Positions 1 through 64,000 of a stretch of DNA of 64,000 nt are shown here, piece by piece. The number at the start of each line of letters is the position of its first letter. Within the stretch, counting starts at the first letter, position 1. The stretch comes from Nannocystis bainbridge (GTDB lineage: Bacteria; Myxococcota_A; Polyangia; Nannocystales; Nannocystaceae): the NCBI RefSeq assembly GCF_028368995.1, contig NZ_JAQNDL010000003.1, forward strand, positions 2,656,001 to 2,720,000, written 5' to 3'. The notes beneath the pieces were generated by a model. It was given only the letters and a program-made list of their open reading frames with translations. It had not been told where the DNA came from and searched no databases. The translations under genes and the position numbers were made by a program.

Positions 1-866
<866 letters not shown>

Positions 867-895
867 GCCCGGAGCCCGGCGCGTGTCCGCCGGGC

Positions 896-948
896 TGTCC
901 TGCGGGACACCTCTGATTCGCCCGACATGTCTCAAGCGACATGTCGGG
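896..948. repeat. TGTC-N6-GACA palindrome cluster and hairpin between convergent genes
   Basis: TGTCCTGCGGGACA at 896-909; CCCGACATGTC-TCAAGC-GACATGTCGGG at 921-948. Confidence 0.8.
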
Positions 949-957
949 CTACTCGCA

Positions 958-1638
958 TCAGCCGGGCGGCTTGCCCTGGCTTTTGGGAGCTGCCCGATCG
1001 GTCAGCATGCCCTCGCGCAGCATGCGATCGCGGTGGCGACGCATGCGGGCGAACTCGGGCTCGGCGAAGCTGAGCTCCCCGGTCAGCCAGGCGACGCGCG
1101 GGGTCTTGTTCATCAGGCTCTCGTCGTAGCTCGAGTGCGGCAGACCGAAGAAGTGGCCGAGCTCGTGGGCGAGGGTCAGCGCGCCGGCGATCTTTGAGAG
1201 AATGACCCACCGGCGCGCGCGGTCCTGGCGGAAGCGCCAGTGGACGCCGCGGATCTCGCTGCCGGCGACGTCGACGTCGGCGAGGCGACCGACGACGAAC
1301 ACGTGGGCGACGCCGCGGCTGAAGTGCGGATCGCCGAGCGCGTCGCGCTCGCCGCGATCGTCGATCTCGAGGTCGCTCGCCGGCAGCGTCTCGGCGGCGA
1401 CCACCTCGAAGTTGACGTCGATCGTGGCGAAGCGCGCGTTGGCCTCGGCGACCTGCGACGTGACCCACTCGACCGTCTGCACCGCCACGCCGCCGGTGAC
1501 GACCAGGTGGAGGTGGACGCCGAAGCAGCGCTCGACCTCGGCGGCGCAGCGCGGCGTCTGCTGCACGTACGCGGCCAGATCGGGGCCTGCCGGCGGGCTC
1601 GCCAGCATCGCCGCGAACATGGCCGCGAGCAGCATCAT
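958..1638 (-). CDS. Secreted zinc metalloprotease (metzincin/matrixin-like)
   Basis: Signal-like N-terminus MMLLAAMFAAMLAS, HELGHFFGLPH zinc motif and downstream Met-turn (SLM). Start abuts the metF stop (alternative GTG at 1644). Confidence 0.75.
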   Translation of the reverse strand: MMLLAAMFAAMLASPPAGPDLAAYVQQTPRCAAEVERCFGVHLHLVVTGGVAVQTVEWVTSQVAEANARFATIDVNFEVVAAETLPASDLEIDDRGERDALGDPHFSRGVAHVFVVGRLADVDVAGSEIRGVHWRFRQDRARRWVILSKIAGALTLAHELGHFFGLPHSSYDESLMNKTPRVAWLTGELSFAEPEFARMRRHRDRMLREGMLTDRAAPKSQGKPPG

Positions 1639-1640
1639 CG

Positions 1641-2564
1641 TCACACCGCCACGTGGGCCAGGCGCAAGATCTCGAAGATCGCGCGGGTCGCCGGCGACTT
1701 GTTCAGCGTGTAGAAGTGAATGCCCGGCACGCCCGGCCGCGGCGGGGTGAACGGCGCCGAGAACGGGTCGCCGACCGGCGGGGTGAGCAGCGCGCGGCAC
1801 TGGTGGGCCGCGTACGAGACGCCCGTCCAGAACACCTCCTGGGGGTCGCCGTCGGTGCCCTGCAGGCGCTGGCGCAGCGGCGCCGGGATGGTCGCGCCGC
1901 ACATCTGCGTGAAGCGCTGGATCTGCTCGTAGTTGGTCACCGGCATCACGCCGGCGAGGATCGGCACGGTGATGCCGGCCTCGGTCGCGCGGCGGACGAA
2001 GTCGTGATAGCTGGCGTTGTCGAAGAACAGCTGGCTGATCAAGAAGTCGACGCCGGCGTCGACCTTGTGCTTGAGCCAGCGGAGATCGCTGGCGCTGCTC
2101 TCGGCCTCGGGGTGGACCTCGGGGTAGCAGGCGGCGCCGACGCAGAACGGGCCGCGCTCGCGGATGAAGGCCACCAGCTCGCTGGCGTGGCGGAGGCCGC
2201 CCTCGGCGGCGACGAACGCGGCCTCGCCCTTGGGCGGGTCGCCGCGCAGGGCGAGGATGTTGCAGATCTCGCGGTCGCCGAGCTGGTCGATGGTGCGGGC
2301 GAGCTCGTCGCGGCTGGCGCCGACGCAGGTCAGGTGGGCCATCGGCTCGATGCCGAGCTCGCGCTTGATGCGGGCGACGATGTCGAGGGTGCGGCTGCGG
2401 GTGCTGCCGCCGGCCCCGTAGGTGACGGACACGAAGTCGGGCGAGAGCGGGGCCAGCTGCTCGAGGCTGCGCCACAGCACGGCCTCGCCTTTTTCGGTCT
2501 TCGGCGGGAAGAACTCGAAGCTGAACACAGGCCGCTTGTGGGCCAGGCGCTCGCGGATCAGCAT
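1641..2564 (-). CDS. metF: 5,10-methylenetetrahydrofolate reductase
   Basis: FSFEFFPPK, VTYGAGGS, AHLTC, LALRGDPP, QLFFD and GIHFYTLN motifs; start placed at MLIRERL. Confidence 0.95.
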   Translation of the reverse strand: MLIRERLAHKRPVFSFEFFPPKTEKGEAVLWRSLEQLAPLSPDFVSVTYGAGGSTRSRTLDIVARIKRELGIEPMAHLTCVGASRDELARTIDQLGDREICNILALRGDPPKGEAAFVAAEGGLRHASELVAFIRERGPFCVGAACYPEVHPEAESSASDLRWLKHKVDAGVDFLISQLFFDNASYHDFVRRATEAGITVPILAGVMPVTNYEQIQRFTQMCGATIPAPLRQRLQGTDGDPQEVFWTGVSYAAHQCRALLTPPVGDPFSAPFTPPRPGVPGIHFYTLNKSPATRAIFEILRLAHVAV

Positions 2565-2632
2565 GTCCCCGTCCTCGTAGCACGGGCGCTGGGTCCTGGT
2601 CCAGCGGCGCGCGGTTTGGTACATCGGGCCTC

Positions 2633-4195
2633 ATGCGCTGGTTCCAACGCGGCGACATCGACGGGTTCTTCGGCCTCGCGGTCGACAACCTCGTGCAGCT
2701 CCTGCTCATCGACGCGCTGTGTCGCCACGTGCTCGGCTTCTCCGACGCGCTGCTCTACGGCCAGGTGCTGCCCGGCGCCGCGGTCTCGCTGCTGGTCGGC
2801 AACCTCTACTACGCGTGGCAAGCCAGGCGGCTCGGCCAGGCGCTCGGCCGCTCGGACATCTGCGCGCTGCCCTACGGCATCAACACGGTGTCGGTGTTCG
2901 CACATGTCTTTTTGGTCATGTTGCCCGCGAAGCTGGCGGCGACCGCCGCGGGCGCGGCCGACCCGACGACGATCGCGTGGCAGGCCGGGCTGGTGGCGTG
3001 CTTCGGCTCGGGCCTCATCGAATTGAGCGGCGCCTTCGTCGCCGAGCGGCTGCGCAAGGCCACGCCGCGGGCGGCGCTGCTGTCGACGCTGTCGGGCGTG
3101 GCGCTCGGGTTTATCAGCCTCGGATTTTTGTACCGCAGCTTCGCGCGCCCGGTGGTCGGGCTCGTCACGCTCGGCGTGCTGCTGCTGGTGTACTTCGGCC
3201 GGCTCAAGTTCAAGGGCGGGGTCCCGGGCGGGCTCGTCGCCGTCGCTCTCGGCACGCTGATCGCGTGGCTCACCGGCATCGCCCCGGTCGGCGAGGCGCC
3301 CGCGCACGGCCACGGCCTGCAGCTGCCGCTGCCGGTGATCGGGCCGCTGATCGACGCGTTGACGGGCGACATGCTGTGGGCCTACCTGGCGGTGATCGTG
3401 CCGATGGGCGTGTTCAACGTGGTCGGCTCGCTGCAGAACATCGAGGCCGCCGAGGCCGCCGGCGACCCGTTCCCGACCACGCCGTCGCTGGCGATGAACG
3501 GCCTCGGCACCCTCGCCGCGTCGCTGTTCGGCTCGTGCTTCCCGACCACGATCTACATCGGCCACCCCGGCTGGAAGGCCATGGGCGCGCGCGCCGGTTA
3601 CTCGATCCTCAACGGCGTGTTCGCCACGCTCGTGTGCCTCACCGGCACGCTGGCGTACATCGCCTGGGCCGTGCCGATCGAGGCCGGCATGGCGATCATC
3701 CTGTGGATCGGCATCGTCATCACCGCGCAGGCGTTCGAGGCCACGCCGCGAGAGCACGCGCCGGCGGTGGTGATCGGCATCCTGCCAGGGGTCGGCGCCT
3801 GGGGCGCGATGATGGCGAAGGCGGGCCTGCGCGCCGGCGGCGTCGACGGCACGACGAGCGCAATGTCACCCGCGCTGGTGCCGGTGTTCCAGCGCGCCGA
3901 CGTGTGGATCGACGGGGCCTTCGCGCTCGAGCAGGGCTTCATCTTCACCTCGATGTTCCTCGCCGCCGCCACGGTCGCGGTCATCGAGCGCAAGCTCAGG
4001 CACGCCGCGTGGTGGTGCTTCGCCGGCGCCGCGCTGTCGATGCTCGGGTTCATGCACTCCTATGTCTGGACCCCGGCCGACACCGTACTATCCTTGTCAC
4101 CCGCCTGGCCTTTCGTGCAGGGCTACGCCCTGATGGGCCTCGTGTTCCTGGTCGCCCCGTGGGTCACCCGACCCAGCGACGGCCCCGCCCACTGA
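2633..4195 (+). CDS. NCS2/AzgA-like nucleobase permease
   Basis: GDIDGFFGL N-terminus, ALPYGINT, FPTTIYIGHPGWKAMGAR and many hydrophobic helices. Confidence 0.85.
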   Translation: MRWFQRGDIDGFFGLAVDNLVQLLLIDALCRHVLGFSDALLYGQVLPGAAVSLLVGNLYYAWQARRLGQALGRSDICALPYGINTVSVFAHVFLVMLPAKLAATAAGAADPTTIAWQAGLVACFGSGLIELSGAFVAERLRKATPRAALLSTLSGVALGFISLGFLYRSFARPVVGLVTLGVLLLVYFGRLKFKGGVPGGLVAVALGTLIAWLTGIAPVGEAPAHGHGLQLPLPVIGPLIDALTGDMLWAYLAVIVPMGVFNVVGSLQNIEAAEAAGDPFPTTPSLAMNGLGTLAASLFGSCFPTTIYIGHPGWKAMGARAGYSILNGVFATLVCLTGTLAYIAWAVPIEAGMAIILWIGIVITAQAFEATPREHAPAVVIGILPGVGAWGAMMAKAGLRAGGVDGTTSAMSPALVPVFQRADVWIDGAFALEQGFIFTSMFLAAATVAVIERKLRHAAWWCFAGAALSMLGFMHSYVWTPADTVLSLSPAWPFVQGYALMGLVFLVAPWVTRPSDGPAH

Positions 4196-4203
4196 GACAC
4201 CTC

Positions 4204-4989
4204 GTGCTGACGATCGCGTCCTGGAACGTCAACGGCCTGCGCGCCCTGGCCCGCAAGCAAGCCCTGTCCCCCTGGCTCGCCAGCGGGCCGACGATCGTCG
4301 GCCTGCAGGAGGTCCGCGCCAGCGCCGACCAGCTCGGCGAGCTGGCCCAGCCCGACGGCTGGCCTTTCGCACATGTCTCTCCAGCCAGGCGCGCGGGCTA
4401 CAGCGGCGTCGCCCTGTTCAGCAAGCTCGCGCCCGACAGCGTCGAGACCGCGCTCGGCCCCAAGTTCGACGTCGAGGGCCGCCTGCAATTGGCGCGCTTC
4501 GGCAAGCTGGTGGTCGCCAACGTGTACTTCCCCAACGGCAACGGCCAGGACCGCAGCAACGACCGCGTGCCGTACAAGCTGTCGTTCTACCGGGCGCTGC
4601 GCAAGCGGCTCGACGCGCTGCGGGCCGAGGGGCTGCGGGTGCTGGTGATGGGCGACTTCAACACGGCCCATCAGGAGATCGATCTGGCCCGCCCGCGCGA
4701 CAATCTGGGCACCAGCGGGTTCCTGCCGGAGGAGCGCGCCGAGCTCGGCCGCTGGCTCAAGCGCGGCTATCACGACACCTTCCGCAAGTTCGAGGCCGGG
4801 CCGGGCCACTATTCGTGGTGGTGTCAGCGCGGCGGCTGCCGCGAGCGCAACGTCGGCTGGCGCATCGACTACGTGCTCGCGTGCGCCGAGGCGCTGCCGT
4901 TCGTCAAAGCGGCGGCGATTCACCCGAGCGTGCTCGGCTCGGATCATTGCCCCGTCAGCGTCACCGTCGATCCCGACATCGTCCGTTGA
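4204..4989 (+). CDS. xth: Exodeoxyribonuclease III / AP endonuclease
   Basis: SWNVNGLRA, LQE, GYSGVA, YFPNG, GDFN, GWRIDY and SDHCP motifs; GTG start. Confidence 0.93.
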   Translation: MLTIASWNVNGLRALARKQALSPWLASGPTIVGLQEVRASADQLGELAQPDGWPFAHVSPARRAGYSGVALFSKLAPDSVETALGPKFDVEGRLQLARFGKLVVANVYFPNGNGQDRSNDRVPYKLSFYRALRKRLDALRAEGLRVLVMGDFNTAHQEIDLARPRDNLGTSGFLPEERAELGRWLKRGYHDTFRKFEAGPGHYSWWCQRGGCRERNVGWRIDYVLACAEALPFVKAAAIHPSVLGSDHCPVSVTVDPDIVR

Positions 4990-5158
4990 CGCGCGACGCT
5001 GGGGGCGCGGGCCCAGCAGCGGCAGCACAGCCTCGCTGTGGACCCGGTGGCGCGCGCGATGGTTTCGCCGCCTGCACGGTCTAGCCTGCCGCTGCGGTGC
5101 CCCGGGCGGCGCCAGAATGCCGCTGACAACCGCGGCGACGCGAAGTATGGTGCCGCCC

Positions 5159-7072
5159 ATGCTTCGTCCACGCGTCGCCGCGTTCCTGGTCCTCCCGTTG
5201 CTCCCCGTGATCGCCTGTCAGGGCGGCGCCGAACAACAACAGCCGGCGGCGCAGAAGGGCAAGCCGGCGCGGGTCGTCGACAGGAAGGGCGACGGCAAGG
5301 CCGAGACCAAGCTCGAGGGCAAGGAGGTCGAGAAGGCCCCGGGCCAGGCCGCCGAGGCCAGGGCGTTCGTCGAGCGCGTCGACGGCGAGCTGCGCGCGCT
5401 CGCGGTCGCCTCGAGCAAGGCCGAGTGGGACAAGAACACCAACATCACCGACGCCACCGAGAAGGCCGCGGCCGACGCCAACGAGAAGTTGATGGAGTTC
5501 ATGGCCAGGACCATCAAGGAAGCCACGACCTTCACCGGCGGCGACATCGACCCCGAGACGGCGCGCAAGCTGCACCTGCTCAAGGTCACCGCCAGCCCGC
5601 CGCCGGCCCCCGGCGACCCCGACAAGCGCAAGCGGCTGGCCGAGCTCGGCGCCAAGATGGAGGGCATCTACGGCAAGGGCAAGGCGTGCGAGGGCGCGAA
5701 GTGCAAGGACCTCGGCGCGCTCGAGGACATCATCGGCACCAGCCGCAAGTACGACGAGCTGCTCAAGGCGTGGACCGGCTGGCACAAGATCGCCGTCGAG
5801 CTGCGGCCGCTGTATCAGGAGTTCGTCGGCCTCGCCAACGAGGGCGCCAAGGAGATCGGCTACAAGGACCTCGGCGAGCTGTGGCGCGCCGGCTACGACA
5901 TGAGCCCGGCCGACTTCGAGCAGGAGACCGAGCGGCTGTGGACGCAGGTCCAGCCGCTCTACGACAAGCTGCACTGCTACGTGCGCGGCAAGCTGGCCGA
6001 CAAGTACGGCAAGGACAAGGTCCCGGCCGAGGGCCTGATCCCGGCGCACCTGCTCGGCAACATGTGGGCGCAGGAGTGGGCCAACATCTATCCGCTGGTC
6101 GAGCCGTTCCCCGGGGCCGCCAGCCTCGACGTCACCGGCGCGCTGAAGAAGGCCAAGTACGACGAGGTCAAGCTGGTCAAGCTCGGCGAGTCGTTCTTCA
6201 CCTCGGTCGGCCTCGACCCGCTGCCGGCGACCTTCTGGGAGCGCTCGATGCTGCAGAAGCCGAAGGACCGCGAGGTCGTGTGCCACGCGAGCGCCTGGGA
6301 CGTCGACTTCAACGACGACCTGCGGATCAAGATGTGCATCAAGATCAACCAGGAGGACCTGGTCACGGTCCACCACGAGCTCGGGCACAACTATTATTAT
6401 CACTACTATTACAAGCTGCCGCTGCTGTTCCAGAACGGCGCCCACGACGGCTTCCACGAGGCGATCGGCGACGCGATCGCGCTGTCGATCACGCCGGCCT
6501 ACCTCAAGCAGATCGGCCTCATCGACGCGGTCCCGGCCGACGACAAGGGCCTCATCAACCTGCAGATGCAGGACGCGCTCGAGAAGATCGCGTTCCTGCC
6601 GTTCGGCAAGCTGATCGATCAATGGCGCTGGGACGTGTTCTCCGGCAAGACCGCGCCGGAGCAGTACAACGAGGCCTGGTGGGCGCTGCGCGCCAAGTAC
6701 CAGGGCATCGCCCCGCCGGAGGGCCGCCCGGACCCCGAGTTCTTCGACGCCGGCGCGAAGTACCACATCCCGGCCAACGTGCCGTACACCCGCTATTTCC
6801 TGGCGCGGATCCTCCAGTTCCAGTTCCACAAGGCGCTGTGCGAGGCCGCCGGTCACACCGGGCCGCTGCACGAGTGCTCGATCTACGGCAAGACCGCCGC
6901 CGGCGACAAGCTCAAGGCGATGCTCGCCCTCGGCTCGTCCAAGCCGTGGCCCGAGGCGATGGCCGCCCTCACTGGCACCAAGCAGATGGACGCCGGGGCG
7001 ATGATCGAGTACTTCGCGCCGCTCGAGAAGTGGCTCGACGAGCAGAATCAGGGCAAGAAGTGCGGCTGGTGA
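5159..7072 (+). CDS. M2 family metallopeptidase (ACE-like peptidyl-dipeptidase), probable lipoprotein
   Basis: HHELGH, GFHEAIGD, AHLLGNMWAQ, CHASAWD and KYHIP motifs; lipobox-like VIAC. Confidence 0.93.
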   Translation: MLRPRVAAFLVLPLLPVIACQGGAEQQQPAAQKGKPARVVDRKGDGKAETKLEGKEVEKAPGQAAEARAFVERVDGELRALAVASSKAEWDKNTNITDATEKAAADANEKLMEFMARTIKEATTFTGGDIDPETARKLHLLKVTASPPPAPGDPDKRKRLAELGAKMEGIYGKGKACEGAKCKDLGALEDIIGTSRKYDELLKAWTGWHKIAVELRPLYQEFVGLANEGAKEIGYKDLGELWRAGYDMSPADFEQETERLWTQVQPLYDKLHCYVRGKLADKYGKDKVPAEGLIPAHLLGNMWAQEWANIYPLVEPFPGAASLDVTGALKKAKYDEVKLVKLGESFFTSVGLDPLPATFWERSMLQKPKDREVVCHASAWDVDFNDDLRIKMCIKINQEDLVTVHHELGHNYYYHYYYKLPLLFQNGAHDGFHEAIGDAIALSITPAYLKQIGLIDAVPADDKGLINLQMQDALEKIAFLPFGKLIDQWRWDVFSGKTAPEQYNEAWWALRAKYQGIAPPEGRPDPEFFDAGAKYHIPANVPYTRYFLARILQFQFHKALCEAAGHTGPLHECSIYGKTAAGDKLKAMLALGSSKPWPEAMAALTGTKQMDAGAMIEYFAPLEKWLDEQNQGKKCGW

Positions 7073-7188
7073 GCTGAGCCCACGCGCGCACCATGAGCGA
7101 AGAGCCGGCTCTCGCGGTGCGAGGGTCGGCGCTTTCGTTCGGCGCTCGCCGCCTGTGACCGGCGTCGATTCGGCGTATGCTGGCGAGC

Positions 7189-8046
7189 ATGCGCCGAGTC
7201 GTCGGTTCCGTGGTGATGGTCCTGGCGTGCGGGCCCGGGCCCGCGGACGAGTCCGCGGGCATCACGAGCGCCTTCACGAGCAGCACCGCCGGCGAAGAGG
7301 CGAGCGCGCCGACCACCGCGATCACGACCGGCGGTGAGACCTTCGTCGGCTGTGACATCGTGCTGCGCGGGGATGTCGACGACACCGCCTCGGTGCAGGC
7401 GGCCCTCGACGGCGCGAGCGACGGCGCCACGATCTGCTTCGAGGGAGTCTTCGCGCTCGGGCCGATCCACGGGGCCCGGCGCAACGCGCTCGGGATCCTC
7501 GTGGTCGGGTCCACCGGCGTGGCGCTGTTCGGCAGCGACATCGAGGGCAACGACGGCGACAACTTCGCCCCGCCCGGCACGCTCGCGGCGGCGATGCCTC
7601 CGCACGTCGGGGTGATGGTGCTCGCCAGTGACGCCGTCGAGGTCCACGGCAATGCGATCGCCGACAATCCGACCACCGGCGTCGCGGTCGTCAGCCTCGC
7701 GGCCCTGCTCGGTTTGAACCTGCTGCCGGCCGATCACGGGCTCGGGTTCGACGGCTACCCCGAGACTGTCGACATTCACGACAACCTCATCGAAAACAAC
7801 GGCCTCGCGCCCGCCGAGCTGTTCCGCGACGGGTTCATGCTCGACCCCATGGCCCAGCTCGCGTGGGACGGGGTCGTCGACCTCGCCAAGGACAACGGCG
7901 AGGGCCAGCTCGACCTGTGCATCCGCGCCAACGGCGACGCCGACTTCGTCGACTTCGATGCGCTCGGGCTCGGCGCCGGCAAGTCCTTCGACCTCGCCCC
8001 GCACGACTGCGCCCACCCGCCGCTGCCGCCGGTCGAGGTGCCGTGA
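7189..8046 (+). CDS. Parallel beta-helix lipoprotein, apparently internally shortened
   Basis: Lipobox VLAC, Thr/Ser linker, VQAALDGA..G.TI, NFAPPG, VEVHGNAI..N and C-terminal HDCAHPPLPPV, all typical of the beta-helix family. Confidence 0.6.
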   Translation: MRRVVGSVVMVLACGPGPADESAGITSAFTSSTAGEEASAPTTAITTGGETFVGCDIVLRGDVDDTASVQAALDGASDGATICFEGVFALGPIHGARRNALGILVVGSTGVALFGSDIEGNDGDNFAPPGTLAAAMPPHVGVMVLASDAVEVHGNAIADNPTTGVAVVSLAALLGLNLLPADHGLGFDGYPETVDIHDNLIENNGLAPAELFRDGFMLDPMAQLAWDGVVDLAKDNGEGQLDLCIRANGDADFVDFDALGLGAGKSFDLAPHDCAHPPLPPVEVP

Positions 8047-8070
8047 GGGCCACGCAGCCCTGAAACGAGA

Positions 8071-8110
8071 GAGCCGACCTCGCGCGCTCTGGGTGCGCGG
8101 AGGTCGGCTC
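8071..8110. terminator. GC-rich hairpin between convergent genes
   Basis: Inverted repeat GAGCCGACCT ... AGGTCGGCTC; no U-tract. Confidence 0.5.
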
Positions 8111-8140
8111 GGTGCGTGTCGCTGGCTTGGTCGAGCGAGC

Positions 8141-9985
8141 TTACGGGCAGGCCTTGGTGCGGCCGACCTTGAGCTGGCAGATCGCGTCGGCGAACGAGGC
8201 CGAGAACACGTCGCGGCGCACGCCGGTCTGGGCCTTGCCGAGGTTGTCGAGGTCGGGGCTGAGCTGGCCGAGCTTCTCGCGCAGGGTCGTCTCGGTGGTC
8301 CACATCTCGGCCGCGGCGCGGCGGATCGCCACGTCCTCGTCGAACGCGTTGAACACCGTGACGATCGGCTCCTTGTCGCCGCCCAGCGGCACGCCGGCGG
8401 CCTTGACGGCCAGGTTGAAGCGGTCGGCGTCGAGCGCGAACAGGATGTTGAAGTCGTCGCGCGACGGGTAGAGGGCGCGGATGGCGTCGAGCTCGTTGTC
8501 GTCGAAGTCGCCCTCGCCGAGGTTCTGGTCGACCTCCCAGCGCAGGTCGTCGTCCTTGTTGATCATGCCGACGTTGTGGCAGCCCATGCACGACTTGCCG
8601 TTGCGGACCACGCCGTCGGGGGCGTTCTTGTCCTGGACGATCTGGATCGGCGCGTCGTCGATGCGGCCGCCGAACTCGTCGACGATCATGTAGCCCTGCA
8701 TGCCGTTCGGCAGGTTGTAGATGATCTCGCTGCCGTCCTCGGCGAAGTCGAACGGGTCGACGAACACGTTGGCGTCGCCGGCGTTGCTGCCGAAGTCGTA
8801 GCTGATCCAGTACGAGCGGTTGCTGGCGTTGGGGAAGTCGTGGCGCTCGATCACCCGGTGGTTCTCGGACACGCCCGAGTCGTGGAAGGCCGAGCGCGCG
8901 ACCCGGTTCGGGTTGGTGTCGACCTCCTCCTGGATGTTCGCCTCGACGTCGATGCCGAAGCTCGCCTCGAGCTCCTGGCGGGTCAGCGGGATGCGCAGGA
9001 CATCGTGGTAGAGCGGCGGCTGGGCGGCGACCTCGACGAACGCGTCGGCCTGCAGCAGGAAGAACTTGGTGCCGGTGGCCAGCTTCACGTCCTCGGCGCT
9101 GTCGCCGATGAACTCGATCGCGTACGGGTCCTTGGCCGCGATCAGCTCCCACGTGTCCTTGAAGGTCTCGGTGACGCTGCCGACCGAGGGGTCGAGCACG
9201 GTGCCCGGGGCGTCCCAGTCGTAGTCGCGGATGTCGATGCGGAAGATCAGGTTGTCCGGATCGATCGGCGACGGCGCGACGACCTTGATCTCGTTCGACA
9301 GGCTGTTGACCAGCTTCGACAGCGCGTGGCGGTAGATGTCGATCTGGTCCGAGCACCAGCCGTAGTTGTAGAGGTGGACCAGGCTGAAGTAGCGGATGAA
9401 GGGCCGCGCGTCGGCCGAGATCTCCTGCGTGTTGAGCAGGTCGGCGCGGATCATGTCGATCACCTGCGAGCGGGTGATCCACGGGTTGTCGCCGCAGCCG
9501 GTGACGCCGGCGCACTCGCCGATCCACTGCTCGACGACGCGGATGTCGTCGTCGGTCGGCCGCTGGGTCTCGGCCTCCGGGGGCATCGGCGCCATGGTGG
9601 CGGCCATGCGGCGGTACAGCGCCGAGTTGTTGGGCTGACCGGGGACGACCTTGCCGTTCTTGATCAGGGCGTCGAGGTTGGTGATGTAATTGATGCTGCC
9701 GAGCGCGGCGCTCTCGGGGCCGTGGCACTTGGAGCAGTTGACATCCATGATGTCGAGCGTCTTGGCCGAGAGCTCGCCGCAGTTGGCGACGCCGTTCTCG
9801 CCGTCGGTGCCGCCGGACGTGCCGTCGGTGCCCGGGCCGGAGGCGGACTCGCTGCCCTCGGTGCCTTCGCTGTCGTCGCCTCCGTCCCCGTTGCCGGGCA
9901 GGACGACGGTCTTACAGGCGCCTGTGACGAACAGGGCGAGAGCGGCGGCGGCGAGCGGGATCGTGGAGGATGTACGTTGGGACAT
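8141..9985 (-). CDS. Diheme c-type cytochrome lipoprotein (planctomycete-cytochrome-like N-terminal domain)
   Basis: Lipobox VTGAC; CxxCH motifs CSKCH and CMGCH; VVPG.P..S.LY...MPP signature. Confidence 0.8.
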   Translation of the reverse strand: MSQRTSSTIPLAAAALALFVTGACKTVVLPGNGDGGDDSEGTEGSESASGPGTDGTSGGTDGENGVANCGELSAKTLDIMDVNCSKCHGPESAALGSINYITNLDALIKNGKVVPGQPNNSALYRRMAATMAPMPPEAETQRPTDDDIRVVEQWIGECAGVTGCGDNPWITRSQVIDMIRADLLNTQEISADARPFIRYFSLVHLYNYGWCSDQIDIYRHALSKLVNSLSNEIKVVAPSPIDPDNLIFRIDIRDYDWDAPGTVLDPSVGSVTETFKDTWELIAAKDPYAIEFIGDSAEDVKLATGTKFFLLQADAFVEVAAQPPLYHDVLRIPLTRQELEASFGIDVEANIQEEVDTNPNRVARSAFHDSGVSENHRVIERHDFPNASNRSYWISYDFGSNAGDANVFVDPFDFAEDGSEIIYNLPNGMQGYMIVDEFGGRIDDAPIQIVQDKNAPDGVVRNGKSCMGCHNVGMINKDDDLRWEVDQNLGEGDFDDNELDAIRALYPSRDDFNILFALDADRFNLAVKAAGVPLGGDKEPIVTVFNAFDEDVAIRRAAAEMWTTETTLREKLGQLSPDLDNLGKAQTGVRRDVFSASFADAICQLKVGRTKACP

Positions 9986-10416
9986 GGTCGAAAGCGCTGG
10001 TTGAGGAGGTGGCGCGAAGCTGTGGAGATTTCGCCCGGTCCGGACGAGGCGCGCCGTGGCGCCGGGGATGTGCGGGACCGAATCGAGGGTGGGAACGACG
10101 CGCCCTCCGTGGCGCCCCGAAGAGAGCGCCCTGACTTGGGCGGTCCCCCCGGCGTCACGGGTAACGGGGCTCGCTCGCTCGATCACCGCGCCCGGGACAA
10201 TTTTGGAGATGGGCGCCAAACGTGCCCTCGGCGACGTTATGGCAACAGGACACGATTAGCCGGAATCTCCGAGCACGCCACGATTTTCAAGTCGAACAGG
10301 TCCTAGGACCTGTTTTTCGCTGTTTCTCGTGCGTCGCACCGCGCGCCGTTGCGCCAATGACCGCTGCGCGATTCGTCTTCGGCGAATCGCGTGACCACGT
10401 GGCGATATGATAGGCA

Positions 10417-10564
10417 TGTCCCCGAGGACAGGTCGACGCCACGCCGAGGTCGAGCCCGCTGGACCCGCGCCACAGGTGCGGTGGTGCATGTCCCGAGGGA
10501 CAGGCGAGCCGACGCGACTGACATGTCCCGAGGGACATACTCGATCAAGATGTCTCGAAGGACA
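10417..10564. repeat. Four TGTC-N6-GACA palindromes
   Basis: Copies at 10417, 10489, 10524 and 10551; two are identical (TGTCCCGAGGGACA). Confidence 0.85.
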
Positions 10565-10599
10565 GATCGCAGCCCGCGCCCCGCACGAGCCGCGGCCGC

Positions 10600-11031
10600 T
10601 CAGAGCGAGGCGCTGCCGGTCATGGTCGGCTGGTCGCTGACCTGCTGGTGCAGCCACGCGATCGCCGGGGCCTCGTCGTTGAACATCGACATCGGCAGCG
10701 GGCGGGTGTTCTGCGCCATGAAGTAGCGGCCGAGCTGGTGGCCGCTCGGCGTGGCGACCAGCAGCGCGACGGCGAAGCAGCCGCAGGCGAGGTCGGGGTC
10801 GGCGTAGTGCTCGCGCACGCCGGCCTGCAGGGCGCGGACGATGCGGATGTCGATCAGGACCGGCCGCAGGTGGCCGCCGGTCATCCGCACCAGGGCGGAT
10901 GTGTTCTCGCGGGCGTCCATGAGGGTCTGCGTGCGGGTTGTCAGCAGGCGCTGGACGATGACCCCGTCGGCGCGCTCCTCGTAGCGCGAGGTGCTGGTCG
11001 TGATCGACCGGAGGATAGCCGCCATGTTCAT
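10600..11031 (-). CDS. Small STAS/SEC14 (SpoIIAA-like) domain protein
   Basis: PVLIDIR, AVALLV.TP and MFNDEAPAIAWL pattern of myxobacterial SpoIIAA-like proteins. Confidence 0.65.
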   Translation of the reverse strand: MNMAAILRSITTSTSRYEERADGVIVQRLLTTRTQTLMDARENTSALVRMTGGHLRPVLIDIRIVRALQAGVREHYADPDLACGCFAVALLVATPSGHQLGRYFMAQNTRPLPMSMFNDEAPAIAWLHQQVSDQPTMTGSASL

Positions 11032-11193
11032 TGTTCCGTCTCGGGTGGGGGGCATAATCCACAATGCAGTGGTGCCCGGCAACCGCGGACTCGCGTGCGC
11101 CTGCTTTTGCACACCCCGCCCCGCGCGATCGGCGGCCGGCGCGGGGGCGCGCGGTTTGACTCGCCCGGGAGTTCGGCAACACACTCCGCGCCC

Positions 11194-11706
11194 ATGAAGA
11201 TCGGCATCGAACTGCTGCGCGACCCGACCCGCGTCCTCGACCTGTGGAAGCGCCTGTCCGCAAAGACATTCGGCAAGCAGCTGTTCGCGCGCGCCATCTC
11301 GCTGGCGGTGCCCTACACCGGCAGCATCTCGCCGCTGGTGCTCGAGCTCGAGGAGGGCCGCGCCAAGGTGCAGATGCGCGACCGCTGGGGCGTGCGCAAT
11401 CACCTCCGCAGCGTGCACGCGGTCGCGCTGATGAACCTCGGCGAGGCCGTGACGGGCCTGGCGGTGATGAGCCTGCTCCCGCCCGGGGCGCGAGGCATCG
11501 TGCGCGAGCTGGCGATGGAGTACGTGAAAAAGGCGCGCGGGACGATCACCGGCGACGCTCGCGTAGAGGTGCCTGCGGGCTCGGGGACGCATGAATTCGA
11601 GGTCACCGGCGAGCTCCGCAACAGCATCGGCGAGGTCGTCGCGCGGGTGCGGGCCCGCTGGCGCATCGACGTGCCCGAAGCCGACGGCGCCGCAGCCGCC
11701 AGCTGA
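11194..11706 (+). CDS. PaaI/hotdog-fold thioesterase (DUF4442-like)
   Basis: PYTGSI, VRNHLRSVHAVALMNLGE and EYVKKARG motifs. Confidence 0.85.
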   Translation: MKIGIELLRDPTRVLDLWKRLSAKTFGKQLFARAISLAVPYTGSISPLVLELEEGRAKVQMRDRWGVRNHLRSVHAVALMNLGEAVTGLAVMSLLPPGARGIVRELAMEYVKKARGTITGDARVEVPAGSGTHEFEVTGELRNSIGEVVARVRARWRIDVPEADGAAAAS

Positions 11707-12210
11707 GCTCACGGGGCTGTCGAACGAAAATTCCAAGCCGCCGCGACATGAAGCGACGGCCCCAGCTCACGGAGCGGACGCACGGCATGCGCGGCCGAGG
11801 CGGGTGCGCCGGCGACCACGCGGTGAAGCGCACGCGCGTGGTGCCGACGCGATCTCGCAGGCGCGACGCGTGAGCGCGAGCCGCCCGGCGAGAGGTCCGC
11901 GGTAGCTCCAGAGGACATGTCCTTCGGGACATCTTGTGCACGGCGCGTTCGTCCGGCGAGGCGGGTGAGGTGGCTCGGCGGTGGCAGGTCCTCCCGGTAG
12001 GCACCGCCCGCGCAACGCCGCGCGGGGAAGTGAGGAAGCGTCGGCCGCGGCGCCCCGTCGCTGCGCCGCGGTCGCTGCAGACGCATGTTTCACCCGGCCT
12101 CCGCGCGCGCCGGCGCGAGCGGCTGGCGACCGCGATCCGGCCCCGGCGCGCGGCCCTGGGCGCAGTCACGCGCGCGCCTGCGTGCTCGCGGGCTGATAGG
12201 CTCGCCGCGC

Positions 12211-13920
12211 ATGACCGCGAGCGCCTCGACCTTCCCTCCGCTGCTCGTCACCCCGCCGGCTGCCGGCTTCGATCGCGCCGCCGCGCGTGACCTGGTCAAA
12301 GAGTCAGGTCTCGCCGCCGCCCTGCACAAGCTGGTGCGGGCGCCGTTCGGGCACACGGTGCTGAGCCTGCGGGCGCTCGAGGCCGCGATCGAGGCGACCG
12401 ACCTGGCGCTGCAGGCCGGCGACGCGCTGCACGCGGCGCTGCTCGAGGACCTGGCCCGCGCCGGCTCGCTGGCGCTGCCGGAGCCGACCCGCGACCAGCG
12501 GATGTTCGTCGGCGCGTTCACCCTGACGGTCCTCGGCGACGCCACGGCGCCGCGGCTGGCCGTGGTCGCGCCGACGCCGGAGGTCCACGGCGAGCTCGAG
12601 TCGGACGGCCTCGAGGACCTGCTGGTCCGGCCCGCCCGCGAGGCGGTCAAGAGCGCGTTGACCATGGCCGGCAAGTACCTCGAGGTCCAGGCCCAACGGC
12701 AGCCGGGCGCCACCTCGGCGCGGCTCGACGAGCGCGAGGTGTGGGCGGTGACGACCCTGCACGCGTTCGTGCTGCAGCTCGCGGGCGCGCTGCGGCGGCT
12801 GACCCACGCCGGCCGCCTGCGGCCGTTCGGCGTGGCCCTGGCCCAGCGCAAGGTCGTGGTCGGCGAGCTGCGCTACGAGGGCTTCCAGGCCCGCGGCGCC
12901 GAGGGCCCCGCCAGCGACCTCAAGCCCGTCAAGCTGCAGGACATCGTCGGCAATCAGGAGTACCTGCAGGCCGGGCTCAAGCTGGCGCGCGACGTCGCCG
13001 CGTATGACCTCAAGGCCAGGCGCGGGCCCAAGCAGCTCAACCCGGTGCTGTTCGGCCTGGGCCGGCCCGGCTGCGGCAAGACGATCACCGCCCACGCGAT
13101 CGGCAACTACTTCCTCGACTTCTGCAAGCAGCGCGACGTCCCGGCCCGCTTCAAGGTCATCCGCCGCACCGACTGGGCCTCGTCGTACCAGAACGCCAGC
13201 GCGGCGACCCTGGTCAAGATCTTCAAGGAGGAGGTCTACGGGTTCGAGGGCGTGTGCGGGGTCTACTGGCCGGACATCGACACCGCGTTCGCCTCGCGCG
13301 GCTCGGGCGACCTGCGCTCGGAGGAGAAGAACAACCTCGGCGCGGTGTTCGGGATCTTCGACGGCACGCTGATCCCCAAGGACGGCAAGTGGTTCATGAT
13401 CTGCGACGCGAACTACATGCAGATGGACGAGGCGACGCGCTCGCGGATCGCCCAGAACCCGTTCACCGTGCGCGGGCCGACCACCGCCGACGACTACGTG
13501 CACCTGCTGCGCGACGTGCTGCTCGGCGACCTGCGGCCGTTCGTGGCCCACGGCGAGGACGCCGGCTGGGCCGAGGTCGGCGCCGACCTGGTCAAGGCCG
13601 ACCTCAGCGGCCGCTCGGTCGAGAGCGTGGCCAACAACATCCGCGCGTTCGTGCAGGACTTCGAGTACCCCGACGAGTACTTCCGCGCCGACTTCGAGCG
13701 CCGCCGGCAGCTTATCCACGAGCTGTCGCGCCGGGTCGACATCGCCGCGGTCCGGCGGGAGGTCGCCGACTACGTCAGCTTCCACCGCGAGGCCGAGGAG
13801 CGCGAGGCCAGGGACCGGTTCGAGCGCGAGGTCGAGGCGATGGTCCAGCAGCTCAACGCCGGCCGGGCCGCCACCGCCCGCGCGGCCGCGGCCGCGGCGC
13901 GAGAGATCGTCGGCGACTGA
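12211..13920 (+). CDS. AAA+ family ATPase with atypical Walker B
   Basis: Walker A GRPGCGKT; VYWPDID at the Walker B position; sensor-1 DAN; MDEATRSRI arginine-finger region. Confidence 0.8.
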   Translation: MTASASTFPPLLVTPPAAGFDRAAARDLVKESGLAAALHKLVRAPFGHTVLSLRALEAAIEATDLALQAGDALHAALLEDLARAGSLALPEPTRDQRMFVGAFTLTVLGDATAPRLAVVAPTPEVHGELESDGLEDLLVRPAREAVKSALTMAGKYLEVQAQRQPGATSARLDEREVWAVTTLHAFVLQLAGALRRLTHAGRLRPFGVALAQRKVVVGELRYEGFQARGAEGPASDLKPVKLQDIVGNQEYLQAGLKLARDVAAYDLKARRGPKQLNPVLFGLGRPGCGKTITAHAIGNYFLDFCKQRDVPARFKVIRRTDWASSYQNASAATLVKIFKEEVYGFEGVCGVYWPDIDTAFASRGSGDLRSEEKNNLGAVFGIFDGTLIPKDGKWFMICDANYMQMDEATRSRIAQNPFTVRGPTTADDYVHLLRDVLLGDLRPFVAHGEDAGWAEVGADLVKADLSGRSVESVANNIRAFVQDFEYPDEYFRADFERRRQLIHELSRRVDIAAVRREVADYVSFHREAEEREARDRFEREVEAMVQQLNAGRAATARAAAAAAREIVGD

Positions 13921-14876
13921 TGCTGTCCCCAGGGACATTGCCGCCAGGACATGCTGTTTCGGGCATGTCCTCGGGGACATGCCCCGAGGTGTGGGTGATC
14001 GACGCGACGGCGCTGCTGTTCCGCGCCTACTACGGGATGCCGGCCAGGCTGTCGCCGGCGGGCGAGCACGTCGGCGCGGTGCTGGGGCTCGGGCACCTGC
14101 TGCGCGGGCTGCTGCGGCGGGCGCCGGAGCGGGTGGTGCTGGTGTTCGACGCCGGGCGCATGACGTTTCGCAACCGCATCGACCCGCGCTACAAGGCCAA
14201 CCGTGGCGAGCCGCCGCCCGACCTGGCGCCGCAGTTCGAGCTGGCGCGGCGGCTCGGCGCGGCGGCCGGGTTCGTGGCGCTGAGCGTGCCCGACTTCGAG
14301 GCCGACGACCTGATGGCGACGCTGGCCCGCGGGGCGGCGGCGGCCGGCCTGCGCACGCGGCTGCTGAGCGTCGACAAGGACCTGTGCCAGCTCGTATGCG
14401 ACGAGTCGCCCGGGGTGGTGCTCGAGGACCCGCGCACGCAGGCGGTCTGCGACGCGGCCGGGGTGCAGCAGCGCATGGGCGTGCGGCCGTCGCAGGTGGT
14501 CGACTACATGGCGCTGGTCGGCGACACCAGCGACAACGTGCCCGGGGTCGCAGGCGTGGGGCCCAAGGCGGCCCAGGCCCTCATCGCCGCGTTCGGCGAC
14601 CTCGATTCGCTGTACGCCTCGCTCGGGCAGGTCGCCACGCTGCCGCTGCGCGGGGCCAAGGGGCTCTCGGCCAGGCTCGAGGCCGGGCGCGAGGCGGCCT
14701 TCCTCGCGCGCACGCTGGTGCGGCTCCACGACGCGGTCCCGCTCGGCGCGCTCGACCTACACGCGCACACGCGCTGGCGCGGGCCAGGCGAGGACGCGGA
14801 GGAATTCTTCGCCGCGCTCGGCAGCCCGGGCGCGCTCCGCGGGTTCAGGTCGATCGCGGCGCAGGATCGTGCGTGA
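13920..14876 (+). CDS. 5'-3' exonuclease / flap endonuclease (PolI N-terminal-like)
   Basis: VIDATALLFRAYYG, VFDA, YKANR, FEADD, DKD and LVGDTSDNVPGVAGVGPK (H3TH). Start is 13920 (TGATG overlap) or 13965. Confidence 0.9.
   Translation: MLSPGTLPPGHAVSGMSSGTCPEVWVIDATALLFRAYYGMPARLSPAGEHVGAVLGLGHLLRGLLRRAPERVVLVFDAGRMTFRNRIDPRYKANRGEPPPDLAPQFELARRLGAAAGFVALSVPDFEADDLMATLARGAAAAGLRTRLLSVDKDLCQLVCDESPGVVLEDPRTQAVCDAAGVQQRMGVRPSQVVDYMALVGDTSDNVPGVAGVGPKAAQALIAAFGDLDSLYASLGQVATLPLRGAKGLSARLEAGREAAFLARTLVRLHDAVPLGALDLHAHTRWRGPGEDAEEFFAALGSPGALRGFRSIAAQDRA
13924..13979. repeat. Phased 4 x 14-bp array of TGTC-N6-GACA variants
   Basis: TGTCCCCAGGGACA|TTGCCGCCAGGACA|TGCTGTTTCGGGCA|TGTCCTCGGGGACA. Confidence 0.85.
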
Positions 14877-14918
14877 GGGACAAGCGCGCGCCGACGCGGT
14901 AGGCTGGCCCGGTCCTCG

Positions 14919-16163
14919 ATGGCGACCGGCCCCGAAATCGCGTCACCGCCCGAAAGTCCGCCGCCGCCGGGCCACTCGCGCGCGCTGGCGACGGTGTGGT
15001 TCACGCTCTTCCTCGACCTGGTGTCGTTCGGGATCGTCATCCCGGTGCTGCCCTTCTACGCCAAGAGCACCGGCGCGTCGGAGGGCCTGATCGCGCTGCT
15101 GGCGACCGCGTACTCGGCGGCGCAGTTCGTGATGTCGCCGGTGCTCGGCCGCCTCAGCGATCGCCACGGCCGACGCCCGGTGATGCTGATCTCGATCGCC
15201 GGCAGCACGATGGCGATGCTGACCCTCGGGTTCGCGCAGGCGCTGTGGATGCTGTTCCTGTCGCGCACGATCAGCGGGGTGTGCAACGCCAACGTGTCGA
15301 CCGCGTACGCCTACGTGGCCGACCGCGTGCCGCCGCACCAGCGCGCCCGCTACATGGGCATGATGGGCACCGCGGTCGGCCTCGGCTTCATCGTCGGGCC
15401 GTCGCTCGGCGGCCTGCTGGCGCGCGCCGACTGGCCGCAGTTCCCGTTCTTCGTCGGCGCGGGGCTCAGCCTGCTCAACTTCTTGATGGCGCTGGTGTGG
15501 CTGCCCGAGAGCCACCGCCAGCGCGCGGCCGCCAGCGCCGGTCCGCCGCCGCCGCGCCCGTCGCTGCTGGCGGTGGCCCGCGATCGCACGTTCTGGCGCA
15601 GCCAGATCGGCGTGATGGTGACGGTCTACTTCGCCTTCTTCTGCGCCTTTGCGGCCATGGAGGCGACCTTCGCCCTGTTCACCGAGGCCTGCTTCGGCTG
15701 GGGCGAGCAGCAGACCGGCCGGTTCTTCGCGTTCGTCGGCACGGTCATCGTCCTGTTCCAGGGCTTCCTGGTCGGCCGCGCGGTGGCCCGCCTCGGCGAG
15801 CGCCGCACGCTGGCCTCCGGCCTGATGATGAGCACCACCGGCTTCGTGCTGCTGTGCATGTCGCCGTCGTGGCTGTTCGTGCTGTTCGGCGGGTTCTTCA
15901 TCGCCGGCGGCAACGGCCTCATCATGCCGAGCATGTCGGCCCTGGTGTCGCGCAACAGCACCAGCGAGAACCAGGGCATCAACGCCGGCTTCACCCAGTC
16001 GGCCGGCGCGCTCGGGCGCATCGCCGGGCCGATGATCGCGGGGGTCCTGTTCGAGGTGGTCGGGCCGCGCGCGCCGATGGGCTCGTCGGCGCTGCTGGTG
16101 GTGCTGGTGTGCGTGATGGTGCTGGCGCGGGTCCACGAGCAGCGCCCCGAGCCCGGGCGCTGA
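14919..16163 (+). CDS. MFS transporter (TetA/DHA1-like)
   Basis: Motif A GRLSDRHGRRPV, GFIVGPSLGG and about 12 hydrophobic segments. Confidence 0.9.
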   Translation: MATGPEIASPPESPPPPGHSRALATVWFTLFLDLVSFGIVIPVLPFYAKSTGASEGLIALLATAYSAAQFVMSPVLGRLSDRHGRRPVMLISIAGSTMAMLTLGFAQALWMLFLSRTISGVCNANVSTAYAYVADRVPPHQRARYMGMMGTAVGLGFIVGPSLGGLLARADWPQFPFFVGAGLSLLNFLMALVWLPESHRQRAAASAGPPPPRPSLLAVARDRTFWRSQIGVMVTVYFAFFCAFAAMEATFALFTEACFGWGEQQTGRFFAFVGTVIVLFQGFLVGRAVARLGERRTLASGLMMSTTGFVLLCMSPSWLFVLFGGFFIAGGNGLIMPSMSALVSRNSTSENQGINAGFTQSAGALGRIAGPMIAGVLFEVVGPRAPMGSSALLVVLVCVMVLARVHEQRPEPGR

Positions 16164-16167
16164 GGTC

Positions 16168-16860
16168 CTAGCGATCGCGCTGCAGCCGGCCGTCCTCGCC
16201 CCAGCTCGAGGTGCGATAGGCGACGAGGCCGCTGCCGGGATGGTGCCGGTCGGGGTGAATGGTGCGCACGTGGACGTGCTGCGACGGACCCCAGCCGAAC
16301 CCGAGCGAGAGCCGGCCGATCGTCAGCGCCTCGGTGGTCGCGCCGAGCAGCCGCAGCTTCGCGTCGTCGCGGCTGACGCCGGCGAAGTAGCCCTCCTGCG
16401 CCTGCAAGACGGTGTGCACGAGGTGGGCCGGCGCGTCGCCGCGCGCACGGGCCCGCGACCACACGAGCGCCGCGAGCTCGTCGAGCCGGTCGTAGCGGAC
16501 CACCACGAACGAGGCGACGCGACAGACGAAGGTGTCGTCGCCGGCGAACACCACCTCGGCCTCGACCTCGACGGGCACGCGCACGCCGTCGGGGCCCTCG
16601 ACGAACAGGTCGCCGCGCGTCGACTCGAGCCGCAGCTCGGCGCCGGCCGAGAAGTCGGTCGGGCCGACCGGGGTGACGATCGTCGGCCAGTCGCGCAGAT
16701 CCGCCCCCCAGCGGTCGAGGTGATGGTGCGCGACGAAGCGCTCGTGATCGAAGCTGCCGACGTCGCCGAGCCGCAGCTCGCCGGAGAACGGCGGCCACGC
16801 CCCGAAGCCCAGCTCCATGACGCGGCTCGTGTGACGATTCCAGGCGCTGGACAGACTCAT
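16168..16860 (-). CDS. Hypothetical protein, gasdermin-like pore-forming fold suspected
   Basis: 230 aa, GAGGGA RBS, normal codon usage. The patterns GFGAWPP...LRLGDVG.F....F, EVVF....FV and LVHTVLQA resemble bacterial/fungal gasdermin-like proteins (by eye). Confidence 0.55.
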   Translation of the reverse strand: MSLSSAWNRHTSRVMELGFGAWPPFSGELRLGDVGSFDHERFVAHHHLDRWGADLRDWPTIVTPVGPTDFSAGAELRLESTRGDLFVEGPDGVRVPVEVEAEVVFAGDDTFVCRVASFVVVRYDRLDELAALVWSRARARGDAPAHLVHTVLQAQEGYFAGVSRDDAKLRLLGATTEALTIGRLSLGFGWGPSQHVHVRTIHPDRHHPGSGLVAYRTSSWGEDGRLQRDR

Positions 16861-16946
16861 CGATCCCTCGTACGAGGCATAGCAATCGCCCGCGTGATCG
16901 CCTGTATCACTCGAGAATTTTTTCGCAGCGATTACGCTTCGCATAC

Positions 16947-17789
16947 ATGACCCAAATCGACGAGATCACGGCACGCGCCGCCGCCGCCGTGGCCACCGCG
17001 GACGCGCTCCTGATCTGCGCAGGCGCCGGCATGGGCGTCGATTCCGGGTTGCCCGACTTTCGCGGGCCCGAGGGCTTCTGGCGCGCGTATCCGGCGGCCC
17101 GCGAGCTCGGGCTCCAGTTCCACGACCTCGCCGACCCGCGGTGGTTCACCCGCGATCCGGCCCTCGCCTGGGGCTTCTACGGCCACCGCCTGAACCTGTA
17201 TCGCGCGACAGCGCCGCACGCCGGCTTCGCGCTGCTCCGGCGCTGGGCCGCGCGCACGCCCGCGGGGGCGTTCGTCTACACGTCGAACGTGGACGGGCAG
17301 TTCCAGCGCGCGGGCTTCTCCGAGGCGCAGGTCGAAGAGTGCCACGGATCGATCTTGCACCTGCAATGTCTGCAGGGCTGCGACCTGCCGCCCTGGCCCG
17401 TCCCGCAGGCGGCCGTGTCGGTCGATGTCGCGACGCTGCGCGCCGCCCCTCCGTTCTTCACGTGCCCGCGCTGCGCCGGGCTGGCCCGCCCCAACATCAT
17501 GATGTTCAGCGATTTCGCGTGGGACTCGACCCGCGCGAACGAGCAGCGCGAACGCTCGCGCGCGTGGCTGCAGGCGCAGGAGCAGGCGGGCGCGCGCGTG
17601 GCGGTGATCTGCCTCGGCTCGGGCACCGCGATCCAGACGGTGCGCCTGACGGCCGAACGCGCGGCCCGTCGCCCCGGCAATACGCTGATCCGCATCAACC
17701 CCCGCGACCCATGGGTGCCGAGCGGCCAGCTCTCGCTGGCCACGGGGGCGCTCGCAGGCCTGACGGCGATCGACGCAGCGCTGGGCTGA
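16947..17789 (+). CDS. SIR2/sirtuin family NAD-dependent deacylase
   Basis: GAGMGVDSGLPDFRG, TSNVDG, ECHGS, Zn-ribbon Cys pairs, RPNIMMF and IRINP. Confidence 0.9.
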   Translation: MTQIDEITARAAAAVATADALLICAGAGMGVDSGLPDFRGPEGFWRAYPAARELGLQFHDLADPRWFTRDPALAWGFYGHRLNLYRATAPHAGFALLRRWAARTPAGAFVYTSNVDGQFQRAGFSEAQVEECHGSILHLQCLQGCDLPPWPVPQAAVSVDVATLRAAPPFFTCPRCAGLARPNIMMFSDFAWDSTRANEQRERSRAWLQAQEQAGARVAVICLGSGTAIQTVRLTAERAARRPGNTLIRINPRDPWVPSGQLSLATGALAGLTAIDAALG

Positions 17790-17928
17790 TCCCCGCGTTC
17801 TTTAATAATTGAGGTATGCCTGAACGACATGTCTCTCGAGACATGTGACGTGCATCGGCGCCTGCGATCACGGGGTGCTGTGAATGATGTCACCGCGGCG
17901 CGGAGCCGGGCCTGCGCAGTCCCAGCAT

Positions 17929-18609
17929 TCATGTCCTTTCAGACATGTGTCGATCGGTCCTGTCACTCGCTGCGGCGCACGCCGTCTCGGCGCGGCCGGT
18001 GAACGCGGCGACGAAGGCCGGGTGGCGGGCGATGAGGGCCAGGGCGCGGGCCAGGAGGGTGCGGCCGGGCTCGACGCGGTGCCAGGTCGAGGCGCCGCTC
18101 GGGTGCGGCAGGCAGATCGCGTCGGCCTCGACCCCGTGCCAGCGGACCCGCCGGGCCTCGCCGATCACCTCGACCAGCGGGCCCTTGTGGCCGAGGACTT
18201 GCTCGATCGCCACGCCGCCGACCGGGATCACGAGCCGCGGCTGCAGGATGTCGACCTCGCCGGCCAGGAATTGTTGGCAGCGCGCCATCTCGTCGCGGTC
18301 CGGCTTGCGGTCGCCGCCGCCGCCCGCCTTGCCGGGGAAGCAGCGCGCGACCGCCGACATGTACACGCTGTCGCGGAACTCCTGCTCGCTGCGACCGGCG
18401 GCGGCCTCGAACCAGCGGAACAGGGTCTTGCCGGCCGTCCACGCGAACGGTCGCCCGAACCCGCCCTCGCGCGGACCGGGTGCCTGGCCGACGAGCAGCA
18501 CGGGCGTGACGATCGGCGGGCCGTGCACGACGGGGCCGATCATCGCCGGGCAGGCCGTGCACGCCTCCAGCTGTCGGTGCAGCACGGTCAGTCGAGTTCG
18601 CGGGTCCAT
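17929..18609 (-). CDS. Uracil-DNA glycosylase family protein
   Basis: CxxC..M, LVGQAPG..E, RPFAWTAG, RCFPG and LPHPSG motifs. Confidence 0.88.
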   Translation of the reverse strand: MDPRTRLTVLHRQLEACTACPAMIGPVVHGPPIVTPVLLVGQAPGPREGGFGRPFAWTAGKTLFRWFEAAAGRSEQEFRDSVYMSAVARCFPGKAGGGGDRKPDRDEMARCQQFLAGEVDILQPRLVIPVGGVAIEQVLGHKGPLVEVIGEARRVRWHGVEADAICLPHPSGASTWHRVEPGRTLLARALALIARHPAFVAAFTGRAETACAAASDRTDRHMSERT

Positions 18610-18841
18610 CGTGGGGCGTCGCGCGGCAGTGTGAATCACGCCTCGTGGGCGCGCCAGCGCGCACGCGAGGACTCACGCGCGCGCGGCCCTGCCGCCGCTG
18701 CCCGCGGTGCGGGCGTCGGCGACGGGCTTCACCTGGCCCGAGGACCATCCGTGAGCGGCGTACTCTGCCTGTCCCAAAGGCCAGCTACGTCGCGGCTTCA
18801 GTCTGTCGCGCCAGGGCGGACTGGCAATGATACGACCTGGC

Positions 18842-19165
18842 CTAACGGCCAGCTTCGTTGGCCGCCAGCGCGGAGGCATGGTTCTCGACCAGCGCGACCA
18901 GGCGCGACAGGCCGAGCTTGCGCACCAGCACGGCGGGCCGCGAGCGCTCGCGGAGCAGCCGGCGGGTGGTCTGCACGGCGACGTGGCTGTTGACCTCGGT
19001 GACGATGACGACGAGGTCGCTGCGGTCGACCAATCGCTCGAGCTCGAGCGAGGCGCTGCCCCGCATGTAGCCGGTGTGGTGCTCGACCTCGTGGCCCATC
19101 GCGCGCACAGCGCGCTGGTAGCTCTGTTCGCTCCGATCGAGGCCGCCGACGATGCCCACGCGCAT
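18842..19165 (-). CDS. DUF2325-like small protein
   Basis: MRVGIVGG...DLVVIVTEVNSH pattern. Confidence 0.75.
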   Translation of the reverse strand: MRVGIVGGLDRSEQSYQRAVRAMGHEVEHHTGYMRGSASLELERLVDRSDLVVIVTEVNSHVAVQTTRRLLRERSRPAVLVRKLGLSRLVALVENHASALAANEAGR

Positions 19166-19171
19166 GCCACT

Positions 19172-19200
19172 ACAGTATTTCATCAAAATGGAATTTTCAA
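19172..19200 (-). promoter_or_regulatory. Sigma70-type promoter giving a leaderless transcript of the DUF2325 gene
   Basis: Minus strand reads TTGAAA-17 nt-TACTGT-6 nt-ATG; AT-rich inverted repeat AAAAT-N3-ATTTT overlaps it. Confidence 0.55.
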
Positions 19201-19500
19201 GTTGCTGAACGTCCCGGGCGGCTCCGGGCGAGGCCGCCGCCCGGCGGCGCCTGCGGCTCCAGAGGCTCCAGAGGGCCGAGAACCGGGCGTTGCACAAAAG
19301 ATAAGCGGGCTGAGCCGGCTCCATGGCACGAGAGGAATTTCCGCTATTCTGAAGAACGTGCGATCCCCCGCCCCGCCGCCATGCTGACCCTGCTCCTCGT
19401 AAGCCTCTGGCGCGCCCACTGCCGCCGTCGCCGCGCGGCCGCCGCAGGGGCCGCTTGAGCGCTTTGCGCGAGGCCGCGCGGGGTCTAGGGCGCGAGGGCT

Positions 19501-22278
<2,778 letters not shown>

Positions 22279-22294
22279 CAGCTACCTCGAAGAA

Positions 22295-25021
<2,727 letters not shown>

Positions 25022-25025
25022 ATCC

Positions 25026-26000
25026 TCAGGGTACGATCTTGCCGCTCTGAATCAAACCGCCGGAAGCGAACGGAGCGCCGCAGGTCGGGATGCTGCAGCC
25101 GAGCGCCGGGAGCGGCAAACGGCTGTTGCTCGGATTCAGACAGACCGCGCCGTTCGGTCCCCACTCAGCCTCGACGACGTAGGGCTTGTTCGGGTCGACG
25201 TTCTGGATGCCGATCTGATCGAGGACGTGGATCGGCGTGCCGAGCAACGTGTGCGACTGTCCGTCGCCGCAGTAGTCCGCGCGCAACATTCGTGTACAGG
25301 CCTGATGGTAGTCGGCCAGCGACGTGCCGTTCTTGCTCGCCCACGGGCGGTAGCCGAACAGCACGCACTTGGCGAGACCGCCGTCTTTGCAGGCGAACGT
25401 GATCGCCTTGTCGGGCCTCGGCGAGACCTTCGCGCCGGTGGCCGGATCCCAGACGTCGTTCAGGAGCAACGCCCGAGTGCGCTTGCCCGCCTGGTCGATG
25501 CACAGCGGATCGTTGTGCAGCGAGACCTGGAGATCCATGTCGTACTCCCACACGTCCGAGAAGCCGGCCACAGGATAAGCGAACTTGAGCCAGACATACT
25601 TCCAGTAGGTCGTCGCGCCTTCCTTCACCTTGAAGTCGAAGGTCGTGTCCTCGACCTCCCAGTCGGTGTAGCCGCCGACATTGAGCATCCCGCCCACCAG
25701 CGAGCCGGTGTTCACATAGTCGCCGTCGGGCAGCCAGATGTCGTAGAGCTGGATGTAGTCGGTCTGGCTCCCGTCCCGGTAGAGCTTCGTGTTATTGAGC
25801 CTGCTGCCGTTGAGGTTCCAACCGTTGAGGTTCCAGCCGTTGAGGTTCCAGCCGTTCTCATGGGCGCTGCGCGTCCGAACGGCCTCTTCTTCGCCGAAGC
25901 CCGCTCCCTCGTCTTCCCCATCCACCCCGTCGCAGCCGAGACACCCGAACGCGAGCACCACCGCACCACTCACCACCACCACGCCAGTCTTGAACGCCAT
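25026..26000 (-). CDS. ADYC-domain secreted protein/lipoprotein with NGWNL pentapeptide repeats
   Basis: GGAGGA RBS, signal/lipobox-like GCLGC, (NGWNL)x3, ACTRMLRADYCGDG and EAEWGPNGAVC. Confidence 0.85.
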   Translation of the reverse strand: MAFKTGVVVVSGAVVLAFGCLGCDGVDGEDEGAGFGEEEAVRTRSAHENGWNLNGWNLNGWNLNGSRLNNTKLYRDGSQTDYIQLYDIWLPDGDYVNTGSLVGGMLNVGGYTDWEVEDTTFDFKVKEGATTYWKYVWLKFAYPVAGFSDVWEYDMDLQVSLHNDPLCIDQAGKRTRALLLNDVWDPATGAKVSPRPDKAITFACKDGGLAKCVLFGYRPWASKNGTSLADYHQACTRMLRADYCGDGQSHTLLGTPIHVLDQIGIQNVDPNKPYVVEAEWGPNGAVCLNPSNSRLPLPALGCSIPTCGAPFASGGLIQSGKIVP

Positions 26001-26204
26001 CGTTCTCTCCTCCGCGAAAAGAAAACCGCTTATCTTCGATCCTATCCGTCGCTGCCGGCGGCGTGAAGGCTCGGGGGCTGGGCGAGAACGCGCGTGCGTG
26101 ATTCACGGGCTTTTGCGGCTGCCTGGGGGGTTTGGGGTCGGCTCACGTCGAGACGTGGCGCGCCGCGGGTCGCTCCTTCTATGATGGGGGGGACCTCTGC
26201 TGCG

Positions 26205-27641
26205 ATGACGACCCGCGACGACCCCGCGCGACGAGAAGGACGCTCCGCAAGTGTGGTGTCGTCGCGTGACAACGGTTCGCGTTGGACGCTGGTGATCGTC
26301 GGCCTCGCCTTGCTCGTGGGAGTCGCGACCACGGCGGCGGACGAACATCGTTTGACCGTCGTCGTGATCGGCGCGCTCCTCCTCGGGGGGCACCTCGCGG
26401 CGACGGTGTACCTGGGGCATGGCGAGGTTTCACGGGTTCGCATCGGGGCGTCGCTCTGGACAGTGATCGTCGGCGCCCTGGCGATCGCCGCGCCGAGCGT
26501 CGCTGGCGCGTCGACGCCGTTTTGGTGTTTGCTGCTCCCAGTGGTCGTCGTCTCCGTGCACGCCACCAGCGCCGCTACGGGGATCACCGCCACCGCGCTC
26601 GGGGCGGCCGCGGGTGCGGGCCTCTTCATCGCGGGCGCAGGATCGATCGCGTGGTTGGCGGCCGCCGCGATCGCCGGGGTCGGTCTGCTCGCGGCTGCCG
26701 AGCAGCGCCGCGGTCAGGTGCGGGACGACGACCTCCGGCGCCGCGAGGGCGAGCTCGCCGGCGTGCGGGCCGAGTTGCGAGATCTCCGGAGCCAGCACGT
26801 CGCCGGCGCCGAGGGGCGGCTCGTCGCCTTGACCCGCGCCAACCAGGCCCTGCAGTCCGAGGTCGAGCGCGGGCGGCGGGTCCTCGAGGAGGCGCTCGAC
26901 GCCAGTCGGACCAAGACCTCCTTCCTCCTCAAGATCAGCCACGAGCTGCGCACCCCGCTCAACGCGATCGTCGGTTACACCGAGCTGCTGCTCGAGCACC
27001 CGGAGGAGGCCGAGGCGGCCGAGCTCAAGGCCGACCTCACGCGGATCCTCGGGGCCGCGCACGAGCTGCTGGCGCTGATCGACAGCGTGCTCGACCTGGC
27101 CCGGCTCGAGGCCGGCAAGTTCGAGCTGCACATCGAAGAGTTCCCGCTGCTCGACCTGGTCCACGAGTGCGTCGCCGCCGTCACGCCGCTGGCCGAGCGC
27201 GGGCGCAACAAGCTCAAGCTCAAGCTCTCGCGCGAGCTCGGCACCATCCGCAGCGACCGCACGCGCCTGCGGCAGGTGCTCATGCAGCTCATGGGCAACG
27301 CCTGCAAGTTCACCCACGGCGGCCTCGTCGAGCTGCGCGTCGAGCCGATGGTCACCATGACCGGCCCGGTCTACCTCCTCAGCGTGCGCGACAACGGCGT
27401 CGGCATCGAGCCGGGCTACATGCCGCGGATCTTCACCCCGTTCTCGCAGGCCGACGACTCGCCGACCCGCCGCTTCGGCGGCCTCGGCGTCGGCCTCGCG
27501 CTGTGCCGCCACTACTGCACTTTGCTCGGCGGCGACATCACCGTCGAGAGCGAGCTCGGCAAGGGCTCGGTGTTCCGCGTGCAGGTGCCGGCGTTCGTCC
27601 GCGACCCGCGCGACGCCAGCGTCCTCGTCTCGGCCTTCTGA
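26205..27641 (+). CDS. Membrane sensor histidine kinase (orphan)
   Basis: N-terminal TM helices, ISHELRTPLNAI H-box, GNACKF N-box, DNGVGI and GGLGVGL G-boxes. Confidence 0.9.
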   Translation: MTTRDDPARREGRSASVVSSRDNGSRWTLVIVGLALLVGVATTAADEHRLTVVVIGALLLGGHLAATVYLGHGEVSRVRIGASLWTVIVGALAIAAPSVAGASTPFWCLLLPVVVVSVHATSAATGITATALGAAAGAGLFIAGAGSIAWLAAAAIAGVGLLAAAEQRRGQVRDDDLRRREGELAGVRAELRDLRSQHVAGAEGRLVALTRANQALQSEVERGRRVLEEALDASRTKTSFLLKISHELRTPLNAIVGYTELLLEHPEEAEAAELKADLTRILGAAHELLALIDSVLDLARLEAGKFELHIEEFPLLDLVHECVAAVTPLAERGRNKLKLKLSRELGTIRSDRTRLRQVLMQLMGNACKFTHGGLVELRVEPMVTMTGPVYLLSVRDNGVGIEPGYMPRIFTPFSQADDSPTRRFGGLGVGLALCRHYCTLLGGDITVESELGKGSVFRVQVPAFVRDPRDASVLVSAF

Positions 27642-27655
27642 GGCCCCGTCTCACC

Positions 27656-27697
27656 TGCACTTCCGGGCATGTCCTGGGGGACATGCCCTTCGGGACA
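27656..27697. repeat. Phased 3 x 14-bp array between convergent genes
   Basis: TGCACTTCCGGGCA|TGTCCTGGGGGACA|TGCCCTTCGGGACA. Confidence 0.85.
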
Positions 27698-27703
27698 TCG
27701 ACC

Positions 27704-29452
27704 TCACGGCGCGAACACGGCCACGAAGCCGTCGTAGAGGCCCTTGCTCATCACTGGCCCGGCGCCGAAGTCGACCGCGCCGTAGAAGCCGCCCACCAGC
27801 GCCGTCGTGCCGTCGGGGCGGAGGTCGACCCCGTTGCCCTCCTGCTCCATCGCGTCGCCGAGGCCCTTGCTCCACACGTGGCTGCCGGCCGACGTGTACT
27901 TGACGGCGAACGCATCGCGCATCCCGGCCCACGGCAGCACCCCGCCGCCGAAGTCGGTGTCGCTGTAGAAGTGGCCGGCGATCACCAGCGTCCCGCTGGC
28001 GTCGACCGCCAGGTGGGCCGGCCGCACGATGCCGTCGCCGAGCAGCTTCGACCACGCGTGCGCCCCGTCCTCGGCCGCGAACTGGGCCACGAAGCCGCGG
28101 TACATCGGCGCCTCGAGCGGCCCCCCGCCGAAGTCGAGCGACCCGACGAAGTGCCCCGACGTCGTCACCCGGCCCTGTGGGTCGACCGCGATCGCCGACA
28201 GCTTCTGCTCCTTCGGATCGCCCCACGACGCCGCCCACAGCGCCTGGCCCTCGGCGTCGAGCTTGGCCAGGAACACGTCGCTGCTGCCCGCGCTGACCAG
28301 CGGCCCGTTGCCGGGGTCGATCGTGCCCTGGAACGAGCCGCCGACGTACACATTGCCGCCCGCGTCGACCGCCACCGCTCGCGCCTCCTGCTCGGTGTCG
28401 TCGCCGAAGTACACGCTCCACGCGTGCTCGCCCTCGGGCGTGAACTTGGCGACGAACACGTCGATCGAGTCGCCCTGCCCCACCATCTCTCCGCCGCCGA
28501 CGTCGAGCGACAGCTGGAATTGACCGACCAGCGCGATCTCCCCCGTCGCATCGATCGCCAGGTCGCGCGGGATCGCCGTGCCCATCGACGGGAACGACTT
28601 GCTCCACACGTGCTCACCTGCCGCCGACAGCTTGGCCAGGAAGATGTCGCGGTCGCCTGCCGCCGCCAGCGGCTCGCCGCCGAGATCGACCGAGCCGGTG
28701 AAATCACCGGTGATCACGACTTCGTCGTTCGGATCGACCGCCACGCCCCAGCCGTCGCCGAGCTGGGGCGCCGCGTCGCCGAAGCGCTGGCTCCACACGT
28801 GCGCCCCGTCGGCCGCGAACTTGGCGAGGTAGACATCCGAGCTGCCCGCGCTCGCCAGCGGCCCGCCGCCGAAGTCCGACGTCCCCGCGCCCTGCGTCAG
28901 CACGATCACCGCCCCCGTCGAGTCGAACGCCACCGCCACCGCCCGCTGGTCGCTCGGATCGCCCCACTGCGCGTGCCACTGGACCGCCCCGTCGCCCGCG
29001 CACGGATCGACCCCGTCGCAGTCGTCGTCACCGGGCGACTCGCAGGTCTCGGGCGCCGGCATCACGTCGCCGACGCACGCCCCCCACTCGCCGGCCTCGC
29101 AGGCCGCCACGCCCGCGACGCAGTTGCCCACCCCGGCGTGGATCGGGTCGCCGCTGTAACAGCTGTCCTCCTCGCCCGGCTGGCAGGTCGCCGTCTCGGT
29201 CGTGCTGGCTGTCCCTTCGGTCAGGCTCTCCATCGTCGTCGGCGTCGTCGTCGTCGTCGGCGACGAATCCGTCGTCGTCGCCACCGTCGCGCTGTCGCCC
29301 GTGCCGAGCGTCTCGCTCGCGCCGGTCGTCTCGCCGCTCGTGGTCGAGTCGGTCGTCGTGTCTGCGGTGTCGGTCGCGGCCTGTTCGGTGGCGGCGTCGT
29401 CGGTGCCGCAGGCGAGGGCGAGGGCGCAGAGGAGCGGGGCGGAGCGTCGCAT
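27704..29452 (-). CDS. Lipoprotein with Thr-rich linker, Cys-rich module and beta-propeller repeats
   Basis: Lipobox ALAC; repeated AVDxxG.V.V.G.F.G.xDFGGG...D.F.AKxxxxG.HxWS units. Confidence 0.82.
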   Translation of the reverse strand: MRRSAPLLCALALACGTDDAATEQAATDTADTTTDSTTSGETTGASETLGTGDSATVATTTDSSPTTTTTPTTMESLTEGTASTTETATCQPGEEDSCYSGDPIHAGVGNCVAGVAACEAGEWGACVGDVMPAPETCESPGDDDCDGVDPCAGDGAVQWHAQWGDPSDQRAVAVAFDSTGAVIVLTQGAGTSDFGGGPLASAGSSDVYLAKFAADGAHVWSQRFGDAAPQLGDGWGVAVDPNDEVVITGDFTGSVDLGGEPLAAAGDRDIFLAKLSAAGEHVWSKSFPSMGTAIPRDLAIDATGEIALVGQFQLSLDVGGGEMVGQGDSIDVFVAKFTPEGEHAWSVYFGDDTEQEARAVAVDAGGNVYVGGSFQGTIDPGNGPLVSAGSSDVFLAKLDAEGQALWAASWGDPKEQKLSAIAVDPQGRVTTSGHFVGSLDFGGGPLEAPMYRGFVAQFAAEDGAHAWSKLLGDGIVRPAHLAVDASGTLVIAGHFYSDTDFGGGVLPWAGMRDAFAVKYTSAGSHVWSKGLGDAMEQEGNGVDLRPDGTTALVGGFYGAVDFGAGPVMSKGLYDGFVAVFAP

Positions 29453-29550
29453 CGCCGGCTCATACCACACGCGCGGCGGCGCTTCGCGGGGCGCGTCTGC
29501 GGAGGGCGCCGGGTCCCGCCATTCAGAGCGTTTTCGCACGTCGCATCATA

Positions 29551-30468
29551 CTATCGCCGCCGGCGATTCATTGCATACGCGATACCTGCCTTGAGCGACC
29601 CCAGGCTGACGATCGATCCGAGGTCGGCCCCGAGGCTCACCAGCGTCGCCGCCAGCCCCGGGCGGATCCCCGTCAGCACCGCCTCGGCGCCCAGCAGCGC
29701 CGCGCTACGGGCGGCCCGGAGCAGCGCATCGGCCGTCTGCGCGTCGATCTCCGACACGCCTGTAATGTCGAGGATCACCGTGCGCGCCCGCGTCGTCGCC
29801 ACCCCGTCGAGCAGCGTCTGCAGCACCCGCTCGACCCGGCGGGGGTCGAGCGCGCCGATCAGCGGCATCACCACCGTCTCCTCGTCGATCGGGATCAGCG
29901 GGGTCGACAGCGCCAGCAGGGCCTCGTCCTGGGCGCGGATCACCTCCTCGCGCATGCGCATCTCGACCCGCTGGCCCTCCGCCTGCTTGATGTCGGTCTC
30001 GTCCATCGTCACCCCGCGCAGCCCGATCGGCGTCCCGTCGTCGCTGCGGATCAGCGACATCCGGCTCGTGACCCACAATGTGCGGCCGTCGCGGGTGACC
30101 CAGCGGTACGACGATTCGCCGGTGCCGTCCTTGAAGATCGCGTGCGCCTGGCCCAGCGCCTGCTCGCGATCCTCGGGGTGGATCAGCTCGACCCAAAAGT
30201 TGGGCTGCTTCCATTCATCGACCGAATAGCCCGACATCGCATGGATGCGATCGCTGACCCAATCGACGGTCATGCGCTGCGGTGATTGTTCGAAGTAGCT
30301 CTCCCACAGGATGCCCGGGATGTGGGCGACCAGCCCCTCGAGCCGCTCGCGCAGCAGCCGTTCGTAGAGCGCGAGCTGGTGGTTCGCGTGCTCGAGCTCG
30401 GCCACGCGGGCCTGCGCTGCGCCCAGGGCGGCCCGCAGCGCCTCGACTTCGTCCTGTCGTTCCGTCAC
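29551..30468 (-). CDS. RsbR-like PAS-STAS protein
   Basis: Coiled coil, PAS (LIHPEDR) and STAS (LSTPLIPI, MPLIGALD, ILDITGV, LTGIRP). Confidence 0.88.
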   Translation of the reverse strand: MTERQDEVEALRAALGAAQARVAELEHANHQLALYERLLRERLEGLVAHIPGILWESYFEQSPQRMTVDWVSDRIHAMSGYSVDEWKQPNFWVELIHPEDREQALGQAHAIFKDGTGESSYRWVTRDGRTLWVTSRMSLIRSDDGTPIGLRGVTMDETDIKQAEGQRVEMRMREEVIRAQDEALLALSTPLIPIDEETVVMPLIGALDPRRVERVLQTLLDGVATTRARTVILDITGVSEIDAQTADALLRAARSAALLGAEAVLTGIRPGLAATLVSLGADLGSIVSLGSLKAGIAYAMNRRRR

Positions 30469-30729
30469 GGCCACGCAGTCTATCAAGGCGGGGGCCTCGC
30501 CATCGCCGCCGATCGCCGTTCTCCTGCCACCGGGGCGGCGACCCGTCCTGGAGCACCGCCGGCTGCCGCGATTTCGTTGCCGTGGCGGGTACCGACAATC
30601 GCCGCCTTGGGGCGAAAAACCGAGACAAGTCTCACACATTTTCGACCGCAGCCTTCCCATTCTCTGCGGCCCCGCGGCGATAATGCGCTGCCGTCGCCGG
30701 CAGGGGCTGGCGGTGGGAAAGGCCGCCTC

Positions 30730-32610
30730 GTGCTCTCGATCGCCGTTCTCGCGCTCGCCTCGACCTCGCTGGCGTCCGACCCTCCGACCTGGGTGTTCTT
30801 CGCCGACAAACAGGTCACCGCCGGTGAATTGCAGCCCGCGCTCGAGCGGCGCGCCGAGCAGCTCGCGCCGCGAGCGCTGCGCCGGCGAATGCGGGTCCGC
30901 GGCGACCGTGGCGTCGACGTCCGCGATCTCCCGCTCGCCTCCCCGTACCTGCAGGCCGTCGTCGCCACCGGCGTGCAGATCCGTGCCACCTCGCGCTGGC
31001 TCAACGCCGTCAGCGTCGACGCCGACGCCGCCCAGCGGGCCGCGATCGCCGGCTTGCCGTTCGTCGCCGGCATGCGCCCCGTCGCGCGCACGCGCGGCCA
31101 CGATCACGCCCCGGCCTGGACCGAACAGTCGCCGGCCTCCGCGGCCTACGGCGTCGCCGAGACCCAGCTCGCCCTGCTCGGCGTCCCGGCCCTGCACGCG
31201 TGTGGCCTGACCGGCGCCGGCGTGGTGATCGGCGTGCAGGACAGCGGCTTCTCGCTGCAGCACGCCGCCTTCGCCGGTCTGCACGTGCTGGCCGCCCGCG
31301 ATTTCGTGCAGGGCGACGACGAGGTCGCCGACCAGCCGGGCGACGACGAGGGCCAGGATCGCCACGGCACCGTCGTGCTGTCGCTGCTGGCCGGCGACGA
31401 CGGCGACGCCTTCTCCGGCGTCGCCCCGGGCGCCTCGGTCATCCTCAGCAAGACCGAGCGCATCGGCGAGGAGCAGCCCTACGAGGAAGATCTTTACGTC
31501 GCCGGCCTCGAGTGGATCGAGGGCATGGGCGCCGACCTGTTCACCGCCTCGCTCGGCTACTACGAATGGTACGAGCACCCGCAATACGACGGCAAGACCG
31601 CCGTCGTCTCGCAGGCCGCCGCGGTGGCGCTCGCCAACGGCCTCGTCATGTTCACCGCCAACGGCAACGAGGGCCCCGAGCCGGGCACGCTGATCGCCCC
31701 GGCCGACGTCGACGGCATCATCGCGCTCGGGGCCACCGACCTCGAGGGCCAGGTCGCCGGCTTCTCCTCGCGCGGTCCCACCAGCGACGGCCGGATCAAG
31801 CCCGACCTGCTGGCTCCGGGTCAGGGCGTATGGATGGTCCAGCCGGGTACCGACAATGAATATACCCAGGGCAACGGCACCAGCCTCGCCACCCCGCTGG
31901 CCGCTGGCGTCGGCGCATTGCTGCTCGAGGCCTACCCCGAGCTCACCCCGGCCCAGATGCTGGCGCTGCTGCGCGCCACCGCCTCGCAACCCGACGCGCC
32001 CGACAACGACCGCGGCTGGGGCATGATCGGCGGCCCCGCGGCTGCCGGCCTCCATTGCACCTGCACCGACGGCGACCGCGATGGTCACTACGCGGTCGCT
32101 TGCGGCGGCGACGACTGCGACGACGCCGACCCGGCGCGCCACCCCGGGGCCGCCGAGGTGTGTGACGGTCGCGACAATGACTGCGACGGCGACCTCCCGG
32201 CCGACGAGGTCGACGGCGACGGCGACGGCGTGCGCGTCTGCGCCGGCGATTGCGACGACGCCGATCCATCGCGCTGGCCGGGCGCCGTCGAGGACCCCGA
32301 CGATTGCATCGACAACGACTGCGACGGCGACGGCGGCCTCGCCTGCGCCCCGACCACCGGCGCCCAGACCTCGAGCGGAGGCAGCGGCACCGGCGAGCAC
32401 GAGCCCACCACCACGAACACGACGTCGGGCACCACCGATGCCGACGCCACGGGCCTGACCGACGGGGCCAGCGACAGCGGCGGGGCCGTCGAGGGCGCGG
32501 GTTGCGGCTGCAGCACCGGCGGTCCTGCGGCCCCGCTGGGCCTGCTTCTCGGCCTCGTCGGCATGAGGCGGCGGCGGTCGCGTTCTCGGGTATCCTCGCC
32601 CCCGCAGTGA
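30730..32610 (+). CDS. S8 subtilisin-like serine peptidase with Cys/Asp-rich metal-binding repeats and MYXO-CTERM
   Basis: Catalytic QDSG, HGT and GTSLATP motifs; DCDD..P...PGA.E.CDG.DNDCDG repeats; GCGC-TM-RRRR tail. Confidence 0.9.
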   Translation: MLSIAVLALASTSLASDPPTWVFFADKQVTAGELQPALERRAEQLAPRALRRRMRVRGDRGVDVRDLPLASPYLQAVVATGVQIRATSRWLNAVSVDADAAQRAAIAGLPFVAGMRPVARTRGHDHAPAWTEQSPASAAYGVAETQLALLGVPALHACGLTGAGVVIGVQDSGFSLQHAAFAGLHVLAARDFVQGDDEVADQPGDDEGQDRHGTVVLSLLAGDDGDAFSGVAPGASVILSKTERIGEEQPYEEDLYVAGLEWIEGMGADLFTASLGYYEWYEHPQYDGKTAVVSQAAAVALANGLVMFTANGNEGPEPGTLIAPADVDGIIALGATDLEGQVAGFSSRGPTSDGRIKPDLLAPGQGVWMVQPGTDNEYTQGNGTSLATPLAAGVGALLLEAYPELTPAQMLALLRATASQPDAPDNDRGWGMIGGPAAAGLHCTCTDGDRDGHYAVACGGDDCDDADPARHPGAAEVCDGRDNDCDGDLPADEVDGDGDGVRVCAGDCDDADPSRWPGAVEDPDDCIDNDCDGDGGLACAPTTGAQTSSGGSGTGEHEPTTTNTTSGTTDADATGLTDGASDSGGAVEGAGCGCSTGGPAAPLGLLLGLVGMRRRRSRSRVSSPPQ

Positions 32611-33686
32611 AGCGCGCAGCGACAATCCGGACCCTGGCCGCCATGGCGGCGCTCCTCCTCGCCTGCCAGACCTTCGGCCCGCGCTCGCTCCGCTACGGCC
32701 GCGGCACCTACAACACCGCGATTCAGCAGACCAACAGCGAGCAGCTGCTGCTCAACCTGGTCCGCCTGCGCTACCGCGACGCCCCGCTGTTCCTCGAGGT
32801 CACCAGCATCTCCAGCAGCCTCTCGCTCGAGCTCGGCGCCGCCGTCGGCGGCAATGTCGGCACCGTCGGCAGATCGGTCGCCCCCGGCACCGCCGTCACC
32901 TATATCGAGCGCCCGACCATCACCTACGCCCCGCTGCAGGGCTCGCGCTTCGGCACTCAGTTCCTGAGCCCCATTCAGCTGAGCGACATCCTCCTGCTCT
33001 ACCACGCCGGCTGGGCCATCGATCGCATCTTCCGCGTGTTCGTGCAGAAGCTCGGGCCGCTGCAGAACGCCCCGCGCGCGTCCGGCCCGACCCCCTCGCA
33101 CGCGCCCGAGTACGAGGCCTTCTTCACCGCCACCGAGTTGATGCGCTCCTTGTGGGTCGACGGCCTGGTCGACCTCAACTACCTGCCCAGCGTCGCCGGC
33201 GACGCCCTCACCCTGACCTTCACCCGCCGCCCCGACGCCGAGGGGCGGGTCGCCCGGCTGTGCGCGCTGTTCGGCCTGGCCGAGCCCCGCTACACGATCA
33301 CCCTCACCGAGTCCCCGCGCCCGGGCGAGGGGGCGGTGCTGCTGGTCCCGCGCTCGCTGCTCGGCGGCATGTACTACGTCTCGCACGGGGTCGAGGTCCC
33401 GGCCGAGGATTACGCCGTCGGCCGCGTGCCGGTCACCCGCGACGCCAAGGGCGCCGTGTTCGACTGGGCCCGCCTCACAGGCACGCTGATGCGCGTCCGC
33501 CACGGCACGCAGGAGCCCAAGAACGCCTACGTCTCGGTGTACTACCGCGGCCTGTGGTTCTGGATCGCCGACAACGACCTCGACTCCAAGTCGACGTTCT
33601 CCTTCATCGCCCAGGTGCTCGAGCTGCAGTCGGGCGAGATCAAGGGCGCCGCCCCGTTGCTGACCCTGCCGATCGCCGCCGAGTGA
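32607..33686 (+). CDS. Conserved hypothetical lipoprotein
   Basis: GTGA overlap with the peptidase stop; LLAC lipobox; EQLLLNLVRLRY.D.P.FL, PTITYAPLQG and WFWIADND..SK.TF. Confidence 0.78.
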   Translation: MKRAATIRTLAAMAALLLACQTFGPRSLRYGRGTYNTAIQQTNSEQLLLNLVRLRYRDAPLFLEVTSISSSLSLELGAAVGGNVGTVGRSVAPGTAVTYIERPTITYAPLQGSRFGTQFLSPIQLSDILLLYHAGWAIDRIFRVFVQKLGPLQNAPRASGPTPSHAPEYEAFFTATELMRSLWVDGLVDLNYLPSVAGDALTLTFTRRPDAEGRVARLCALFGLAEPRYTITLTESPRPGEGAVLLVPRSLLGGMYYVSHGVEVPAEDYAVGRVPVTRDAKGAVFDWARLTGTLMRVRHGTQEPKNAYVSVYYRGLWFWIADNDLDSKSTFSFIAQVLELQSGEIKGAAPLLTLPIAAE

Positions 33687-33704
33687 TTCTTTTATCGAGG
33701 CCGC

Positions 33705-33807
33705 GCCCGGAGCTGTCCTCCGGGACATGTTATTTCGCGACTGCGCCCGGAGCTGTCCTCCGGGACATGTGAGACGGCCGTGCCCGGAGCTGTCCTCCGG
33801 GACACGT
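33705..33807. repeat. Three direct repeats GCCCGGAGCTGTCCTCCGGGACA containing the 14-bp palindrome
   Basis: Identical 23-bp units start at 33705, 33745 and 33782. Confidence 0.9.
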
Positions 33808-33816
33808 GATTTCGCC

Positions 33817-35091
33817 TCAGGCGACGAACGCCGCCAGGCGATCGATCGCCGTCAGCACCCGCGGCGCGTGCCGGCGCAGCCACGCCTCGTCGATCGTCGC
33901 CGCCGGGTCGTGGCCGGCCAGCGCCGCCGCCCCGTCGAAATCGACGTAGGCCAGGCGCGCCGTCCAGTCGCCGAACGGCCGGCCGAAGTCGCTGCCCGGG
34001 AGAATGGCCACACCTGTCTCTTCGAGCAGGCGCTCGCACAGCGCCTCGCCGCCGGCGATCCCGCGCCGGCGCAGCGCGTCGGCCTGGCCGGAGAAGTCTG
34101 GGAACAGGTAGAACCCGCCCTGCGGAGCCGCGCAGGCGACCCCGCCGGCGAGCAAGCGCCGGTGGCACCAGCCGCCGAGCGCCTTCAAGATCGCCTGCTC
34201 GTGGGCCACGTAGGCGGCGATGTCCGGGCCGAATCCGAACGCGGTCACCGCGGCGCACTGGATCGGCGCGCTGGTCGAGGTGTACGTCTCGCTGGCGACC
34301 GCGATCATCGCCTGCTGCAGCCACTGCAGCTCGCGCGGGAACAGGAACGTGCCGAGGCGCCAACCGCCGGCCCCGCACCACTTGCTGAGGCCCGAGCTGA
34401 TGATCGTGCCCTCGGGGTAGAAGCGGGCGATCGACGTGTGAGCGCCGTCGTGGTGCAGCTCGCCGTAGATCTCGTCGGACACCACCAGCACCTCGTGCGC
34501 GCGCAGGACCTCGGCCAGCGCCGCCAGCTCGTCGGCGTCGTAGGTCTGCCCGGTCGGGTTCGACGGGTAGTTGAGGATCAGCACCCGCGGGCGCCCGGCG
34601 TCGCGCCGGCACAGCCCGTCGACGTCGGCCGGCGTCAGCTTCCAGCCGTTGTCGGCCCGCGTCGGCAGCCACACCACCTGCCGGCCGATGATGCGCGCCT
34701 GCGGCGAGTACGACACCCACGCCGGCGACGGCAGCACCAGGTCGCCGTAGAACGCCAGCTGGGTGATGAACATCAGCTCCTTGCTGCCGGGGGCGACCAG
34801 CACGTGATCGCCGCTGTACTCGCGCTCGCCGGCGACCCCGCGCTGATGGTAGGCCGCGACCGCCTCGCGCAGCGCCGGCAGCCCGCGCACCGGCATGTAC
34901 TCCTTGCGCGTCGCGTGGGCCCGCAGCGCCTCGACCACGCTGTCCGGCACCGGGAACGGCGACTGGCCGAGCCCGAGCTTGAACACCTCGCGTCCGGCGG
35001 CGAGGAGGTCGTTGCTGCGCTCGTTGATCGCCACCGTGGCCGACGGCGACAGGCCGCGGACCTGGAGGTTGAGGCTGGCTCGGCCGTGCAT
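33817..35091 (-). CDS. PLP-dependent aminotransferase class I/II
   Basis: GLGQSPF, NYPSNPTG, SDEIY and LSKWCGAGGWRLG motifs. Confidence 0.92.
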   Translation of the reverse strand: MHGRASLNLQVRGLSPSATVAINERSNDLLAAGREVFKLGLGQSPFPVPDSVVEALRAHATRKEYMPVRGLPALREAVAAYHQRGVAGEREYSGDHVLVAPGSKELMFITQLAFYGDLVLPSPAWVSYSPQARIIGRQVVWLPTRADNGWKLTPADVDGLCRRDAGRPRVLILNYPSNPTGQTYDADELAALAEVLRAHEVLVVSDEIYGELHHDGAHTSIARFYPEGTIISSGLSKWCGAGGWRLGTFLFPRELQWLQQAMIAVASETYTSTSAPIQCAAVTAFGFGPDIAAYVAHEQAILKALGGWCHRRLLAGGVACAAPQGGFYLFPDFSGQADALRRRGIAGGEALCERLLEETGVAILPGSDFGRPFGDWTARLAYVDFDGAAALAGHDPAATIDEAWLRRHAPRVLTAIDRLAAFVA

Positions 35092-35095
35092 TCGA

Positions 35096-36742
35096 TCACC
35101 TGGCCTTTCGAGCAGCTTGCCTGTCCTCGCGGACGGCGCTGTTGTGGAGCGGGTTGGCGCGGCCGGAGCTGTCGGCGTCGGCCTGCCAGCGCGGCACCCA
35201 CCGCCGCACGCAGCGGGCCGCGTGCTCGCCGGGGAACAGCTCGGCGAACAGCGAGCGGTAAAGGTAGCCCTCCTTGGTGGTCGGCGTCTCGTGCGGGAAC
35301 CGGCGCCCGGCCTCGGCCAGATGCAGGTCCGAGACCGTCGCCTCGGCGTGGGCCTTGAGGCGCTCGACCCAGCCGTAGCCGACCCCGTCGGAGAACTGCT
35401 CTTTTTGCCGCCACAGCACCGCCGGCGGCAGCAGCGGGTCGGCCGGATCGGCGAACGCCGCCCGCAGCAGCGCCTTCTCCATCCGCGCCTCGCGCCCGGG
35501 CTCGGCCCGCAGCGGCCGCTTGAGCGCCGGATCGATCGTCATCGCCAGGTCGAGGAAGGCGAGGTCGAGGAACGGCACCCGCGCCTCGACGCCGTGCGCC
35601 ATCGTGCTCTTGTCGGCGCGCAGGACGTCGCTGAGGTGGAGGTTCTTGACCCGCTCGACCGTCTCGCGGAAAAACGCCTCCTCGCCCTCGGCGAAGTAGA
35701 AGTAGAGGTAACCGCCGAACACCTCGTCGGAGCCCTCGCCCGACAGCACCACCTTGACCCCCTGGTCCTTGATGTAGCGGCTGAGGCAATACATCGGGAT
35801 GCTCGCCCGCACCGTCGGGATGTCATACGATTCGGTGTGCCAGACGATGTCGCGCAGCGCCGCGACGCCCTCGTCGAGGTCGAGCCGGACCTCGTGGTGG
35901 TCGGTGCCGACGAACGCCGCCACGTCCCGCGCCGCCCGCAGGTCCGGCGAGTCGCCGTCGACCCCGATCGCGAACGACATCAGGCGCGCGTCCGGGTCGC
36001 GCCGCCGCGCCAGTCGGGCCGCCAGCGCCGCCACCAGGCTCGAGTCGAGCCCGCCCGACAGCAGCACCCCGAGCGGCACGTCGCTCATCAGCCGCTTGTC
36101 GACCGCCGCCTCGAACCGCTCGCGCAGGCCGGCGGCGTCGCGCCGGTAATCCGCCTGTCCTTCGAGCCATGTCCGCTCGTACCAGCGGCGCAGCCCGCCG
36201 CGGCGGGTGTAGACGTGGCCGGGCGGGAACACCTCGAACCACTCGCACTCGCCGGCCAGGACCTTGAGCTCGGACGCGAACCACAGGTTGCCGGCGCGGT
36301 CGCGGCCGTAGTAGAGCGGCTTTACGCCGATCGGGTCGCGCGCGACCAGCCAGTCGTCGTCGCGCAGGGCCGCCAGCGCGAACACGCCGTCGAGCTTGTC
36401 GACGAACGCGTCGCCCTGGGCCTCGAACAGGTGGGCCAGGACCTCGCTGTCGGAGCCGGTGCGGAACACCCGCCCCGCCGCCTGCAGCCCGGCGCGCAGG
36501 GCGGCGTGGTTGTAGATCTCGCCGTTGTGGACCACGGCGGCGCCGTCGCGCCCGAACAGCGGCTGCCGGCCCGAGGCCGGGTCCATGATCGAAAGCCGCC
36601 GGTGCAGCAGCGCGCCGACCCCCGGCAAGTAGTGCCTCCCGTGCCCGTCCGGGCCTCGGTGCGTCAGCCGCTCGCTCGCGGCTGTCGCTCGCGAGAGGAT
36701 CGCGTCATCGACGGCCCCGAAGACCGCGAGGATTCCACACAT
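35096..36742 (-). CDS. asnB: Asparagine synthetase B family glutamine-dependent amidotransferase
   Basis: MCGI (Cys1), HRGPD, HNGEIYN, LLSGGLDSS, SGEGSDE, EARVPFLD and RQKEQFSDGVG. Confidence 0.92.
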   Translation of the reverse strand: MCGILAVFGAVDDAILSRATAASERLTHRGPDGHGRHYLPGVGALLHRRLSIMDPASGRQPLFGRDGAAVVHNGEIYNHAALRAGLQAAGRVFRTGSDSEVLAHLFEAQGDAFVDKLDGVFALAALRDDDWLVARDPIGVKPLYYGRDRAGNLWFASELKVLAGECEWFEVFPPGHVYTRRGGLRRWYERTWLEGQADYRRDAAGLRERFEAAVDKRLMSDVPLGVLLSGGLDSSLVAALAARLARRRDPDARLMSFAIGVDGDSPDLRAARDVAAFVGTDHHEVRLDLDEGVAALRDIVWHTESYDIPTVRASIPMYCLSRYIKDQGVKVVLSGEGSDEVFGGYLYFYFAEGEEAFFRETVERVKNLHLSDVLRADKSTMAHGVEARVPFLDLAFLDLAMTIDPALKRPLRAEPGREARMEKALLRAAFADPADPLLPPAVLWRQKEQFSDGVGYGWVERLKAHAEATVSDLHLAEAGRRFPHETPTTKEGYLYRSLFAELFPGEHAARCVRRWVPRWQADADSSGRANPLHNSAVREDRQAARKAR

Positions 36743-36870
36743 GCGTCGTTCTCCCTCCGCCGGGCCGCCGCCCGCGCAGGGGCCGGTTATAACGCCCCCG
36801 CGCCCCCGCGGCAACCGACGATCTCGCTCACATGTCCCTCGGGACAGATTCATGAATCTCCTCGGTCGCA

Positions 36871-36935
36871 TTACGCACGCGTAACGCCAATCGTGATTGT
36901 AATGAACGTCGGTTCGTCAATCGCATTGCGCGCAA
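36871..36935. promoter_or_regulatory. Candidate operator palindromes in the divergent asnB/kamA-like promoter region
   Basis: TTACGC-AC-GCGTAA at 36871-36884 and TTGCGCGCAA at 36926-36935, in an AT-rich stretch. Confidence 0.35.
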
Positions 36936-37124
36936 AATTCCGGCGATTGATCCTTGCGGTGGCATCAGGCCCCATGTTAAGTTGCTGCTCAATCAGCGCA
37001 CAGCGGCGGCAGCGCGCCGGCGGACAGATCGTGCGGACTCTCGTGCGGCGTCTCGCCCGCGCCCGGCCGGCGCCTCATCCGCCCGATCGGCGAATCGCAC
37101 GGTCGGGCTCGCTCGGAGGATCCG

Positions 37125-38501
37125 ATGCCGGACGGCGCATTGAATCTGGGGACCTATCGCGCCTTCACGGCGCGCGACATCGACGTGATCCCGCAATTGC
37201 GCGGCCTGCCCGAGGAGGCGCGGCTGCGCCTGCGGGCGGTCGCGCAGGTGCTGCCGTTCCGCGTCAACGCCTACGTGCTCGAGCAATTGATCGATTGGTC
37301 GCGGGTCCCTGACGACCCGATGTATCAATTGACGATCCCGCAGGCGGAGATGCTGCACGAGGCCGACGTGAGCGCGTTGGTCGACCTGCTGCGCCGCGGC
37401 GACGACGCGGCGGTGCAGGCGCGGGCGCGGACGATCCAGCGGGCCATGAACCCGCACCCGGCCGGCCAGGTCGACCTCAACGTGCCGATCGAGGCCGGCG
37501 TCGAGCAGCGCGGGCTGCAGCACAAGTACCGCCAGACGGTACTGTTCTTCCCGGCGCAGGGCCAGACGTGCCACGCGTACTGTACGTATTGCTTCCGCTG
37601 GGCCCAGTTCGTCGGCCTCGACGACCTCAAGTTCGCCACGCGCGAGGCCGACTCGCTGGTCGAGTACCTCCGGCGTCACCCCGAGGTCAGCGACGTGCTG
37701 TTCACCGGCGGCGACCCGCTGGTGATGCGCACCAGCGTGCTGCGGCGCTACGTCGAGCCGCTGCTCAAGGCCGACCTGCCGAACCTGGCTCACATCCGCT
37801 TCGGCACCAAGGCGCTGGCGTACTGGCCGGCCCGCTTCCTCACCGACCCCGACGCCGACGACCTGCTGCGCCTGTTCGGCGAGATCGAGGCCGCGGGCAA
37901 GCACGTGGCCGTGATGGCCCACTACAGCCACCCGCGCGAGCTGGCGACGCCGGCCGCGGCGCGGGCGCTGCAGCGGGTGCGCGAGGCGGGCGCCGTCGTG
38001 CGCTGTCAGGCGCCGCTCATCCGCCACGTCAACGACGACCCCGACGTGTGGGCCGAGCTGTGGCGCACGCAGGTCCGCCACGGAGCTGTCCCTTATTACA
38101 TGTTCGTCGAGCGCGACACGGGCCCCAAGGAGTACTTCAAGGTCCCGCTGGACCGCGCGCTGAACATCTACCAGGGCGCCTACCGCCAGCTCTCGGGCCT
38201 GTGTCGCAGCGTGCGGGGGCCTTCCATGTCAGCGACGCCAGGAAAGATCCTCCTTGATGGCGTGACCGAAATTGACGGTCGTCGCTACTTTGTCCTACGT
38301 GTACTCCAAGGGCGCAACCCGGAGTGGGTGGGGCGCATCTTCTTCGCCGAATACGACCCCGACGCCGCGTGGCTGGACGAGCTCCGACCCGCATTCGGGG
38401 CATCCGAGTTCTTCTATACGGCTGAGCTCGCTGATCTGCGCCTTCGTCGCGCCGACCTGCGGCTGAGCGTGATCGGCGGTTCACATGCGGTCACCACGTG
38501 A
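37125..38501 (+). CDS. KamA-family radical SAM/PLP 2,3-aminomutase-like protein
   Basis: CHAYCTYC, HKY..TVL, FTGGDPL, PYYMF and PGK (putative PLP lysine). Confidence 0.88.
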   Translation: MPDGALNLGTYRAFTARDIDVIPQLRGLPEEARLRLRAVAQVLPFRVNAYVLEQLIDWSRVPDDPMYQLTIPQAEMLHEADVSALVDLLRRGDDAAVQARARTIQRAMNPHPAGQVDLNVPIEAGVEQRGLQHKYRQTVLFFPAQGQTCHAYCTYCFRWAQFVGLDDLKFATREADSLVEYLRRHPEVSDVLFTGGDPLVMRTSVLRRYVEPLLKADLPNLAHIRFGTKALAYWPARFLTDPDADDLLRLFGEIEAAGKHVAVMAHYSHPRELATPAAARALQRVREAGAVVRCQAPLIRHVNDDPDVWAELWRTQVRHGAVPYYMFVERDTGPKEYFKVPLDRALNIYQGAYRQLSGLCRSVRGPSMSATPGKILLDGVTEIDGRRYFVLRVLQGRNPEWVGRIFFAEYDPDAAWLDELRPAFGASEFFYTAELADLRLRRADLRLSVIGGSHAVTT

Positions 38502-38574
38502 GCACAGCCGGAAATCTCGGCGTTGACGCCTCCAGCCCCTTGCCGCACCATCGAAGACCCCCTGGATTTGACCG

Positions 38575-38877
38575 ATGAGTGAGCTCATGCCCGAGAACCC
38601 AGATGGCTGGACCTTCCTGACCAATCACGCGCACGTCTTGCTGTGCCTGGCGCAAGACCCCGAGATTCGTCTGTGCGATGTCGCCGCCGAAGTCGGCCTG
38701 ACCGAGCGTGGTGTCCAGCGAATCGTGAAAGAGTTGGCGACCTCAGGGTACATCACCCGCGAGCGCAACGGCCGGCGCAACCGTTACTTGGTGCATCAGC
38801 GCCAGCCCCTGCGCCGAACCATCGCCCGCCACCGCCAGGTCGGTGATTTGCTGCAGCTGATCGTCCAGGCGCGGTGA
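38575..38877 (+). CDS. Small winged-HTH transcriptional regulator
   Basis: WTFLTNHAHVL...VGLTERGVQRIV.EL...GYI.R.R.GRRN.Y pattern. Confidence 0.85.
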   Translation: MSELMPENPDGWTFLTNHAHVLLCLAQDPEIRLCDVAAEVGLTERGVQRIVKELATSGYITRERNGRRNRYLVHQRQPLRRTIARHRQVGDLLQLIVQAR

Positions 38878-39096
38878 GCCGCGGCGATCGCTCGCCGGGC
38901 GAGGCGCCGCCGATTCATGACTCCGGCTTCGGCATCGCCCATGTCCCATCAGACAGGTGCTGACGACGCCGAGGGCCGCTCCCGAGCTCCCGCTCACGGA
39001 GCGCCCGACGGGCCTCGCAGCCCTCCGCGCCCGGCTCGCCGCGGCCGCCTGCACCGGTGCGCGGCGGCGGCAGGTTCGCCCTGAGGGCTCGGCCGA

Positions 39097-40797
39097 TCAG
39101 CCGGGCGGGTTGGGGTTGATCTTGCCGGTGCCGGTGCCGCCCAGATACGCGTACGAGTCGTGCTGGTCGTAGCCGACGATGATGACCTGGAACGGTGAGT
39201 CGCCGCCGTCGAACACGTGCACGCCGTCAGGGCAGGTGATGCGCGCGACCTCGTAGCCGCTGGCGCCGACGGGGTTGAACTCGGCGTCGGAGATCGGGAC
39301 ACCATCCATGGTGATCGGGGCGCCGACCGGGCGGGTGATGACGGCGACGTCGGTGATCCAGGTGCCGGGCACGAGGACGACGTAGCGCGGCAGGTACTGC
39401 TCGACGGGCGCCATCTGCACCATCGCCGGGTCGCCGATCGAGCTGCCGAACGCCTCGGCGCCGACCATGTAGCCGTAGACGGCGATCGGCTTGTCGGCGA
39501 TGACCTCGAAGTCACCAGGCTCGGTCGCCGGCCCGGTGGCGTAGAACTCGCTCATCTGGTTGGCGTTGAGCACGAAGTTGGTCGCGGGGATGCCCGAGAC
39601 CCCCGGGTCGGCGTGGATGGTGACGTTGGTGTTCGGCTCGGAGGCGTAGATCTGCCACAGCGTGTTCTCGGGCGCGCCGGGGCTGCGGATCGGCATGCGC
39701 GAGGCGATGAAGTGCTTGCCCCACTGGCGCACGCCGGCCAGCTGCTCCTCCATGTGATCGCAGCAGCAGGTCGACTCGGGGATGAGCGCGCACTCCTGGC
39801 CGGCGAACACGGCGACGGGGTGATTCTCGTTGCTGTTGATCTTGGTGCCGGTCATGCTGTCGGGGATCGACTGCACGGCGACCGACAGCACGTCGCCCTC
39901 GTTGAGCGGGATCACGAACGGCGCCCCCGGAGCCCCCTGCGGCACGCTCGGGCCGGCCGCGGTCACGACGCTGGGCTCGACCTGGACCATGGTCCCGTCG
40001 ACGGTGGCGATGACGGTCACGTAGCTGTGCTGAAAGCCGTTGGTGTTGTCGTACATCGATTTCCACGCGGTCACGCGATTGATCGTGTCGAGCGCGGCCG
40101 CGGGGTACAGCATCGCCGCGTCCGAGAGGTACGAGGAGGCGCCGTCGACCGGGTTGAACTGATAGGCGACGACCGGGACGTCGGAGGTGACGCGATACGA
40201 GCCGCCCGGGTTGACGCCGGAGTCGTCGATGTGACGGTCGGGCAAGTTGAAGGTGTGCAGCGACAGCGGACCGACCGGCTGCGGCCCGCCGACAGTGGTC
40301 CACACCCCGCCGTTCTTGACCTCGACGACGACGTTGGCGCTGGCCGCCAGCTGGACGTTGGCGACGGCGATCGCGTACTGCGAGGTCTCGACCGAGTCGT
40401 GCGAGTCCATGTCGACGGCGTAGAAGCGACAGCCCACGGTGCTCTTGCCGGCGCTCGCCTGCTCGCACGTCTCGGGGATGATCGGCCCGTCGTCCGGCCC
40501 GCCGAAATCGGGCTGCATCTCGTTGCCGAAGTCGAACTTCGGGGTCGTGTCGCTGCTCACCGAGGTGGCGTCGGTCGGCGCGGTGGGGCTGGTCGTGCCG
40601 GCGGTGGTCGTGGGGTTGCTGGTCCCGGACTCGGTGCCGGGCTCGTCGGTGGTCGGGCTGCCCGTCGGGCCGATGCTGGCGATCGACGACACCCCGGTGA
40701 CCGGGAGGGTGGTCTCGCCGCGGCCCGAGTCGCCGCAAGCAGCGAGCAGGAGCAGGAGCGAGCCGAGAGGAGCGAGCCGCGGAGAGACGATGTGCAT
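39097..40797 (-). CDS. IgGFc-binding-domain lipoprotein
   Basis: LAAC lipobox, Thr-rich linker, VAYQFNP, SDA.ML.P, CCCDHMEEQ, GDPAM and SYAYLGG. Confidence 0.85.
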   Translation of the reverse strand: MHIVSPRLAPLGSLLLLLAACGDSGRGETTLPVTGVSSIASIGPTGSPTTDEPGTESGTSNPTTTAGTTSPTAPTDATSVSSDTTPKFDFGNEMQPDFGGPDDGPIIPETCEQASAGKSTVGCRFYAVDMDSHDSVETSQYAIAVANVQLAASANVVVEVKNGGVWTTVGGPQPVGPLSLHTFNLPDRHIDDSGVNPGGSYRVTSDVPVVAYQFNPVDGASSYLSDAAMLYPAAALDTINRVTAWKSMYDNTNGFQHSYVTVIATVDGTMVQVEPSVVTAAGPSVPQGAPGAPFVIPLNEGDVLSVAVQSIPDSMTGTKINSNENHPVAVFAGQECALIPESTCCCDHMEEQLAGVRQWGKHFIASRMPIRSPGAPENTLWQIYASEPNTNVTIHADPGVSGIPATNFVLNANQMSEFYATGPATEPGDFEVIADKPIAVYGYMVGAEAFGSSIGDPAMVQMAPVEQYLPRYVVLVPGTWITDVAVITRPVGAPITMDGVPISDAEFNPVGASGYEVARITCPDGVHVFDGGDSPFQVIIVGYDQHDSYAYLGGTGTGKINPNPPG

Positions 40798-41224
40798 GCG
40801 AGACACCTCGAGCAGAGGCTCACGATAGGACCCACACCCACCCGCGCGGCGCACCACGGACGCGAGTTCTCACACGGTCATCACGGCCCCGCTCGCGTAC
40901 GACGACGGGGCATGACCCATCGCTCGCGCGGGCTCCTCCCCATCGCCCCGGCGGGCGCCACAGGCGGTCTCAAGGGCGATCGGGCCGCGAATTCGCGGAC
41001 GACGACCGGCGCGAGCGCGAGGGCCACGGTCCCCGCTCCGACGACCGCGAGCGCGCCCACGAGCACTCCGATCACGCATTCGAGTTCGACCTCGTCGATC
41101 GCGCGCGACAGGCCCGCGAACGACGCGACCGCGGCGATCACCGCCACAGGGCGAATGCGCGCCGGTCACGAGCGCTGAACCCCGGCCGCTGCACCGCGCG
41201 ACGCTGACGCCCGGCGCCGAGGAC

Positions 41225-41294
41225 TGGTCGTCACGACATGTCCTATTTAACATGCTCAAAAGGGCATGTCATCATGAACATGTCCTATGTGCCA
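41225..41294. repeat. Phased 5 x 14-bp degenerate array
   Basis: TGGTCGTCACGACA|TGTCCTATTTAACA|TGCTCAAAAGGGCA|TGTCATCATGAACA|TGTCCTATGTGCCA. Confidence 0.8.
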
Positions 41295-41299
41295 GTCAA

Positions 41300-41833
41300 T
41301 CAGGAATCACGCGGCGAGCCGCGGGCCGGCGATCGCGTCAGGCTGTAATAGCGGTGCGGCAGGTCGGCGCGGTCGAACTCGAATCGATAGATCAGCCCGG
41401 CCAGCTCGAGCACGCGGCGCGAGCCGAGGTTCTCGGTCCAGGTGAATCCACACACCTCGGGCAGACCGAGCTCGCCCAGGGCCAGCTCGACCAGCGCGCG
41501 CGCGACCTCGGTGGCCAGCCCGCGGCGCCACACCGCCGGCGCGAATCCATAGAGGATCTCGACGCTGTCGCGACCGCCCGCGTCGGTCGGCGCCAGGCCG
41601 GCGTAGCCGCACGCGACGTCGCCCTCGCGCAGGGTGTAGACGCCGAAGCCGTGGCTGTGCCACATCGCCACCAGGCGATCGATCTTCGCGTCGATCTGCG
41701 CCAGCGTGCGCGGGCCGCCGAGCGTGCGCACGACCTCGGGCTCCTGCCACAGCGCGCGGTACAGCGGGCGGTCCGCGGCGGTGATGCGCGCCCCGTGCAG
41801 GCGCGCCGTGGTCAGCGTCGCGGGCGCGGTCAT
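41300..41833 (-). CDS. GNAT family N-acetyltransferase (RimJ/RimL-like)
   Basis: LTTARL, EILYGF....WRRGLATE and ENLGSRRVLE motifs; ATGA overlap with the sirtuin stop. Confidence 0.88.
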   Translation of the reverse strand: MTAPATLTTARLHGARITAADRPLYRALWQEPEVVRTLGGPRTLAQIDAKIDRLVAMWHSHGFGVYTLREGDVACGYAGLAPTDAGGRDSVEILYGFAPAVWRRGLATEVARALVELALGELGLPEVCGFTWTENLGSRRVLELAGLIYRFEFDRADLPHRYYSLTRSPARGSPRDS

Positions 41834-42552
41834 GCCAGCAGCTCGGCGTCGCCGTCGGCGAGGCGGGTCAGCATCTCGGTCGCCGGCCCGCGCAGGTGGA
41901 GCTCGTAGAGCTCCGAGGCCGGCGTCTCGTCGGGGTTGATCTCCACCCGCCTGGCCCCGGCCTTGCGCGCGTACTCGGGCAAGTACGCGGCGGGGTAGAC
42001 CACCGCCGAGGTGCCGATCGAGACGAACAGATCGCAGGCGGCGATCGCCGCCTGGGCCGCGTCGAGGGTCGGCTCGTGGAGATAGTCGCCGAACCACACG
42101 ATGTCGGGCCGCCACCAGCCGCCGCAACCGTCGCACCGCAGCACCTCGCGGACCACGTGGCCGTCCTGCTGCTTGACGCCGCACGTGTCGCAGCGGACCC
42201 GCCACAGGTTGCCGTGGAGCTCGAGGATCTCGCTGCTGCCGGCGAGCGCGTGCAGACCGTCGATGTTCTGGGTGACGACGGTGACGCGAGCGGAGCGCCG
42301 CCCGCTGCGCGCGACGATCTGGTGGCCGAGGTTGGGCGCGCAGCGGGCGACCAGACCGCGGCGGTAGTTGTGAAACTCCCACACCGCCTCGGGATCGCGG
42401 ACGAACGCCTCCTGACAGGCATACCGACGATAGTCGTACTCCTTCCAAATCCCGCCGGCGCCGCGATAGGTGGGCACGCCGCTCTCTGCAGACATGCCTG
42501 CCCCTGTGAAGAAGACGATCCGGCTGAAATCGCGCAATCGAGAGGTCGACAT
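41830..42552 (-). CDS. cobB: NAD-dependent protein deacylase (CobB-type sirtuin)
   Basis: TGAGMSAESGVPTYRG, TQNIDGLH, ELHG, two CxxC, RPDIVWFG, GTSAVVYPAA and EINP. Confidence 0.9.
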   Translation of the reverse strand: MSTSRLRDFSRIVFFTGAGMSAESGVPTYRGAGGIWKEYDYRRYACQEAFVRDPEAVWEFHNYRRGLVARCAPNLGHQIVARSGRRSARVTVVTQNIDGLHALAGSSEILELHGNLWRVRCDTCGVKQQDGHVVREVLRCDGCGGWWRPDIVWFGDYLHEPTLDAAQAAIAACDLFVSIGTSAVVYPAAYLPEYARKAGARRVEINPDETPASELYELHLRGPATEMLTRLADGDAELLA

Positions 42553-43362
42553 CGCGAGGATGGTATCGGCGCCCGGGTCGTCGCGCGAGGCCGATTGTTT
42601 CCGATGCAGCAACCCGACAGTGCTGCGATCGGCCTCGTGCCCCCACCGATGATTGCGTGTCATCCGGCGATCTACAGGGTAGACTGCTGATGCGAGCGCC
42701 GTCGGGAAGCTGCTGAGTCTGCCGACACGCCTGCGCCGGGATGGACCGGCTCTCGCGGCCCGTTCCGGCATCTCGCCGCGCTCGGCGCCGGTCCGGGCCG
42801 GAATTCGCCGGAGATTCTCCCGAGCTGCATCTGCGGCGGGTTCGCCGTGCGCGCGGTGTTTCACCGCCCGTCGACCGGCCATTCGCAGCGCGAAGCTGTT
42901 TTGCGAGCTGCTTCGATTTGGTCGTTCGCGCCATCACGACCGGGCCGGGTAGCGTTCGCACAGCGTTCGCACAAGGACGACGGGCGCGCGCCCGCGGCCG
43001 GGCCGTCGGCAGGCTCTCCGACCCCACCTGGCGGATCTCGCTTCCGGCCGTCTGGCTGCGCTTGCGGGCAGCTTTCTCTGGCCGACGGCGTTCACGCAGG
43101 GGCTGCACGGTGGTCTGCAGCCCCTGTTCAATGTCCGTCCAGACATGTTCGAACAGACATGCAGCAGACTGCGCAGGACAATGTGCTGATGATAACACCG
43201 TATGTACGATGATACGTGCGTCGCACCGACCCAGGGCGGAAGCGACCGCCATGTCTGCGCGATCGCAAGGACCGATGTTCACCAATCGCGGGGGGGCTGG
43301 TCAGCGCGGAGCGTGGTCAGTACCCTGGATTTTGGCCCGCTCGGCGGGTCGGAGTAGCTGCG

Positions 43363-44247
43363 ATGAACGACATCAGCGCCTCGAACCCCCCGGAGTCCGA
43401 CAGCGAGATCCAGGCCCTGCGGCGGCGGGTGGCCGAGCTGGAGCAGAACATCGCGGCCCTCGAGCAGGAGCGGGACGTGTTCAAGCACGTCGTGCAGCAC
43501 GCCCCCGCCTTCATCTCGCGGCTCACCCCGGACGGGCGGACCATCTACGCCAACGCCACCTGCGAGCGGATCGTCGGCAAGACCTCCGAACAGATCGCGG
43601 GCACCAACACCATGCCGCTGCTGTACCCCGGCGACCTTTACCCGGCGGTCGAGGAGTACTTCAAGATCGCGGCCGAGGGCGGCGACGTCAGCGACTACGA
43701 GCTGACGATTCAGTCGCACACCGGCGAGCGGCGGACCCTGGCGTGGAACTCCTATCACCGCTACGGACCCGACGGCACCCTCCAGGAGGTGGTCTCGTTC
43801 GGGGTCGACGTCACCGACCGCAAGCGCGACGAGAACGAGCGCCGGCGGCTGCAGGAGGAGATCATCGCGGTACAGGCGGCCACGCTCGCCGAGCTCTCGA
43901 CGCCCCTCATCCCGATCAGCGCCAAGATCGTCGCCATGCCGCTGATCGGCTCGATCGACCCGGCGCGGGCCCAGCGGATCATCGAGACCCTGCTCGCCGG
44001 CATCAGCGAGGCCCGGGCGAGCACGGCGATCCTCGACATCACCGGCGTGGCCGTGGTCGACACCCAGGTCGCCGACTCGCTGATGCGGGCCGCTCGCGCG
44101 GTGAAGCTGCTCGGGGCCGAGGTCATCCTCACGGGCATTCGCCCGGACGTCGCTCAGACCTTGGTCCACCTCGGCACCAATCTCGACGGCATCGTGACTC
44201 GCGCCACCCTGCAGAGCGGCATCGCCTTCGCCATGCAGCAAGGCTGA
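43363..44247 (+). CDS. RsbR-like PAS-STAS protein
   Basis: Coiled coil, PAS, then STAS (LSTPLIPI, MPLIGSID, ILDITGV, LTGIRP). Confidence 0.88.
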   Translation: MNDISASNPPESDSEIQALRRRVAELEQNIAALEQERDVFKHVVQHAPAFISRLTPDGRTIYANATCERIVGKTSEQIAGTNTMPLLYPGDLYPAVEEYFKIAAEGGDVSDYELTIQSHTGERRTLAWNSYHRYGPDGTLQEVVSFGVDVTDRKRDENERRRLQEEIIAVQAATLAELSTPLIPISAKIVAMPLIGSIDPARAQRIIETLLAGISEARASTAILDITGVAVVDTQVADSLMRAARAVKLLGAEVILTGIRPDVAQTLVHLGTNLDGIVTRATLQSGIAFAMQQG

Positions 44248-44534
44248 CGCAGCCGTCGGCGCAAATCGCCATTGGGTGACCCCACCCCCGGTGATTCGCG
44301 GGCGCGAATCGCCGCGGAACGTCGTACGAGCATTCGGCCGCGCGCGCCCGCCGGGCGGCGTGCGGCCGCCTCCACGCCGCCGCGCCGGGGTGAGACCGAT
44401 GTGAGGCGTTCGCCGCTGGTGTGGTGATTGCCGCAGCGGCCCGAGTGAATGCACTTCGATGCGATAGAAACAAGTGGCAAAAGTGCTCGTCCACGGTTCG
44501 CTCGCCCGCTCGCGGCGGGGAGTTCGCGTGCGAA

Positions 44535-44592
44535 GCAAAATTGTCCATGATTAAATCATAGCAGTCTATATAATCAGGATAGCGATCAAAAC
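44535..44592. promoter_or_regulatory. AT-rich promoter/operator upstream of the NRPS-like gene
   Basis: Inverted repeat ATGATT-A-AATCAT at 44547-44559, with TATAAT nearby. Confidence 0.5.
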
Positions 44593-44652
44593 CGCTGGGA
44601 CGGCCGTGGCCTGCACGCGCCGCCGTGACCGCGATTTGCCGGAGGACTGAGC

Positions 44653-47600
44653 ATGACGAACTTCGACGCCCCACCCATCGACGCAGCATGGACCGGCGGC
44701 TTTTCACCCTACCCCGACGCCGAGGGGCTCGCGGCCCTGCTGGCGCACCAGGTCCGCGCCCGGCCTGACGCGCTGGCCGTGGACGCCGGCGAGGAGCGGC
44801 TGACGTACGCCGAACTCGACCGGCGCGCGAGCCAGATGGCGCACGGCCTCCAGGCCGCGGGCGTCGGCGTGGAGACGCCCGTCGGGGTCTTCATGAGTCC
44901 TCGCATCGAACAGATCGTCGCCCAGGTCGCGATCTGCATGGTGGGCGCCACATATGTCCCGCTCGACCCCGATTACCCACACGAGCGCCTGGAGTTCATG
45001 ATCGCCGACGCCGGGGTCGAACTGGTCCTCACCGACCGACGTCACTTCGGACTCGCGCTGGGCGGCCGGCGCGAGCTGTGCGTCGACCGCGAGCGCCCGC
45101 AATTCGAAAGCAACCCGACCCGCTTCTCCGGTATTCAGGGCGGACCCGACAGCCGCACCCACATCCTCTACACCTCCGGCTCGACCGGCAAACCCAAGGG
45201 TATCGAGATCGTCACGCGGGCGATCAGCCGCCTCGTGCTGGCCACCGATTACGTGCAGATCGAGCCGAGCGACCGGGTCGCGCAGATCGCCAATTTCTCG
45301 TTCGACGCCGCCATCTTCGAGGTCTGGGGCGCGCTGCTCAACGGGGCGGCGCTGGTCCTGATCCCGCGCCGCCGGGTCCTCGATCCGCACGAGTTCCGCG
45401 CCGAGCTGGCGAGCCGCGGCGTCACCGTGATGTTCCTGACCACCGCGCTGTTCAACCTGGTCGCCGGCGTCTGCCCCGACGCGTTCGGATCGCTGCGCTA
45501 CTTGCTGGTCGGCGGCGAGAAGGCCAACGCCGAGGCGTTCCGCGCGGTGCTGCAGGCCGGGCCACCGCTCCATCTGCAGAACATCTACGGCCCGACCGAG
45601 AGCACCACCTTCGCCGTCGCCTGCGAGCTGGACCATGAGCGCGCCGCCGGCATCAACGTGCCGATCGGTCGCCCCATCCGCAACACCCTGGTCTTCATCC
45701 TCGACGCGGCGCAGCGGCCAGTCGGCATCGGCGAGGTGGGCGAGCTCTACATCGGCGGTCACGGCCTCGCCCGCGGATACCTCCATCGCCCCGAGCTCAC
45801 CGCCGAGCGCTTCGTGATGGTGGCAGGATTGACCGGCGAGGGCGCGATTCGCCTGTATCGCACCGGCGACCAGGTCCGCTGGCGCCCCGACGGGCTGATC
45901 GAGTTCGTCGGCCGCACCGATTTTCAGGTCAAGATCCGCGGTCATCGCATCGAGCTCGAGGAGATCGAGGCGGCGCTGGTGGCCAGCGGAATGGTCGCCG
46001 ACGCGGCCATCACGGTGCACGAGAGCCCGAGCGGCGAAAAATCGCTGGTCGCCCACGTGATCCCGCGCGACCGCGCGGCCTTCCGCGTCGCGCTGCTGCA
46101 AGAGCACCTGCAGACCAAGCTGCCGCGCTTTATGGTCCCCGCCCGCTTCGTCGAGCTCGACGCCATGCCGCTCAACGCCAACGGCAAGGTCGACCGCAAG
46201 GCGCTCGCCGCCGGCCAGGCCCACTCGGGGGTGTTCAGCCTCAACGCCATGCTCGCGACCACCCAAGATCCGCTGACCGGCGAGCTGGCGGCGATATGGG
46301 CCGACCTCCTCGGCGTCCCGCTGGTCCTGCCGGAGGACGATTTCTTCCGCCTCGGCGGCAGCTCGCTGCTGGCCGCGCGCCTGGTGCTGCGGGTGCGCGA
46401 CGTCTATCGCGTGCGCTTCCCGGTCTACGCGCTGTACGAGGCCGGCACGCTGCGCGAGTTCGCGGCCCAGCTGCGACGAGCGCTGCGCGGCGAGACGATC
46501 CGCAGCGCCACGACGGCAGGGCCGGAGACGTGGCGGGCGGACGCGCAGCTGCCCGCCGATCTGCGCGCGCAGATCGTCCAGGCGGCCGCGCTGCCGCGCC
46601 CGGCGGCCGACGCCTGGCGCTCGGGCCAGGTGCTGCTGACCGGCGCGACCGGGTTCCTCGGCGCGTTTCTGCTGCGCGACCTGCTGCTACACACCGGGGC
46701 GCGCGTGCACTGCCTGGTGCGCGCCGCCGACGCGACCGAAGGGCTGGCCCGCGTGCGCCAGGCGCTGGCCAAGTACGGCCTGTGGCAGGCCTCGTTCGCC
46801 GCGCGCATCGAAGCCGTGCCCGGCGACCTGGCCCTGCCGCGCCTCGGCCTCGACGAGGCCGGCTTCGCCGCGCTCGCGGCCGACGTCGACGCCGTCTTCC
46901 ACAGCGGCGCCCAGGTCAACTACGTCCAGCCGTACGCGGCCCACCGCACCACCAATGTCGGCGGCACCCACGAGGTGCTGCGGCTGTGCGCCACCGGCAA
47001 GCTCAAGCCGCTGCACCACGTCTCGACGATCGCGGTGTTCGGCCCGAGCGGGTTCTTCGGCGGCAAGCGGGTGGTGCACGAGCACGACCCGATCGACGAC
47101 CACGTCGAGTACCTGGTGCTCGACATCGGCTACTCGGCCAGCAAGTGGGTGGCGGAGAAGTCGGTGTGGTATGCGGGCGCGCTCGGGCTGCCGGTCACGG
47201 TCTATCGCCCCGGCTTCATCATGGGCGACAGCCGCAGCGGGGCCGGCAACGCCGACGATTTTGTCGGCCGCTGGGTCCGCGGCGCGGTCCAGGTCGGCGG
47301 CTTCCCGGAGCTGCCGCGGCAGCGCAAGGAGTTCGTGCCGGTCGATTTCGTGAGCCGGGCGATCCTCCACGTCGCCGGCGCGCCGGACAACGTCGGCCGC
47401 GCCTACCACCTGGTCCCGCCCGACCTGCGTCAGTCGCCCGACCTCGAGCAGTTCTTCGCCATGATCCGCGAGTTCGGCTACCCGCTGGCGCAGTGGGCCT
47501 ACGGCGAATGGGTCGACCGCGTCATCCAGGACTCGCGCGGGCGCGACAACCCGCTGTGCTCGCTGCTGCCGATGCTGTTCGAGCGGGTCTATCGCGACGA

Positions 47601-47802
47601 GCTGACCCGCTGGGAGCTCTACGAGGACATGCCGGCCTACGACACCAGCCACACCGACGCGGCGCTGGCCGGCAGCGGCGTCCGCTTCGTCGCCATGGAC
47701 CGGGCCCTGGTCGCCCGCTACCTGCGCTACTGGATCGCCAGCAGCCAGCTCCCGCCCGTGCCCGCCGAAGCGCCCGAGGAGCAGCGCAAGGCGGGGCCTT
47801 GA
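44653..47802 (+). CDS. Monomodular NRPS-like A-T-R (adenylation-thiolation-terminal reductase) synthetase
   Basis: GGAGGA RBS; YTSGSTGKPKG, FDAAIFE, YGPTE, YRTGD and NGKVDR; PCP motif FFRLGGSSL; reductase motifs TGATGFLG and YSASK. Confidence 0.93.
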   Translation: MTNFDAPPIDAAWTGGFSPYPDAEGLAALLAHQVRARPDALAVDAGEERLTYAELDRRASQMAHGLQAAGVGVETPVGVFMSPRIEQIVAQVAICMVGATYVPLDPDYPHERLEFMIADAGVELVLTDRRHFGLALGGRRELCVDRERPQFESNPTRFSGIQGGPDSRTHILYTSGSTGKPKGIEIVTRAISRLVLATDYVQIEPSDRVAQIANFSFDAAIFEVWGALLNGAALVLIPRRRVLDPHEFRAELASRGVTVMFLTTALFNLVAGVCPDAFGSLRYLLVGGEKANAEAFRAVLQAGPPLHLQNIYGPTESTTFAVACELDHERAAGINVPIGRPIRNTLVFILDAAQRPVGIGEVGELYIGGHGLARGYLHRPELTAERFVMVAGLTGEGAIRLYRTGDQVRWRPDGLIEFVGRTDFQVKIRGHRIELEEIEAALVASGMVADAAITVHESPSGEKSLVAHVIPRDRAAFRVALLQEHLQTKLPRFMVPARFVELDAMPLNANGKVDRKALAAGQAHSGVFSLNAMLATTQDPLTGELAAIWADLLGVPLVLPEDDFFRLGGSSLLAARLVLRVRDVYRVRFPVYALYEAGTLREFAAQLRRALRGETIRSATTAGPETWRADAQLPADLRAQIVQAAALPRPAADAWRSGQVLLTGATGFLGAFLLRDLLLHTGARVHCLVRAADATEGLARVRQALAKYGLWQASFAARIEAVPGDLALPRLGLDEAGFAALAADVDAVFHSGAQVNYVQPYAAHRTTNVGGTHEVLRLCATGKLKPLHHVSTIAVFGPSGFFGGKRVVHEHDPIDDHVEYLVLDIGYSASKWVAEKSVWYAGALGLPVTVYRPGFIMGDSRSGAGNADDFVGRWVRGAVQVGGFPELPRQRKEFVPVDFVSRAILHVAGAPDNVGRAYHLVPPDLRQSPDLEQFFAMIREFGYPLAQWAYGEWVDRVIQDSRGRDNPLCSLLPMLFERVYRDELTRWELYEDMPAYDTSHTDAALAGSGVRFVAMDRALVARYLRYWIASSQLPPVPAEAPEEQRKAGP

Positions 47803-47809
47803 TCAAAAC

Positions 47810-47857
47810 TGTCCAGGAGGACATGCCCAATCGGACATGCCCTCCAGGACATGTCTC
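47810..47857. repeat. Phased 3 x 14-bp array between convergent genes
   Basis: TGTCCAGGAGGACA|TGCCCAATCGGACA|TGCCCTCCAGGACA|TGTCTC. Confidence 0.85.
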
Positions 47858-48915
47858 TACAAAATACCTGCCCGATCGACCAGGCGCCAGGCGATGCGCT
47901 CGCCGGCGCGCAGCGGCACCAGCTCGTCCCGGCCGAACGGATAGCTGGCCGGGACGTCCCAGGCCGCCCGCTCGAGGCGTACGGTCTCGGTGTTGACCGG
48001 CAGGTCGTAGAACCGCGGGCCGAACCGGCTGGCGAAGCCCTCGAGCCGCGCCAGCGCCCCCGCGCGCTCGAACGCCTCGGCGTACAGCTCGATCGCCGCG
48101 TGGGCGGTGAACATCCCGGCGCAGCCGCACGCGCTCTCCTTGGCCCCGCGCGGGTGCGGGGCGCTGTCGGTGCCGAGGAAGAATTTGGCCTCGCCGCTGG
48201 TGGCGGCCGCGAGCAGCGCCTCGCGGTGGAGCTCGCGCTTCAGCACCGGCAGGCAGTAGTAGTGCGGGCAGATGCCGCCGGTGAACATGGCGTTGCGGCT
48301 GTACAGCAGGTGATGCGCGGTGATCGTGGCGGCCACCTTCGGGCCGGCGGCGCGGACGAAGGCGACGGCGTCGCGGGTGGTGATGTGCTCGACGACCACG
48401 CGCAGGTCGGGCAGGCGCTCGAGCAGCGGCGCCAGGTGGCGCTCCAGGAACACCGCCTCGCGGTCGAACACGTCGACGCCCGGATCGGTGACCTCGCCGT
48501 GGACCAGCAGCGGCAGCCCGAGCGCCTGCATGGCCTCGAGCACCGGCAGCACCCGCGCCAGATCGGTCACGCCCGACTGCGAATTGGTGGTCGCGCCGGC
48601 CGGGTAAAGCTTGACCCCGTGCACGAACCCGCAGTCGCGCGCGCGGGCGATCTCCTCCGGCGCCGTCGCGTCGGTCAGGTACAGCGTCATCAGCGGCGTG
48701 AACCGCCCCGCCAGCGCCGTCGGCACGGCCGCGACGATGCGCGCGCGATAGGCCGCCGCCTCCTCGACCCGCGTGACCGGCGGCTTCAGGTTGGGCATCA
48801 CGATCGCCCGCGCGAACTGCCGCGCGGTGTGGGCCACCGCGTCGGCCAGCACGACGCCGTCGCGCAGGTGGAGGTGCCAGTCGTCGGGGCGTACGAGCTC
48901 GAGCGCGTCGGTCAC
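47857..48915 (-). CDS. pyrC: Dihydroorotase (type II, homodimeric)
   Basis: [44 protein letters not shown] and GTDSAPH. Confidence 0.96.
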
Positions 48916-48956
48916 GGCGCCCCCATAACACGCGCCCGGGCCGCGCGCCCGCGGAT

Positions 48957-51497
48957 TCACGCCCGCAGCGTCGCCAGCTCGCGCTCGCCCGCCGACAGCA
49001 GGATCGCCACCTCCTGCAGGCCCGCCGCGTGCTCCGCTCGCGGCGCCAGCCGCTCCGACAGCTCGATGAACGCGCGCCGGTTCTGCTGCAGCCCCAGCGG
49101 CGAGCCCTTGTCGCGGTTGAACACCACCGAGTCGCGCAGCAGCGTCACCGCCTCGGCGTCGCGCCCGAGCAGCGCCAGCACCTGCGACAGCGCCTCCGTC
49201 GTCTGCCCCAGGCCGGTCAGGTCGCCGAGCTGGGTCTGCACCTCGGCCGCCGCGTCGAACCGCTGCTTGGCCGCCATCGTCCGCCCCGCGCGCAGCTCGA
49301 GCCGGCCCATCGTCTCCCACACCCGCCCGAGCTCGCGGACCTCGCCGAGGTCGCGATAGAACCGCTCGGCCGCGCGCGCGTGCTCGAGCCCCATCTCGAA
49401 GCCCTCCGCCTCGCGACCGACGCGCAGCTGGGCGTGCAGCGGCAGGCGAGCGAACAGGTGCTCGGTCTCGGCGAGCTCGCGCAGCGCCACCGGGTCGGTG
49501 TGCACGTGCGGGTCGAACACCTTGCGCGACTGCCGGAGCAATTGCAGCGCGCGGCCCGGGTCGCCCATGCGCACCAGCACCGCCGCCTGATCGTTGAGCA
49601 GGCAGGCCGCCCCGATCGCGTCCCCCGCGGCTTGCAGCATGCTCGCGGCCGCGGCCAGCTCGGTCAGCGCCCGCTCGAGCGAGCGCGGGTCGCCGAGGTC
49701 GAAGCACACGCCGGCGATCGCCTGCGCCAGGTCGGCCGCCAGCTCGACCGGCGCGCCCTCCTCGAGCTCGGCCCGCGCCGACTCGAGGGTCGCCTGCGCC
49801 TGCGTCAGCGTGAACCCGAACTCGTAGCCCGCCGCTTGCCACTGCAGCCGCCCGAGCTCGATCAGCGCCTGCACCCGCAGCAGCCGCCGCGACGCGCTCA
49901 CCGGCAGCGTCGCCAGCAGCGCCAGCGCGCTCCCGGCGTGCTGCGCCGCCGCCTGCGGCGCACCCATCTCCGCCGCCTTGCGCGCCGCCTCGCACAGGTG
50001 CTGCGCCGCCGCGTCGAACTCGCCCGCCAGCCGCATGTGCTCGGCCGCCCGCGCCTCGTCGACCAGCGGGTCCTCGAGCCGCGTCGGCACCACCCGCGAC
50101 GGCGCGCCCCAGCCGGCCGGGCCCGCGTCTTCCTCGGCCGGCGGAGCCGCGAAGATCGTCTTGCGCCGCGCCGGCGACCAGCCCGCCGGGCGCGCCTCGA
50201 CCTGCTCGCCTGGACCTGTCCCTTGCGACACCTTGACGTTCGGCCCCAGCGCGCTGGCCCCCAGCGCGAGCGGCACCGGCCCGGACCGCTCGCCCTTGGC
50301 CGGCACCCGCCACGCCGGCGCGCCGCTCGCCCCGGAATCACCTGTCCCATCGGCCAGCTTGTCTCCGCCCTGGCCCGCCTCGTCACCTGTCCCTTCGGAC
50401 ACATCAAGACTCTCGCCGGCGATCAGAGCGTCGGCCCGCGGGGACGTCTCGATGCCACCTGTCCCTGCGGACATATCCTGACTCTGCTCGGCGACCGCCG
50501 CCATCTCGCTGGCGACCTGCGCCGCCAGCCCGGTGTCGTCGACGAGGTCGACCACCTCGGCCGAGAGGTCGATGATCTCGGCCACGTGGGCGGCGCTGGG
50601 GATCTTGCCGCGCGACTTGACGCGCGGCACGGGCGGCCGCGGCGGGCCCGCGACCTCTTCGCCGGCACGCGCGCCCAGCAGCCGTCCGAGCTTGCGGTGC
50701 CACGCCTGCGCGAGCGACGGCATCAGCGACTTCGACAACGCCGTCAGCGCCGAGGTCGGCAGCGAGAACCGACCCTCGCCGCGGTCCTCGAGCGGCAACC
50801 CGAGGTCGGTCGCCTGCTGCAGCAGCTCGAGCACCACCAGCGGCTCGAGCGACAGTAGGTCGGCCACGATCCGCGTCTCGAAGCCCGGCCCGATCAACGC
50901 GCCCGCCCGCAGCACCCGCAGCACCTCCGGCGGCAGCGTACGCCACGCGATCGCCTGCGCCTCGCCGCTCGGCGGCTCCTCCCCGCGCACCACCCCGGCA
51001 GCGTCGCGCGTCCGCACCGCCAGCAACAGCTCGGCCGCCGCGTCCTTCGGCTCGCCGTGGAACACCAGCACCAGCGGCAGCTGCAACCAGCCCTGCCGCT
51101 TCACGATCTGGGTCAGCGCCGCCAGCGTCGCCTCGTCGGCCTGCTCGACCGCGTCGAACACCACGACCCATTGCGAACCTGTCTGTTGGGCCAGGTGATT
51201 CCACAGCTCGACCAGCACCGCCTCGGTGGCCCGCTCGGGCGCCTCGCCGAACAGGGTCCGCCGGCGCAGCGACTTCGCACGATCGGGCGGCTTGGGCCGC
51301 GCCTCGCCGAGGATCGCCTCGGTCAGCCGGCGCGCCTCGAGCAGCGGCCGCAGGGCCGCCGGGGCCACCTCGCAGCTGACCCGCAGCAGCTGCAGCGCGG
51401 GCGGTGGATCGGGCAACCGCCCGCGCACCGCCGTCGCCAGCCGCTCACGCACTCGCTGCCACAGTCGCCCGGGGTCGCGCTCGTCGATTTGGGTCAT
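48957..51497 (-). CDS. TPR protein with a degenerate STAND/AAA-like N-terminus and a long low-complexity linker
   Basis: [15 protein letters not shown] resembles the Walker B region of LuxR/adenylate-cyclase ATPases, but no P-loop is visible; TPR-like helical C-terminus. Confidence 0.7.
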
Positions 51498-51590
51498 GCG
51501 AGCCCGAGCTTACCGGAGCCGCGCGCCCGCGTCGCGTGGCCTGGCGACCTCGCGCGGATGCGACCTGTCCCTCGGGACATCTCTCGGGCT

Positions 51591-53312
51591 TCACCAGCCG
51601 TCCGCGACCGCACCGACGCCGGGCCCGAGCCCCGTCACGGTCAGATCGGCGGCCGTCACCGGCCCGCCCGGCGTCGCCGTCGGCGCCACGAACAGCAGCG
51701 GCAAGGCCCCCGCGCCGTGCGACGACGCCGCCAGCCCGACGTGCGTCAGCGGCTCGGCGAAGCAATGCTCGGCGATCGCCGTCCAGGTCGCCCCGTCGCT
51801 CGAGCCGAGCCCGCGCACGCAGGTCGCGTCGAGGGTCCGCTCGAGCCGCACGAACGCCGGCGACTCGCCCGTCAGCCCGGCCACGCCCGCGAACTCGAGC
51901 GCCTGCGTGGACGCGCCGGCCACCTCGCGCAGCTGCACGCGCAGCGGGTGATCGTCGGCGGGCCGGCAGATCGCCAGGTACGCCGCGTCGGCCTCCAGCC
52001 CCGCGCGGGCCGCCAGACACGCCTTGGCCCACGGCTCGACGTGGCTGTTGGGCGCGGCGATCGCCGCCGTCCACGCGACATCTCCTTCACCCACTTCGGC
52101 CCACGCCAGCAGCCCCTCGTCGCTGCTGTCCCACAGGTCGCCCGAGTCGACCGTCACCGCCACGATCGCCGCCGACTCGCGCTCCGGCGCCTCGCACGCG
52201 TCGATGCAGGTGAACGGCCAGCCCTGCGGCCCCGCGGTGTTCGCCCACGGATCTTCGTCGACGTTGATCTGATTGGTGGCGATGTGATGCACCCCCGCCT
52301 GCTCGGACTCCTCCCACGCACCCTCGTCGTCGGCCACCCACACGCGGCTGACCAGCCCGGCCGCGCGCACCGCCGCGGCCAGCTCCACGTCGCCGAGCGC
52401 CAGGTTGAACACGATCGCCTCCGCGTGCTCGCCCAGGTCTCGCCCGTCGCTCAGCCCGGGCGCGACGAAGGCCGCGCGCGCCCCCGCGTCGGCGCCGACG
52501 TAGCTCGCCAGCGGCCCTGACGGATCGTCGAGGTCGCCGCCGGTCAACATCGCGATCACCCGCCCGCGCCAGCTCTCGAGCCGCGGCCAGGCGCAGCCGC
52601 GTCGGGTCACCGCGTCCTGCAGCGTGGTCGCGCCGGGGCAGTCCGCGAGCAGCTCGGCCGGCCGCACCAGCGCCGCGCCGAAGGCCGCGTCCAGCAGCGC
52701 GTCGAGGTCGCCCGGCTGATGCCCGCCGCCGAACCCGTCCTTCAGATCGATCCACAGCGTCACCACCTCGTGCTCGGGCACCGCGCGAGCGAACGCCGCC
52801 ACCTGCCCCAGACACTGCGACAGGCTGCGGCAGTGCGTGTCGTCGTCGACGATGTCGGTGTGATACACGAACCAATCGCCGGCCAGCGCCGACTCGAACG
52901 CCTTGCCGGTGTGAATATCGAGCTCGAGCGAGCGGATCCGGTGATACACGAATTGGTCGAACAGCGCCTCGTGCCGCTGAAACGCGTTGTGCGCTGATTT
53001 CTGCCGCACCTCGTGATAGCGTGGGCCGCTCGCCTCGGCGCCCGTGGTCCCGTCCGTCGATTCACCGCTGCTCGTCGCCGGCTCCGTGGTCGTCACGGTC
53101 GAGCTCGTCGAGGTCGTCACGGTCGAGCTCGTCGAGGTCGACGACGAGGTCGAAGTCGTCGTCGTCGTGCCCGGCGCCTCCCCGCTCGTCGGTACCTCGC
53201 TGCCGGTCGTCGTGCTCGTCGCGGTCCCGGTCCCGGCCTCGCTCGCGGTCCCACCCGACGCGCCTCCGCAGGCCGCAAACACGACGAAGAGGGTCCGCGA
53301 GAGACGGTGCAT
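51591..53312 (-). CDS. PI-PLC-like (X-domain) phosphodiesterase lipoprotein with a C-terminal beta-sandwich
   Basis: FAAC lipobox, Thr-rich linker, KSAHNAF, RSLELDIH, VYH, WIDLKD, WP.L...RGR and IATN. Confidence 0.78.
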   Translation of the reverse strand: MHRLSRTLFVVFAACGGASGGTASEAGTGTATSTTTGSEVPTSGEAPGTTTTTSTSSSTSTSSTVTTSTSSTVTTTEPATSSGESTDGTTGAEASGPRYHEVRQKSAHNAFQRHEALFDQFVYHRIRSLELDIHTGKAFESALAGDWFVYHTDIVDDDTHCRSLSQCLGQVAAFARAVPEHEVVTLWIDLKDGFGGGHQPGDLDALLDAAFGAALVRPAELLADCPGATTLQDAVTRRGCAWPRLESWRGRVIAMLTGGDLDDPSGPLASYVGADAGARAAFVAPGLSDGRDLGEHAEAIVFNLALGDVELAAAVRAAGLVSRVWVADDEGAWEESEQAGVHHIATNQINVDEDPWANTAGPQGWPFTCIDACEAPERESAAIVAVTVDSGDLWDSSDEGLLAWAEVGEGDVAWTAAIAAPNSHVEPWAKACLAARAGLEADAAYLAICRPADDHPLRVQLREVAGASTQALEFAGVAGLTGESPAFVRLERTLDATCVRGLGSSDGATWTAIAEHCFAEPLTHVGLAASSHGAGALPLLFVAPTATPGGPVTAADLTVTGLGPGVGAVADGW

Positions 53313-53620
53313 GGCACGAGCTGACCGCCACCCGGCCGCCGCTGTCAAGCCGACCTGTCTCCGGGGACATCTCGGGTCCCGCGCGGCCCTGGGAGCCCCG
53401 CAGGGGGCTTCTGCGAGGTTTGCGCGGTCCGCCTTTTCGCGCCAGCGGGCTCACCGCCCGACCCCTGTTCGCGACCTTTCTCCGCGCTGAGCCTGCTCTC
53501 GCCTCTCGCCGCTCGTGGCCCGCGCGTGCCCACGATCGTCGGCGTATCCCCCCGCGGGGGAGCACCCACGCACGGGCCGGGCGGCTTGACAGCGCGGCCT
53601 CGCGCGCTACCAGTCCAGGC

Positions 53621-54565
53621 ATGCCGGCCAGAGCAATTTGGGAAGGAACCATCGGTTTTGGTCTCGTTCAGATCCCCGTCGGGCTGTACTCCGCCGAGAC
53701 CCGGGACGAGCTCGACTTCGACATGCTCGATCGGCGCGACATGTCGCCCGTCGGTTATCAGCGGTACAACCGCGAGACCGGCGAGCCCGTCGAATGGGAC
53801 GACATCGTCAAGGGTTATGCCATCAAGAAGGGCGAGTACGTGATCGTCGAGCCCGAGGACTTCAAGCGCGCCAGCGTCAAGGCGACCCAGACCGTCGACA
53901 TCGTCCAGTTCGCCGACGCCGAGGCCATCGATCCGACCTTCTTCGAGAAGCCCTACGTGCTCGTGCCCGGCAAGCGCGGCGCCAAGCCGTACGTGCTGCT
54001 GCGCGAGGCCCTGCGCAAGGCCGGCAAGGTCGGCATCGCCCGCGTCGTCATCCGCACCCGCGAGAGCCTCGCCGCGGTGATGGTCAAGGGCGACGCCCTC
54101 GTGCTCGAGCTGCTGCGCTACGCCCACGAGCTCAACAAGATCGACGATTTCGACCTGCCCAAGGGCAAGGACGCGCCCAAGATCTCCGCGCCCGAGCTCA
54201 AGATGGCCGAGCGGCTCATCGACGAGATGACCGCCGAGTTCAAGCCCGAGGAGTTCAAGGACACCTACCGCGACGACCTGCTGGCCTTCATCAAGAAGAA
54301 GGCCAAGGGCGAGGAGATCGAGGAGGTCGACGTCGAGGCCGAGGCGCCGGCGACCAATGTGGTCGACATGATGGCGCTGCTGAAGAAGAGCCTCACGCGC
54401 GGCGGCAAGGCCCCTGCGGCCGAGACCGACAAGCAGAAGAACAAGCCCCGGCGTAGCGCGGCGCGCAACGAGAAGCCGGCGGCCAAGGCCAAGAAGGCGA
54501 CCGCCACCAACCGCAAGAAGAAGCCGGCCAAGCGCGCCAAGACGACCCGGCGAAAGGCGGCCTGA
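53621..54565 (+). CDS. ku: NHEJ Ku protein with a basic C-terminal tail
   Basis: RAIWEG.I.FGLV.IPV, IVKGY, Y.LLREAL and NVVDMM.LLK.SL motifs. Confidence 0.96.
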   Translation: MPARAIWEGTIGFGLVQIPVGLYSAETRDELDFDMLDRRDMSPVGYQRYNRETGEPVEWDDIVKGYAIKKGEYVIVEPEDFKRASVKATQTVDIVQFADAEAIDPTFFEKPYVLVPGKRGAKPYVLLREALRKAGKVGIARVVIRTRESLAAVMVKGDALVLELLRYAHELNKIDDFDLPKGKDAPKISAPELKMAERLIDEMTAEFKPEEFKDTYRDDLLAFIKKKAKGEEIEEVDVEAEAPATNVVDMMALLKKSLTRGGKAPAAETDKQKNKPRRSAARNEKPAAKAKKATATNRKKKPAKRAKTTRRKAA

Positions 54566-57351
54566 TGGCGTCGCTGGACTCCTATCACCGCAAGCGCGAC
54601 TTCACCCGCACCTCGGAGCCGCGCGGCGAGACCCCGAAGCGCCGCTCGCAGGGTGAGTTCATCATCCACAAGCACGCGGCGACCCGGCTCCACTACGACC
54701 TGCGGCTCGAGATCGACGGCGTGCTCAAGAGCTGGGCGGTGCCGAAGGGCCCGAGCCTCGACCCGCACGACAAGCGGCTCGCCGTCCACGTCGAGGACCA
54801 CCCGCTCGAGTACGGCGGCTTCGAGGGCACCATCCCGCAGGGCGAGTACGGCGGCGGCTCGGTGGTGCTGTGGGACCGCGGGCGCTGGTACCCCGAGGGC
54901 GATGCGCGCGCCGACTACCGCGCCGGCAAGCTCAAGTTCCGCTTCGACGGCCACAAGCTCCACGGCGCCTACACGCTGGTGCGCATGCACGGCCGTCGGG
55001 GCGACGATCACGACAACTGGCTGCTGATCAAGGAAGCCGACGAGGAGGCCAGCGACGACGGCGAAGCCCTGGTGCGCGACCAACCCGAGAGCGTGATCAG
55101 CGGCCGTACCGTCGAAGAGGTCGCCGCCGGCGTGCCCGCGAAGAAGCAGGCCAGGAACAAGAAAAAGGCGACGAAGAAGGCTCCTGCCAAGAAGACCCCC
55201 AAGAAATCGACCCCCAAGAAGGCGACCGCCAAGAAGGCGGCCAAAGTCGCGGCAAAGAAAGCCCCCGCCAAGAAATCCGCGGCCAAGAAGTCGACCGCCA
55301 AGAAGGCGGCCAAAGTCGCGGCAAAGAAAATCCCCGCCAAGAAGACAGCCAAGAAATCCACGACCAAGAAGACCGCCGCCAAGAAATCCGCCAAGAAGAC
55401 CCCCGCGATCAAGGCCACCAGCCGGCCGCGCGCCACCCGGAAGAAGACCAGCAAGAAGACCGCCGCCAAGGCCGAATCTGCCCCAGCGCGCGCGCTCCCG
55501 GCCCGCATCGCCCCCGAGCTGGCCACCCTGGTAGAAAAAGTCCCGCCCGGCGACGAGTGGGTCCACGAGATCAAGTTCGACGGCTATCGCCTGCTCGTCC
55601 GCCTCGACGGTGACGACATTCGCCTCATCACCCGCGGCGAGCAGGACTGGACCGAGCGGCTCGCCCCGCTCGCCAAATCACTACAGCGGCGCTTCGGCGA
55701 CCGGCGCCTGCTCGTCGACGGCGAGCTCGTGCACGTCGACGACGACGGCCTCACTCGCTTCGGCCCGCTGCAGGCCGCCCTCGCCGAGGAGCGCACCGGG
55801 GAGCTCGTGTTTTATGCCTTCGACCTGCTCCACCTCGACGGTCACGACCTGCGCGGCCTCCCGCTGGTCGAGCGCAAAGAGCTGCTCGCCGCCCTGCTCC
55901 CGCCCGAGGACGCCCCCGGGCGCGTGCGCCTGTCGGAGCACGTCGTCGGCGGCGGCGAGGAGCTGCTCGCACGCGCCTGCTCGCTCGGCCTCGAGGGCAT
56001 CCTCGCCAAGCGCGCCGACGCCCCCTATCGCAGCGGCCGCACCCGCGACTGGCTGAAGATCAAGTGCGGCCGCCGCCAGGAGGTCGTCGTCGGCGGCTAC
56101 GCGACCGCGCGCAGCGGCCCGCGGGCCCTCGGTGCCCTGCTGATCGGCGTATTCGACGACGACGGCAAATTGCAGTACGCCGGCAAGGTCGGCACCGGCT
56201 TCGATTTCGCCGAGGCCGCCCGGCTCAAAAAATTGCTCGCCGCCCGCGAGGCCCCGCGCTCCCCCTTCGCCGGCCGCCTCCCGCCCGGCCTCGGCGACGT
56301 CCATTTCGTCCGCCCCGACGTCGTCATCGAGGTCCGCTTCGGCGAGTGGACCCGCGACGATCGCATGCGTCACGCCGTCTACGAGGGCGTGCGCGAGGAC
56401 AAGCGGCCCAAGCAGGTCCAGCGCGAGACCCCGGCCGCCGCCCCGACCAGCGCCACGACCGAGGTCCTCGGCGTCGCCTTGAGCAACCCCGGCCGCGTGC
56501 TGTGGCCGGACGATGGCATCACCAAGCGCGACCTCGCCGAGTACTACGAGAAGATCGCCGGGTGGATCCTCCCGCAGGTCGCCGAGCGCCCGCTCAGCCT
56601 CGTGCGCTGCCCTGACGGCGTCGGCAAGCCGTGCTTCTTCCAGCGCCACATGAAGCACGACCTGCCCGAAGGCATCCACGCGATCGATCTCGACGGCGAC
56701 GGCGAGCCGGCCTACGTCTACGTCCGCGACGCCGCGGGCCTGGTCGGCCTGGCCCAGATCGGCGTGCTCGAGCTGCACGCCTGGGGCGCCACCGTCGCCG
56801 ATCCCGACGGCCCCGACCGCCTGGTCCTCGACCTCGACCCTGCCGAGGATGTCCCCTGGGACATGGTCAAAGGGGCAGCCCGGGCCATGCACGAGCGCCT
56901 CGCCCAGCTCGACCTCGACAGCTTTTTGAAGACCACCGGCGGCAAGGGCTTGCACGTCGTCGTCCCGCTGACCGCCGGTCGCCAGAGCTGGGCCGAGGTC
57001 AAGGCGTTCGCCCGCGGGATCGCCCGCGAGTTCAGCCTCGCCGACCCCGAGCATTTTGTCGACGTCGCCGCCAAGCTCAAGCGGCGCGGCAAGATCTACA
57101 TCGACTACCTCCGCAACGACCGCAAGGCCACCAGCGTCGCCGCCTACTCGCCGCGGGCTCGCCCCGGCGCGCCCGTGTCGGTCCCGCTGCGCTGGTCCGA
57201 GCTCGCGGGCCTCGAAGCCCCGCAGACCTACGACCTCACAAGCACCGTCGCTCGCCTCGCCAAGCTGCGCAGCGACCCCTGGCGCGAGCTGGCGCGCGTC
57301 CGCCAGGTCCTGACGCCCGCCCGTCTGCGCGCCGTCGGCGTCAAGAAATAA
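54565..57351 (+). CDS. ligD: DNA ligase D (phosphoesterase-ligase-polymerase) with a Lys/Ala-rich insert
   Basis: Phosphoesterase HAATRLHYDLRLE, ligase EIKFDGYR / EGILAK / WLKIK, polymerase DLDP / KTTGGKGLH / IDYLRN; TGATG coupling to ku. Confidence 0.96.
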   Translation: MASLDSYHRKRDFTRTSEPRGETPKRRSQGEFIIHKHAATRLHYDLRLEIDGVLKSWAVPKGPSLDPHDKRLAVHVEDHPLEYGGFEGTIPQGEYGGGSVVLWDRGRWYPEGDARADYRAGKLKFRFDGHKLHGAYTLVRMHGRRGDDHDNWLLIKEADEEASDDGEALVRDQPESVISGRTVEEVAAGVPAKKQARNKKKATKKAPAKKTPKKSTPKKATAKKAAKVAAKKAPAKKSAAKKSTAKKAAKVAAKKIPAKKTAKKSTTKKTAAKKSAKKTPAIKATSRPRATRKKTSKKTAAKAESAPARALPARIAPELATLVEKVPPGDEWVHEIKFDGYRLLVRLDGDDIRLITRGEQDWTERLAPLAKSLQRRFGDRRLLVDGELVHVDDDGLTRFGPLQAALAEERTGELVFYAFDLLHLDGHDLRGLPLVERKELLAALLPPEDAPGRVRLSEHVVGGGEELLARACSLGLEGILAKRADAPYRSGRTRDWLKIKCGRRQEVVVGGYATARSGPRALGALLIGVFDDDGKLQYAGKVGTGFDFAEAARLKKLLAAREAPRSPFAGRLPPGLGDVHFVRPDVVIEVRFGEWTRDDRMRHAVYEGVREDKRPKQVQRETPAAAPTSATTEVLGVALSNPGRVLWPDDGITKRDLAEYYEKIAGWILPQVAERPLSLVRCPDGVGKPCFFQRHMKHDLPEGIHAIDLDGDGEPAYVYVRDAAGLVGLAQIGVLELHAWGATVADPDGPDRLVLDLDPAEDVPWDMVKGAARAMHERLAQLDLDSFLKTTGGKGLHVVVPLTAGRQSWAEVKAFARGIAREFSLADPEHFVDVAAKLKRRGKIYIDYLRNDRKATSVAAYSPRARPGAPVSVPLRWSELAGLEAPQTYDLTSTVARLAKLRSDPWRELARVRQVLTPARLRAVGVKK

Positions 57352-57395
57352 CATGCCTCTTCGGGCATGTCCAAAAGGTCATTGTCAACACCCGC

Positions 57396-57686
57396 TCAGC
57401 GCAACATGCGATCGAGCTCGTCCTGGACCTTGCCCTCGACCGCGCCCCTGAACCCGCGCAGCAGCAGCGGCAGATCGATCTCCACCCGCACGCTGGTGTC
57501 GTCGACGCTGACCGTCCCCGACGTCCCGCGGGCCGCCCCGCGCGGCGTGTCGAAGCGTAATTGGTCGCCCTTCCAGTGCCAGCGGATCCCCAGCTTCGCC
57601 TCCATGCTGAGCGCCAGCGACTCGGTCTTCTGCCGCGCCATCGCCTTGCCCAGCGCGTTCGGGCGCCGAATGCTGATGTTGGCCAT
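57396..57686 (-). CDS. Putative polyhydroxyalkanoic acid system (PHA granule region) protein
   Basis: MANISIRR...LG...AR...W.GD.L.F...G..G...V..L.L pattern; 96 aa. Confidence 0.75.
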   Translation of the reverse strand: MANISIRRPNALGKAMARQKTESLALSMEAKLGIRWHWKGDQLRFDTPRGAARGTSGTVSVDDTSVRVEIDLPLLLRGFRGAVEGKVQDELDRMLR

Positions 57687-57912
57687 GATCGGCAGCATGA
57701 CTCGAGACTTCCCCTCGACCACCGGTGGTCCGGGTCGCACTCCGACGCGTCTCACACCGCGTGCGGGCCCGGCTCGACGGGCGTCCGCGGCCCCTCTACG
57801 CGCCCTCCGCGCTCGCAGCACGAACGCCCGCATGCGCCCGTGACCGCCCGCGCGCGCATGCGCCTGCGCCCGCGCCCCGCGGCCTCGCCGGCGTGGTAGA
57901 AGGCCCGCCGTC

Positions 57913-59181
57913 ATGCGCCTCGCTGTCCCGAAGTTCCAGTTCCGCTTCGTGCCCTCGCTCGGCCACGTCATCCACCCGGGCAACTTCCACCCGGTCGGCG
58001 TCCAGCGCTCGGCCGACGCGCTGGTCGACCGCGCCGCCGCCAGCGACCTCGCGCGGCCCGCTGGCGAGTCCGGCGCCTGGCTGGTGGTCGGCGGCTCCGG
58101 CGGCTTCGGCAGCGCCGCGCGCGTGGTCCTCGGGACCTGCCTCGGCGCCCACACCCTGAACGTCTCTTACGATCCCGCGCCGCAGCCCGAGAGCTCCAAC
58201 AAGCTGCGCAAGATCGGCTCGCCCGGGTTCCACCGCACCCTGGCGATCGAGCGGCGCCTGCGGGCCCGCGGCACCGTCGCCCGCACGGTCCTCGGCGACG
58301 CCTTCGACCCGGCGGTGCTGGCGGCCGCGATCGCGGAGATCCGCGAGAACTTCGGCGGCAAGCTGCACGGCCTCGTGTGGGCGCTGGCGGCCCCGCGCGC
58401 GACCGACCCGCGCACCGGCAAGCCGGTCCAGAGCGCCCTCAGGCCGCTCGGCAAGCCCGCCACCGTGCGCACCTTCAGCGGCCGCGGCGAGACCCCGGCC
58501 GACCTGCCCAAGCTCGTCGAGCTCGAGCTGCCGCCCGGCACACCCGAGGAGGCGGTCGCCACCCAGTTCGTCATGGGCGGGCGGATCGTCGAGCAGTGGA
58601 TCGACGCGCTCTTGCAGCAAGACCTGCTGGCGCCCGGCTTCACCCTGGCGACCATCTCGTACCGCGGCAACCCGCTCAACGCCGCCGTCTATCGCAACGG
58701 CCTGATCGGCCTCGCCAAGGCCGACCTCGAGTTCTACACCCGGGCGATCGACGCGGTCCTGCGCGCGCGCGTCGGCGGCCGTGCCGTCGCCGTCGAGGGC
58801 CCCGCCGTCGTCACCGAGGCCTCGGGCGGGATCCCCGGCGTCCCGTACTACATGGCCCTCGTGCGCGACGTCCTCGGCGACCGCTTCGAGGACCCGCTCG
58901 CCTCCATGCTCCGCCTGTTCCGCGACAAGCTCCCGCCCGGCGGCGAGCCCGTGGTCGACGCCGAGGGCCTGGTCCGCCTCGACGACGTCGAGCTCGACGA
59001 CGCCGTGCAGGCCGAGCTCTCGCGCCGCTTCTTCGCCGGCCAGCCCGGCGACGCCTTCGACCCCGAGCTCTACCAGCGCTTCATGGACGAGTACGCCCGC
59101 ACCCGCGGCTTCAACGTCGAAGGCGTCGACTACGCCGCCGAGTTCGACACCGACGAAGTCTGCCGCGCCGAGATCGCGTAA
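57913..59181 (+). CDS. FabV/Ter-like enoyl reductase (divergent)
   Basis: HPVG, GGSGGFG, GDAF, ALAAPR, VMGG, catalytic Y-x8-K (YRNGLIGLAK), VTEASGGIP and GF.VEGVDY. Confidence 0.8.
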   Translation: MRLAVPKFQFRFVPSLGHVIHPGNFHPVGVQRSADALVDRAAASDLARPAGESGAWLVVGGSGGFGSAARVVLGTCLGAHTLNVSYDPAPQPESSNKLRKIGSPGFHRTLAIERRLRARGTVARTVLGDAFDPAVLAAAIAEIRENFGGKLHGLVWALAAPRATDPRTGKPVQSALRPLGKPATVRTFSGRGETPADLPKLVELELPPGTPEEAVATQFVMGGRIVEQWIDALLQQDLLAPGFTLATISYRGNPLNAAVYRNGLIGLAKADLEFYTRAIDAVLRARVGGRAVAVEGPAVVTEASGGIPGVPYYMALVRDVLGDRFEDPLASMLRLFRDKLPPGGEPVVDAEGLVRLDDVELDDAVQAELSRRFFAGQPGDAFDPELYQRFMDEYARTRGFNVEGVDYAAEFDTDEVCRAEIA

Positions 59182-59193
59182 CCTCCGCCTCGC

Positions 59194-60378
59194 GTGCCCG
59201 CCGTCCTCGTCCCCGATCGCCTCACCCGCCACGTCGCCGCCGGCCACCCGTGGCTGTACGCCGACGCCGTCCCCGAGGTCGGTGGCGCCCGCACCGGCGA
59301 CATCGTCCTCCTGGTCGGCCAGGGTCGGCGGCCGATCGGTCACGCGATCTTCGACGCCGACTCGCCGATCGCCCTGCGCGTGCTCGCCACCCGCAAGGAC
59401 GAGCGGCCCGGCCCCGCATTGTGGCGCCGGCGGATCGAGACCGCCTGGCGGCTGCGCCAGACCACCCTCGACCTGTCCACCACCGACGCCTTCCGCGTGC
59501 TCCACGGCGAGGGCGATCGCCTGCCCGGCGTCGTCGTCGATCTGTACGCCGGCTGCGCCGTGCTCAAGCTCGACACCGCCGCCTGGCTGCCGCACCTCGA
59601 CGACCTCACCGCAGCGATCGTCGAGGTCGTCAATCCGCGCTCGCTGTGGTTCAAGGGTCTGAGCGGCCAGCGCGGCGGCGACGAAGTGCCGGCCTCGCAG
59701 CGCCCGCGCGTGCTCGCCGGCGAGGAGCCGCCGCCGCAGGTCGAGATCCGCGAGCACGGCATGCGCATGCGCGTCGACGTGCGGCGCGGCCAGAAGACCG
59801 GCATGTTCCTCGACCAGCGCGAGAACCGGCGCCTCATCCGCCAGGTCGCGCGCGGGCGCGAGACCCTCAACCTGTTCTCGTACACCGGCGGCTTCTCGCT
59901 GGCCGCCGCGCTCGGCGGGGCTCCGCGCGTCACCAGCGTCGACCTCGCGCGCAACGCCGTCGACGCCGCGCGTGACAACTTCGCCCTCAACGACCTCGAC
60001 CCCGCCGCGCACGCCTTCGTCGCCGCCGACGCCTTCGCCTTCCTCGAGCAGACCGCCGGCGCCGCCTACGACCTCGTCATCGTCGACCCGCCCTCGTTCG
60101 CGCCCAATCACAAGGCCGTGCGCGCCGCCGAGGCCGCCTACGCCCGCCTCAACGCCAGCGCCCTGCGCCAGGTCCGCCCCGGCGGCCTGCTCGCCGCCGC
60201 CAGCTGTTCGAGCCATGTCCCGATGGACATGTTCTTGAGGATCCTCAGCGAGGCCGCGCGGCAAGCGAGGCGCCCGCTGCGACTGCTCGAGGTGCGCCAC
60301 GAGCCGCCCGACCACCCGTCACCGCTGCACTTCCCCGAGGGTCGTTACCTCAAGTTCGTGCTCGCGGTGGCCGAGTAG
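59194..60378 (+). CDS. RlmI-type SAM-dependent rRNA methyltransferase
   Basis: GHPWLY, GEGDRLPG..VD.Y, GQKTGMFLDQRENR, LNLFSYTGGFS, DPPSFA, SCS and YLK. Confidence 0.9.
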   Translation: MPAVLVPDRLTRHVAAGHPWLYADAVPEVGGARTGDIVLLVGQGRRPIGHAIFDADSPIALRVLATRKDERPGPALWRRRIETAWRLRQTTLDLSTTDAFRVLHGEGDRLPGVVVDLYAGCAVLKLDTAAWLPHLDDLTAAIVEVVNPRSLWFKGLSGQRGGDEVPASQRPRVLAGEEPPPQVEIREHGMRMRVDVRRGQKTGMFLDQRENRRLIRQVARGRETLNLFSYTGGFSLAAALGGAPRVTSVDLARNAVDAARDNFALNDLDPAAHAFVAADAFAFLEQTAGAAYDLVIVDPPSFAPNHKAVRAAEAAYARLNASALRQVRPGGLLAAASCSSHVPMDMFLRILSEAARQARRPLRLLEVRHEPPDHPSPLHFPEGRYLKFVLAVAE

Positions 60379-60385
60379 TTCGCGC

Positions 60386-60718
60386 TCACTTCACCGCCAG
60401 CAGCTCGACCTCGAACAGCAGCGCCGCGTGCGGCGGGATCGCGTCGGAGAACCCGCGACGCCCGTACCCCAGGTGATGCGGGATCGTCAGCCGCCGCTTG
60501 CCGCCGACCTTCATGCCGACCACGCCCTGGTCCCAGCCCTTGATGACGTCGCCGGCCCCGAGCTGAAAGTCGAACGGTCGCCCGCGATCGAGCGAGCTGT
60601 CGAACTTGGCCCCGCCTTCGACGAGCCAGCCGGTGTAGTGCACGCGGACCTGCTTGCCCGCCTCGGCGGTCGCCCCGGTGCCCTCGACGATGTCTTCGAT
60701 CTGCAGCTCTTCGGCCAT
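60386..60718 (-). CDS. FKBP-type peptidyl-prolyl isomerase
   Basis: [19 protein letters not shown] and IPP...L.FEVELL motifs. Confidence 0.95.
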
Positions 60719-61070
60719 GACCGAGCCTAGCGCACCTGCGCCGGCCTGTCGCCCGCGAGACCCGCGTTCGCACGCGACTTCGCGCCGCGCTCGGGCCACG
60801 CGCGCAGCGACTCGACATGCCGCGAACCATCAGCACGACCTCGGACCGAGTCACCGGTGTTACGAACTCTGTGCCGCCGTCAACGCCCGCCGCCAGTCCT
60901 TCGCCGAAGTCACGATCCGCGTCGCCGTGATCCTTCCCTGTCGCCCCTGCGCCGCGTCAGACTTCACGCACGCGTCAGCGCGGCCTGGAGGCACCCGTGA
61001 GCCCGCGTCGGATCGTCGCAGCCTTGCGAGCGGTGGTCGCGCTGTCCCGGACGCGCTAGCTTCACGCCCG

Positions 61071-61376
61071 ATGCTCAACACCGAGATTGGTCGGTTCCGC
61101 CTCGTCAGCCTCCTCGAAGGCGTCTCGTTCCTCGTGCTGCTCGGCATCGCCATGCCGCTCAAGTACGCCGCCGGCATCCCCGAGGCCGTGCGCTACGTCG
61201 GCTGGGCCCACGGTCTGCTGTTCGTGCTCTTCATCCTCGCCCTGCTCTCGGCCTCGACCGCCGCCCGCTGGCCGCTGTCGAAGATCGCCGGCGCCTTCAT
61301 CGCCAGCATCGTCCCCTTCGGCGCCTTCGTGCTCGAGCGGCGCCTCCGCGAAGAAGAGCGGGCCACCGCGCGCTGA
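61071..61376 (+). CDS. DUF3817 membrane protein
   Basis: EGVSFL.LL.IAMPLKY, G..HG.LF and ASIVPFG motifs. Confidence 0.88.
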   Translation: MLNTEIGRFRLVSLLEGVSFLVLLGIAMPLKYAAGIPEAVRYVGWAHGLLFVLFILALLSASTAARWPLSKIAGAFIASIVPFGAFVLERRLREEERATAR

Positions 61377-61535
61377 ACCCTCACCGCGGCCCGTGGCCCG
61401 CGAGCGGTGCATTGATTCGCAGTTCGGCGAACCCTCTACTCGCGCCGCGCGGCCCAGCGCGCCGCCGACGCTCCAGGCCCGCGCGAGCGCCGGGTCGACC
61501 GCAGCCCCGTCGTCGGCGGTGAAGCCCGCTCGCGC

Positions 61536-62294
61536 TCACGAAGGCGCGGCCACGTCGTTCGGCAGCTCGATCATCCGGAAGTGCGGCCCGTCGGGGTTGA
61601 GCCGGCGCAGCAGCGGCAGCGCCACGTTGTACACCGGCACCCCGTTGCTCATCTGTCCTTCGGGACATCCCTTGTGCGCGTGGCCGTGGACCACCGCCGA
61701 CACCGGGTAGCGCATCAACGGCTCTTCGAGCCGGCTCGAGCCGAGGAACGGGAAGATCTCGAGCGGCTCGCCCTCGACCGTCCCCCGGATCGGCGAGTAG
61801 TGCAGCAGCGCCAGGCGCTGCGGCGTACGCAGGCGGGCCAGCGCCGACTCGAGCTTGAGCGCCTCGTCGAGCGTCTCGCGCACGAACGCCTTGGTCCCCG
61901 ACTCGCCCCACGGGCCCAGCGAGTAGCGGCCGAACCCGCCGCAGAAGCCCTTGATCCCGGCGATCCCGACCCCGCGGACCTCGATCGACTCGCCGTCGAG
62001 CACCGTCACGCCGGCCGCGGTGAGGATCTCCTTCACCTCGTTCTCGTGGCCTGACTCGTAGTCGTGGTTGCCCAGCACCGCCACGATCGGCGCGCGCAGC
62101 CCGTGCAGCTCGCGCGCCAGCACATGCGCCTCCTCGGGCAGGCCGTAGTCCGTCAGGTCGCCGCACATCACCAGGACGTCGGCGTTCTGGGCCGCTTGTT
62201 GCAGCAGCGGCGCCAGCGCCCCGTGCGAGTGCTTGGTGCAGTGCAGGTCGCTGACCGCCGCGATGCGGGTGTTCGTGCTCGTCGCGCCATCCAT
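61536..62294 (-). CDS. Calcineurin-like metallophosphoesterase
   Basis: DLH, GDLTD, GNHD and HGHAH motifs. Confidence 0.9.
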   Translation of the reverse strand: MDGATSTNTRIAAVSDLHCTKHSHGALAPLLQQAAQNADVLVMCGDLTDYGLPEEAHVLARELHGLRAPIVAVLGNHDYESGHENEVKEILTAAGVTVLDGESIEVRGVGIAGIKGFCGGFGRYSLGPWGESGTKAFVRETLDEALKLESALARLRTPQRLALLHYSPIRGTVEGEPLEIFPFLGSSRLEEPLMRYPVSAVVHGHAHKGCPEGQMSNGVPVYNVALPLLRRLNPDGPHFRMIELPNDVAAPS

Positions 62295-62297
62295 CCG

Positions 62298-63080
62298 TCA
62301 CCTCCCGTGCTTGTCGATCGCGGCCGTCCAGTGGGCGATGTCTTCGCGCGACATCCAGTGCTCCTCGAGCCGGGCGTCGGCGAGGTCCCACAGGTCGATG
62401 TCGGTCAGGTATTGCTGTCTCGACAGCAACGTCCCTTTGCACACGCTCGTCTGGTCATATCCGTCGCGGCGCAGGCGGTCGAGCATGTCGCGCATCACCC
62501 GGTCGGGGATCTTGCTCTGCTCCCCGGGGTAGATGAAGCCGAACAGGATCAGGTGCGACAGCAGCACGCGGAAGTGTTCGCCGAAGCGCTCGACCAGGCG
62601 GTCCCAGTCGAGCTGGTCGGCGCAGGAGCGCAGCACGTGGGCGACGTCGGCCCCGTCGAAGCGCTCGCGCTCCATGATGAACGCCTTGCTCCACACCATC
62701 TCTTCGGGCGGCACCAGCAGCACGCTCTGGCCGAGCACCATGTCGCGGGGGGCGTGCGCGAACCATTGCTCGTCGACGCGGGCCACCGCGTTGCCGGAGC
62801 TGAAGATCACGTCGACGAAGTCCTCGCCGCAGTGGCACTTGCCCAGCCAGTGCGGGTACGCCATGTCGCAGGCGAAGCCCTCGGCGGCCAGCACCTCGAG
62901 CGTGCGCTCGGCGTCCTCCGGCAGCACGAAGATGTCGAGGTCCTTGGTGTGGCGCTCGATGCTGGTGTAGCGGGCGAACGCGTAGGCGCCGCCCACCATG
63001 AACGGCACCTCTGCGTTCGTCAGCGCGATCATCGTGCGGACGTAGAATGCCCGGGCGTGTGGGTCCACGAGGTCGGTCAT
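62298..63080 (-). CDS. Nucleotidyltransferase family protein
   Basis: GGAYA...R.TKDLD motif, WLGK, DVIFSSGN and ERERFDGAD. Confidence 0.85.
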   Translation of the reverse strand: MTDLVDPHARAFYVRTMIALTNAEVPFMVGGAYAFARYTSIERHTKDLDIFVLPEDAERTLEVLAAEGFACDMAYPHWLGKCHCGEDFVDVIFSSGNAVARVDEQWFAHAPRDMVLGQSVLLVPPEEMVWSKAFIMERERFDGADVAHVLRSCADQLDWDRLVERFGEHFRVLLSHLILFGFIYPGEQSKIPDRVMRDMLDRLRRDGYDQTSVCKGTLLSRQQYLTDIDLWDLADARLEEHWMSREDIAHWTAAIDKHGR

Positions 63081-63254
63081 GCGTCGTGCCTTCGGCATGG
63101 GGTTCTGGAACCTGAGCACCGCGGCGCCAAGCGTCGAAGCGGCGTCCGCCGCGACCGCCGAAAAGTGTGCTTCGCGTCAAATTCCGCCGCTGCCGGCCCG
63201 ATCGGCGGCGAACACGCGGCACCCCGGGCGCGGCCGGCGTCGGGGCTACGGGCC

Positions 63255-64000
63255 TCAGAACACCGAGACGGACAGGAGCGCCGCTTCGCGGGGCGAGCGG
63301 GCCTGCTGGCGCAGCCGCCAGACCGCCACCGCCGCGCCGAGCGCCAGCACCCACGGCGGGATCCGCCCCCACCCGCCCGGGCCATCACCTGACCCGAGGG
63401 ACAGGTCGAGCAGGCGCAGGCACAGGAACGACGCCGCGTAGACCATCCCGCCGGCGCTGACCATCGCCGCCAGCGAGCGGGCCCACGCCACCGCGCGCGG
63501 GCTGTTGCTCCACACCTCGCGCTGCAGGTAGCGGACGTAGAGATAGCCCGGCGTCGCGGCCACCCCGAACGCCGCCGCCACCGCGAGCCCGCCGGCCAGC
63601 GACGACGCCGAGAAGATCAGCGCCAGCACATCGGCCAGCCCGCCGATCAGCAGCGCCGCGGCGATCCCCGAGTAGGCCGCGATCTCCGGCCGGGCGCGGC
63701 GCGCCACCGCCGACAGCTCGTCGATGTCGGTGGCCGAGCGGGCCGCCAGCGACTGCGACGCCCGCAGCGCCACCGCGACCTCGGTCGGCGGCGCCTCGAA
63801 GCCTGCCAGCGCCGCGTCGAACTCCTCGAGGTCGGCGTAGCGCTGCGACGGCTCGCGCGCCATCGCCCGCTGCAGCACCATCTCGAACGCCTCCGGCAGC
63901 TCGCGGAAGATCGCCCGCGGCCGCGGCGGCTCGGAGGTCAGCACCGCGTGCAGCGCCGCCGCCGCGTCGTCGATGTCGAACGGCGGCCGCCCGGTCACGC
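63255..64000 (-). CDS. C-terminal part of a membrane Ser/Thr protein kinase, truncated by the window edge
   Basis: TGRPPF and RAMAREPSQRY (kinase subdomains IX-XI), followed by several TM helices. Confidence 0.75.
   Translation of the reverse strand, partial: VTGRPPFDIDDAAAALHAVLTSEPPRPRAIFRELPEAFEMVLQRAMAREPSQRYADLEEFDAALAGFEAPPTEVAVALRASQSLAARSATDIDELSAVARRARPEIAAYSGIAAALLIGGLADVLALIFSASSLAGGLAVAAAFGVAATPGYLYVRYLQREVWSNSPRAVAWARSLAAMVSAGGMVYAASFLCLRLLDLSLGSGDGPGGWGRIPPWVLALGAAVAVWRLRQQARSPREAALLSVSVF

What the first reader, a model, noticed from the sequence alone, without database searches (positions are those of the whole stretch)
13924..57381. The palindrome forms head-to-tail arrays with exact 14-bp periodicity
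Seen: abutting TG...CA units in phase at 13924-13979 (4 units), 27656-27697 (3), 41225-41294 (5), 43132-43159 (2), 47810-47851 (3) and 57354-57381 (2). The internal bases differ between neighbouring units, while the junction (RRRCATGYYY-like) and the 14-bp register are kept. Simple slippage duplication would be expected to give near-identical units. Inference: there is selection for cooperative or polymerising binding at a 14-bp register, or site-specific addition of units by an enzyme.
Basis: partly seen in the sequence, partly recalled or inferred. Interest (0 to 1): 0.75.

Follow-up and report, generated by a model that had tools for sequence, protein, structure and literature searches.

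The report
Gene-end palindrome lattice with 14-base register
A 14-letter palindrome that this soil myxobacterium writes thousands of times just behind its protein genes is often stacked head to tail in exact register, and related species keep the register and the joints while the inner letters drift, so the stacks look like a selected, still unread gene-end signal and not fresh copying slips.

Summary
All six arrays are at the stated coordinates. Across the genome, CATG-to-CATG distances peak at 14, 28, 42, 56 and 70 (3736, 2073, 1586, 751, 383; background about 100-300).

- **Unit:** TGTCC-N4-GGACA occurs 1987 times against about 9.5 expected. It stands alone in 493 of 1987 cases. The CATG joint stands alone in only 33 of 956.
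- **Neighbours:** Adjacent units are hardly more alike than random units.
- **Age:** One array is held in register in six same-genus genomes. Between two species, CATG is 75-84% identical, the arms 63-73% and the N4 51-58%.
- **Indels:** Spacing is unchanged in 102 of 119 intervals. Of the 17 changes, 7 are multiples of 14.
- **Place:** Arrays sit just behind stop codons of protein ORFs (22.4%) but not behind tRNA genes (4 of 102). No RAYT gene was found.
- **Range:** The lattice is confined to one genus; named records with it are Nannocystis.

My best reading is overlapping mRNA 3'-end hairpins that grow by unit-length slippage and are kept by selection. The factor that reads them is unknown. 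The scan found this unit family before, on other DNA of this genome (e1-6871219).

The parts
13924..13979 (.). Array of 4 units: TGTCCCCAGGGACA TTGCCGCCAGGACA TGCTGTTTCGGGCA TGTCCTCGGGGACA. It starts 3 nt behind the TGA of the AAA-ATPase ORF 12085-13920 (+) and ends at the next co-directional ORF.
   Evidence: Sequence; ORFs. The array is present in register in six same-genus genomes. Five have the same length, the CAT[G/T] joints are kept and the inner letters have diverged. RNA fold z = -2.8.
27656..27697 (.). Array of 3 units: TGCACTTCCGGGCA TGTCCTGGGGGACA TGCCCTTCGGGACA. It lies in the 62-nt convergent gap between the histidine-kinase ORF 26094-27641 (+) and ORF 27704-29539 (-).
   Evidence: Sequence; ORFs. 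It folds as a 10-bp stem GGGCAUGUCC/GGACAUGCCC on both strands, z about -2.5. G007 has a 3-unit array directly behind the same upstream gene, although 1.8 kb is inserted after it.
41225..41294 (.). Array of 5 units with A+T-rich inner letters. The whole array is a long imperfect palindrome. It lies in a long gap between ORF 39097-40857 (-) and ORF 43216-44247 (+), so it is not behind a called stop codon.
   Evidence: Sequence. RNA fold z = -5.3 on both strands, as one nested hairpin. No chain or strict unit is found in the 965-nt orthologous stretch of G007. One substitution (41271 A>C) appears in metagenome contigs. Two sigma-70-like matches overlap it.
43132..43159 (.). Array of 2 units: TGTCCGTCCAGACA TGTTCGAACAGACA. 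It lies 57 nt upstream of ORF 43216-44247 (+).
   Evidence: Sequence. RNA fold is not better than shuffles (z = -0.2). It is absent from the 541-nt orthologous stretch of G007. This is the weakest of the six.
47810..47851 (.). Array of 3 units: TGTCCAGGAGGACA TGCCCAATCGGACA TGCCCTCCAGGACA. It starts 8 nt behind the stop of the 1049-aa adenylation/reductase ORF 44653-47802 (+), in a convergent gap. Unit 3 is nearly the reverse complement of unit 1.
   Evidence: Sequence; Pfam. RNA fold z = -4.7, nested hairpin. G007 keeps three units in register with different inner letters (item 54).
57354..57381 (.). Array of 2 units: TGCCTCTTCGGGCA TGTCCAAAAGGTCA. It starts directly behind the TAA of the LigD ORF 54565-57351 (+).
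   Evidence: Sequence; Pfam. 8-bp hairpin, z = -2.7. The G007 orthologue is degenerate (item 55).
896..943 (.). A strict unit at 896 and an in-phase CATG pair at 926-943, behind the stop of the ORF that ends at 866 (+).
10417..10565 (.). Loose cluster of four units (10417, 10489, 10524 strict; 10551 degenerate) with spacers of 13-58 nt, not in 14-base register. It lies in the gap between ORFs 8141-10219 (-) and 10648-11706 (+) or 10600-11736 (-).
33705..33805 (.). Three direct repeats of 37-40 bases, each carrying one strict unit (GCCCGGAGC TGTCCTCCGGGACA). Here the unit is duplicated with a longer period.
17828..17947 (.). Two single bounded units (17828-17845, 17930-17947) in the convergent gap between ORFs 16947-17789 (+) and 17929-18639 (-).
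   Evidence: Both are kept in G007 (items 49 and 50).

Best explanation
The arrays are stacks of a genus-specific gene-end hairpin module.

**The module.** The autonomous unit is TGTCC-N4-GGACA. When units abut, the ends ..CA and TG.. make the self-complementary joint CATG. Each unit's 5-bp stem can then run on into the arms of both neighbours, giving a stem of up to 10 bp: GGRCA-TGYCC / GGRCA-TGYCC. An array therefore encodes overlapping hairpins in a fixed 14-nt register. Hairpins 28 nt apart can form together.

**Proposed function (inferred).** These hairpins form in the 3' ends of mRNAs that read out of protein-coding genes, from either side in convergent gaps. They act as a 3'-end structure: a barrier to 3' exonucleases and/or a U-tract-less termination or processing signal. 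Because the letters, and not only the pairing, are kept, a sequence-specific factor probably reads them.

**Origin (partly shown).** Arrays grow and shrink by replication slippage of one or several whole units. They then persist for longer than the species. The N4 letters drift at about the neutral rate, while the arms, the CATG joint and the register are held by purifying selection.

**Shown:** anatomy, periodicity, place, age, selection footprint, whole-unit indels.
For: **Periodicity and copy number:**

**The unit is autonomous and the joint is a by-product.**
- Strict units are isolated in 493 of 1987 cases; strict joints in 33 of 956.

**Place.**
- Of 801 arrays with at least 3 in-phase CATG, 373 lie in convergent gaps and 283 in co-directional gaps. 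In the latter the median distance behind the upstream stop is 54 or 32 nt, and about 330-355 nt lie before the next start. A further 38 lie in divergent gaps and 105 inside called ORFs.
- Among convergent gaps, 49% hold a unit and 30% an array. For co-directional gaps the figures are 19% and 9%, for divergent gaps 10% and 3%. Chains are longest in convergent gaps.
- 1371 of 6119 ORFs have a unit within 120 nt behind the stop, peaking at 0-20 nt. Only 299 have one upstream of the start.
- 4 of 102 tRNA genes have a unit within 120 nt downstream (random windows 3.3%; Fisher p = 4e-7). Three of those four show a G+C hairpin followed by a T-rich stretch before the unit.

**Age and selection.**
- The six-genome alignment of the array at 13924 keeps the register and the joints.
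- In 94 intergenic arrays (179 units), G000 against G007, CATG is 0.75-0.84 identical, the arms 0.63-0.73 and the N4 0.51-0.58. Other non-coding columns are 0.566.
- Spacing is unchanged in 102 of 119 intervals.

**Slippage.**
- 7 of 17 spacing changes are -14 (3 times), +14 (2 times), +28 and +56.
- One relative has three identical units.
- Identical neighbours make up 1.2% of adjacent pairs against 0.08% for random pairs. Similarity does not fall from lag 1 to lag 4, which points to duplication of multi-unit blocks.

**Hairpins.**
- Predicted 10-bp stems and nested folds, z from -2.5 to -5.3 in 7 of 8 folds.
- Between species, within-unit pairs show 25 double changes against about 13.8 expected, and 18 of them keep Watson-Crick pairing. 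The junction control shows 10 against 10.4.
- Quality of adjacent units is anti-correlated (r = -0.20), as expected if neighbours compete for the shared CATG.

**RNA level.**
- In co-directional gaps, G.U-compatible mismatches on the sense strand outnumber A.C by 841 to 633 (p = 7e-8). The N4 letters show almost no such skew.

**Not mobilised by a RAYT:** PF01797 gives 0 matches, while the control genomes match.
Against: - There are no RNA data. No transcriptome of this organism was found, so no 3' end has been seen at an array.
- There is no T-run behind the arrays, and the sense and antisense sides are alike. They are therefore not canonical intrinsic terminators.
- Covariation is weak and confounded. 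The odds ratios of 1.4-2.0 can come partly from mixing real units with chance matches in G+C-rich DNA.
- With the other positions fixed, only transition-type doubles are enriched (C-G at 3/12: 146; T-A at 4/11: 38). G-C and A-T swaps are not. Around strict units the -3/+3 flank pair shows no covariation.
- The units are almost perfectly strand-symmetric even where only one strand should be transcribed. This fits a reader of double-stranded DNA as well.
- The G.U bias is significant at only 3 of 6 pair positions taken singly. Transcription-linked mutation bias could produce part of it.
- Two of the six arrays of the finding (41225, 43132) are not behind a called stop codon.
- Gene calls come from my own crude GC3-based caller, which covers only 72% of the genome.
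Confidence: 0.5

Rival explanations
1. This is the first reader's view: a lattice of binding sites on double-stranded DNA. A sequence-specific protein binds the half-site TGTCC. It pairs head to head across N4 and tail to tail across CATG, so it can polymerise along an array with one subunit per 7 bp. It would mark or organise gene ends, for example for topology as gyrase does at E. coli BIMEs (recalled, not checked here).
For: - Sequence specificity is strong: 1987 exact units against about 9.5 expected, and other spacers give only 3-16.
- Complementary swaps that would keep a hairpin (G-C, A-T) are not enriched.
- The units are nearly strand-symmetric.
- CATG is the best-kept part and the register is kept.
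- Arrays are commonest and longest between convergent genes.
Against: - The joint 10-mer hardly ever stands alone (33 of 956), while the unit does (493 of 1987).
- The halves of a joint are not selected to be a palindrome (odds ratio 0.61 at positions 12/3; GGGCATGCCC 75 against 59.6 expected).
- There is a G.U bias on the sense strand.
- The arrays hug the stop codon of protein ORFs and do not lie anywhere in the gap. They are missing behind tRNA genes.
- No candidate protein was found or looked for.
Confidence: 0.25
2. Selfish repeat. The units are spread or extended by an enzyme: REP-like mobilisation, or site-specific addition of units at CA|TG. They are merely tolerated at gene ends.
For: - The lattice is confined to one genus, and copy number differs between species (1670 against 1005-1162 in-phase triples).
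- Arrays are present or absent between species: 41225 and 43132 are missing in G007, and 4 of 138 are absent.
- Whole-unit gains and losses occur.
- CGTC-type REPs are also reported to lack a dedicated transposase (PMC3733652, passages read).
Against: - No Y1/RAYT transposase was found in a genome of 5 large contigs that is 90.5% complete by markers.
- The unit does not begin or end with a GTAG or CGTC tag; its ends are TG and CA.
- Orthologous arrays stay at the same place and in the same register in six genomes.
- The arms and joints are more conserved than the N4 at orthologous sites. This needs selection at each site, not only copying.
- Tolerance alone does not explain the peak 0-20 nt behind stop codons inside gaps with a median of about 550 nt.
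Confidence: 0.12
3. Neutral minisatellite. The arrays are only slippage products of a 14-base palindrome with no function of their own. The register is kept simply because indels are rare.
For: - Slippage is real.
- The unit is also duplicated with other periods of 36, 42 and 48 bases, so these loci are prone to tandem duplication.
Against: - Adjacent units are almost as different as random units, yet the CATG and arm letters are kept between species while the N4 drifts.
- Within arrays I counted 10 spacing changes that are not multiples of 14 in 119 intervals. The flanking non-coding alignments of the smaller set showed many indels. This comparison is biased, because only conserved CATGs were used.
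- Arrays are longer and commoner where two genes end.
Confidence: 0.08

Closest known systems
REP elements and their BIME arrays of enterobacteria and pseudomonads (GTAG- and CGTC-tagged REPs; PMC3733652, passages read)
   Same: - High-copy imperfect palindromes outside genes, mostly behind gene 3' ends and between convergent genes.
- Often clustered in arrays.
- Thought to act as RNA hairpins (mRNA stabilisers, terminators) and as protein-binding sites.
- Lineage-restricted.
   Different: - The unit is 14 bases, against 20-40.
- It has no GTAG or CGTC tag and no RAYT gene.
- Units abut with no linker and share a self-complementary CATG, giving an exact 14-base lattice. BIMEs alternate two REP orientations with defined linkers (recalled).
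- The paper's text holds none of the terms Myxococc, Sorangium or Deltaproteobacteria.
TRIT, the 'Tuberculosis Rho-independent terminator' motif of Mycobacterium (PMC3152330, passages read)
   Same: - A genus-restricted palindromic hairpin of conserved sequence that hugs gene ends.
- It lacks the usual terminator features and mostly works in both directions.
- Its authors also inferred an unknown factor that reads the conserved double-stranded motif.
   Different: - TRIT has 147 copies; this genome has thousands of units.
- TRIT sits around -8 relative to the stop codon, inside the ORF. Here the units start mostly at +2 to +25.
- The passages I read do not mention head-to-tail arrays or a fixed register.
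- The sequence is different.
Canonical intrinsic terminators (G+C hairpin plus U-tract)
   Same: A hairpin directly behind a gene.
   Different: - There is no T-run behind the arrays.
- The stem letters are fixed, not free.
- G+C hairpin plus T-run sequences lie directly behind three of the four tRNA genes listed, and the palindrome units are no commoner behind tRNA genes than in random windows.
Intergenic short direct-repeat arrays such as the TAACTGA heptamer repeats of marine Beggiatoaceae (PMC4679880, search listing and start of abstract only)
   Same: Many intergenic arrays of a very short unit in exact register, lineage-restricted, with a suspected post-transcriptional role.
   Different: Those are direct, non-palindromic heptamers with identical units. 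Here the units are palindromes of 14 bases with free inner letters.
p53 response-element half-site RRRCATGYYY
   Same: The joint GGACATGTCC has the same letters. All 15 listed of the 47 papers that hold this string are on eukaryotic subjects, most of them p53 binding sites.
   Different: This is a coincidence of letters. The organism is a bacterium, the joint is a by-product of abutting units, and no p53-like protein was looked for.

Membership tests
REP / BIME (RAYT-associated extragenic palindromes) | High-copy imperfect palindrome outside genes, mainly behind 3' ends | tested here: met
   1987 strict units against about 9.5 expected. Of 801 arrays, 656 lie in convergent or co-directional gaps close to the upstream stop.
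REP / BIME (RAYT-associated extragenic palindromes) | GTAG (or CGTC) tetranucleotide at one end of the palindrome (PMC3733652) | tested here: not met
   The unit ends are TG...CA. The flank consensus is R-C-(A/C) | TGTCC...GGACA | (T/G)-G-Y, symmetric on both sides.
REP / BIME (RAYT-associated extragenic palindromes) | A RAYT (Y1 / IS200-IS605-type tyrosine transposase) gene in the genome, flanked by the repeats | tested here: not met
   PF01797 gives 0 matches in the six-frame search of the window's own genome (5 contigs, 90.5% complete). 6 of 14 control genomes match.
REP / BIME (RAYT-associated extragenic palindromes) | Unit of 20-40 bases; arrays of alternating orientation with linker motifs | tested here: not met
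   The unit is 14 bases and symmetric. Units abut with no linker.
TRIT-type genus-specific gene-end hairpin | Conserved-sequence palindromic hairpin, restricted to one genus, tightly placed at gene ends | tested here: met
   - Strict double unit: 8 of 10 other same-genus genomes, 0 of 20 genomes of other genera.
- Lattice: 1005-1162 in the 5 large same-genus genomes, 0-4 in 20 other genera.
- The first unit peaks 0-20 nt behind the stop.
TRIT-type genus-specific gene-end hairpin | Match to the TRIT sequence and structure model itself | not testable with these tools
   No TRIT model was at hand. The Rfam 15 scan of the window at gathering scores gave 0 matches of any family. TRIT is reported only from Mycobacterium.
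Canonical intrinsic terminator | Hairpin followed by a U-tract on the transcribed strand | tested here: not met
   For 490 arrays in co-directional gaps, T fraction at +1..+12 is 0.206 on the sense side against 0.199 on the control side. TTTT within 15 nt occurs in 2.9% against 1.8%.
Slippage minisatellite | Near-identical neighbouring units; length changes in whole units | tested here: inconclusive
   - Only 1.2% of 1670 adjacent pairs are identical, though this is 15-fold over random.
- 7 of 17 spacing changes between species are multiples of 14; 10 are not.
- So slippage contributes, but it does not explain the conservation.
Binding-site array on double-stranded DNA (polymerising protein) | Each palindromic site (joint or unit) is selected as a symmetric site and occurs on its own | tested here: inconclusive
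   - The unit occurs alone in 493 of 1987 cases. The joint occurs alone in 33 of 956, near the chance count of 9.5.
- Joint halves are negatively associated (odds ratio 0.61).

The most novel reading that the evidence does not exclude
The lattice is the track of an undescribed, genus-specific reader that binds one subunit per half-site and spreads along the array, on RNA or on DNA. The number of units would then set the strength of a gene-end signal, and unit-length slippage would give each gene a heritable, tunable dial for 3'-end formation or mRNA life. This would be a new kind of gene-end marking system, not a REP variant.
Probability: 0.15. Interest if true: 0.85.

Novelty: new variant of a known kind. 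Interest (0 to 1): 0.62.

Why it matters
- **An unknown gene-end signal.** About a fifth of this organism's called protein ORFs (1371 of 6119) end with this signal, and half of the convergent gene pairs (545 of 1102) share one. Yet it is neither a canonical terminator nor a RAYT-type REP. If the reading is right, a large part of gene-end biology in this group of natural-product-rich myxobacteria rests on an unknown reader.
- **A natural dissection of the signal.** Between species the free letters, the arms, the joint and the register evolve at different rates. This tells which features to mutate first.
- **Practical use.** Annotation and heterologous expression of gene clusters from this genus would gain from knowing what these arrays do at operon ends.
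- **A clean case of slippage followed by selection.** Tandem duplication makes the arrays, and purifying selection on an overlapping structural code then keeps them.

Tried and rejected
1. **RNA evidence.** The look-up of sequencing runs found only soil and other metagenome runs kept as contigs, and no transcriptome of the organism. I laid four DNA runs on window 40001-60000. They gave short, low-depth contigs, one substitution in the array at 41225, and no whole-unit indel among the rows shown (14 indel rows were not shown). This says nothing about strain-level gain or loss.
2. **Rfam.** The scan of the window gave 0 matches.
3. **RAYT.** None was found.
4. **U-tract test.** Negative.
5. **Covariation in arrays.** The odds ratios looked like support for 10-bp stems. 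They are confounded by chance matches in G+C-rich DNA. The cleaner tables show only transition-type doubles enriched, so I do not count covariation as strong evidence.
6. **Arrays inside genes.** Of the 105 cases, 64 lie within 150 nt of my over-extended start calls and 6 within 60 nt of a stop. The 35 deep ones may be caller errors. I therefore make no claim about arrays inside genes.
7. **A fixed distance between stop codon and array.** The distribution is broad (2-25 nt) with small peaks at +2, +11 and +16/17. There is no sharp coupling to the ribosome.
8. **A 42-base super-period (4 helical turns).** Strict units 42 apart are slightly commoner than those 14 or 28 apart (27 against 16 and 18). 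Many of these pairs belong to 42-base tandem repeats without a lattice between them, so I dropped the idea.
9. **Terminator and promoter scan of 40001-60000.** It added nothing clear.
10. **Literature.** Searches for the motif, for Nannocystis repeats and for REPs in myxobacteria found no description. A search for the work on REPs close to stop codons did not return it, so that point is recalled only.

Full report
**1. The observation**

All six arrays are at the stated coordinates, with 4, 3, 5, 2, 3 and 2 abutting TG...CA units of exactly 14 bases. In the first array one joint reads CATT and not CATG.

The window is C2:2656001-2720000 of a genome of 11.05 Mb in 5 contigs with 71.5% G+C.

Genome-wide counts:
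- The strict unit TGTCC-N4-GGACA occurs 1987 times against about 9.5 expected from base composition. The same arms with spacers of 2, 3, 5 or 6 occur 3-16 times. The joint GGACATGTCC occurs 956 times against 9.5.
CATG-to-CATG distances are 3736 at 14, 2073 at 28, 1586 at 42, 751 at 56 and 383 at 70. Background is about 100, or about 300 at multiples of three. GACA and TGTC behave the same way.
- Chains of in-phase CATG number 1265 (n=2), 328, 213, 159, 75, 22, 2, 1 and 1 (n=12).

**2. Anatomy**

In units bounded by CATG on both sides (3736), the composition is TG-(T .57/C .31)-C .77-C .75-N4-G .71-G .72-(A .61/G .25)-CA. The joint is therefore RRRCATGYYY-like, as described.

The unit, not the joint, is the self-standing element.
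- 493 of 1987 strict units have no recognisable neighbour arm on either side.
- Only 33 of 956 strict joints lack both partner arms, which is close to the chance count of the 10-mer.
- The two halves of a joint are not selected to mirror each other (odds ratio 0.61 at positions 12/3).

CATG is therefore what two abutting units make.

Strict units are followed by TGT, and preceded by ACA, in about half of the cases. The unit also occurs in loose clusters (window 10417-10560) and inside direct repeats of 36-48 bases (window 33705-33805; genome examples). The 14-base lattice is thus the commonest of several clustered forms, not the only one.

**3. Are neighbours really different?**

Yes.
- Over 1670 adjacent pairs, the ten inner positions agree at 4.48 against 4.20 for random unit pairs.
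- Identical N4 occurs in 4.5% against 1.1%, and identical units in 1.2% against 0.08%.
- Similarity does not fall from lag 1 to lag 4.
- The match quality of adjacent units is anti-correlated (r = -0.20).

Most arrays are therefore not young duplicates. A small enriched class of identical neighbours and repeated blocks shows that tandem duplication of one to four units does happen.

**4. Where they lie**

The gene calls are my own crude GC3-based calls. They cover 72% of the genome, and starts are over-extended.

*Gap type.*
- Of 801 arrays with at least three in-phase CATG, 373 lie between convergent genes and 283 in co-directional gaps. In the latter they sit a median 54 or 32 nt behind the upstream stop, and about 330-355 nt before the next start. 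A further 38 lie in divergent gaps and 105 inside called ORFs.
- Most of the 105 are caller artefacts: 64 lie within 150 nt of the called start.
- 49% of convergent gaps hold a bounded unit and 30% an array. The figures are 19% and 9% for co-directional gaps and 10% and 3% for divergent gaps. Chains are longest in convergent gaps.

*Distance from the stop.*
- 1371 of 6119 ORFs (22.4%) have a unit within 120 nt behind the stop, peaking at 0-20 nt. Only 4.9% have one upstream of the start.
- The distance is broad (2-25 nt) and not sharply fixed.

*tRNA genes.*
- Only 4 of 102 tRNA genes have a unit within 120 nt downstream. Random windows give 3.3%, and Fisher p against ORFs is 4e-7.
- Three of the four downstream stretches that were printed begin with a G+C hairpin followed by a T-rich stretch.

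*No T-run.* The arrays carry no T-run, and their two sides are alike.

*The six arrays of the finding.* Four sit directly behind stop codons (13924, 27656, 47810, 57354). Two (41225, 43132) lie in a long gap without a called gene end.

**5. Distribution**

- The double strict unit is found in 8 of 10 other genomes of the same genus. It is found in 0 of 8 other genera of the family and in 0 of 12 other families of the class.
- A scan of one genome per species of bacteria and archaea returned 78 loci. 75 are in records named Nannocystis, Nannocystaceae or Myxococcales, and three are single hits elsewhere. The list may be capped at 80.
- Three in-phase CATG occur 1670 times here and 1005-1162 times in the five large same-genus genomes. 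They occur 2-62 times in five smaller, fragmented same-genus genomes and 0-4 times in 20 other genera. The reversed control gives 0-2.

**6. Age and selection**

Five same-genus genomes hold window 13300-14600 at 88-93% identity. The array at 13924 is present in all six genomes. Five have the same length, the register is the same and the CAT[G/T] joints are kept, while the inner letters differ widely.

I fetched 1.276 Mb of one relative, G007, and could anchor 138 arrays of this genome on both sides.
- For the 94 intergenic arrays (179 units), identity per position is 0.75-0.84 at the four CATG letters, 0.63-0.73 in the arms and 0.51-0.58 in N4. Other non-coding columns are 0.566.
- The N4 letters serve as an internal control in the same, mostly gap-free alignments.
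- Between consecutive conserved CATGs the spacing is unchanged in 102 of 119 intervals. The 17 changes are -14 (3 times), +14 (2 times), +28 and +56, then +/-1 or 2 (4 times), -15, and 26, 30, 53, 75 and 82. Two of the rows are the same relative locus matched by two copies in this genome.
- One orthologous array in the relative has three identical units.
- Arrays also come and go. 4 of 138 are absent in the relative. Of the finding's six arrays, 27656 and 47810 are kept in register, 57354 is degenerate, and 41225 and 43132 are absent.

The genome-wide peak exists. Most orthologous arrays show no indel, and whole-unit indels make up 7 of 17 changes where about 1 in 14 would be expected. Indels that are not multiples of 14 do occur.

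**7. Hairpin or double-stranded site; RNA or DNA?**

*For hairpins.*
- Predicted folds give 10-bp stems that reach into both neighbours (27665-27688), or long nested hairpins (41220-41300, z = -5.3; 47804-47860, z = -4.7). 7 of 8 folds are better than shuffles at z of -2.5 or lower, and one is not (z = -0.2).
- Between species, within-unit pairs show 25 double changes against about 13.8 expected from the single-change rate, and 18 keep Watson-Crick pairing. The junction control shows 10 against 10.4.
- In a 10-bp stem the CATG letters lie in the middle for both alternative registers. This would explain why they are kept best. It would also explain why the register matters and why good units alternate with poorer ones (inference).

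*For the RNA level.*
- In co-directional gaps, mismatches that would be G.U on the sense strand outnumber those that would be G.U on the antisense strand by 841 to 633 (p = 7e-8).
- Taken singly, this is significant at 3 of 6 pair positions. The N4 letters show almost no such skew.
- The tie to stop codons of protein ORFs, and the absence behind tRNA genes, point the same way.

*Against.*
- The covariation is confounded by chance matches in G+C-rich DNA.
- With the other positions fixed, only transition-type doubles are enriched, and G-C or A-T swaps are not.
- Flank pairs around strict units hardly co-vary.
- The units are nearly strand-symmetric.
- The letters themselves are under selection, so a sequence-specific reader is needed in any case. 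A reader of double-stranded DNA is not excluded.
- No transcriptome was available.

**8. Mechanism I commit to (confidence 0.5)**

A genus-specific gene-end hairpin module is stacked by unit-length slippage into a lattice of overlapping hairpins. The hairpins form in the 3' ends of mRNAs from either side. They serve as a 3'-end barrier or a termination or processing signal without a U-tract, and an unknown sequence-specific factor reads them.

Rivals:
- a protein lattice on double-stranded DNA (0.25);
- a selfish repeat that is spread or extended by an enzyme (0.12);
- a neutral minisatellite (0.08).

**9. Comparison with known systems**

It works like REP/BIME elements and like TRIT of Mycobacterium.
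- It is not a member of the RAYT-type REPs. It has no GTAG or CGTC tag (PMC3733652, passages) and no RAYT gene. Its unit is 14 bases and there are no linkers.
- TRIT (PMC3152330, passages) shares the restriction to one genus, the conserved letters, the gene-end place and the inferred unknown reader. It has 147 copies, lies at about -8, and is not described as arrays in the passages I read.
- It is not a canonical terminator.
- I recall, but could not retrieve, work showing that E. coli REPs within about 15 nt of a stop codon lower translation of the upstream gene through ribosome stalling. About 40% of the units that follow an ORF here start within 20 nt of the stop (577 of 1371), so this is a further function to test.

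**10. Novelty**

- Paper searches for the motif, for Nannocystis repeats and for REPs in myxobacteria found no description. The library lacks most subscription journals.
I re-derived the gene-end place and checked the TRIT paper myself. I could not confirm its statement about selection inside genes.
- New here:
  - the lattice itself;
  - that the joint is a by-product of abutting units;
  - the conservation of register and joints between species, with free inner letters;
  - the whole-unit indels;
  - the absence behind tRNA genes;
  - the absence of a RAYT gene;
  - the sense-strand G.U bias.

I rate it a new variant of a known kind, with interest 0.62.

Noticed in passing
window 33705-33805: Three direct repeats of 37-40 bases, each holding one strict unit with the same N4 (GCCCGGAGC-TGTCCTCCGGGACA). 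Similar 36-, 42- and 48-base tandem repeats carrying the unit occur elsewhere, for example G000:C2:1217543 (36 bases, 5 copies), C2:2323868 (48 bases, 5 copies) and C3:716856 (42 bases, 4 copies).
   Followed up: partly
window 10417-10565: Four units in one gap at irregular spacing (72, 35 and 27 bases from start to start). Clusters of the unit are therefore not always in the 14-base register.
   Followed up: partly
G000:C1:20972-21050, C1:4432153-4432224 and C2:628298-628385 (tRNA genes): The stretches just behind these three tRNA genes begin with a G+C-rich hairpin followed by a T-rich stretch. Textbook-like intrinsic terminators therefore seem to exist in this organism beside the palindrome lattice. 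Only the four tRNA genes that have a unit downstream were printed.
   Followed up: partly
window about 18700 onwards, compared with G001, G003, G005, G007, G010: Collinearity with five same-genus genomes holds for window 950-18700 and then breaks. In G007 the rest of the window lies inverted some 40-90 kb away. Alignment blocks tend to end in the intergenic gaps that carry units.
   Followed up: partly
whole genome against relatives: This genome has about 50% more in-phase CATG triples (1670) than five larger same-genus genomes (1005-1162), although it is smaller (11.05 against 12.0-13.2 Mb). The lattice has expanded in this lineage or shrunk in the others.
   Followed up: no
genome-wide, ORF ends: The stop codon TGA is sometimes part of the lattice. 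Small peaks occur where a unit starts 2 nt behind the stop (56 cases; TGA-CA-TG...), and where a unit ends so that its following TG begins the TGA (13 cases at -17).
   Followed up: partly
window 41225-41299: The 5-unit array has unusually A+T-rich inner letters. It is a long palindrome (z = -5.3), is absent from the G007 orthologous stretch, and overlaps two sigma-70-like promoter matches, one on each strand.
   Followed up: partly
window 5117-7072, 19501-25021, 30286-32610, 54565-57351: Gene content seen with Pfam: an angiotensin-converting-enzyme-like M2 peptidase; two adjacent Ser/Thr kinases with TPR tails; a subtilase with MopE-type metal-binding motifs; and a three-domain LigD (phosphoesterase, ligase, primase-polymerase).
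   Followed up: no
G000:C1:4526244 and C2:3023446: Two arrays in different contigs, with their flanks, match the same G007 locus with the same alignment. This points to a duplicated segment in this genome.
   Followed up: no

Follow-up and report, generated by a model that had tools for sequence, protein, structure and literature searches.

The window, a stretch of 64,000 nucleotides of the Nannocystis bainbridge genome, contains a gene whose product, judged from its domains and motifs, is a stand-alone NRPS-like amino-acid reductase of the ATRed, PvfC, AsaC and GupB kind. On balance we favour the view that this is a working adenylation–thiolation–reductase (A-T-R) enzyme that would take isoleucine or valine, and possibly leucine, to an amino aldehyde and thence to 2,5-dialkylpyrazines. 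The gene is a candidate for the enzyme behind the earthy-smelling alkylpyrazines of soil myxobacteria. As a single gene of 3.1 kb without partners it is an easy experimental target and, if the assignment is correct, it would provide a one-enzyme route from isoleucine and valine to alkylpyrazine flavour and signal compounds.

Domain organization of the protein

The coding sequence, its ribosome-binding site and the regions encoding each domain are located as follows.

44653..47802, plus strand: complete A-T-R coding sequence with an ATG start, encoding the 1049 amino acids of the stand-alone protein
44641..44645, plus strand: Shine-Dalgarno sequence GGAGG, 7 bases before the ATG, invariant in the five-species Nannocystis alignment
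44743..46188, plus strand: adenylation (A) domain, residues 31–512, Pfam AMP-binding and AMP-binding_C, specificity code DAFFLGITFK
46285..46470, plus strand: thiolation (carrier, T) domain, residues 545–606, Pfam PP-binding, Ser571 in GGSS
46636..47760, plus strand: thioester reductase (R) domain, residues 662 to about 1036, Pfam NAD_binding_4 and Epimerase

The initial annotation placed the start at 44535. There is a real AT-rich element at that point, but the coding sequence begins at 44653. The GC content of the gene at codon positions 1, 2 and 3 is 0.74, 0.47 and 0.93, respectively. A Pfam search of the protein finds AMP-binding at residues 31–377 (5.9e-80), AMP-binding_C at 437–512, PP-binding at 545–606 and NAD_binding_4 at 662–904 (5.9e-65). 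The same search finds no condensation (C) domain (PF00668) within the 1049 amino acids, and 30 residues precede the A domain. The order A-T-R in one polypeptide with no C domain is the defining feature of the stand-alone amino-acid reductases, and the earlier description of the protein in these terms is borne out by the domain set.

The key motifs are present in each domain. The sequence NGKVDR is found at residue 510, and the column of the carrier Ser571 is serine in all 105 homologues. In the R domain GATGFLG at 664–670 has the form of the Rossmann GxxGxxG motif, and Y827 and K831 lie within YSASK; the glycine motif and these two residues presumably have the roles that are general for SDR enzymes.

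Of the solved structures, LgrA is the best relative of the A domain. The reductase of MxaA performs a four-electron reduction to form an alcohol, and an alcohol is also borne by valdiazen of the HamD pathway. The best match to the R domain among the solved structures is this MxaA reductase (4u7w; residues 632–1026, 266 bits), and HamD is counted among the relatives of such enzymes in PMC8179380. Both are consistent with two successive reductions, giving an amino alcohol (isoleucinol or valinol) that would be a building block or signal rather than a pyrazine precursor. We think this quite unlikely, since the stand-alone A-T-R enzymes that have been characterized are described as releasing aldehydes (PMC7586950, PMC8179380, PMC10512218), and no acyltransferase or other gene that uses an amino alcohol adjoins the locus. 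We therefore retain release of the aldehyde as the preferred outcome.

Specificity of the adenylation domain

The motifs quoted in the initial annotation are all present, with FDAAIFE at residue 217, VMFLT at 259, LLVGG at 284 and NIYGPTESTTF at 310, and we reproduce the ten-residue code DAFFLGITFK from D218, A219, F222, F261, L285, G287, I311, T319, F320 and K512. We take these columns to be GrsA positions 235, 236, 239, 278, 299, 301, 322, 330, 331 and 517. The GrsA structure 1AMU ranked 14th in the search of solved structures, where the five best alignments were all to LgrA. The same ten columns read exactly DAFFLGVTFK in 18 of the 105 homologues, and because two papers print this code the register of the columns is right. 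It is printed for cyanopeptolin modules that place isoleucine, with valine as a minor variant (PMC2533009, Table 1), and also for the isoleucine modules of aeruginosin/suomilide-type peptides. Nine of ten positions agree between DAFFLGITFK and DAFFLGVTFK; the exact code DAFFLGITFK had no match in the literature searched. Asp235 and Lys517 of GrsA are described as binding the alpha-amino and carboxylate groups of the amino acid (PMC10512218), and here the corresponding D218 is aspartate in 105 of 105 homologues and K512 lysine in 104 of 105.

Which amino acid would be activated? The A domain probably has a hydrophobic pocket of the branched-chain aliphatic (Ile/Val) type, and the single-residue difference from DAFFLGVTFK supports the Ile/Val-type code claimed at the outset. 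The ten-residue code is unable to separate isoleucine, valine and leucine. The narrower proposal, that isoleucine leads to 2,5-di-sec-butylpyrazine, is weaker than the Ile/Val assignment within which it falls, because the Nannocystis orthologues have I, G or V at the seventh code position and the compounds that a review of myxobacteria names are the valine-derived diisopropylpyrazines.

A carboxylic acid reductase was also considered. The A domains of those enzymes take aryl or aliphatic carboxylic acids and are not known to have the amino-binding aspartate of NRPS A domains. The presence of Asp218 and the nine-of-ten match to an amino-acid code for Ile/Val rule this out.

Genomic context and conservation

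The gene lies between two others.

43216-44247, plus strand: gene for a PAS and STAS protein, upstream neighbour of the A-T-R gene
47857-48915, minus strand: dihydroorotase-like amidohydrolase gene, downstream of and convergent with the A-T-R gene

No tailoring gene lies close by, in agreement with the claim that none accompanies the enzyme, and the two flanking genes are retained in all four of the named Nannocystis loci compared. The orthologues within the genus are 79–85% identical to the protein, that of N. exedens DSM 71 being at 85%. A full-length orthologue is present in 4 of 10 other Nannocystis genomes and a fragmented one in a fifth, while five smaller assemblies of the genus, 64–88% complete, gave no match. 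In a tblastn search of the 11.05-Mb genome the R domain gave two hits, one to its own gene and one to a T-R paralogue that lacks an A core; the gene is the sole complete A-T-R of this genome. The best explanation of these observations is that the A-T-R gene is chromosomal, vertically inherited in Nannocystis and outside any multi-gene cluster.

The ratio dN/dS is 0.20–0.32 in all six pairs of orthologues, which supports a working gene, although at such values of 0.2–0.3 the constraint is only moderate. This, together with the broken orthologue of N. pusilla Na p29, which is spread over three frames, would be consistent with a gene that is decaying or silent; alternatively, since a ten-residue code predicts weakly, the substrate might be a different one, such as a non-proteinogenic hydrophobic amino acid. 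In none of these cases would there be a role in pyrazine formation. Against these readings, the frame and all the catalytic motifs are intact in the window gene and three orthologues, conservation extends to the promoter block and the ribosome-binding site, and this type of code is seen again across the 105 homologues. We consider these possibilities improbable.

Four short contigs from an RNA-labelled soil run match the gene, at 45197-45344 (13 differences), 45315-45456 (1), 45517-45812 (8) and 46178-46348 (5). They may be DNA or come from a relative, and so are not evidence for transcription, which leaves a silent gene compatible with them. The peaks of matching at 45162-45200 and 46166-46212 correspond to NRPS motifs that are conserved in many organisms.

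The context also bears on the nature of the product. In a Pvf/Ham/Mgo cluster the A-T-R gene shares an operon with a diiron N-oxygenase of the AurF family (PvfB/HamC/MgoC) and with PvfA/PvfD-type genes; this gene is not in such a cluster, as there is no adjacent diiron N-oxygenase and the flanks are the PAS-STAS and dihydroorotase-like genes. The gene might still be the core of a Pvf/Ham-like signalling system with its N-oxygenase and other partners encoded elsewhere, making an N-oxidised signal and not a plain volatile. Enzymes of the PvfC/HamD type are described as taking valine or leucine, and the genome has one AurF-family gene. That gene is however 1.36 Mb away (C2:1292072), beside TetR and old-yellow-enzyme-type genes in a 19-kb locus without an NRPS gene, and no oxygenase is adjacent in four syntenic Nannocystis or two Myxococcaceae loci. 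We regard such a dispersed system as very improbable, and continue with an enzyme that would act alone.

The upstream region

Two features lie ahead of the gene.

44532..44590, plus strand: AT-rich promoter-like block upstream of the A-T-R gene, low in GC and conserved in Nannocystis
44547..44559, no strand assigned: palindrome of 13 bases, ATGATT-A-AATCAT, lying within the AT-rich block

The 50 bases from 44532 are 30% GC, the lowest of all the 50-base windows in the 64-kb window, which is 71.3% GC overall. The block is mostly conserved across the five aligned Nannocystis loci, with an invariant core ATAG.AGT.TATAT. It had been annotated as the gene's own operator; the AT-rich block is real and conserved, and its function as an operator is conjectural. 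The palindrome is exact in three of the five aligned loci. It has two sites in the whole genome, the second being located between a divergent TetR gene and a VOC/glyoxalase gene, at the TetR promoter. This TetR gene, at C2:613464-614273, has a 22-base palindrome of its own. When the 11 Nannocystis genomes including the source were scanned, two sites were found in one other genome, one in another and none in the remaining eight; the reversed control pattern was absent from all 11.

Other searches of the region were negative. There are no sites for the sigma-70 consensus in 44200-48000, and no Rfam matches at E<=1 over 44200-44720. None of the 14 hairpin pairs predicted in the leader has a compensatory change, so that a structured leader is unsupported. 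A search for inverted repeats whose arms span 10 bases or more gave only GC-rich pairs in the upstream region, the 6+1+6 palindrome falling below that threshold.

Proposed pathway and the myxobacterial pyrazines

The genome contains a gene of the PPTase family (PF01648 at C4:417702-417926, 64.5 bits), and we propose that a PPTase encoded elsewhere in the genome would prime Ser571. The A domain would adenylate L-isoleucine and/or L-valine, possibly leucine, which would be loaded as the thioester, and the R domain with NAD(P)H would free the alpha-amino aldehyde. Two aldehydes could then condense non-enzymatically to give a 2,5-dialkyl-dihydropyrazine, and oxidation by air would lead to 2,5-di-sec-butyl-, 2,5-diisopropyl- or mixed pyrazines. 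A 3,6-dialkyl-pyrazinone might be a minor by-product.

The same enzyme and first step could instead have a 3,6-dialkyl-2(1H)-pyrazinone of the flavacol or deoxyaspergillic-acid type as the main product. On this route the freed aldehyde would attack the next carrier-bound aminoacyl thioester to form a dipeptide aldehyde, followed by cyclization and oxidation. No feature of the sequence tells a pyrazine from a pyrazinone outcome. Nawrath 2010 reportedly found the pyrazine precursor to be a reduced amino acid and not a dipeptide, which favours the pyrazine route. There are precedents for the pyrazinone. PvfC of P. fluorescens is described as turning two leucines into flavacol and an imidazole, and the fungal AsaC, which is A-T-R only, as yielding deoxyaspergillic acid or flavacol in yeast (both PMC10512218); a minor pyrazinone was reported from ATRed in E. 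coli (PMC7586950). Moreover, Nannocystis pusilla yields nannozinones and sorazinones, for which the enzymes are termed enigmatic in the literature. The feeding of myxobacteria with labelled valine and valine anhydride, as a review on these organisms presents it, concerned diisopropylpyrazines, which are valine derived, and this points away from a pyrazinone. We consider a pyrazinone unlikely as the main product, and prefer the dialkylpyrazines.

Branched dialkylpyrazines are described as characteristic volatiles of Nannocystis and Chondromyces, and labelling work of 2010 addressed their origin from valine. In the literature searched we found no gene assigned to these compounds. Chondromyces crocatus has three proteins of A-T-R length with related codes, as would be predicted by the earlier suggestion that it is a second producer. 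The presence of A-T-R proteins in pyrazine producers is not specific, because such proteins are widespread (124 in the homologue tree). It is nevertheless plausible that the A-T-R gene is tied to the branched dialkylpyrazines of the myxobacteria. We put forward a bolder scheme tentatively, that this gene and the three of C. crocatus might be the long-postulated Val/Ile reductase for the volatiles, with the promoter controlled by the TetR repressor associated with the same palindrome.

Comparison with known systems

The chemistry proposed here is not new. Conversion of amino aldehydes released by A-T-R enzymes into pyrazines, on which the initial annotation relied, is documented in the accounts of ATRed (PMC7586950) and of GupB, PvfC and HamD (PMC8179380). 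A close parallel in architecture is ATRed of Xenorhabdus indica (xind01729), again one A-T-R gene without a C domain, and described as sufficient by itself for pyrazine formation both in X. indica and in E. coli; its authors propose a route from the amino aldehyde through a cyclic Schiff base to oxidation (PMC7586950). ATRed converts phenylalanine to a dibenzylpyrazine (PMC7586950), whereas the Nannocystis enzyme has an aliphatic Ile/Val-type code. A-T-R proteins of Xenorhabdus and Photorhabdus are 41–43% identical to the Nannocystis protein, while ATRed itself was compared by description.

PvfC, MgoA and HamD of Pseudomonas and Burkholderia are similarly A-T-R enzymes acting on valine or leucine, and are reported to give (dihydro)pyrazine N-oxides, flavacol and valdiazen (PMC10194917, PMC8179380, PMC8560942, PMC10512218). 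Compared by description, all three differ in that their operons also encode a diiron N-oxygenase (PvfB/HamC) and further partners. With two candidates scored per genome, we found no PvfC-type locus at E<=1e-180 among 400 gammaproteobacterial genomes; a Serratia nevei locus from a plasmid search proved not to be a pvf cluster.

AsaC, from Aspergillus flavus and A. sclerotiorum, resembles the Nannocystis protein in being A-T-R only and in converting leucine or isoleucine unaided into a dialkyl heterocycle, but it is fungal, its product is a pyrazinone, and its gene belongs to a cluster that includes tailoring genes, among them one for a P450 (PMC10512218). GupB, from the guanipiperazine cluster of Streptomyces, is a further one-module A-T-R, described as taking two amino acids to amino aldehydes that condense; without its partner reductase the intermediate is oxidized by air to a pyrazine (PMC8179380). 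It is distinguished by its substrate, tyrosine, from which a dihydropyrazine or pyrazine is formed, and by its operon of four genes, which also encodes two P450s and an F420-dependent reductase (PMC8179380). The synthetases of the AusA type (A-T-C-A-T-R or C-A-T-C-A-T-R) share the terminal reductase that frees an aldehyde destined for a six-membered N-heterocycle, but are built from two modules and contain a condensation domain, where the Nannocystis protein has a single module and no such domain. A dimodular pyrazinone synthetase of this kind is excluded by the single A and T domains and the lack of a C domain in 1049 amino acids.

Stand-alone A-T-R makers of pyrazines or pyrazinones have thus been described from Xenorhabdus, Pseudomonas, Streptomyces and Aspergillus. 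Single enzymes of this kind that give pyrazines, piperazines or pyrazinones by way of aldehydes are already known, and the Nannocystis gene adds to them.

The A-T-R gene and its product

Codon-position GC (0.74/0.47/0.93) defines a single long gene at 44653–47802 (+), within a window of 71.3% GC. It begins with an ATG located 7 bases downstream of GGAGG, and the product, P0001, has 1049 residues. The initial annotation had placed the start of the feature at 44535, but that position is non-coding and falls at an AT-rich block, the coding sequence beginning at 44653.

Features of P0001 (residue numbers, with the method of assignment in parentheses)
31–377, AMP-binding (Pfam)
437–512, AMP-binding_C (Pfam)
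545–606, PP-binding (Pfam)
662–904, NAD_binding_4 (Pfam)
170, A3 loop HILYTSGSTGKPKG (motif search)
571, carrier Ser in GGSS (motif search and homologue alignment)
664–670, GATGFLG (motif search)
827 and 831, reductase Tyr and Lys (motif search and homologue alignment)

The predicted catalytic residues of the A, T and R domains are all in place. No condensation domain was found by Pfam, which gives A, T and R only. The observation of a stand-alone A-T-R gene is confirmed.

The specificity code

The residues D218, A219, F222, F261, L285, G287, I311, T319, F320 and K512 of P0001 give the code DAFFLGITFK. This is the same string that had been read originally, and the four motifs quoted in its support are present, at residues 217, 259, 284 and 310, as is NGKVDR at 510. 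We take these ten columns to be the GrsA positions; in a search of solved structures with P0001 the best matches were to LgrA, and the GrsA structure 1AMU was ranked 14. The homologues bear out this register. We aligned 105 proteins of 900–1400 aa from a set of 122, after removal of the neighbouring P0002, of P0003, which is an identical copy, and of 15 proteins beyond this range of length. The first code column is D in 105/105 and the last is K in 104/105, and exact DAFFLGVTFK is found at these columns in 18/105. The other codes include DAFFLGGTFK (15/105), DAFFVGGTFK (12/105), DAFFLGATFK (8/105), DAFFMGATFK (6/105) and DAFFLGITFK itself (5/105, query counted). DAFFLGVTFK is the code of Ile modules in aeruginosin/suomilide-type synthetases, and of cyanopeptolin modules placing Ile or Val (PMC2533009 for the latter).

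The Nannocystis orthologues have I, G or V at position 7, and the exact code DAFFLGITFK was not found printed in the literature searched. For these reasons the predicted substrate is an aliphatic amino acid with a branched chain, either Ile or Val and possibly Leu, so that the proposed Ile-type code is taken to predict the Ile/Val class and not Ile specifically.

Distribution, synteny and selection

How general is the gene? Its closest relatives in the databases come from Nannocystis (annotated proteins of 1052 aa, 78–85% identity), followed by proteins of myxobacterial metagenomes (57–71%), Myxococcus and Corallococcus (47–53%) and proteobacterial A-T-R proteins (41–47%). Of the 73 genomes scanned across the order, 10 are other members of the genus; 4 of these 10 have a full-length orthologue, and a fifth, N. 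pusilla Na p29, has one in pieces. A second genus of the family has full-length relatives (44–48%) in two genomes. Five smaller same-genus assemblies (4.5–9.1 Mb, 64–88% complete) gave no match at E≤1e-100. A PAS-STAS gene and a convergent dihydroorotase-like gene flank the A-T-R gene in all four named loci, those of N. punicea, N. exedens DSM 71, Nannocystis sp. RBIL2 and N. pusilla Na p29. The N. pusilla orthologue (L004:8001-11157; G037:C2:8983713-8986827) is split into three overlapping pieces that differ in frame, covering query residues 1–248, 245–646 and 606–1039 at 79–85% identity; either the assembly contains frameshift errors here or the gene is decaying. When the window gene is compared pairwise with three orthologues that are intact, and these with one another, dN/dS is 0.20–0.32 in 6/6 pairs (dS 0.17–0.37), and the gene is under purifying selection of moderate strength.

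Relatives in Myxococcus eversor and Corallococcus terminator (53–54% identity) have LVIVD-repeat proteins upstream and unknown small proteins downstream, with no biosynthetic neighbours at either locus. Chondromyces crocatus (11.39-Mb chromosome) has three A-T-R-length proteins, P0131, P0138 and P0140 (1076, 1105 and 1083 aa), 41–43% identical to P0001. Their codes, in the same order, are DAFFVGGTFK, DALFVGGTFK and DLFFLGGGFK, related but distinct, and aliphatic; C. apiculatus has one such protein. The A-T-R proteins predicted for Chondromyces were thus found, but this is a weak test because proteins of this kind are common. A FastTree phylogeny of 124 rows (all collected proteins of 900–1400 aa) resolves three groups, each with SH-like support of 100: 39 myxobacterial rows, to which the Nannocystis clade belongs; 35 rows that take in the Polyangiaceae, among them C-A-T-R forms of Sorangium; and 50 proteobacterial rows. 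The three C. crocatus paralogues cluster together, which suggests duplication within the genus.

A different small cluster surrounds a 45%-identical A-T-R gene on Serratia nevei plasmid pSNEVa (L046:5473-11550). Genes for a SAM methyltransferase, a member of the pyridoxamine-phosphate-oxidase family and a free-standing adenylation protein run in one direction with the A-T-R gene, a layout that would suit a methoxypyrazine-type product.

Genomic surroundings

Within 10 kb of the A-T-R gene lie PAS-STAS, SIR2, IgGFc-binding-family, TPR, PI-PLC-like, Ku and LigD genes. Genes for an oxidase, a methyltransferase, a transporter or a further NRPS module are absent from this interval, and the claim that there is no tailoring gene stands for the Pfam-annotated genes within it. 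The genome contains a PPTase-family gene. Its sole AurF/PvfB-family gene lies 1.36 Mb from the A-T-R gene and adjoins a TetR gene; the locus is accordingly not a cluster of the pvf/ham type.

A tblastn search of the 11.05-Mb assembly with the R domain gave two matches, the A-T-R gene and a T-R paralogue of 661 aa on contig 4 (G000:C4:271130-273001; L044:9083-11068, −). The latter is 60% identical to A-T-R residues 413–1037. It retains the C-terminal A subdomain, T, R and the carrier Ser, lacks the A core, and has Ala in place of the A10 Lys and His in place of the reductase Tyr. It is found in 5/11 same-genus genomes (this one counted), one copy having an internal TGA.

Two other groups of genes were noted in the window. 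At 33817–38501, 6–10 kb upstream of the A-T-R gene with unrelated genes between, are genes for an aminotransferase and a protein of the asparagine-synthase family, and a third gene with a weak radical-SAM-like match (25.1 bits, under the cut-off of 29.5); no link was seen. At 53021–57351 a Ku gene precedes one for a LigD with three domains (phosphoesterase, ligase, primase-polymerase), the standard bacterial end-joining pair.

The upstream spacer

The 405-base spacer has 84% mean column identity over five Nannocystis species, above most of the 71–85% range at synonymous sites implied by the dN/dS analysis. Neither a canonical sigma-70 site (promoter scan of 44200–48000), an Rfam family (44200–44720) nor covariation support for a structured leader was found upstream of the gene. 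GC content is lowest in the window at 44532–44590 (30% over 50 bases), a largely conserved block with a TATAT core. This block contains the palindrome ATGATT-A-AATCAT, exact in 3/5 species. The pattern ATGATTNAATCAT has only two sites in the whole genome. The second lies between a TetR-family gene (C2:613464-614273) and a divergent glyoxalase/VOC-family gene (C2:614370-614972), in a perfect 10+2+10 (22-base) palindrome GATTCAATCA-TT-TGATTGAATC (G000:C2:614340-614400; L047). Only three of 11 Nannocystis genomes have the pattern: this one (two sites), N. pusilla Na p29 (two, one of them preceding its A-T-R gene) and another Nannocystis genome, G041 (one, which likewise precedes the A-T-R gene). 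With the pattern reversed as a control, the count is 0/11. The A-T-R gene may share a TetR-type repressor, and we regard the palindrome as a lead. Of the AT-rich operator originally proposed, the AT-rich block is borne out, while its role as an operator is putative only.

Two GC-normal blocks 5′ of the AT-rich block, 44397–44432 and 44461–44488, are nearly invariant in the five species. The second holds TGGCAAAAGTGC, the spacing of which does not fit sigma-54 by inspection.

Likely chemistry and comparison with known A-T-R enzymes

The chemistry of A-T-R domains consists of adenylation, thioesterification and hydride release, and P0001 would proceed from adenylation through thioester loading to hydride release. 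The myxobacterial feeding study was reportedly done with Nannocystis exedens and Chondromyces crocatus and put forward a valine aldehyde. A 2025 review describes feeding of labelled valine and valine anhydride for 2,5- and 2,6-diisopropylpyrazine in myxobacteria, and another paper cites the same work. No gene assigned to the myxobacterial pyrazines was found in the literature searched.

The Xenorhabdus indica enzyme ATRed needs no partner to turn Phe into a pyrazine, in E. coli as in the native host; the amino aldehyde dimerizes, and oxidation follows (PMC7586950). GupB without its partner reductase likewise gives a pyrazine, from Tyr (PMC8179380), and Val and Leu are substrates of PvfC and HamD. 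The conversion of A-T-R amino aldehydes to pyrazines, as initially stated, is documented for ATRed and GupB; PvfC and the fungal AsaC can also form pyrazinones, and PvfC an imidazole (PMC10512218). Enzymes of this kind are known to have several outcomes, pyrazine among them, and a dialkylpyrazine synthase is a reasonable reading of the gene. The A-T-R enzymes are already known as a kind, while the role proposed here in myxobacteria is, in the literature searched, unpublished, and the gene makes the old question of the origin of the myxobacterial pyrazines cheaply testable.
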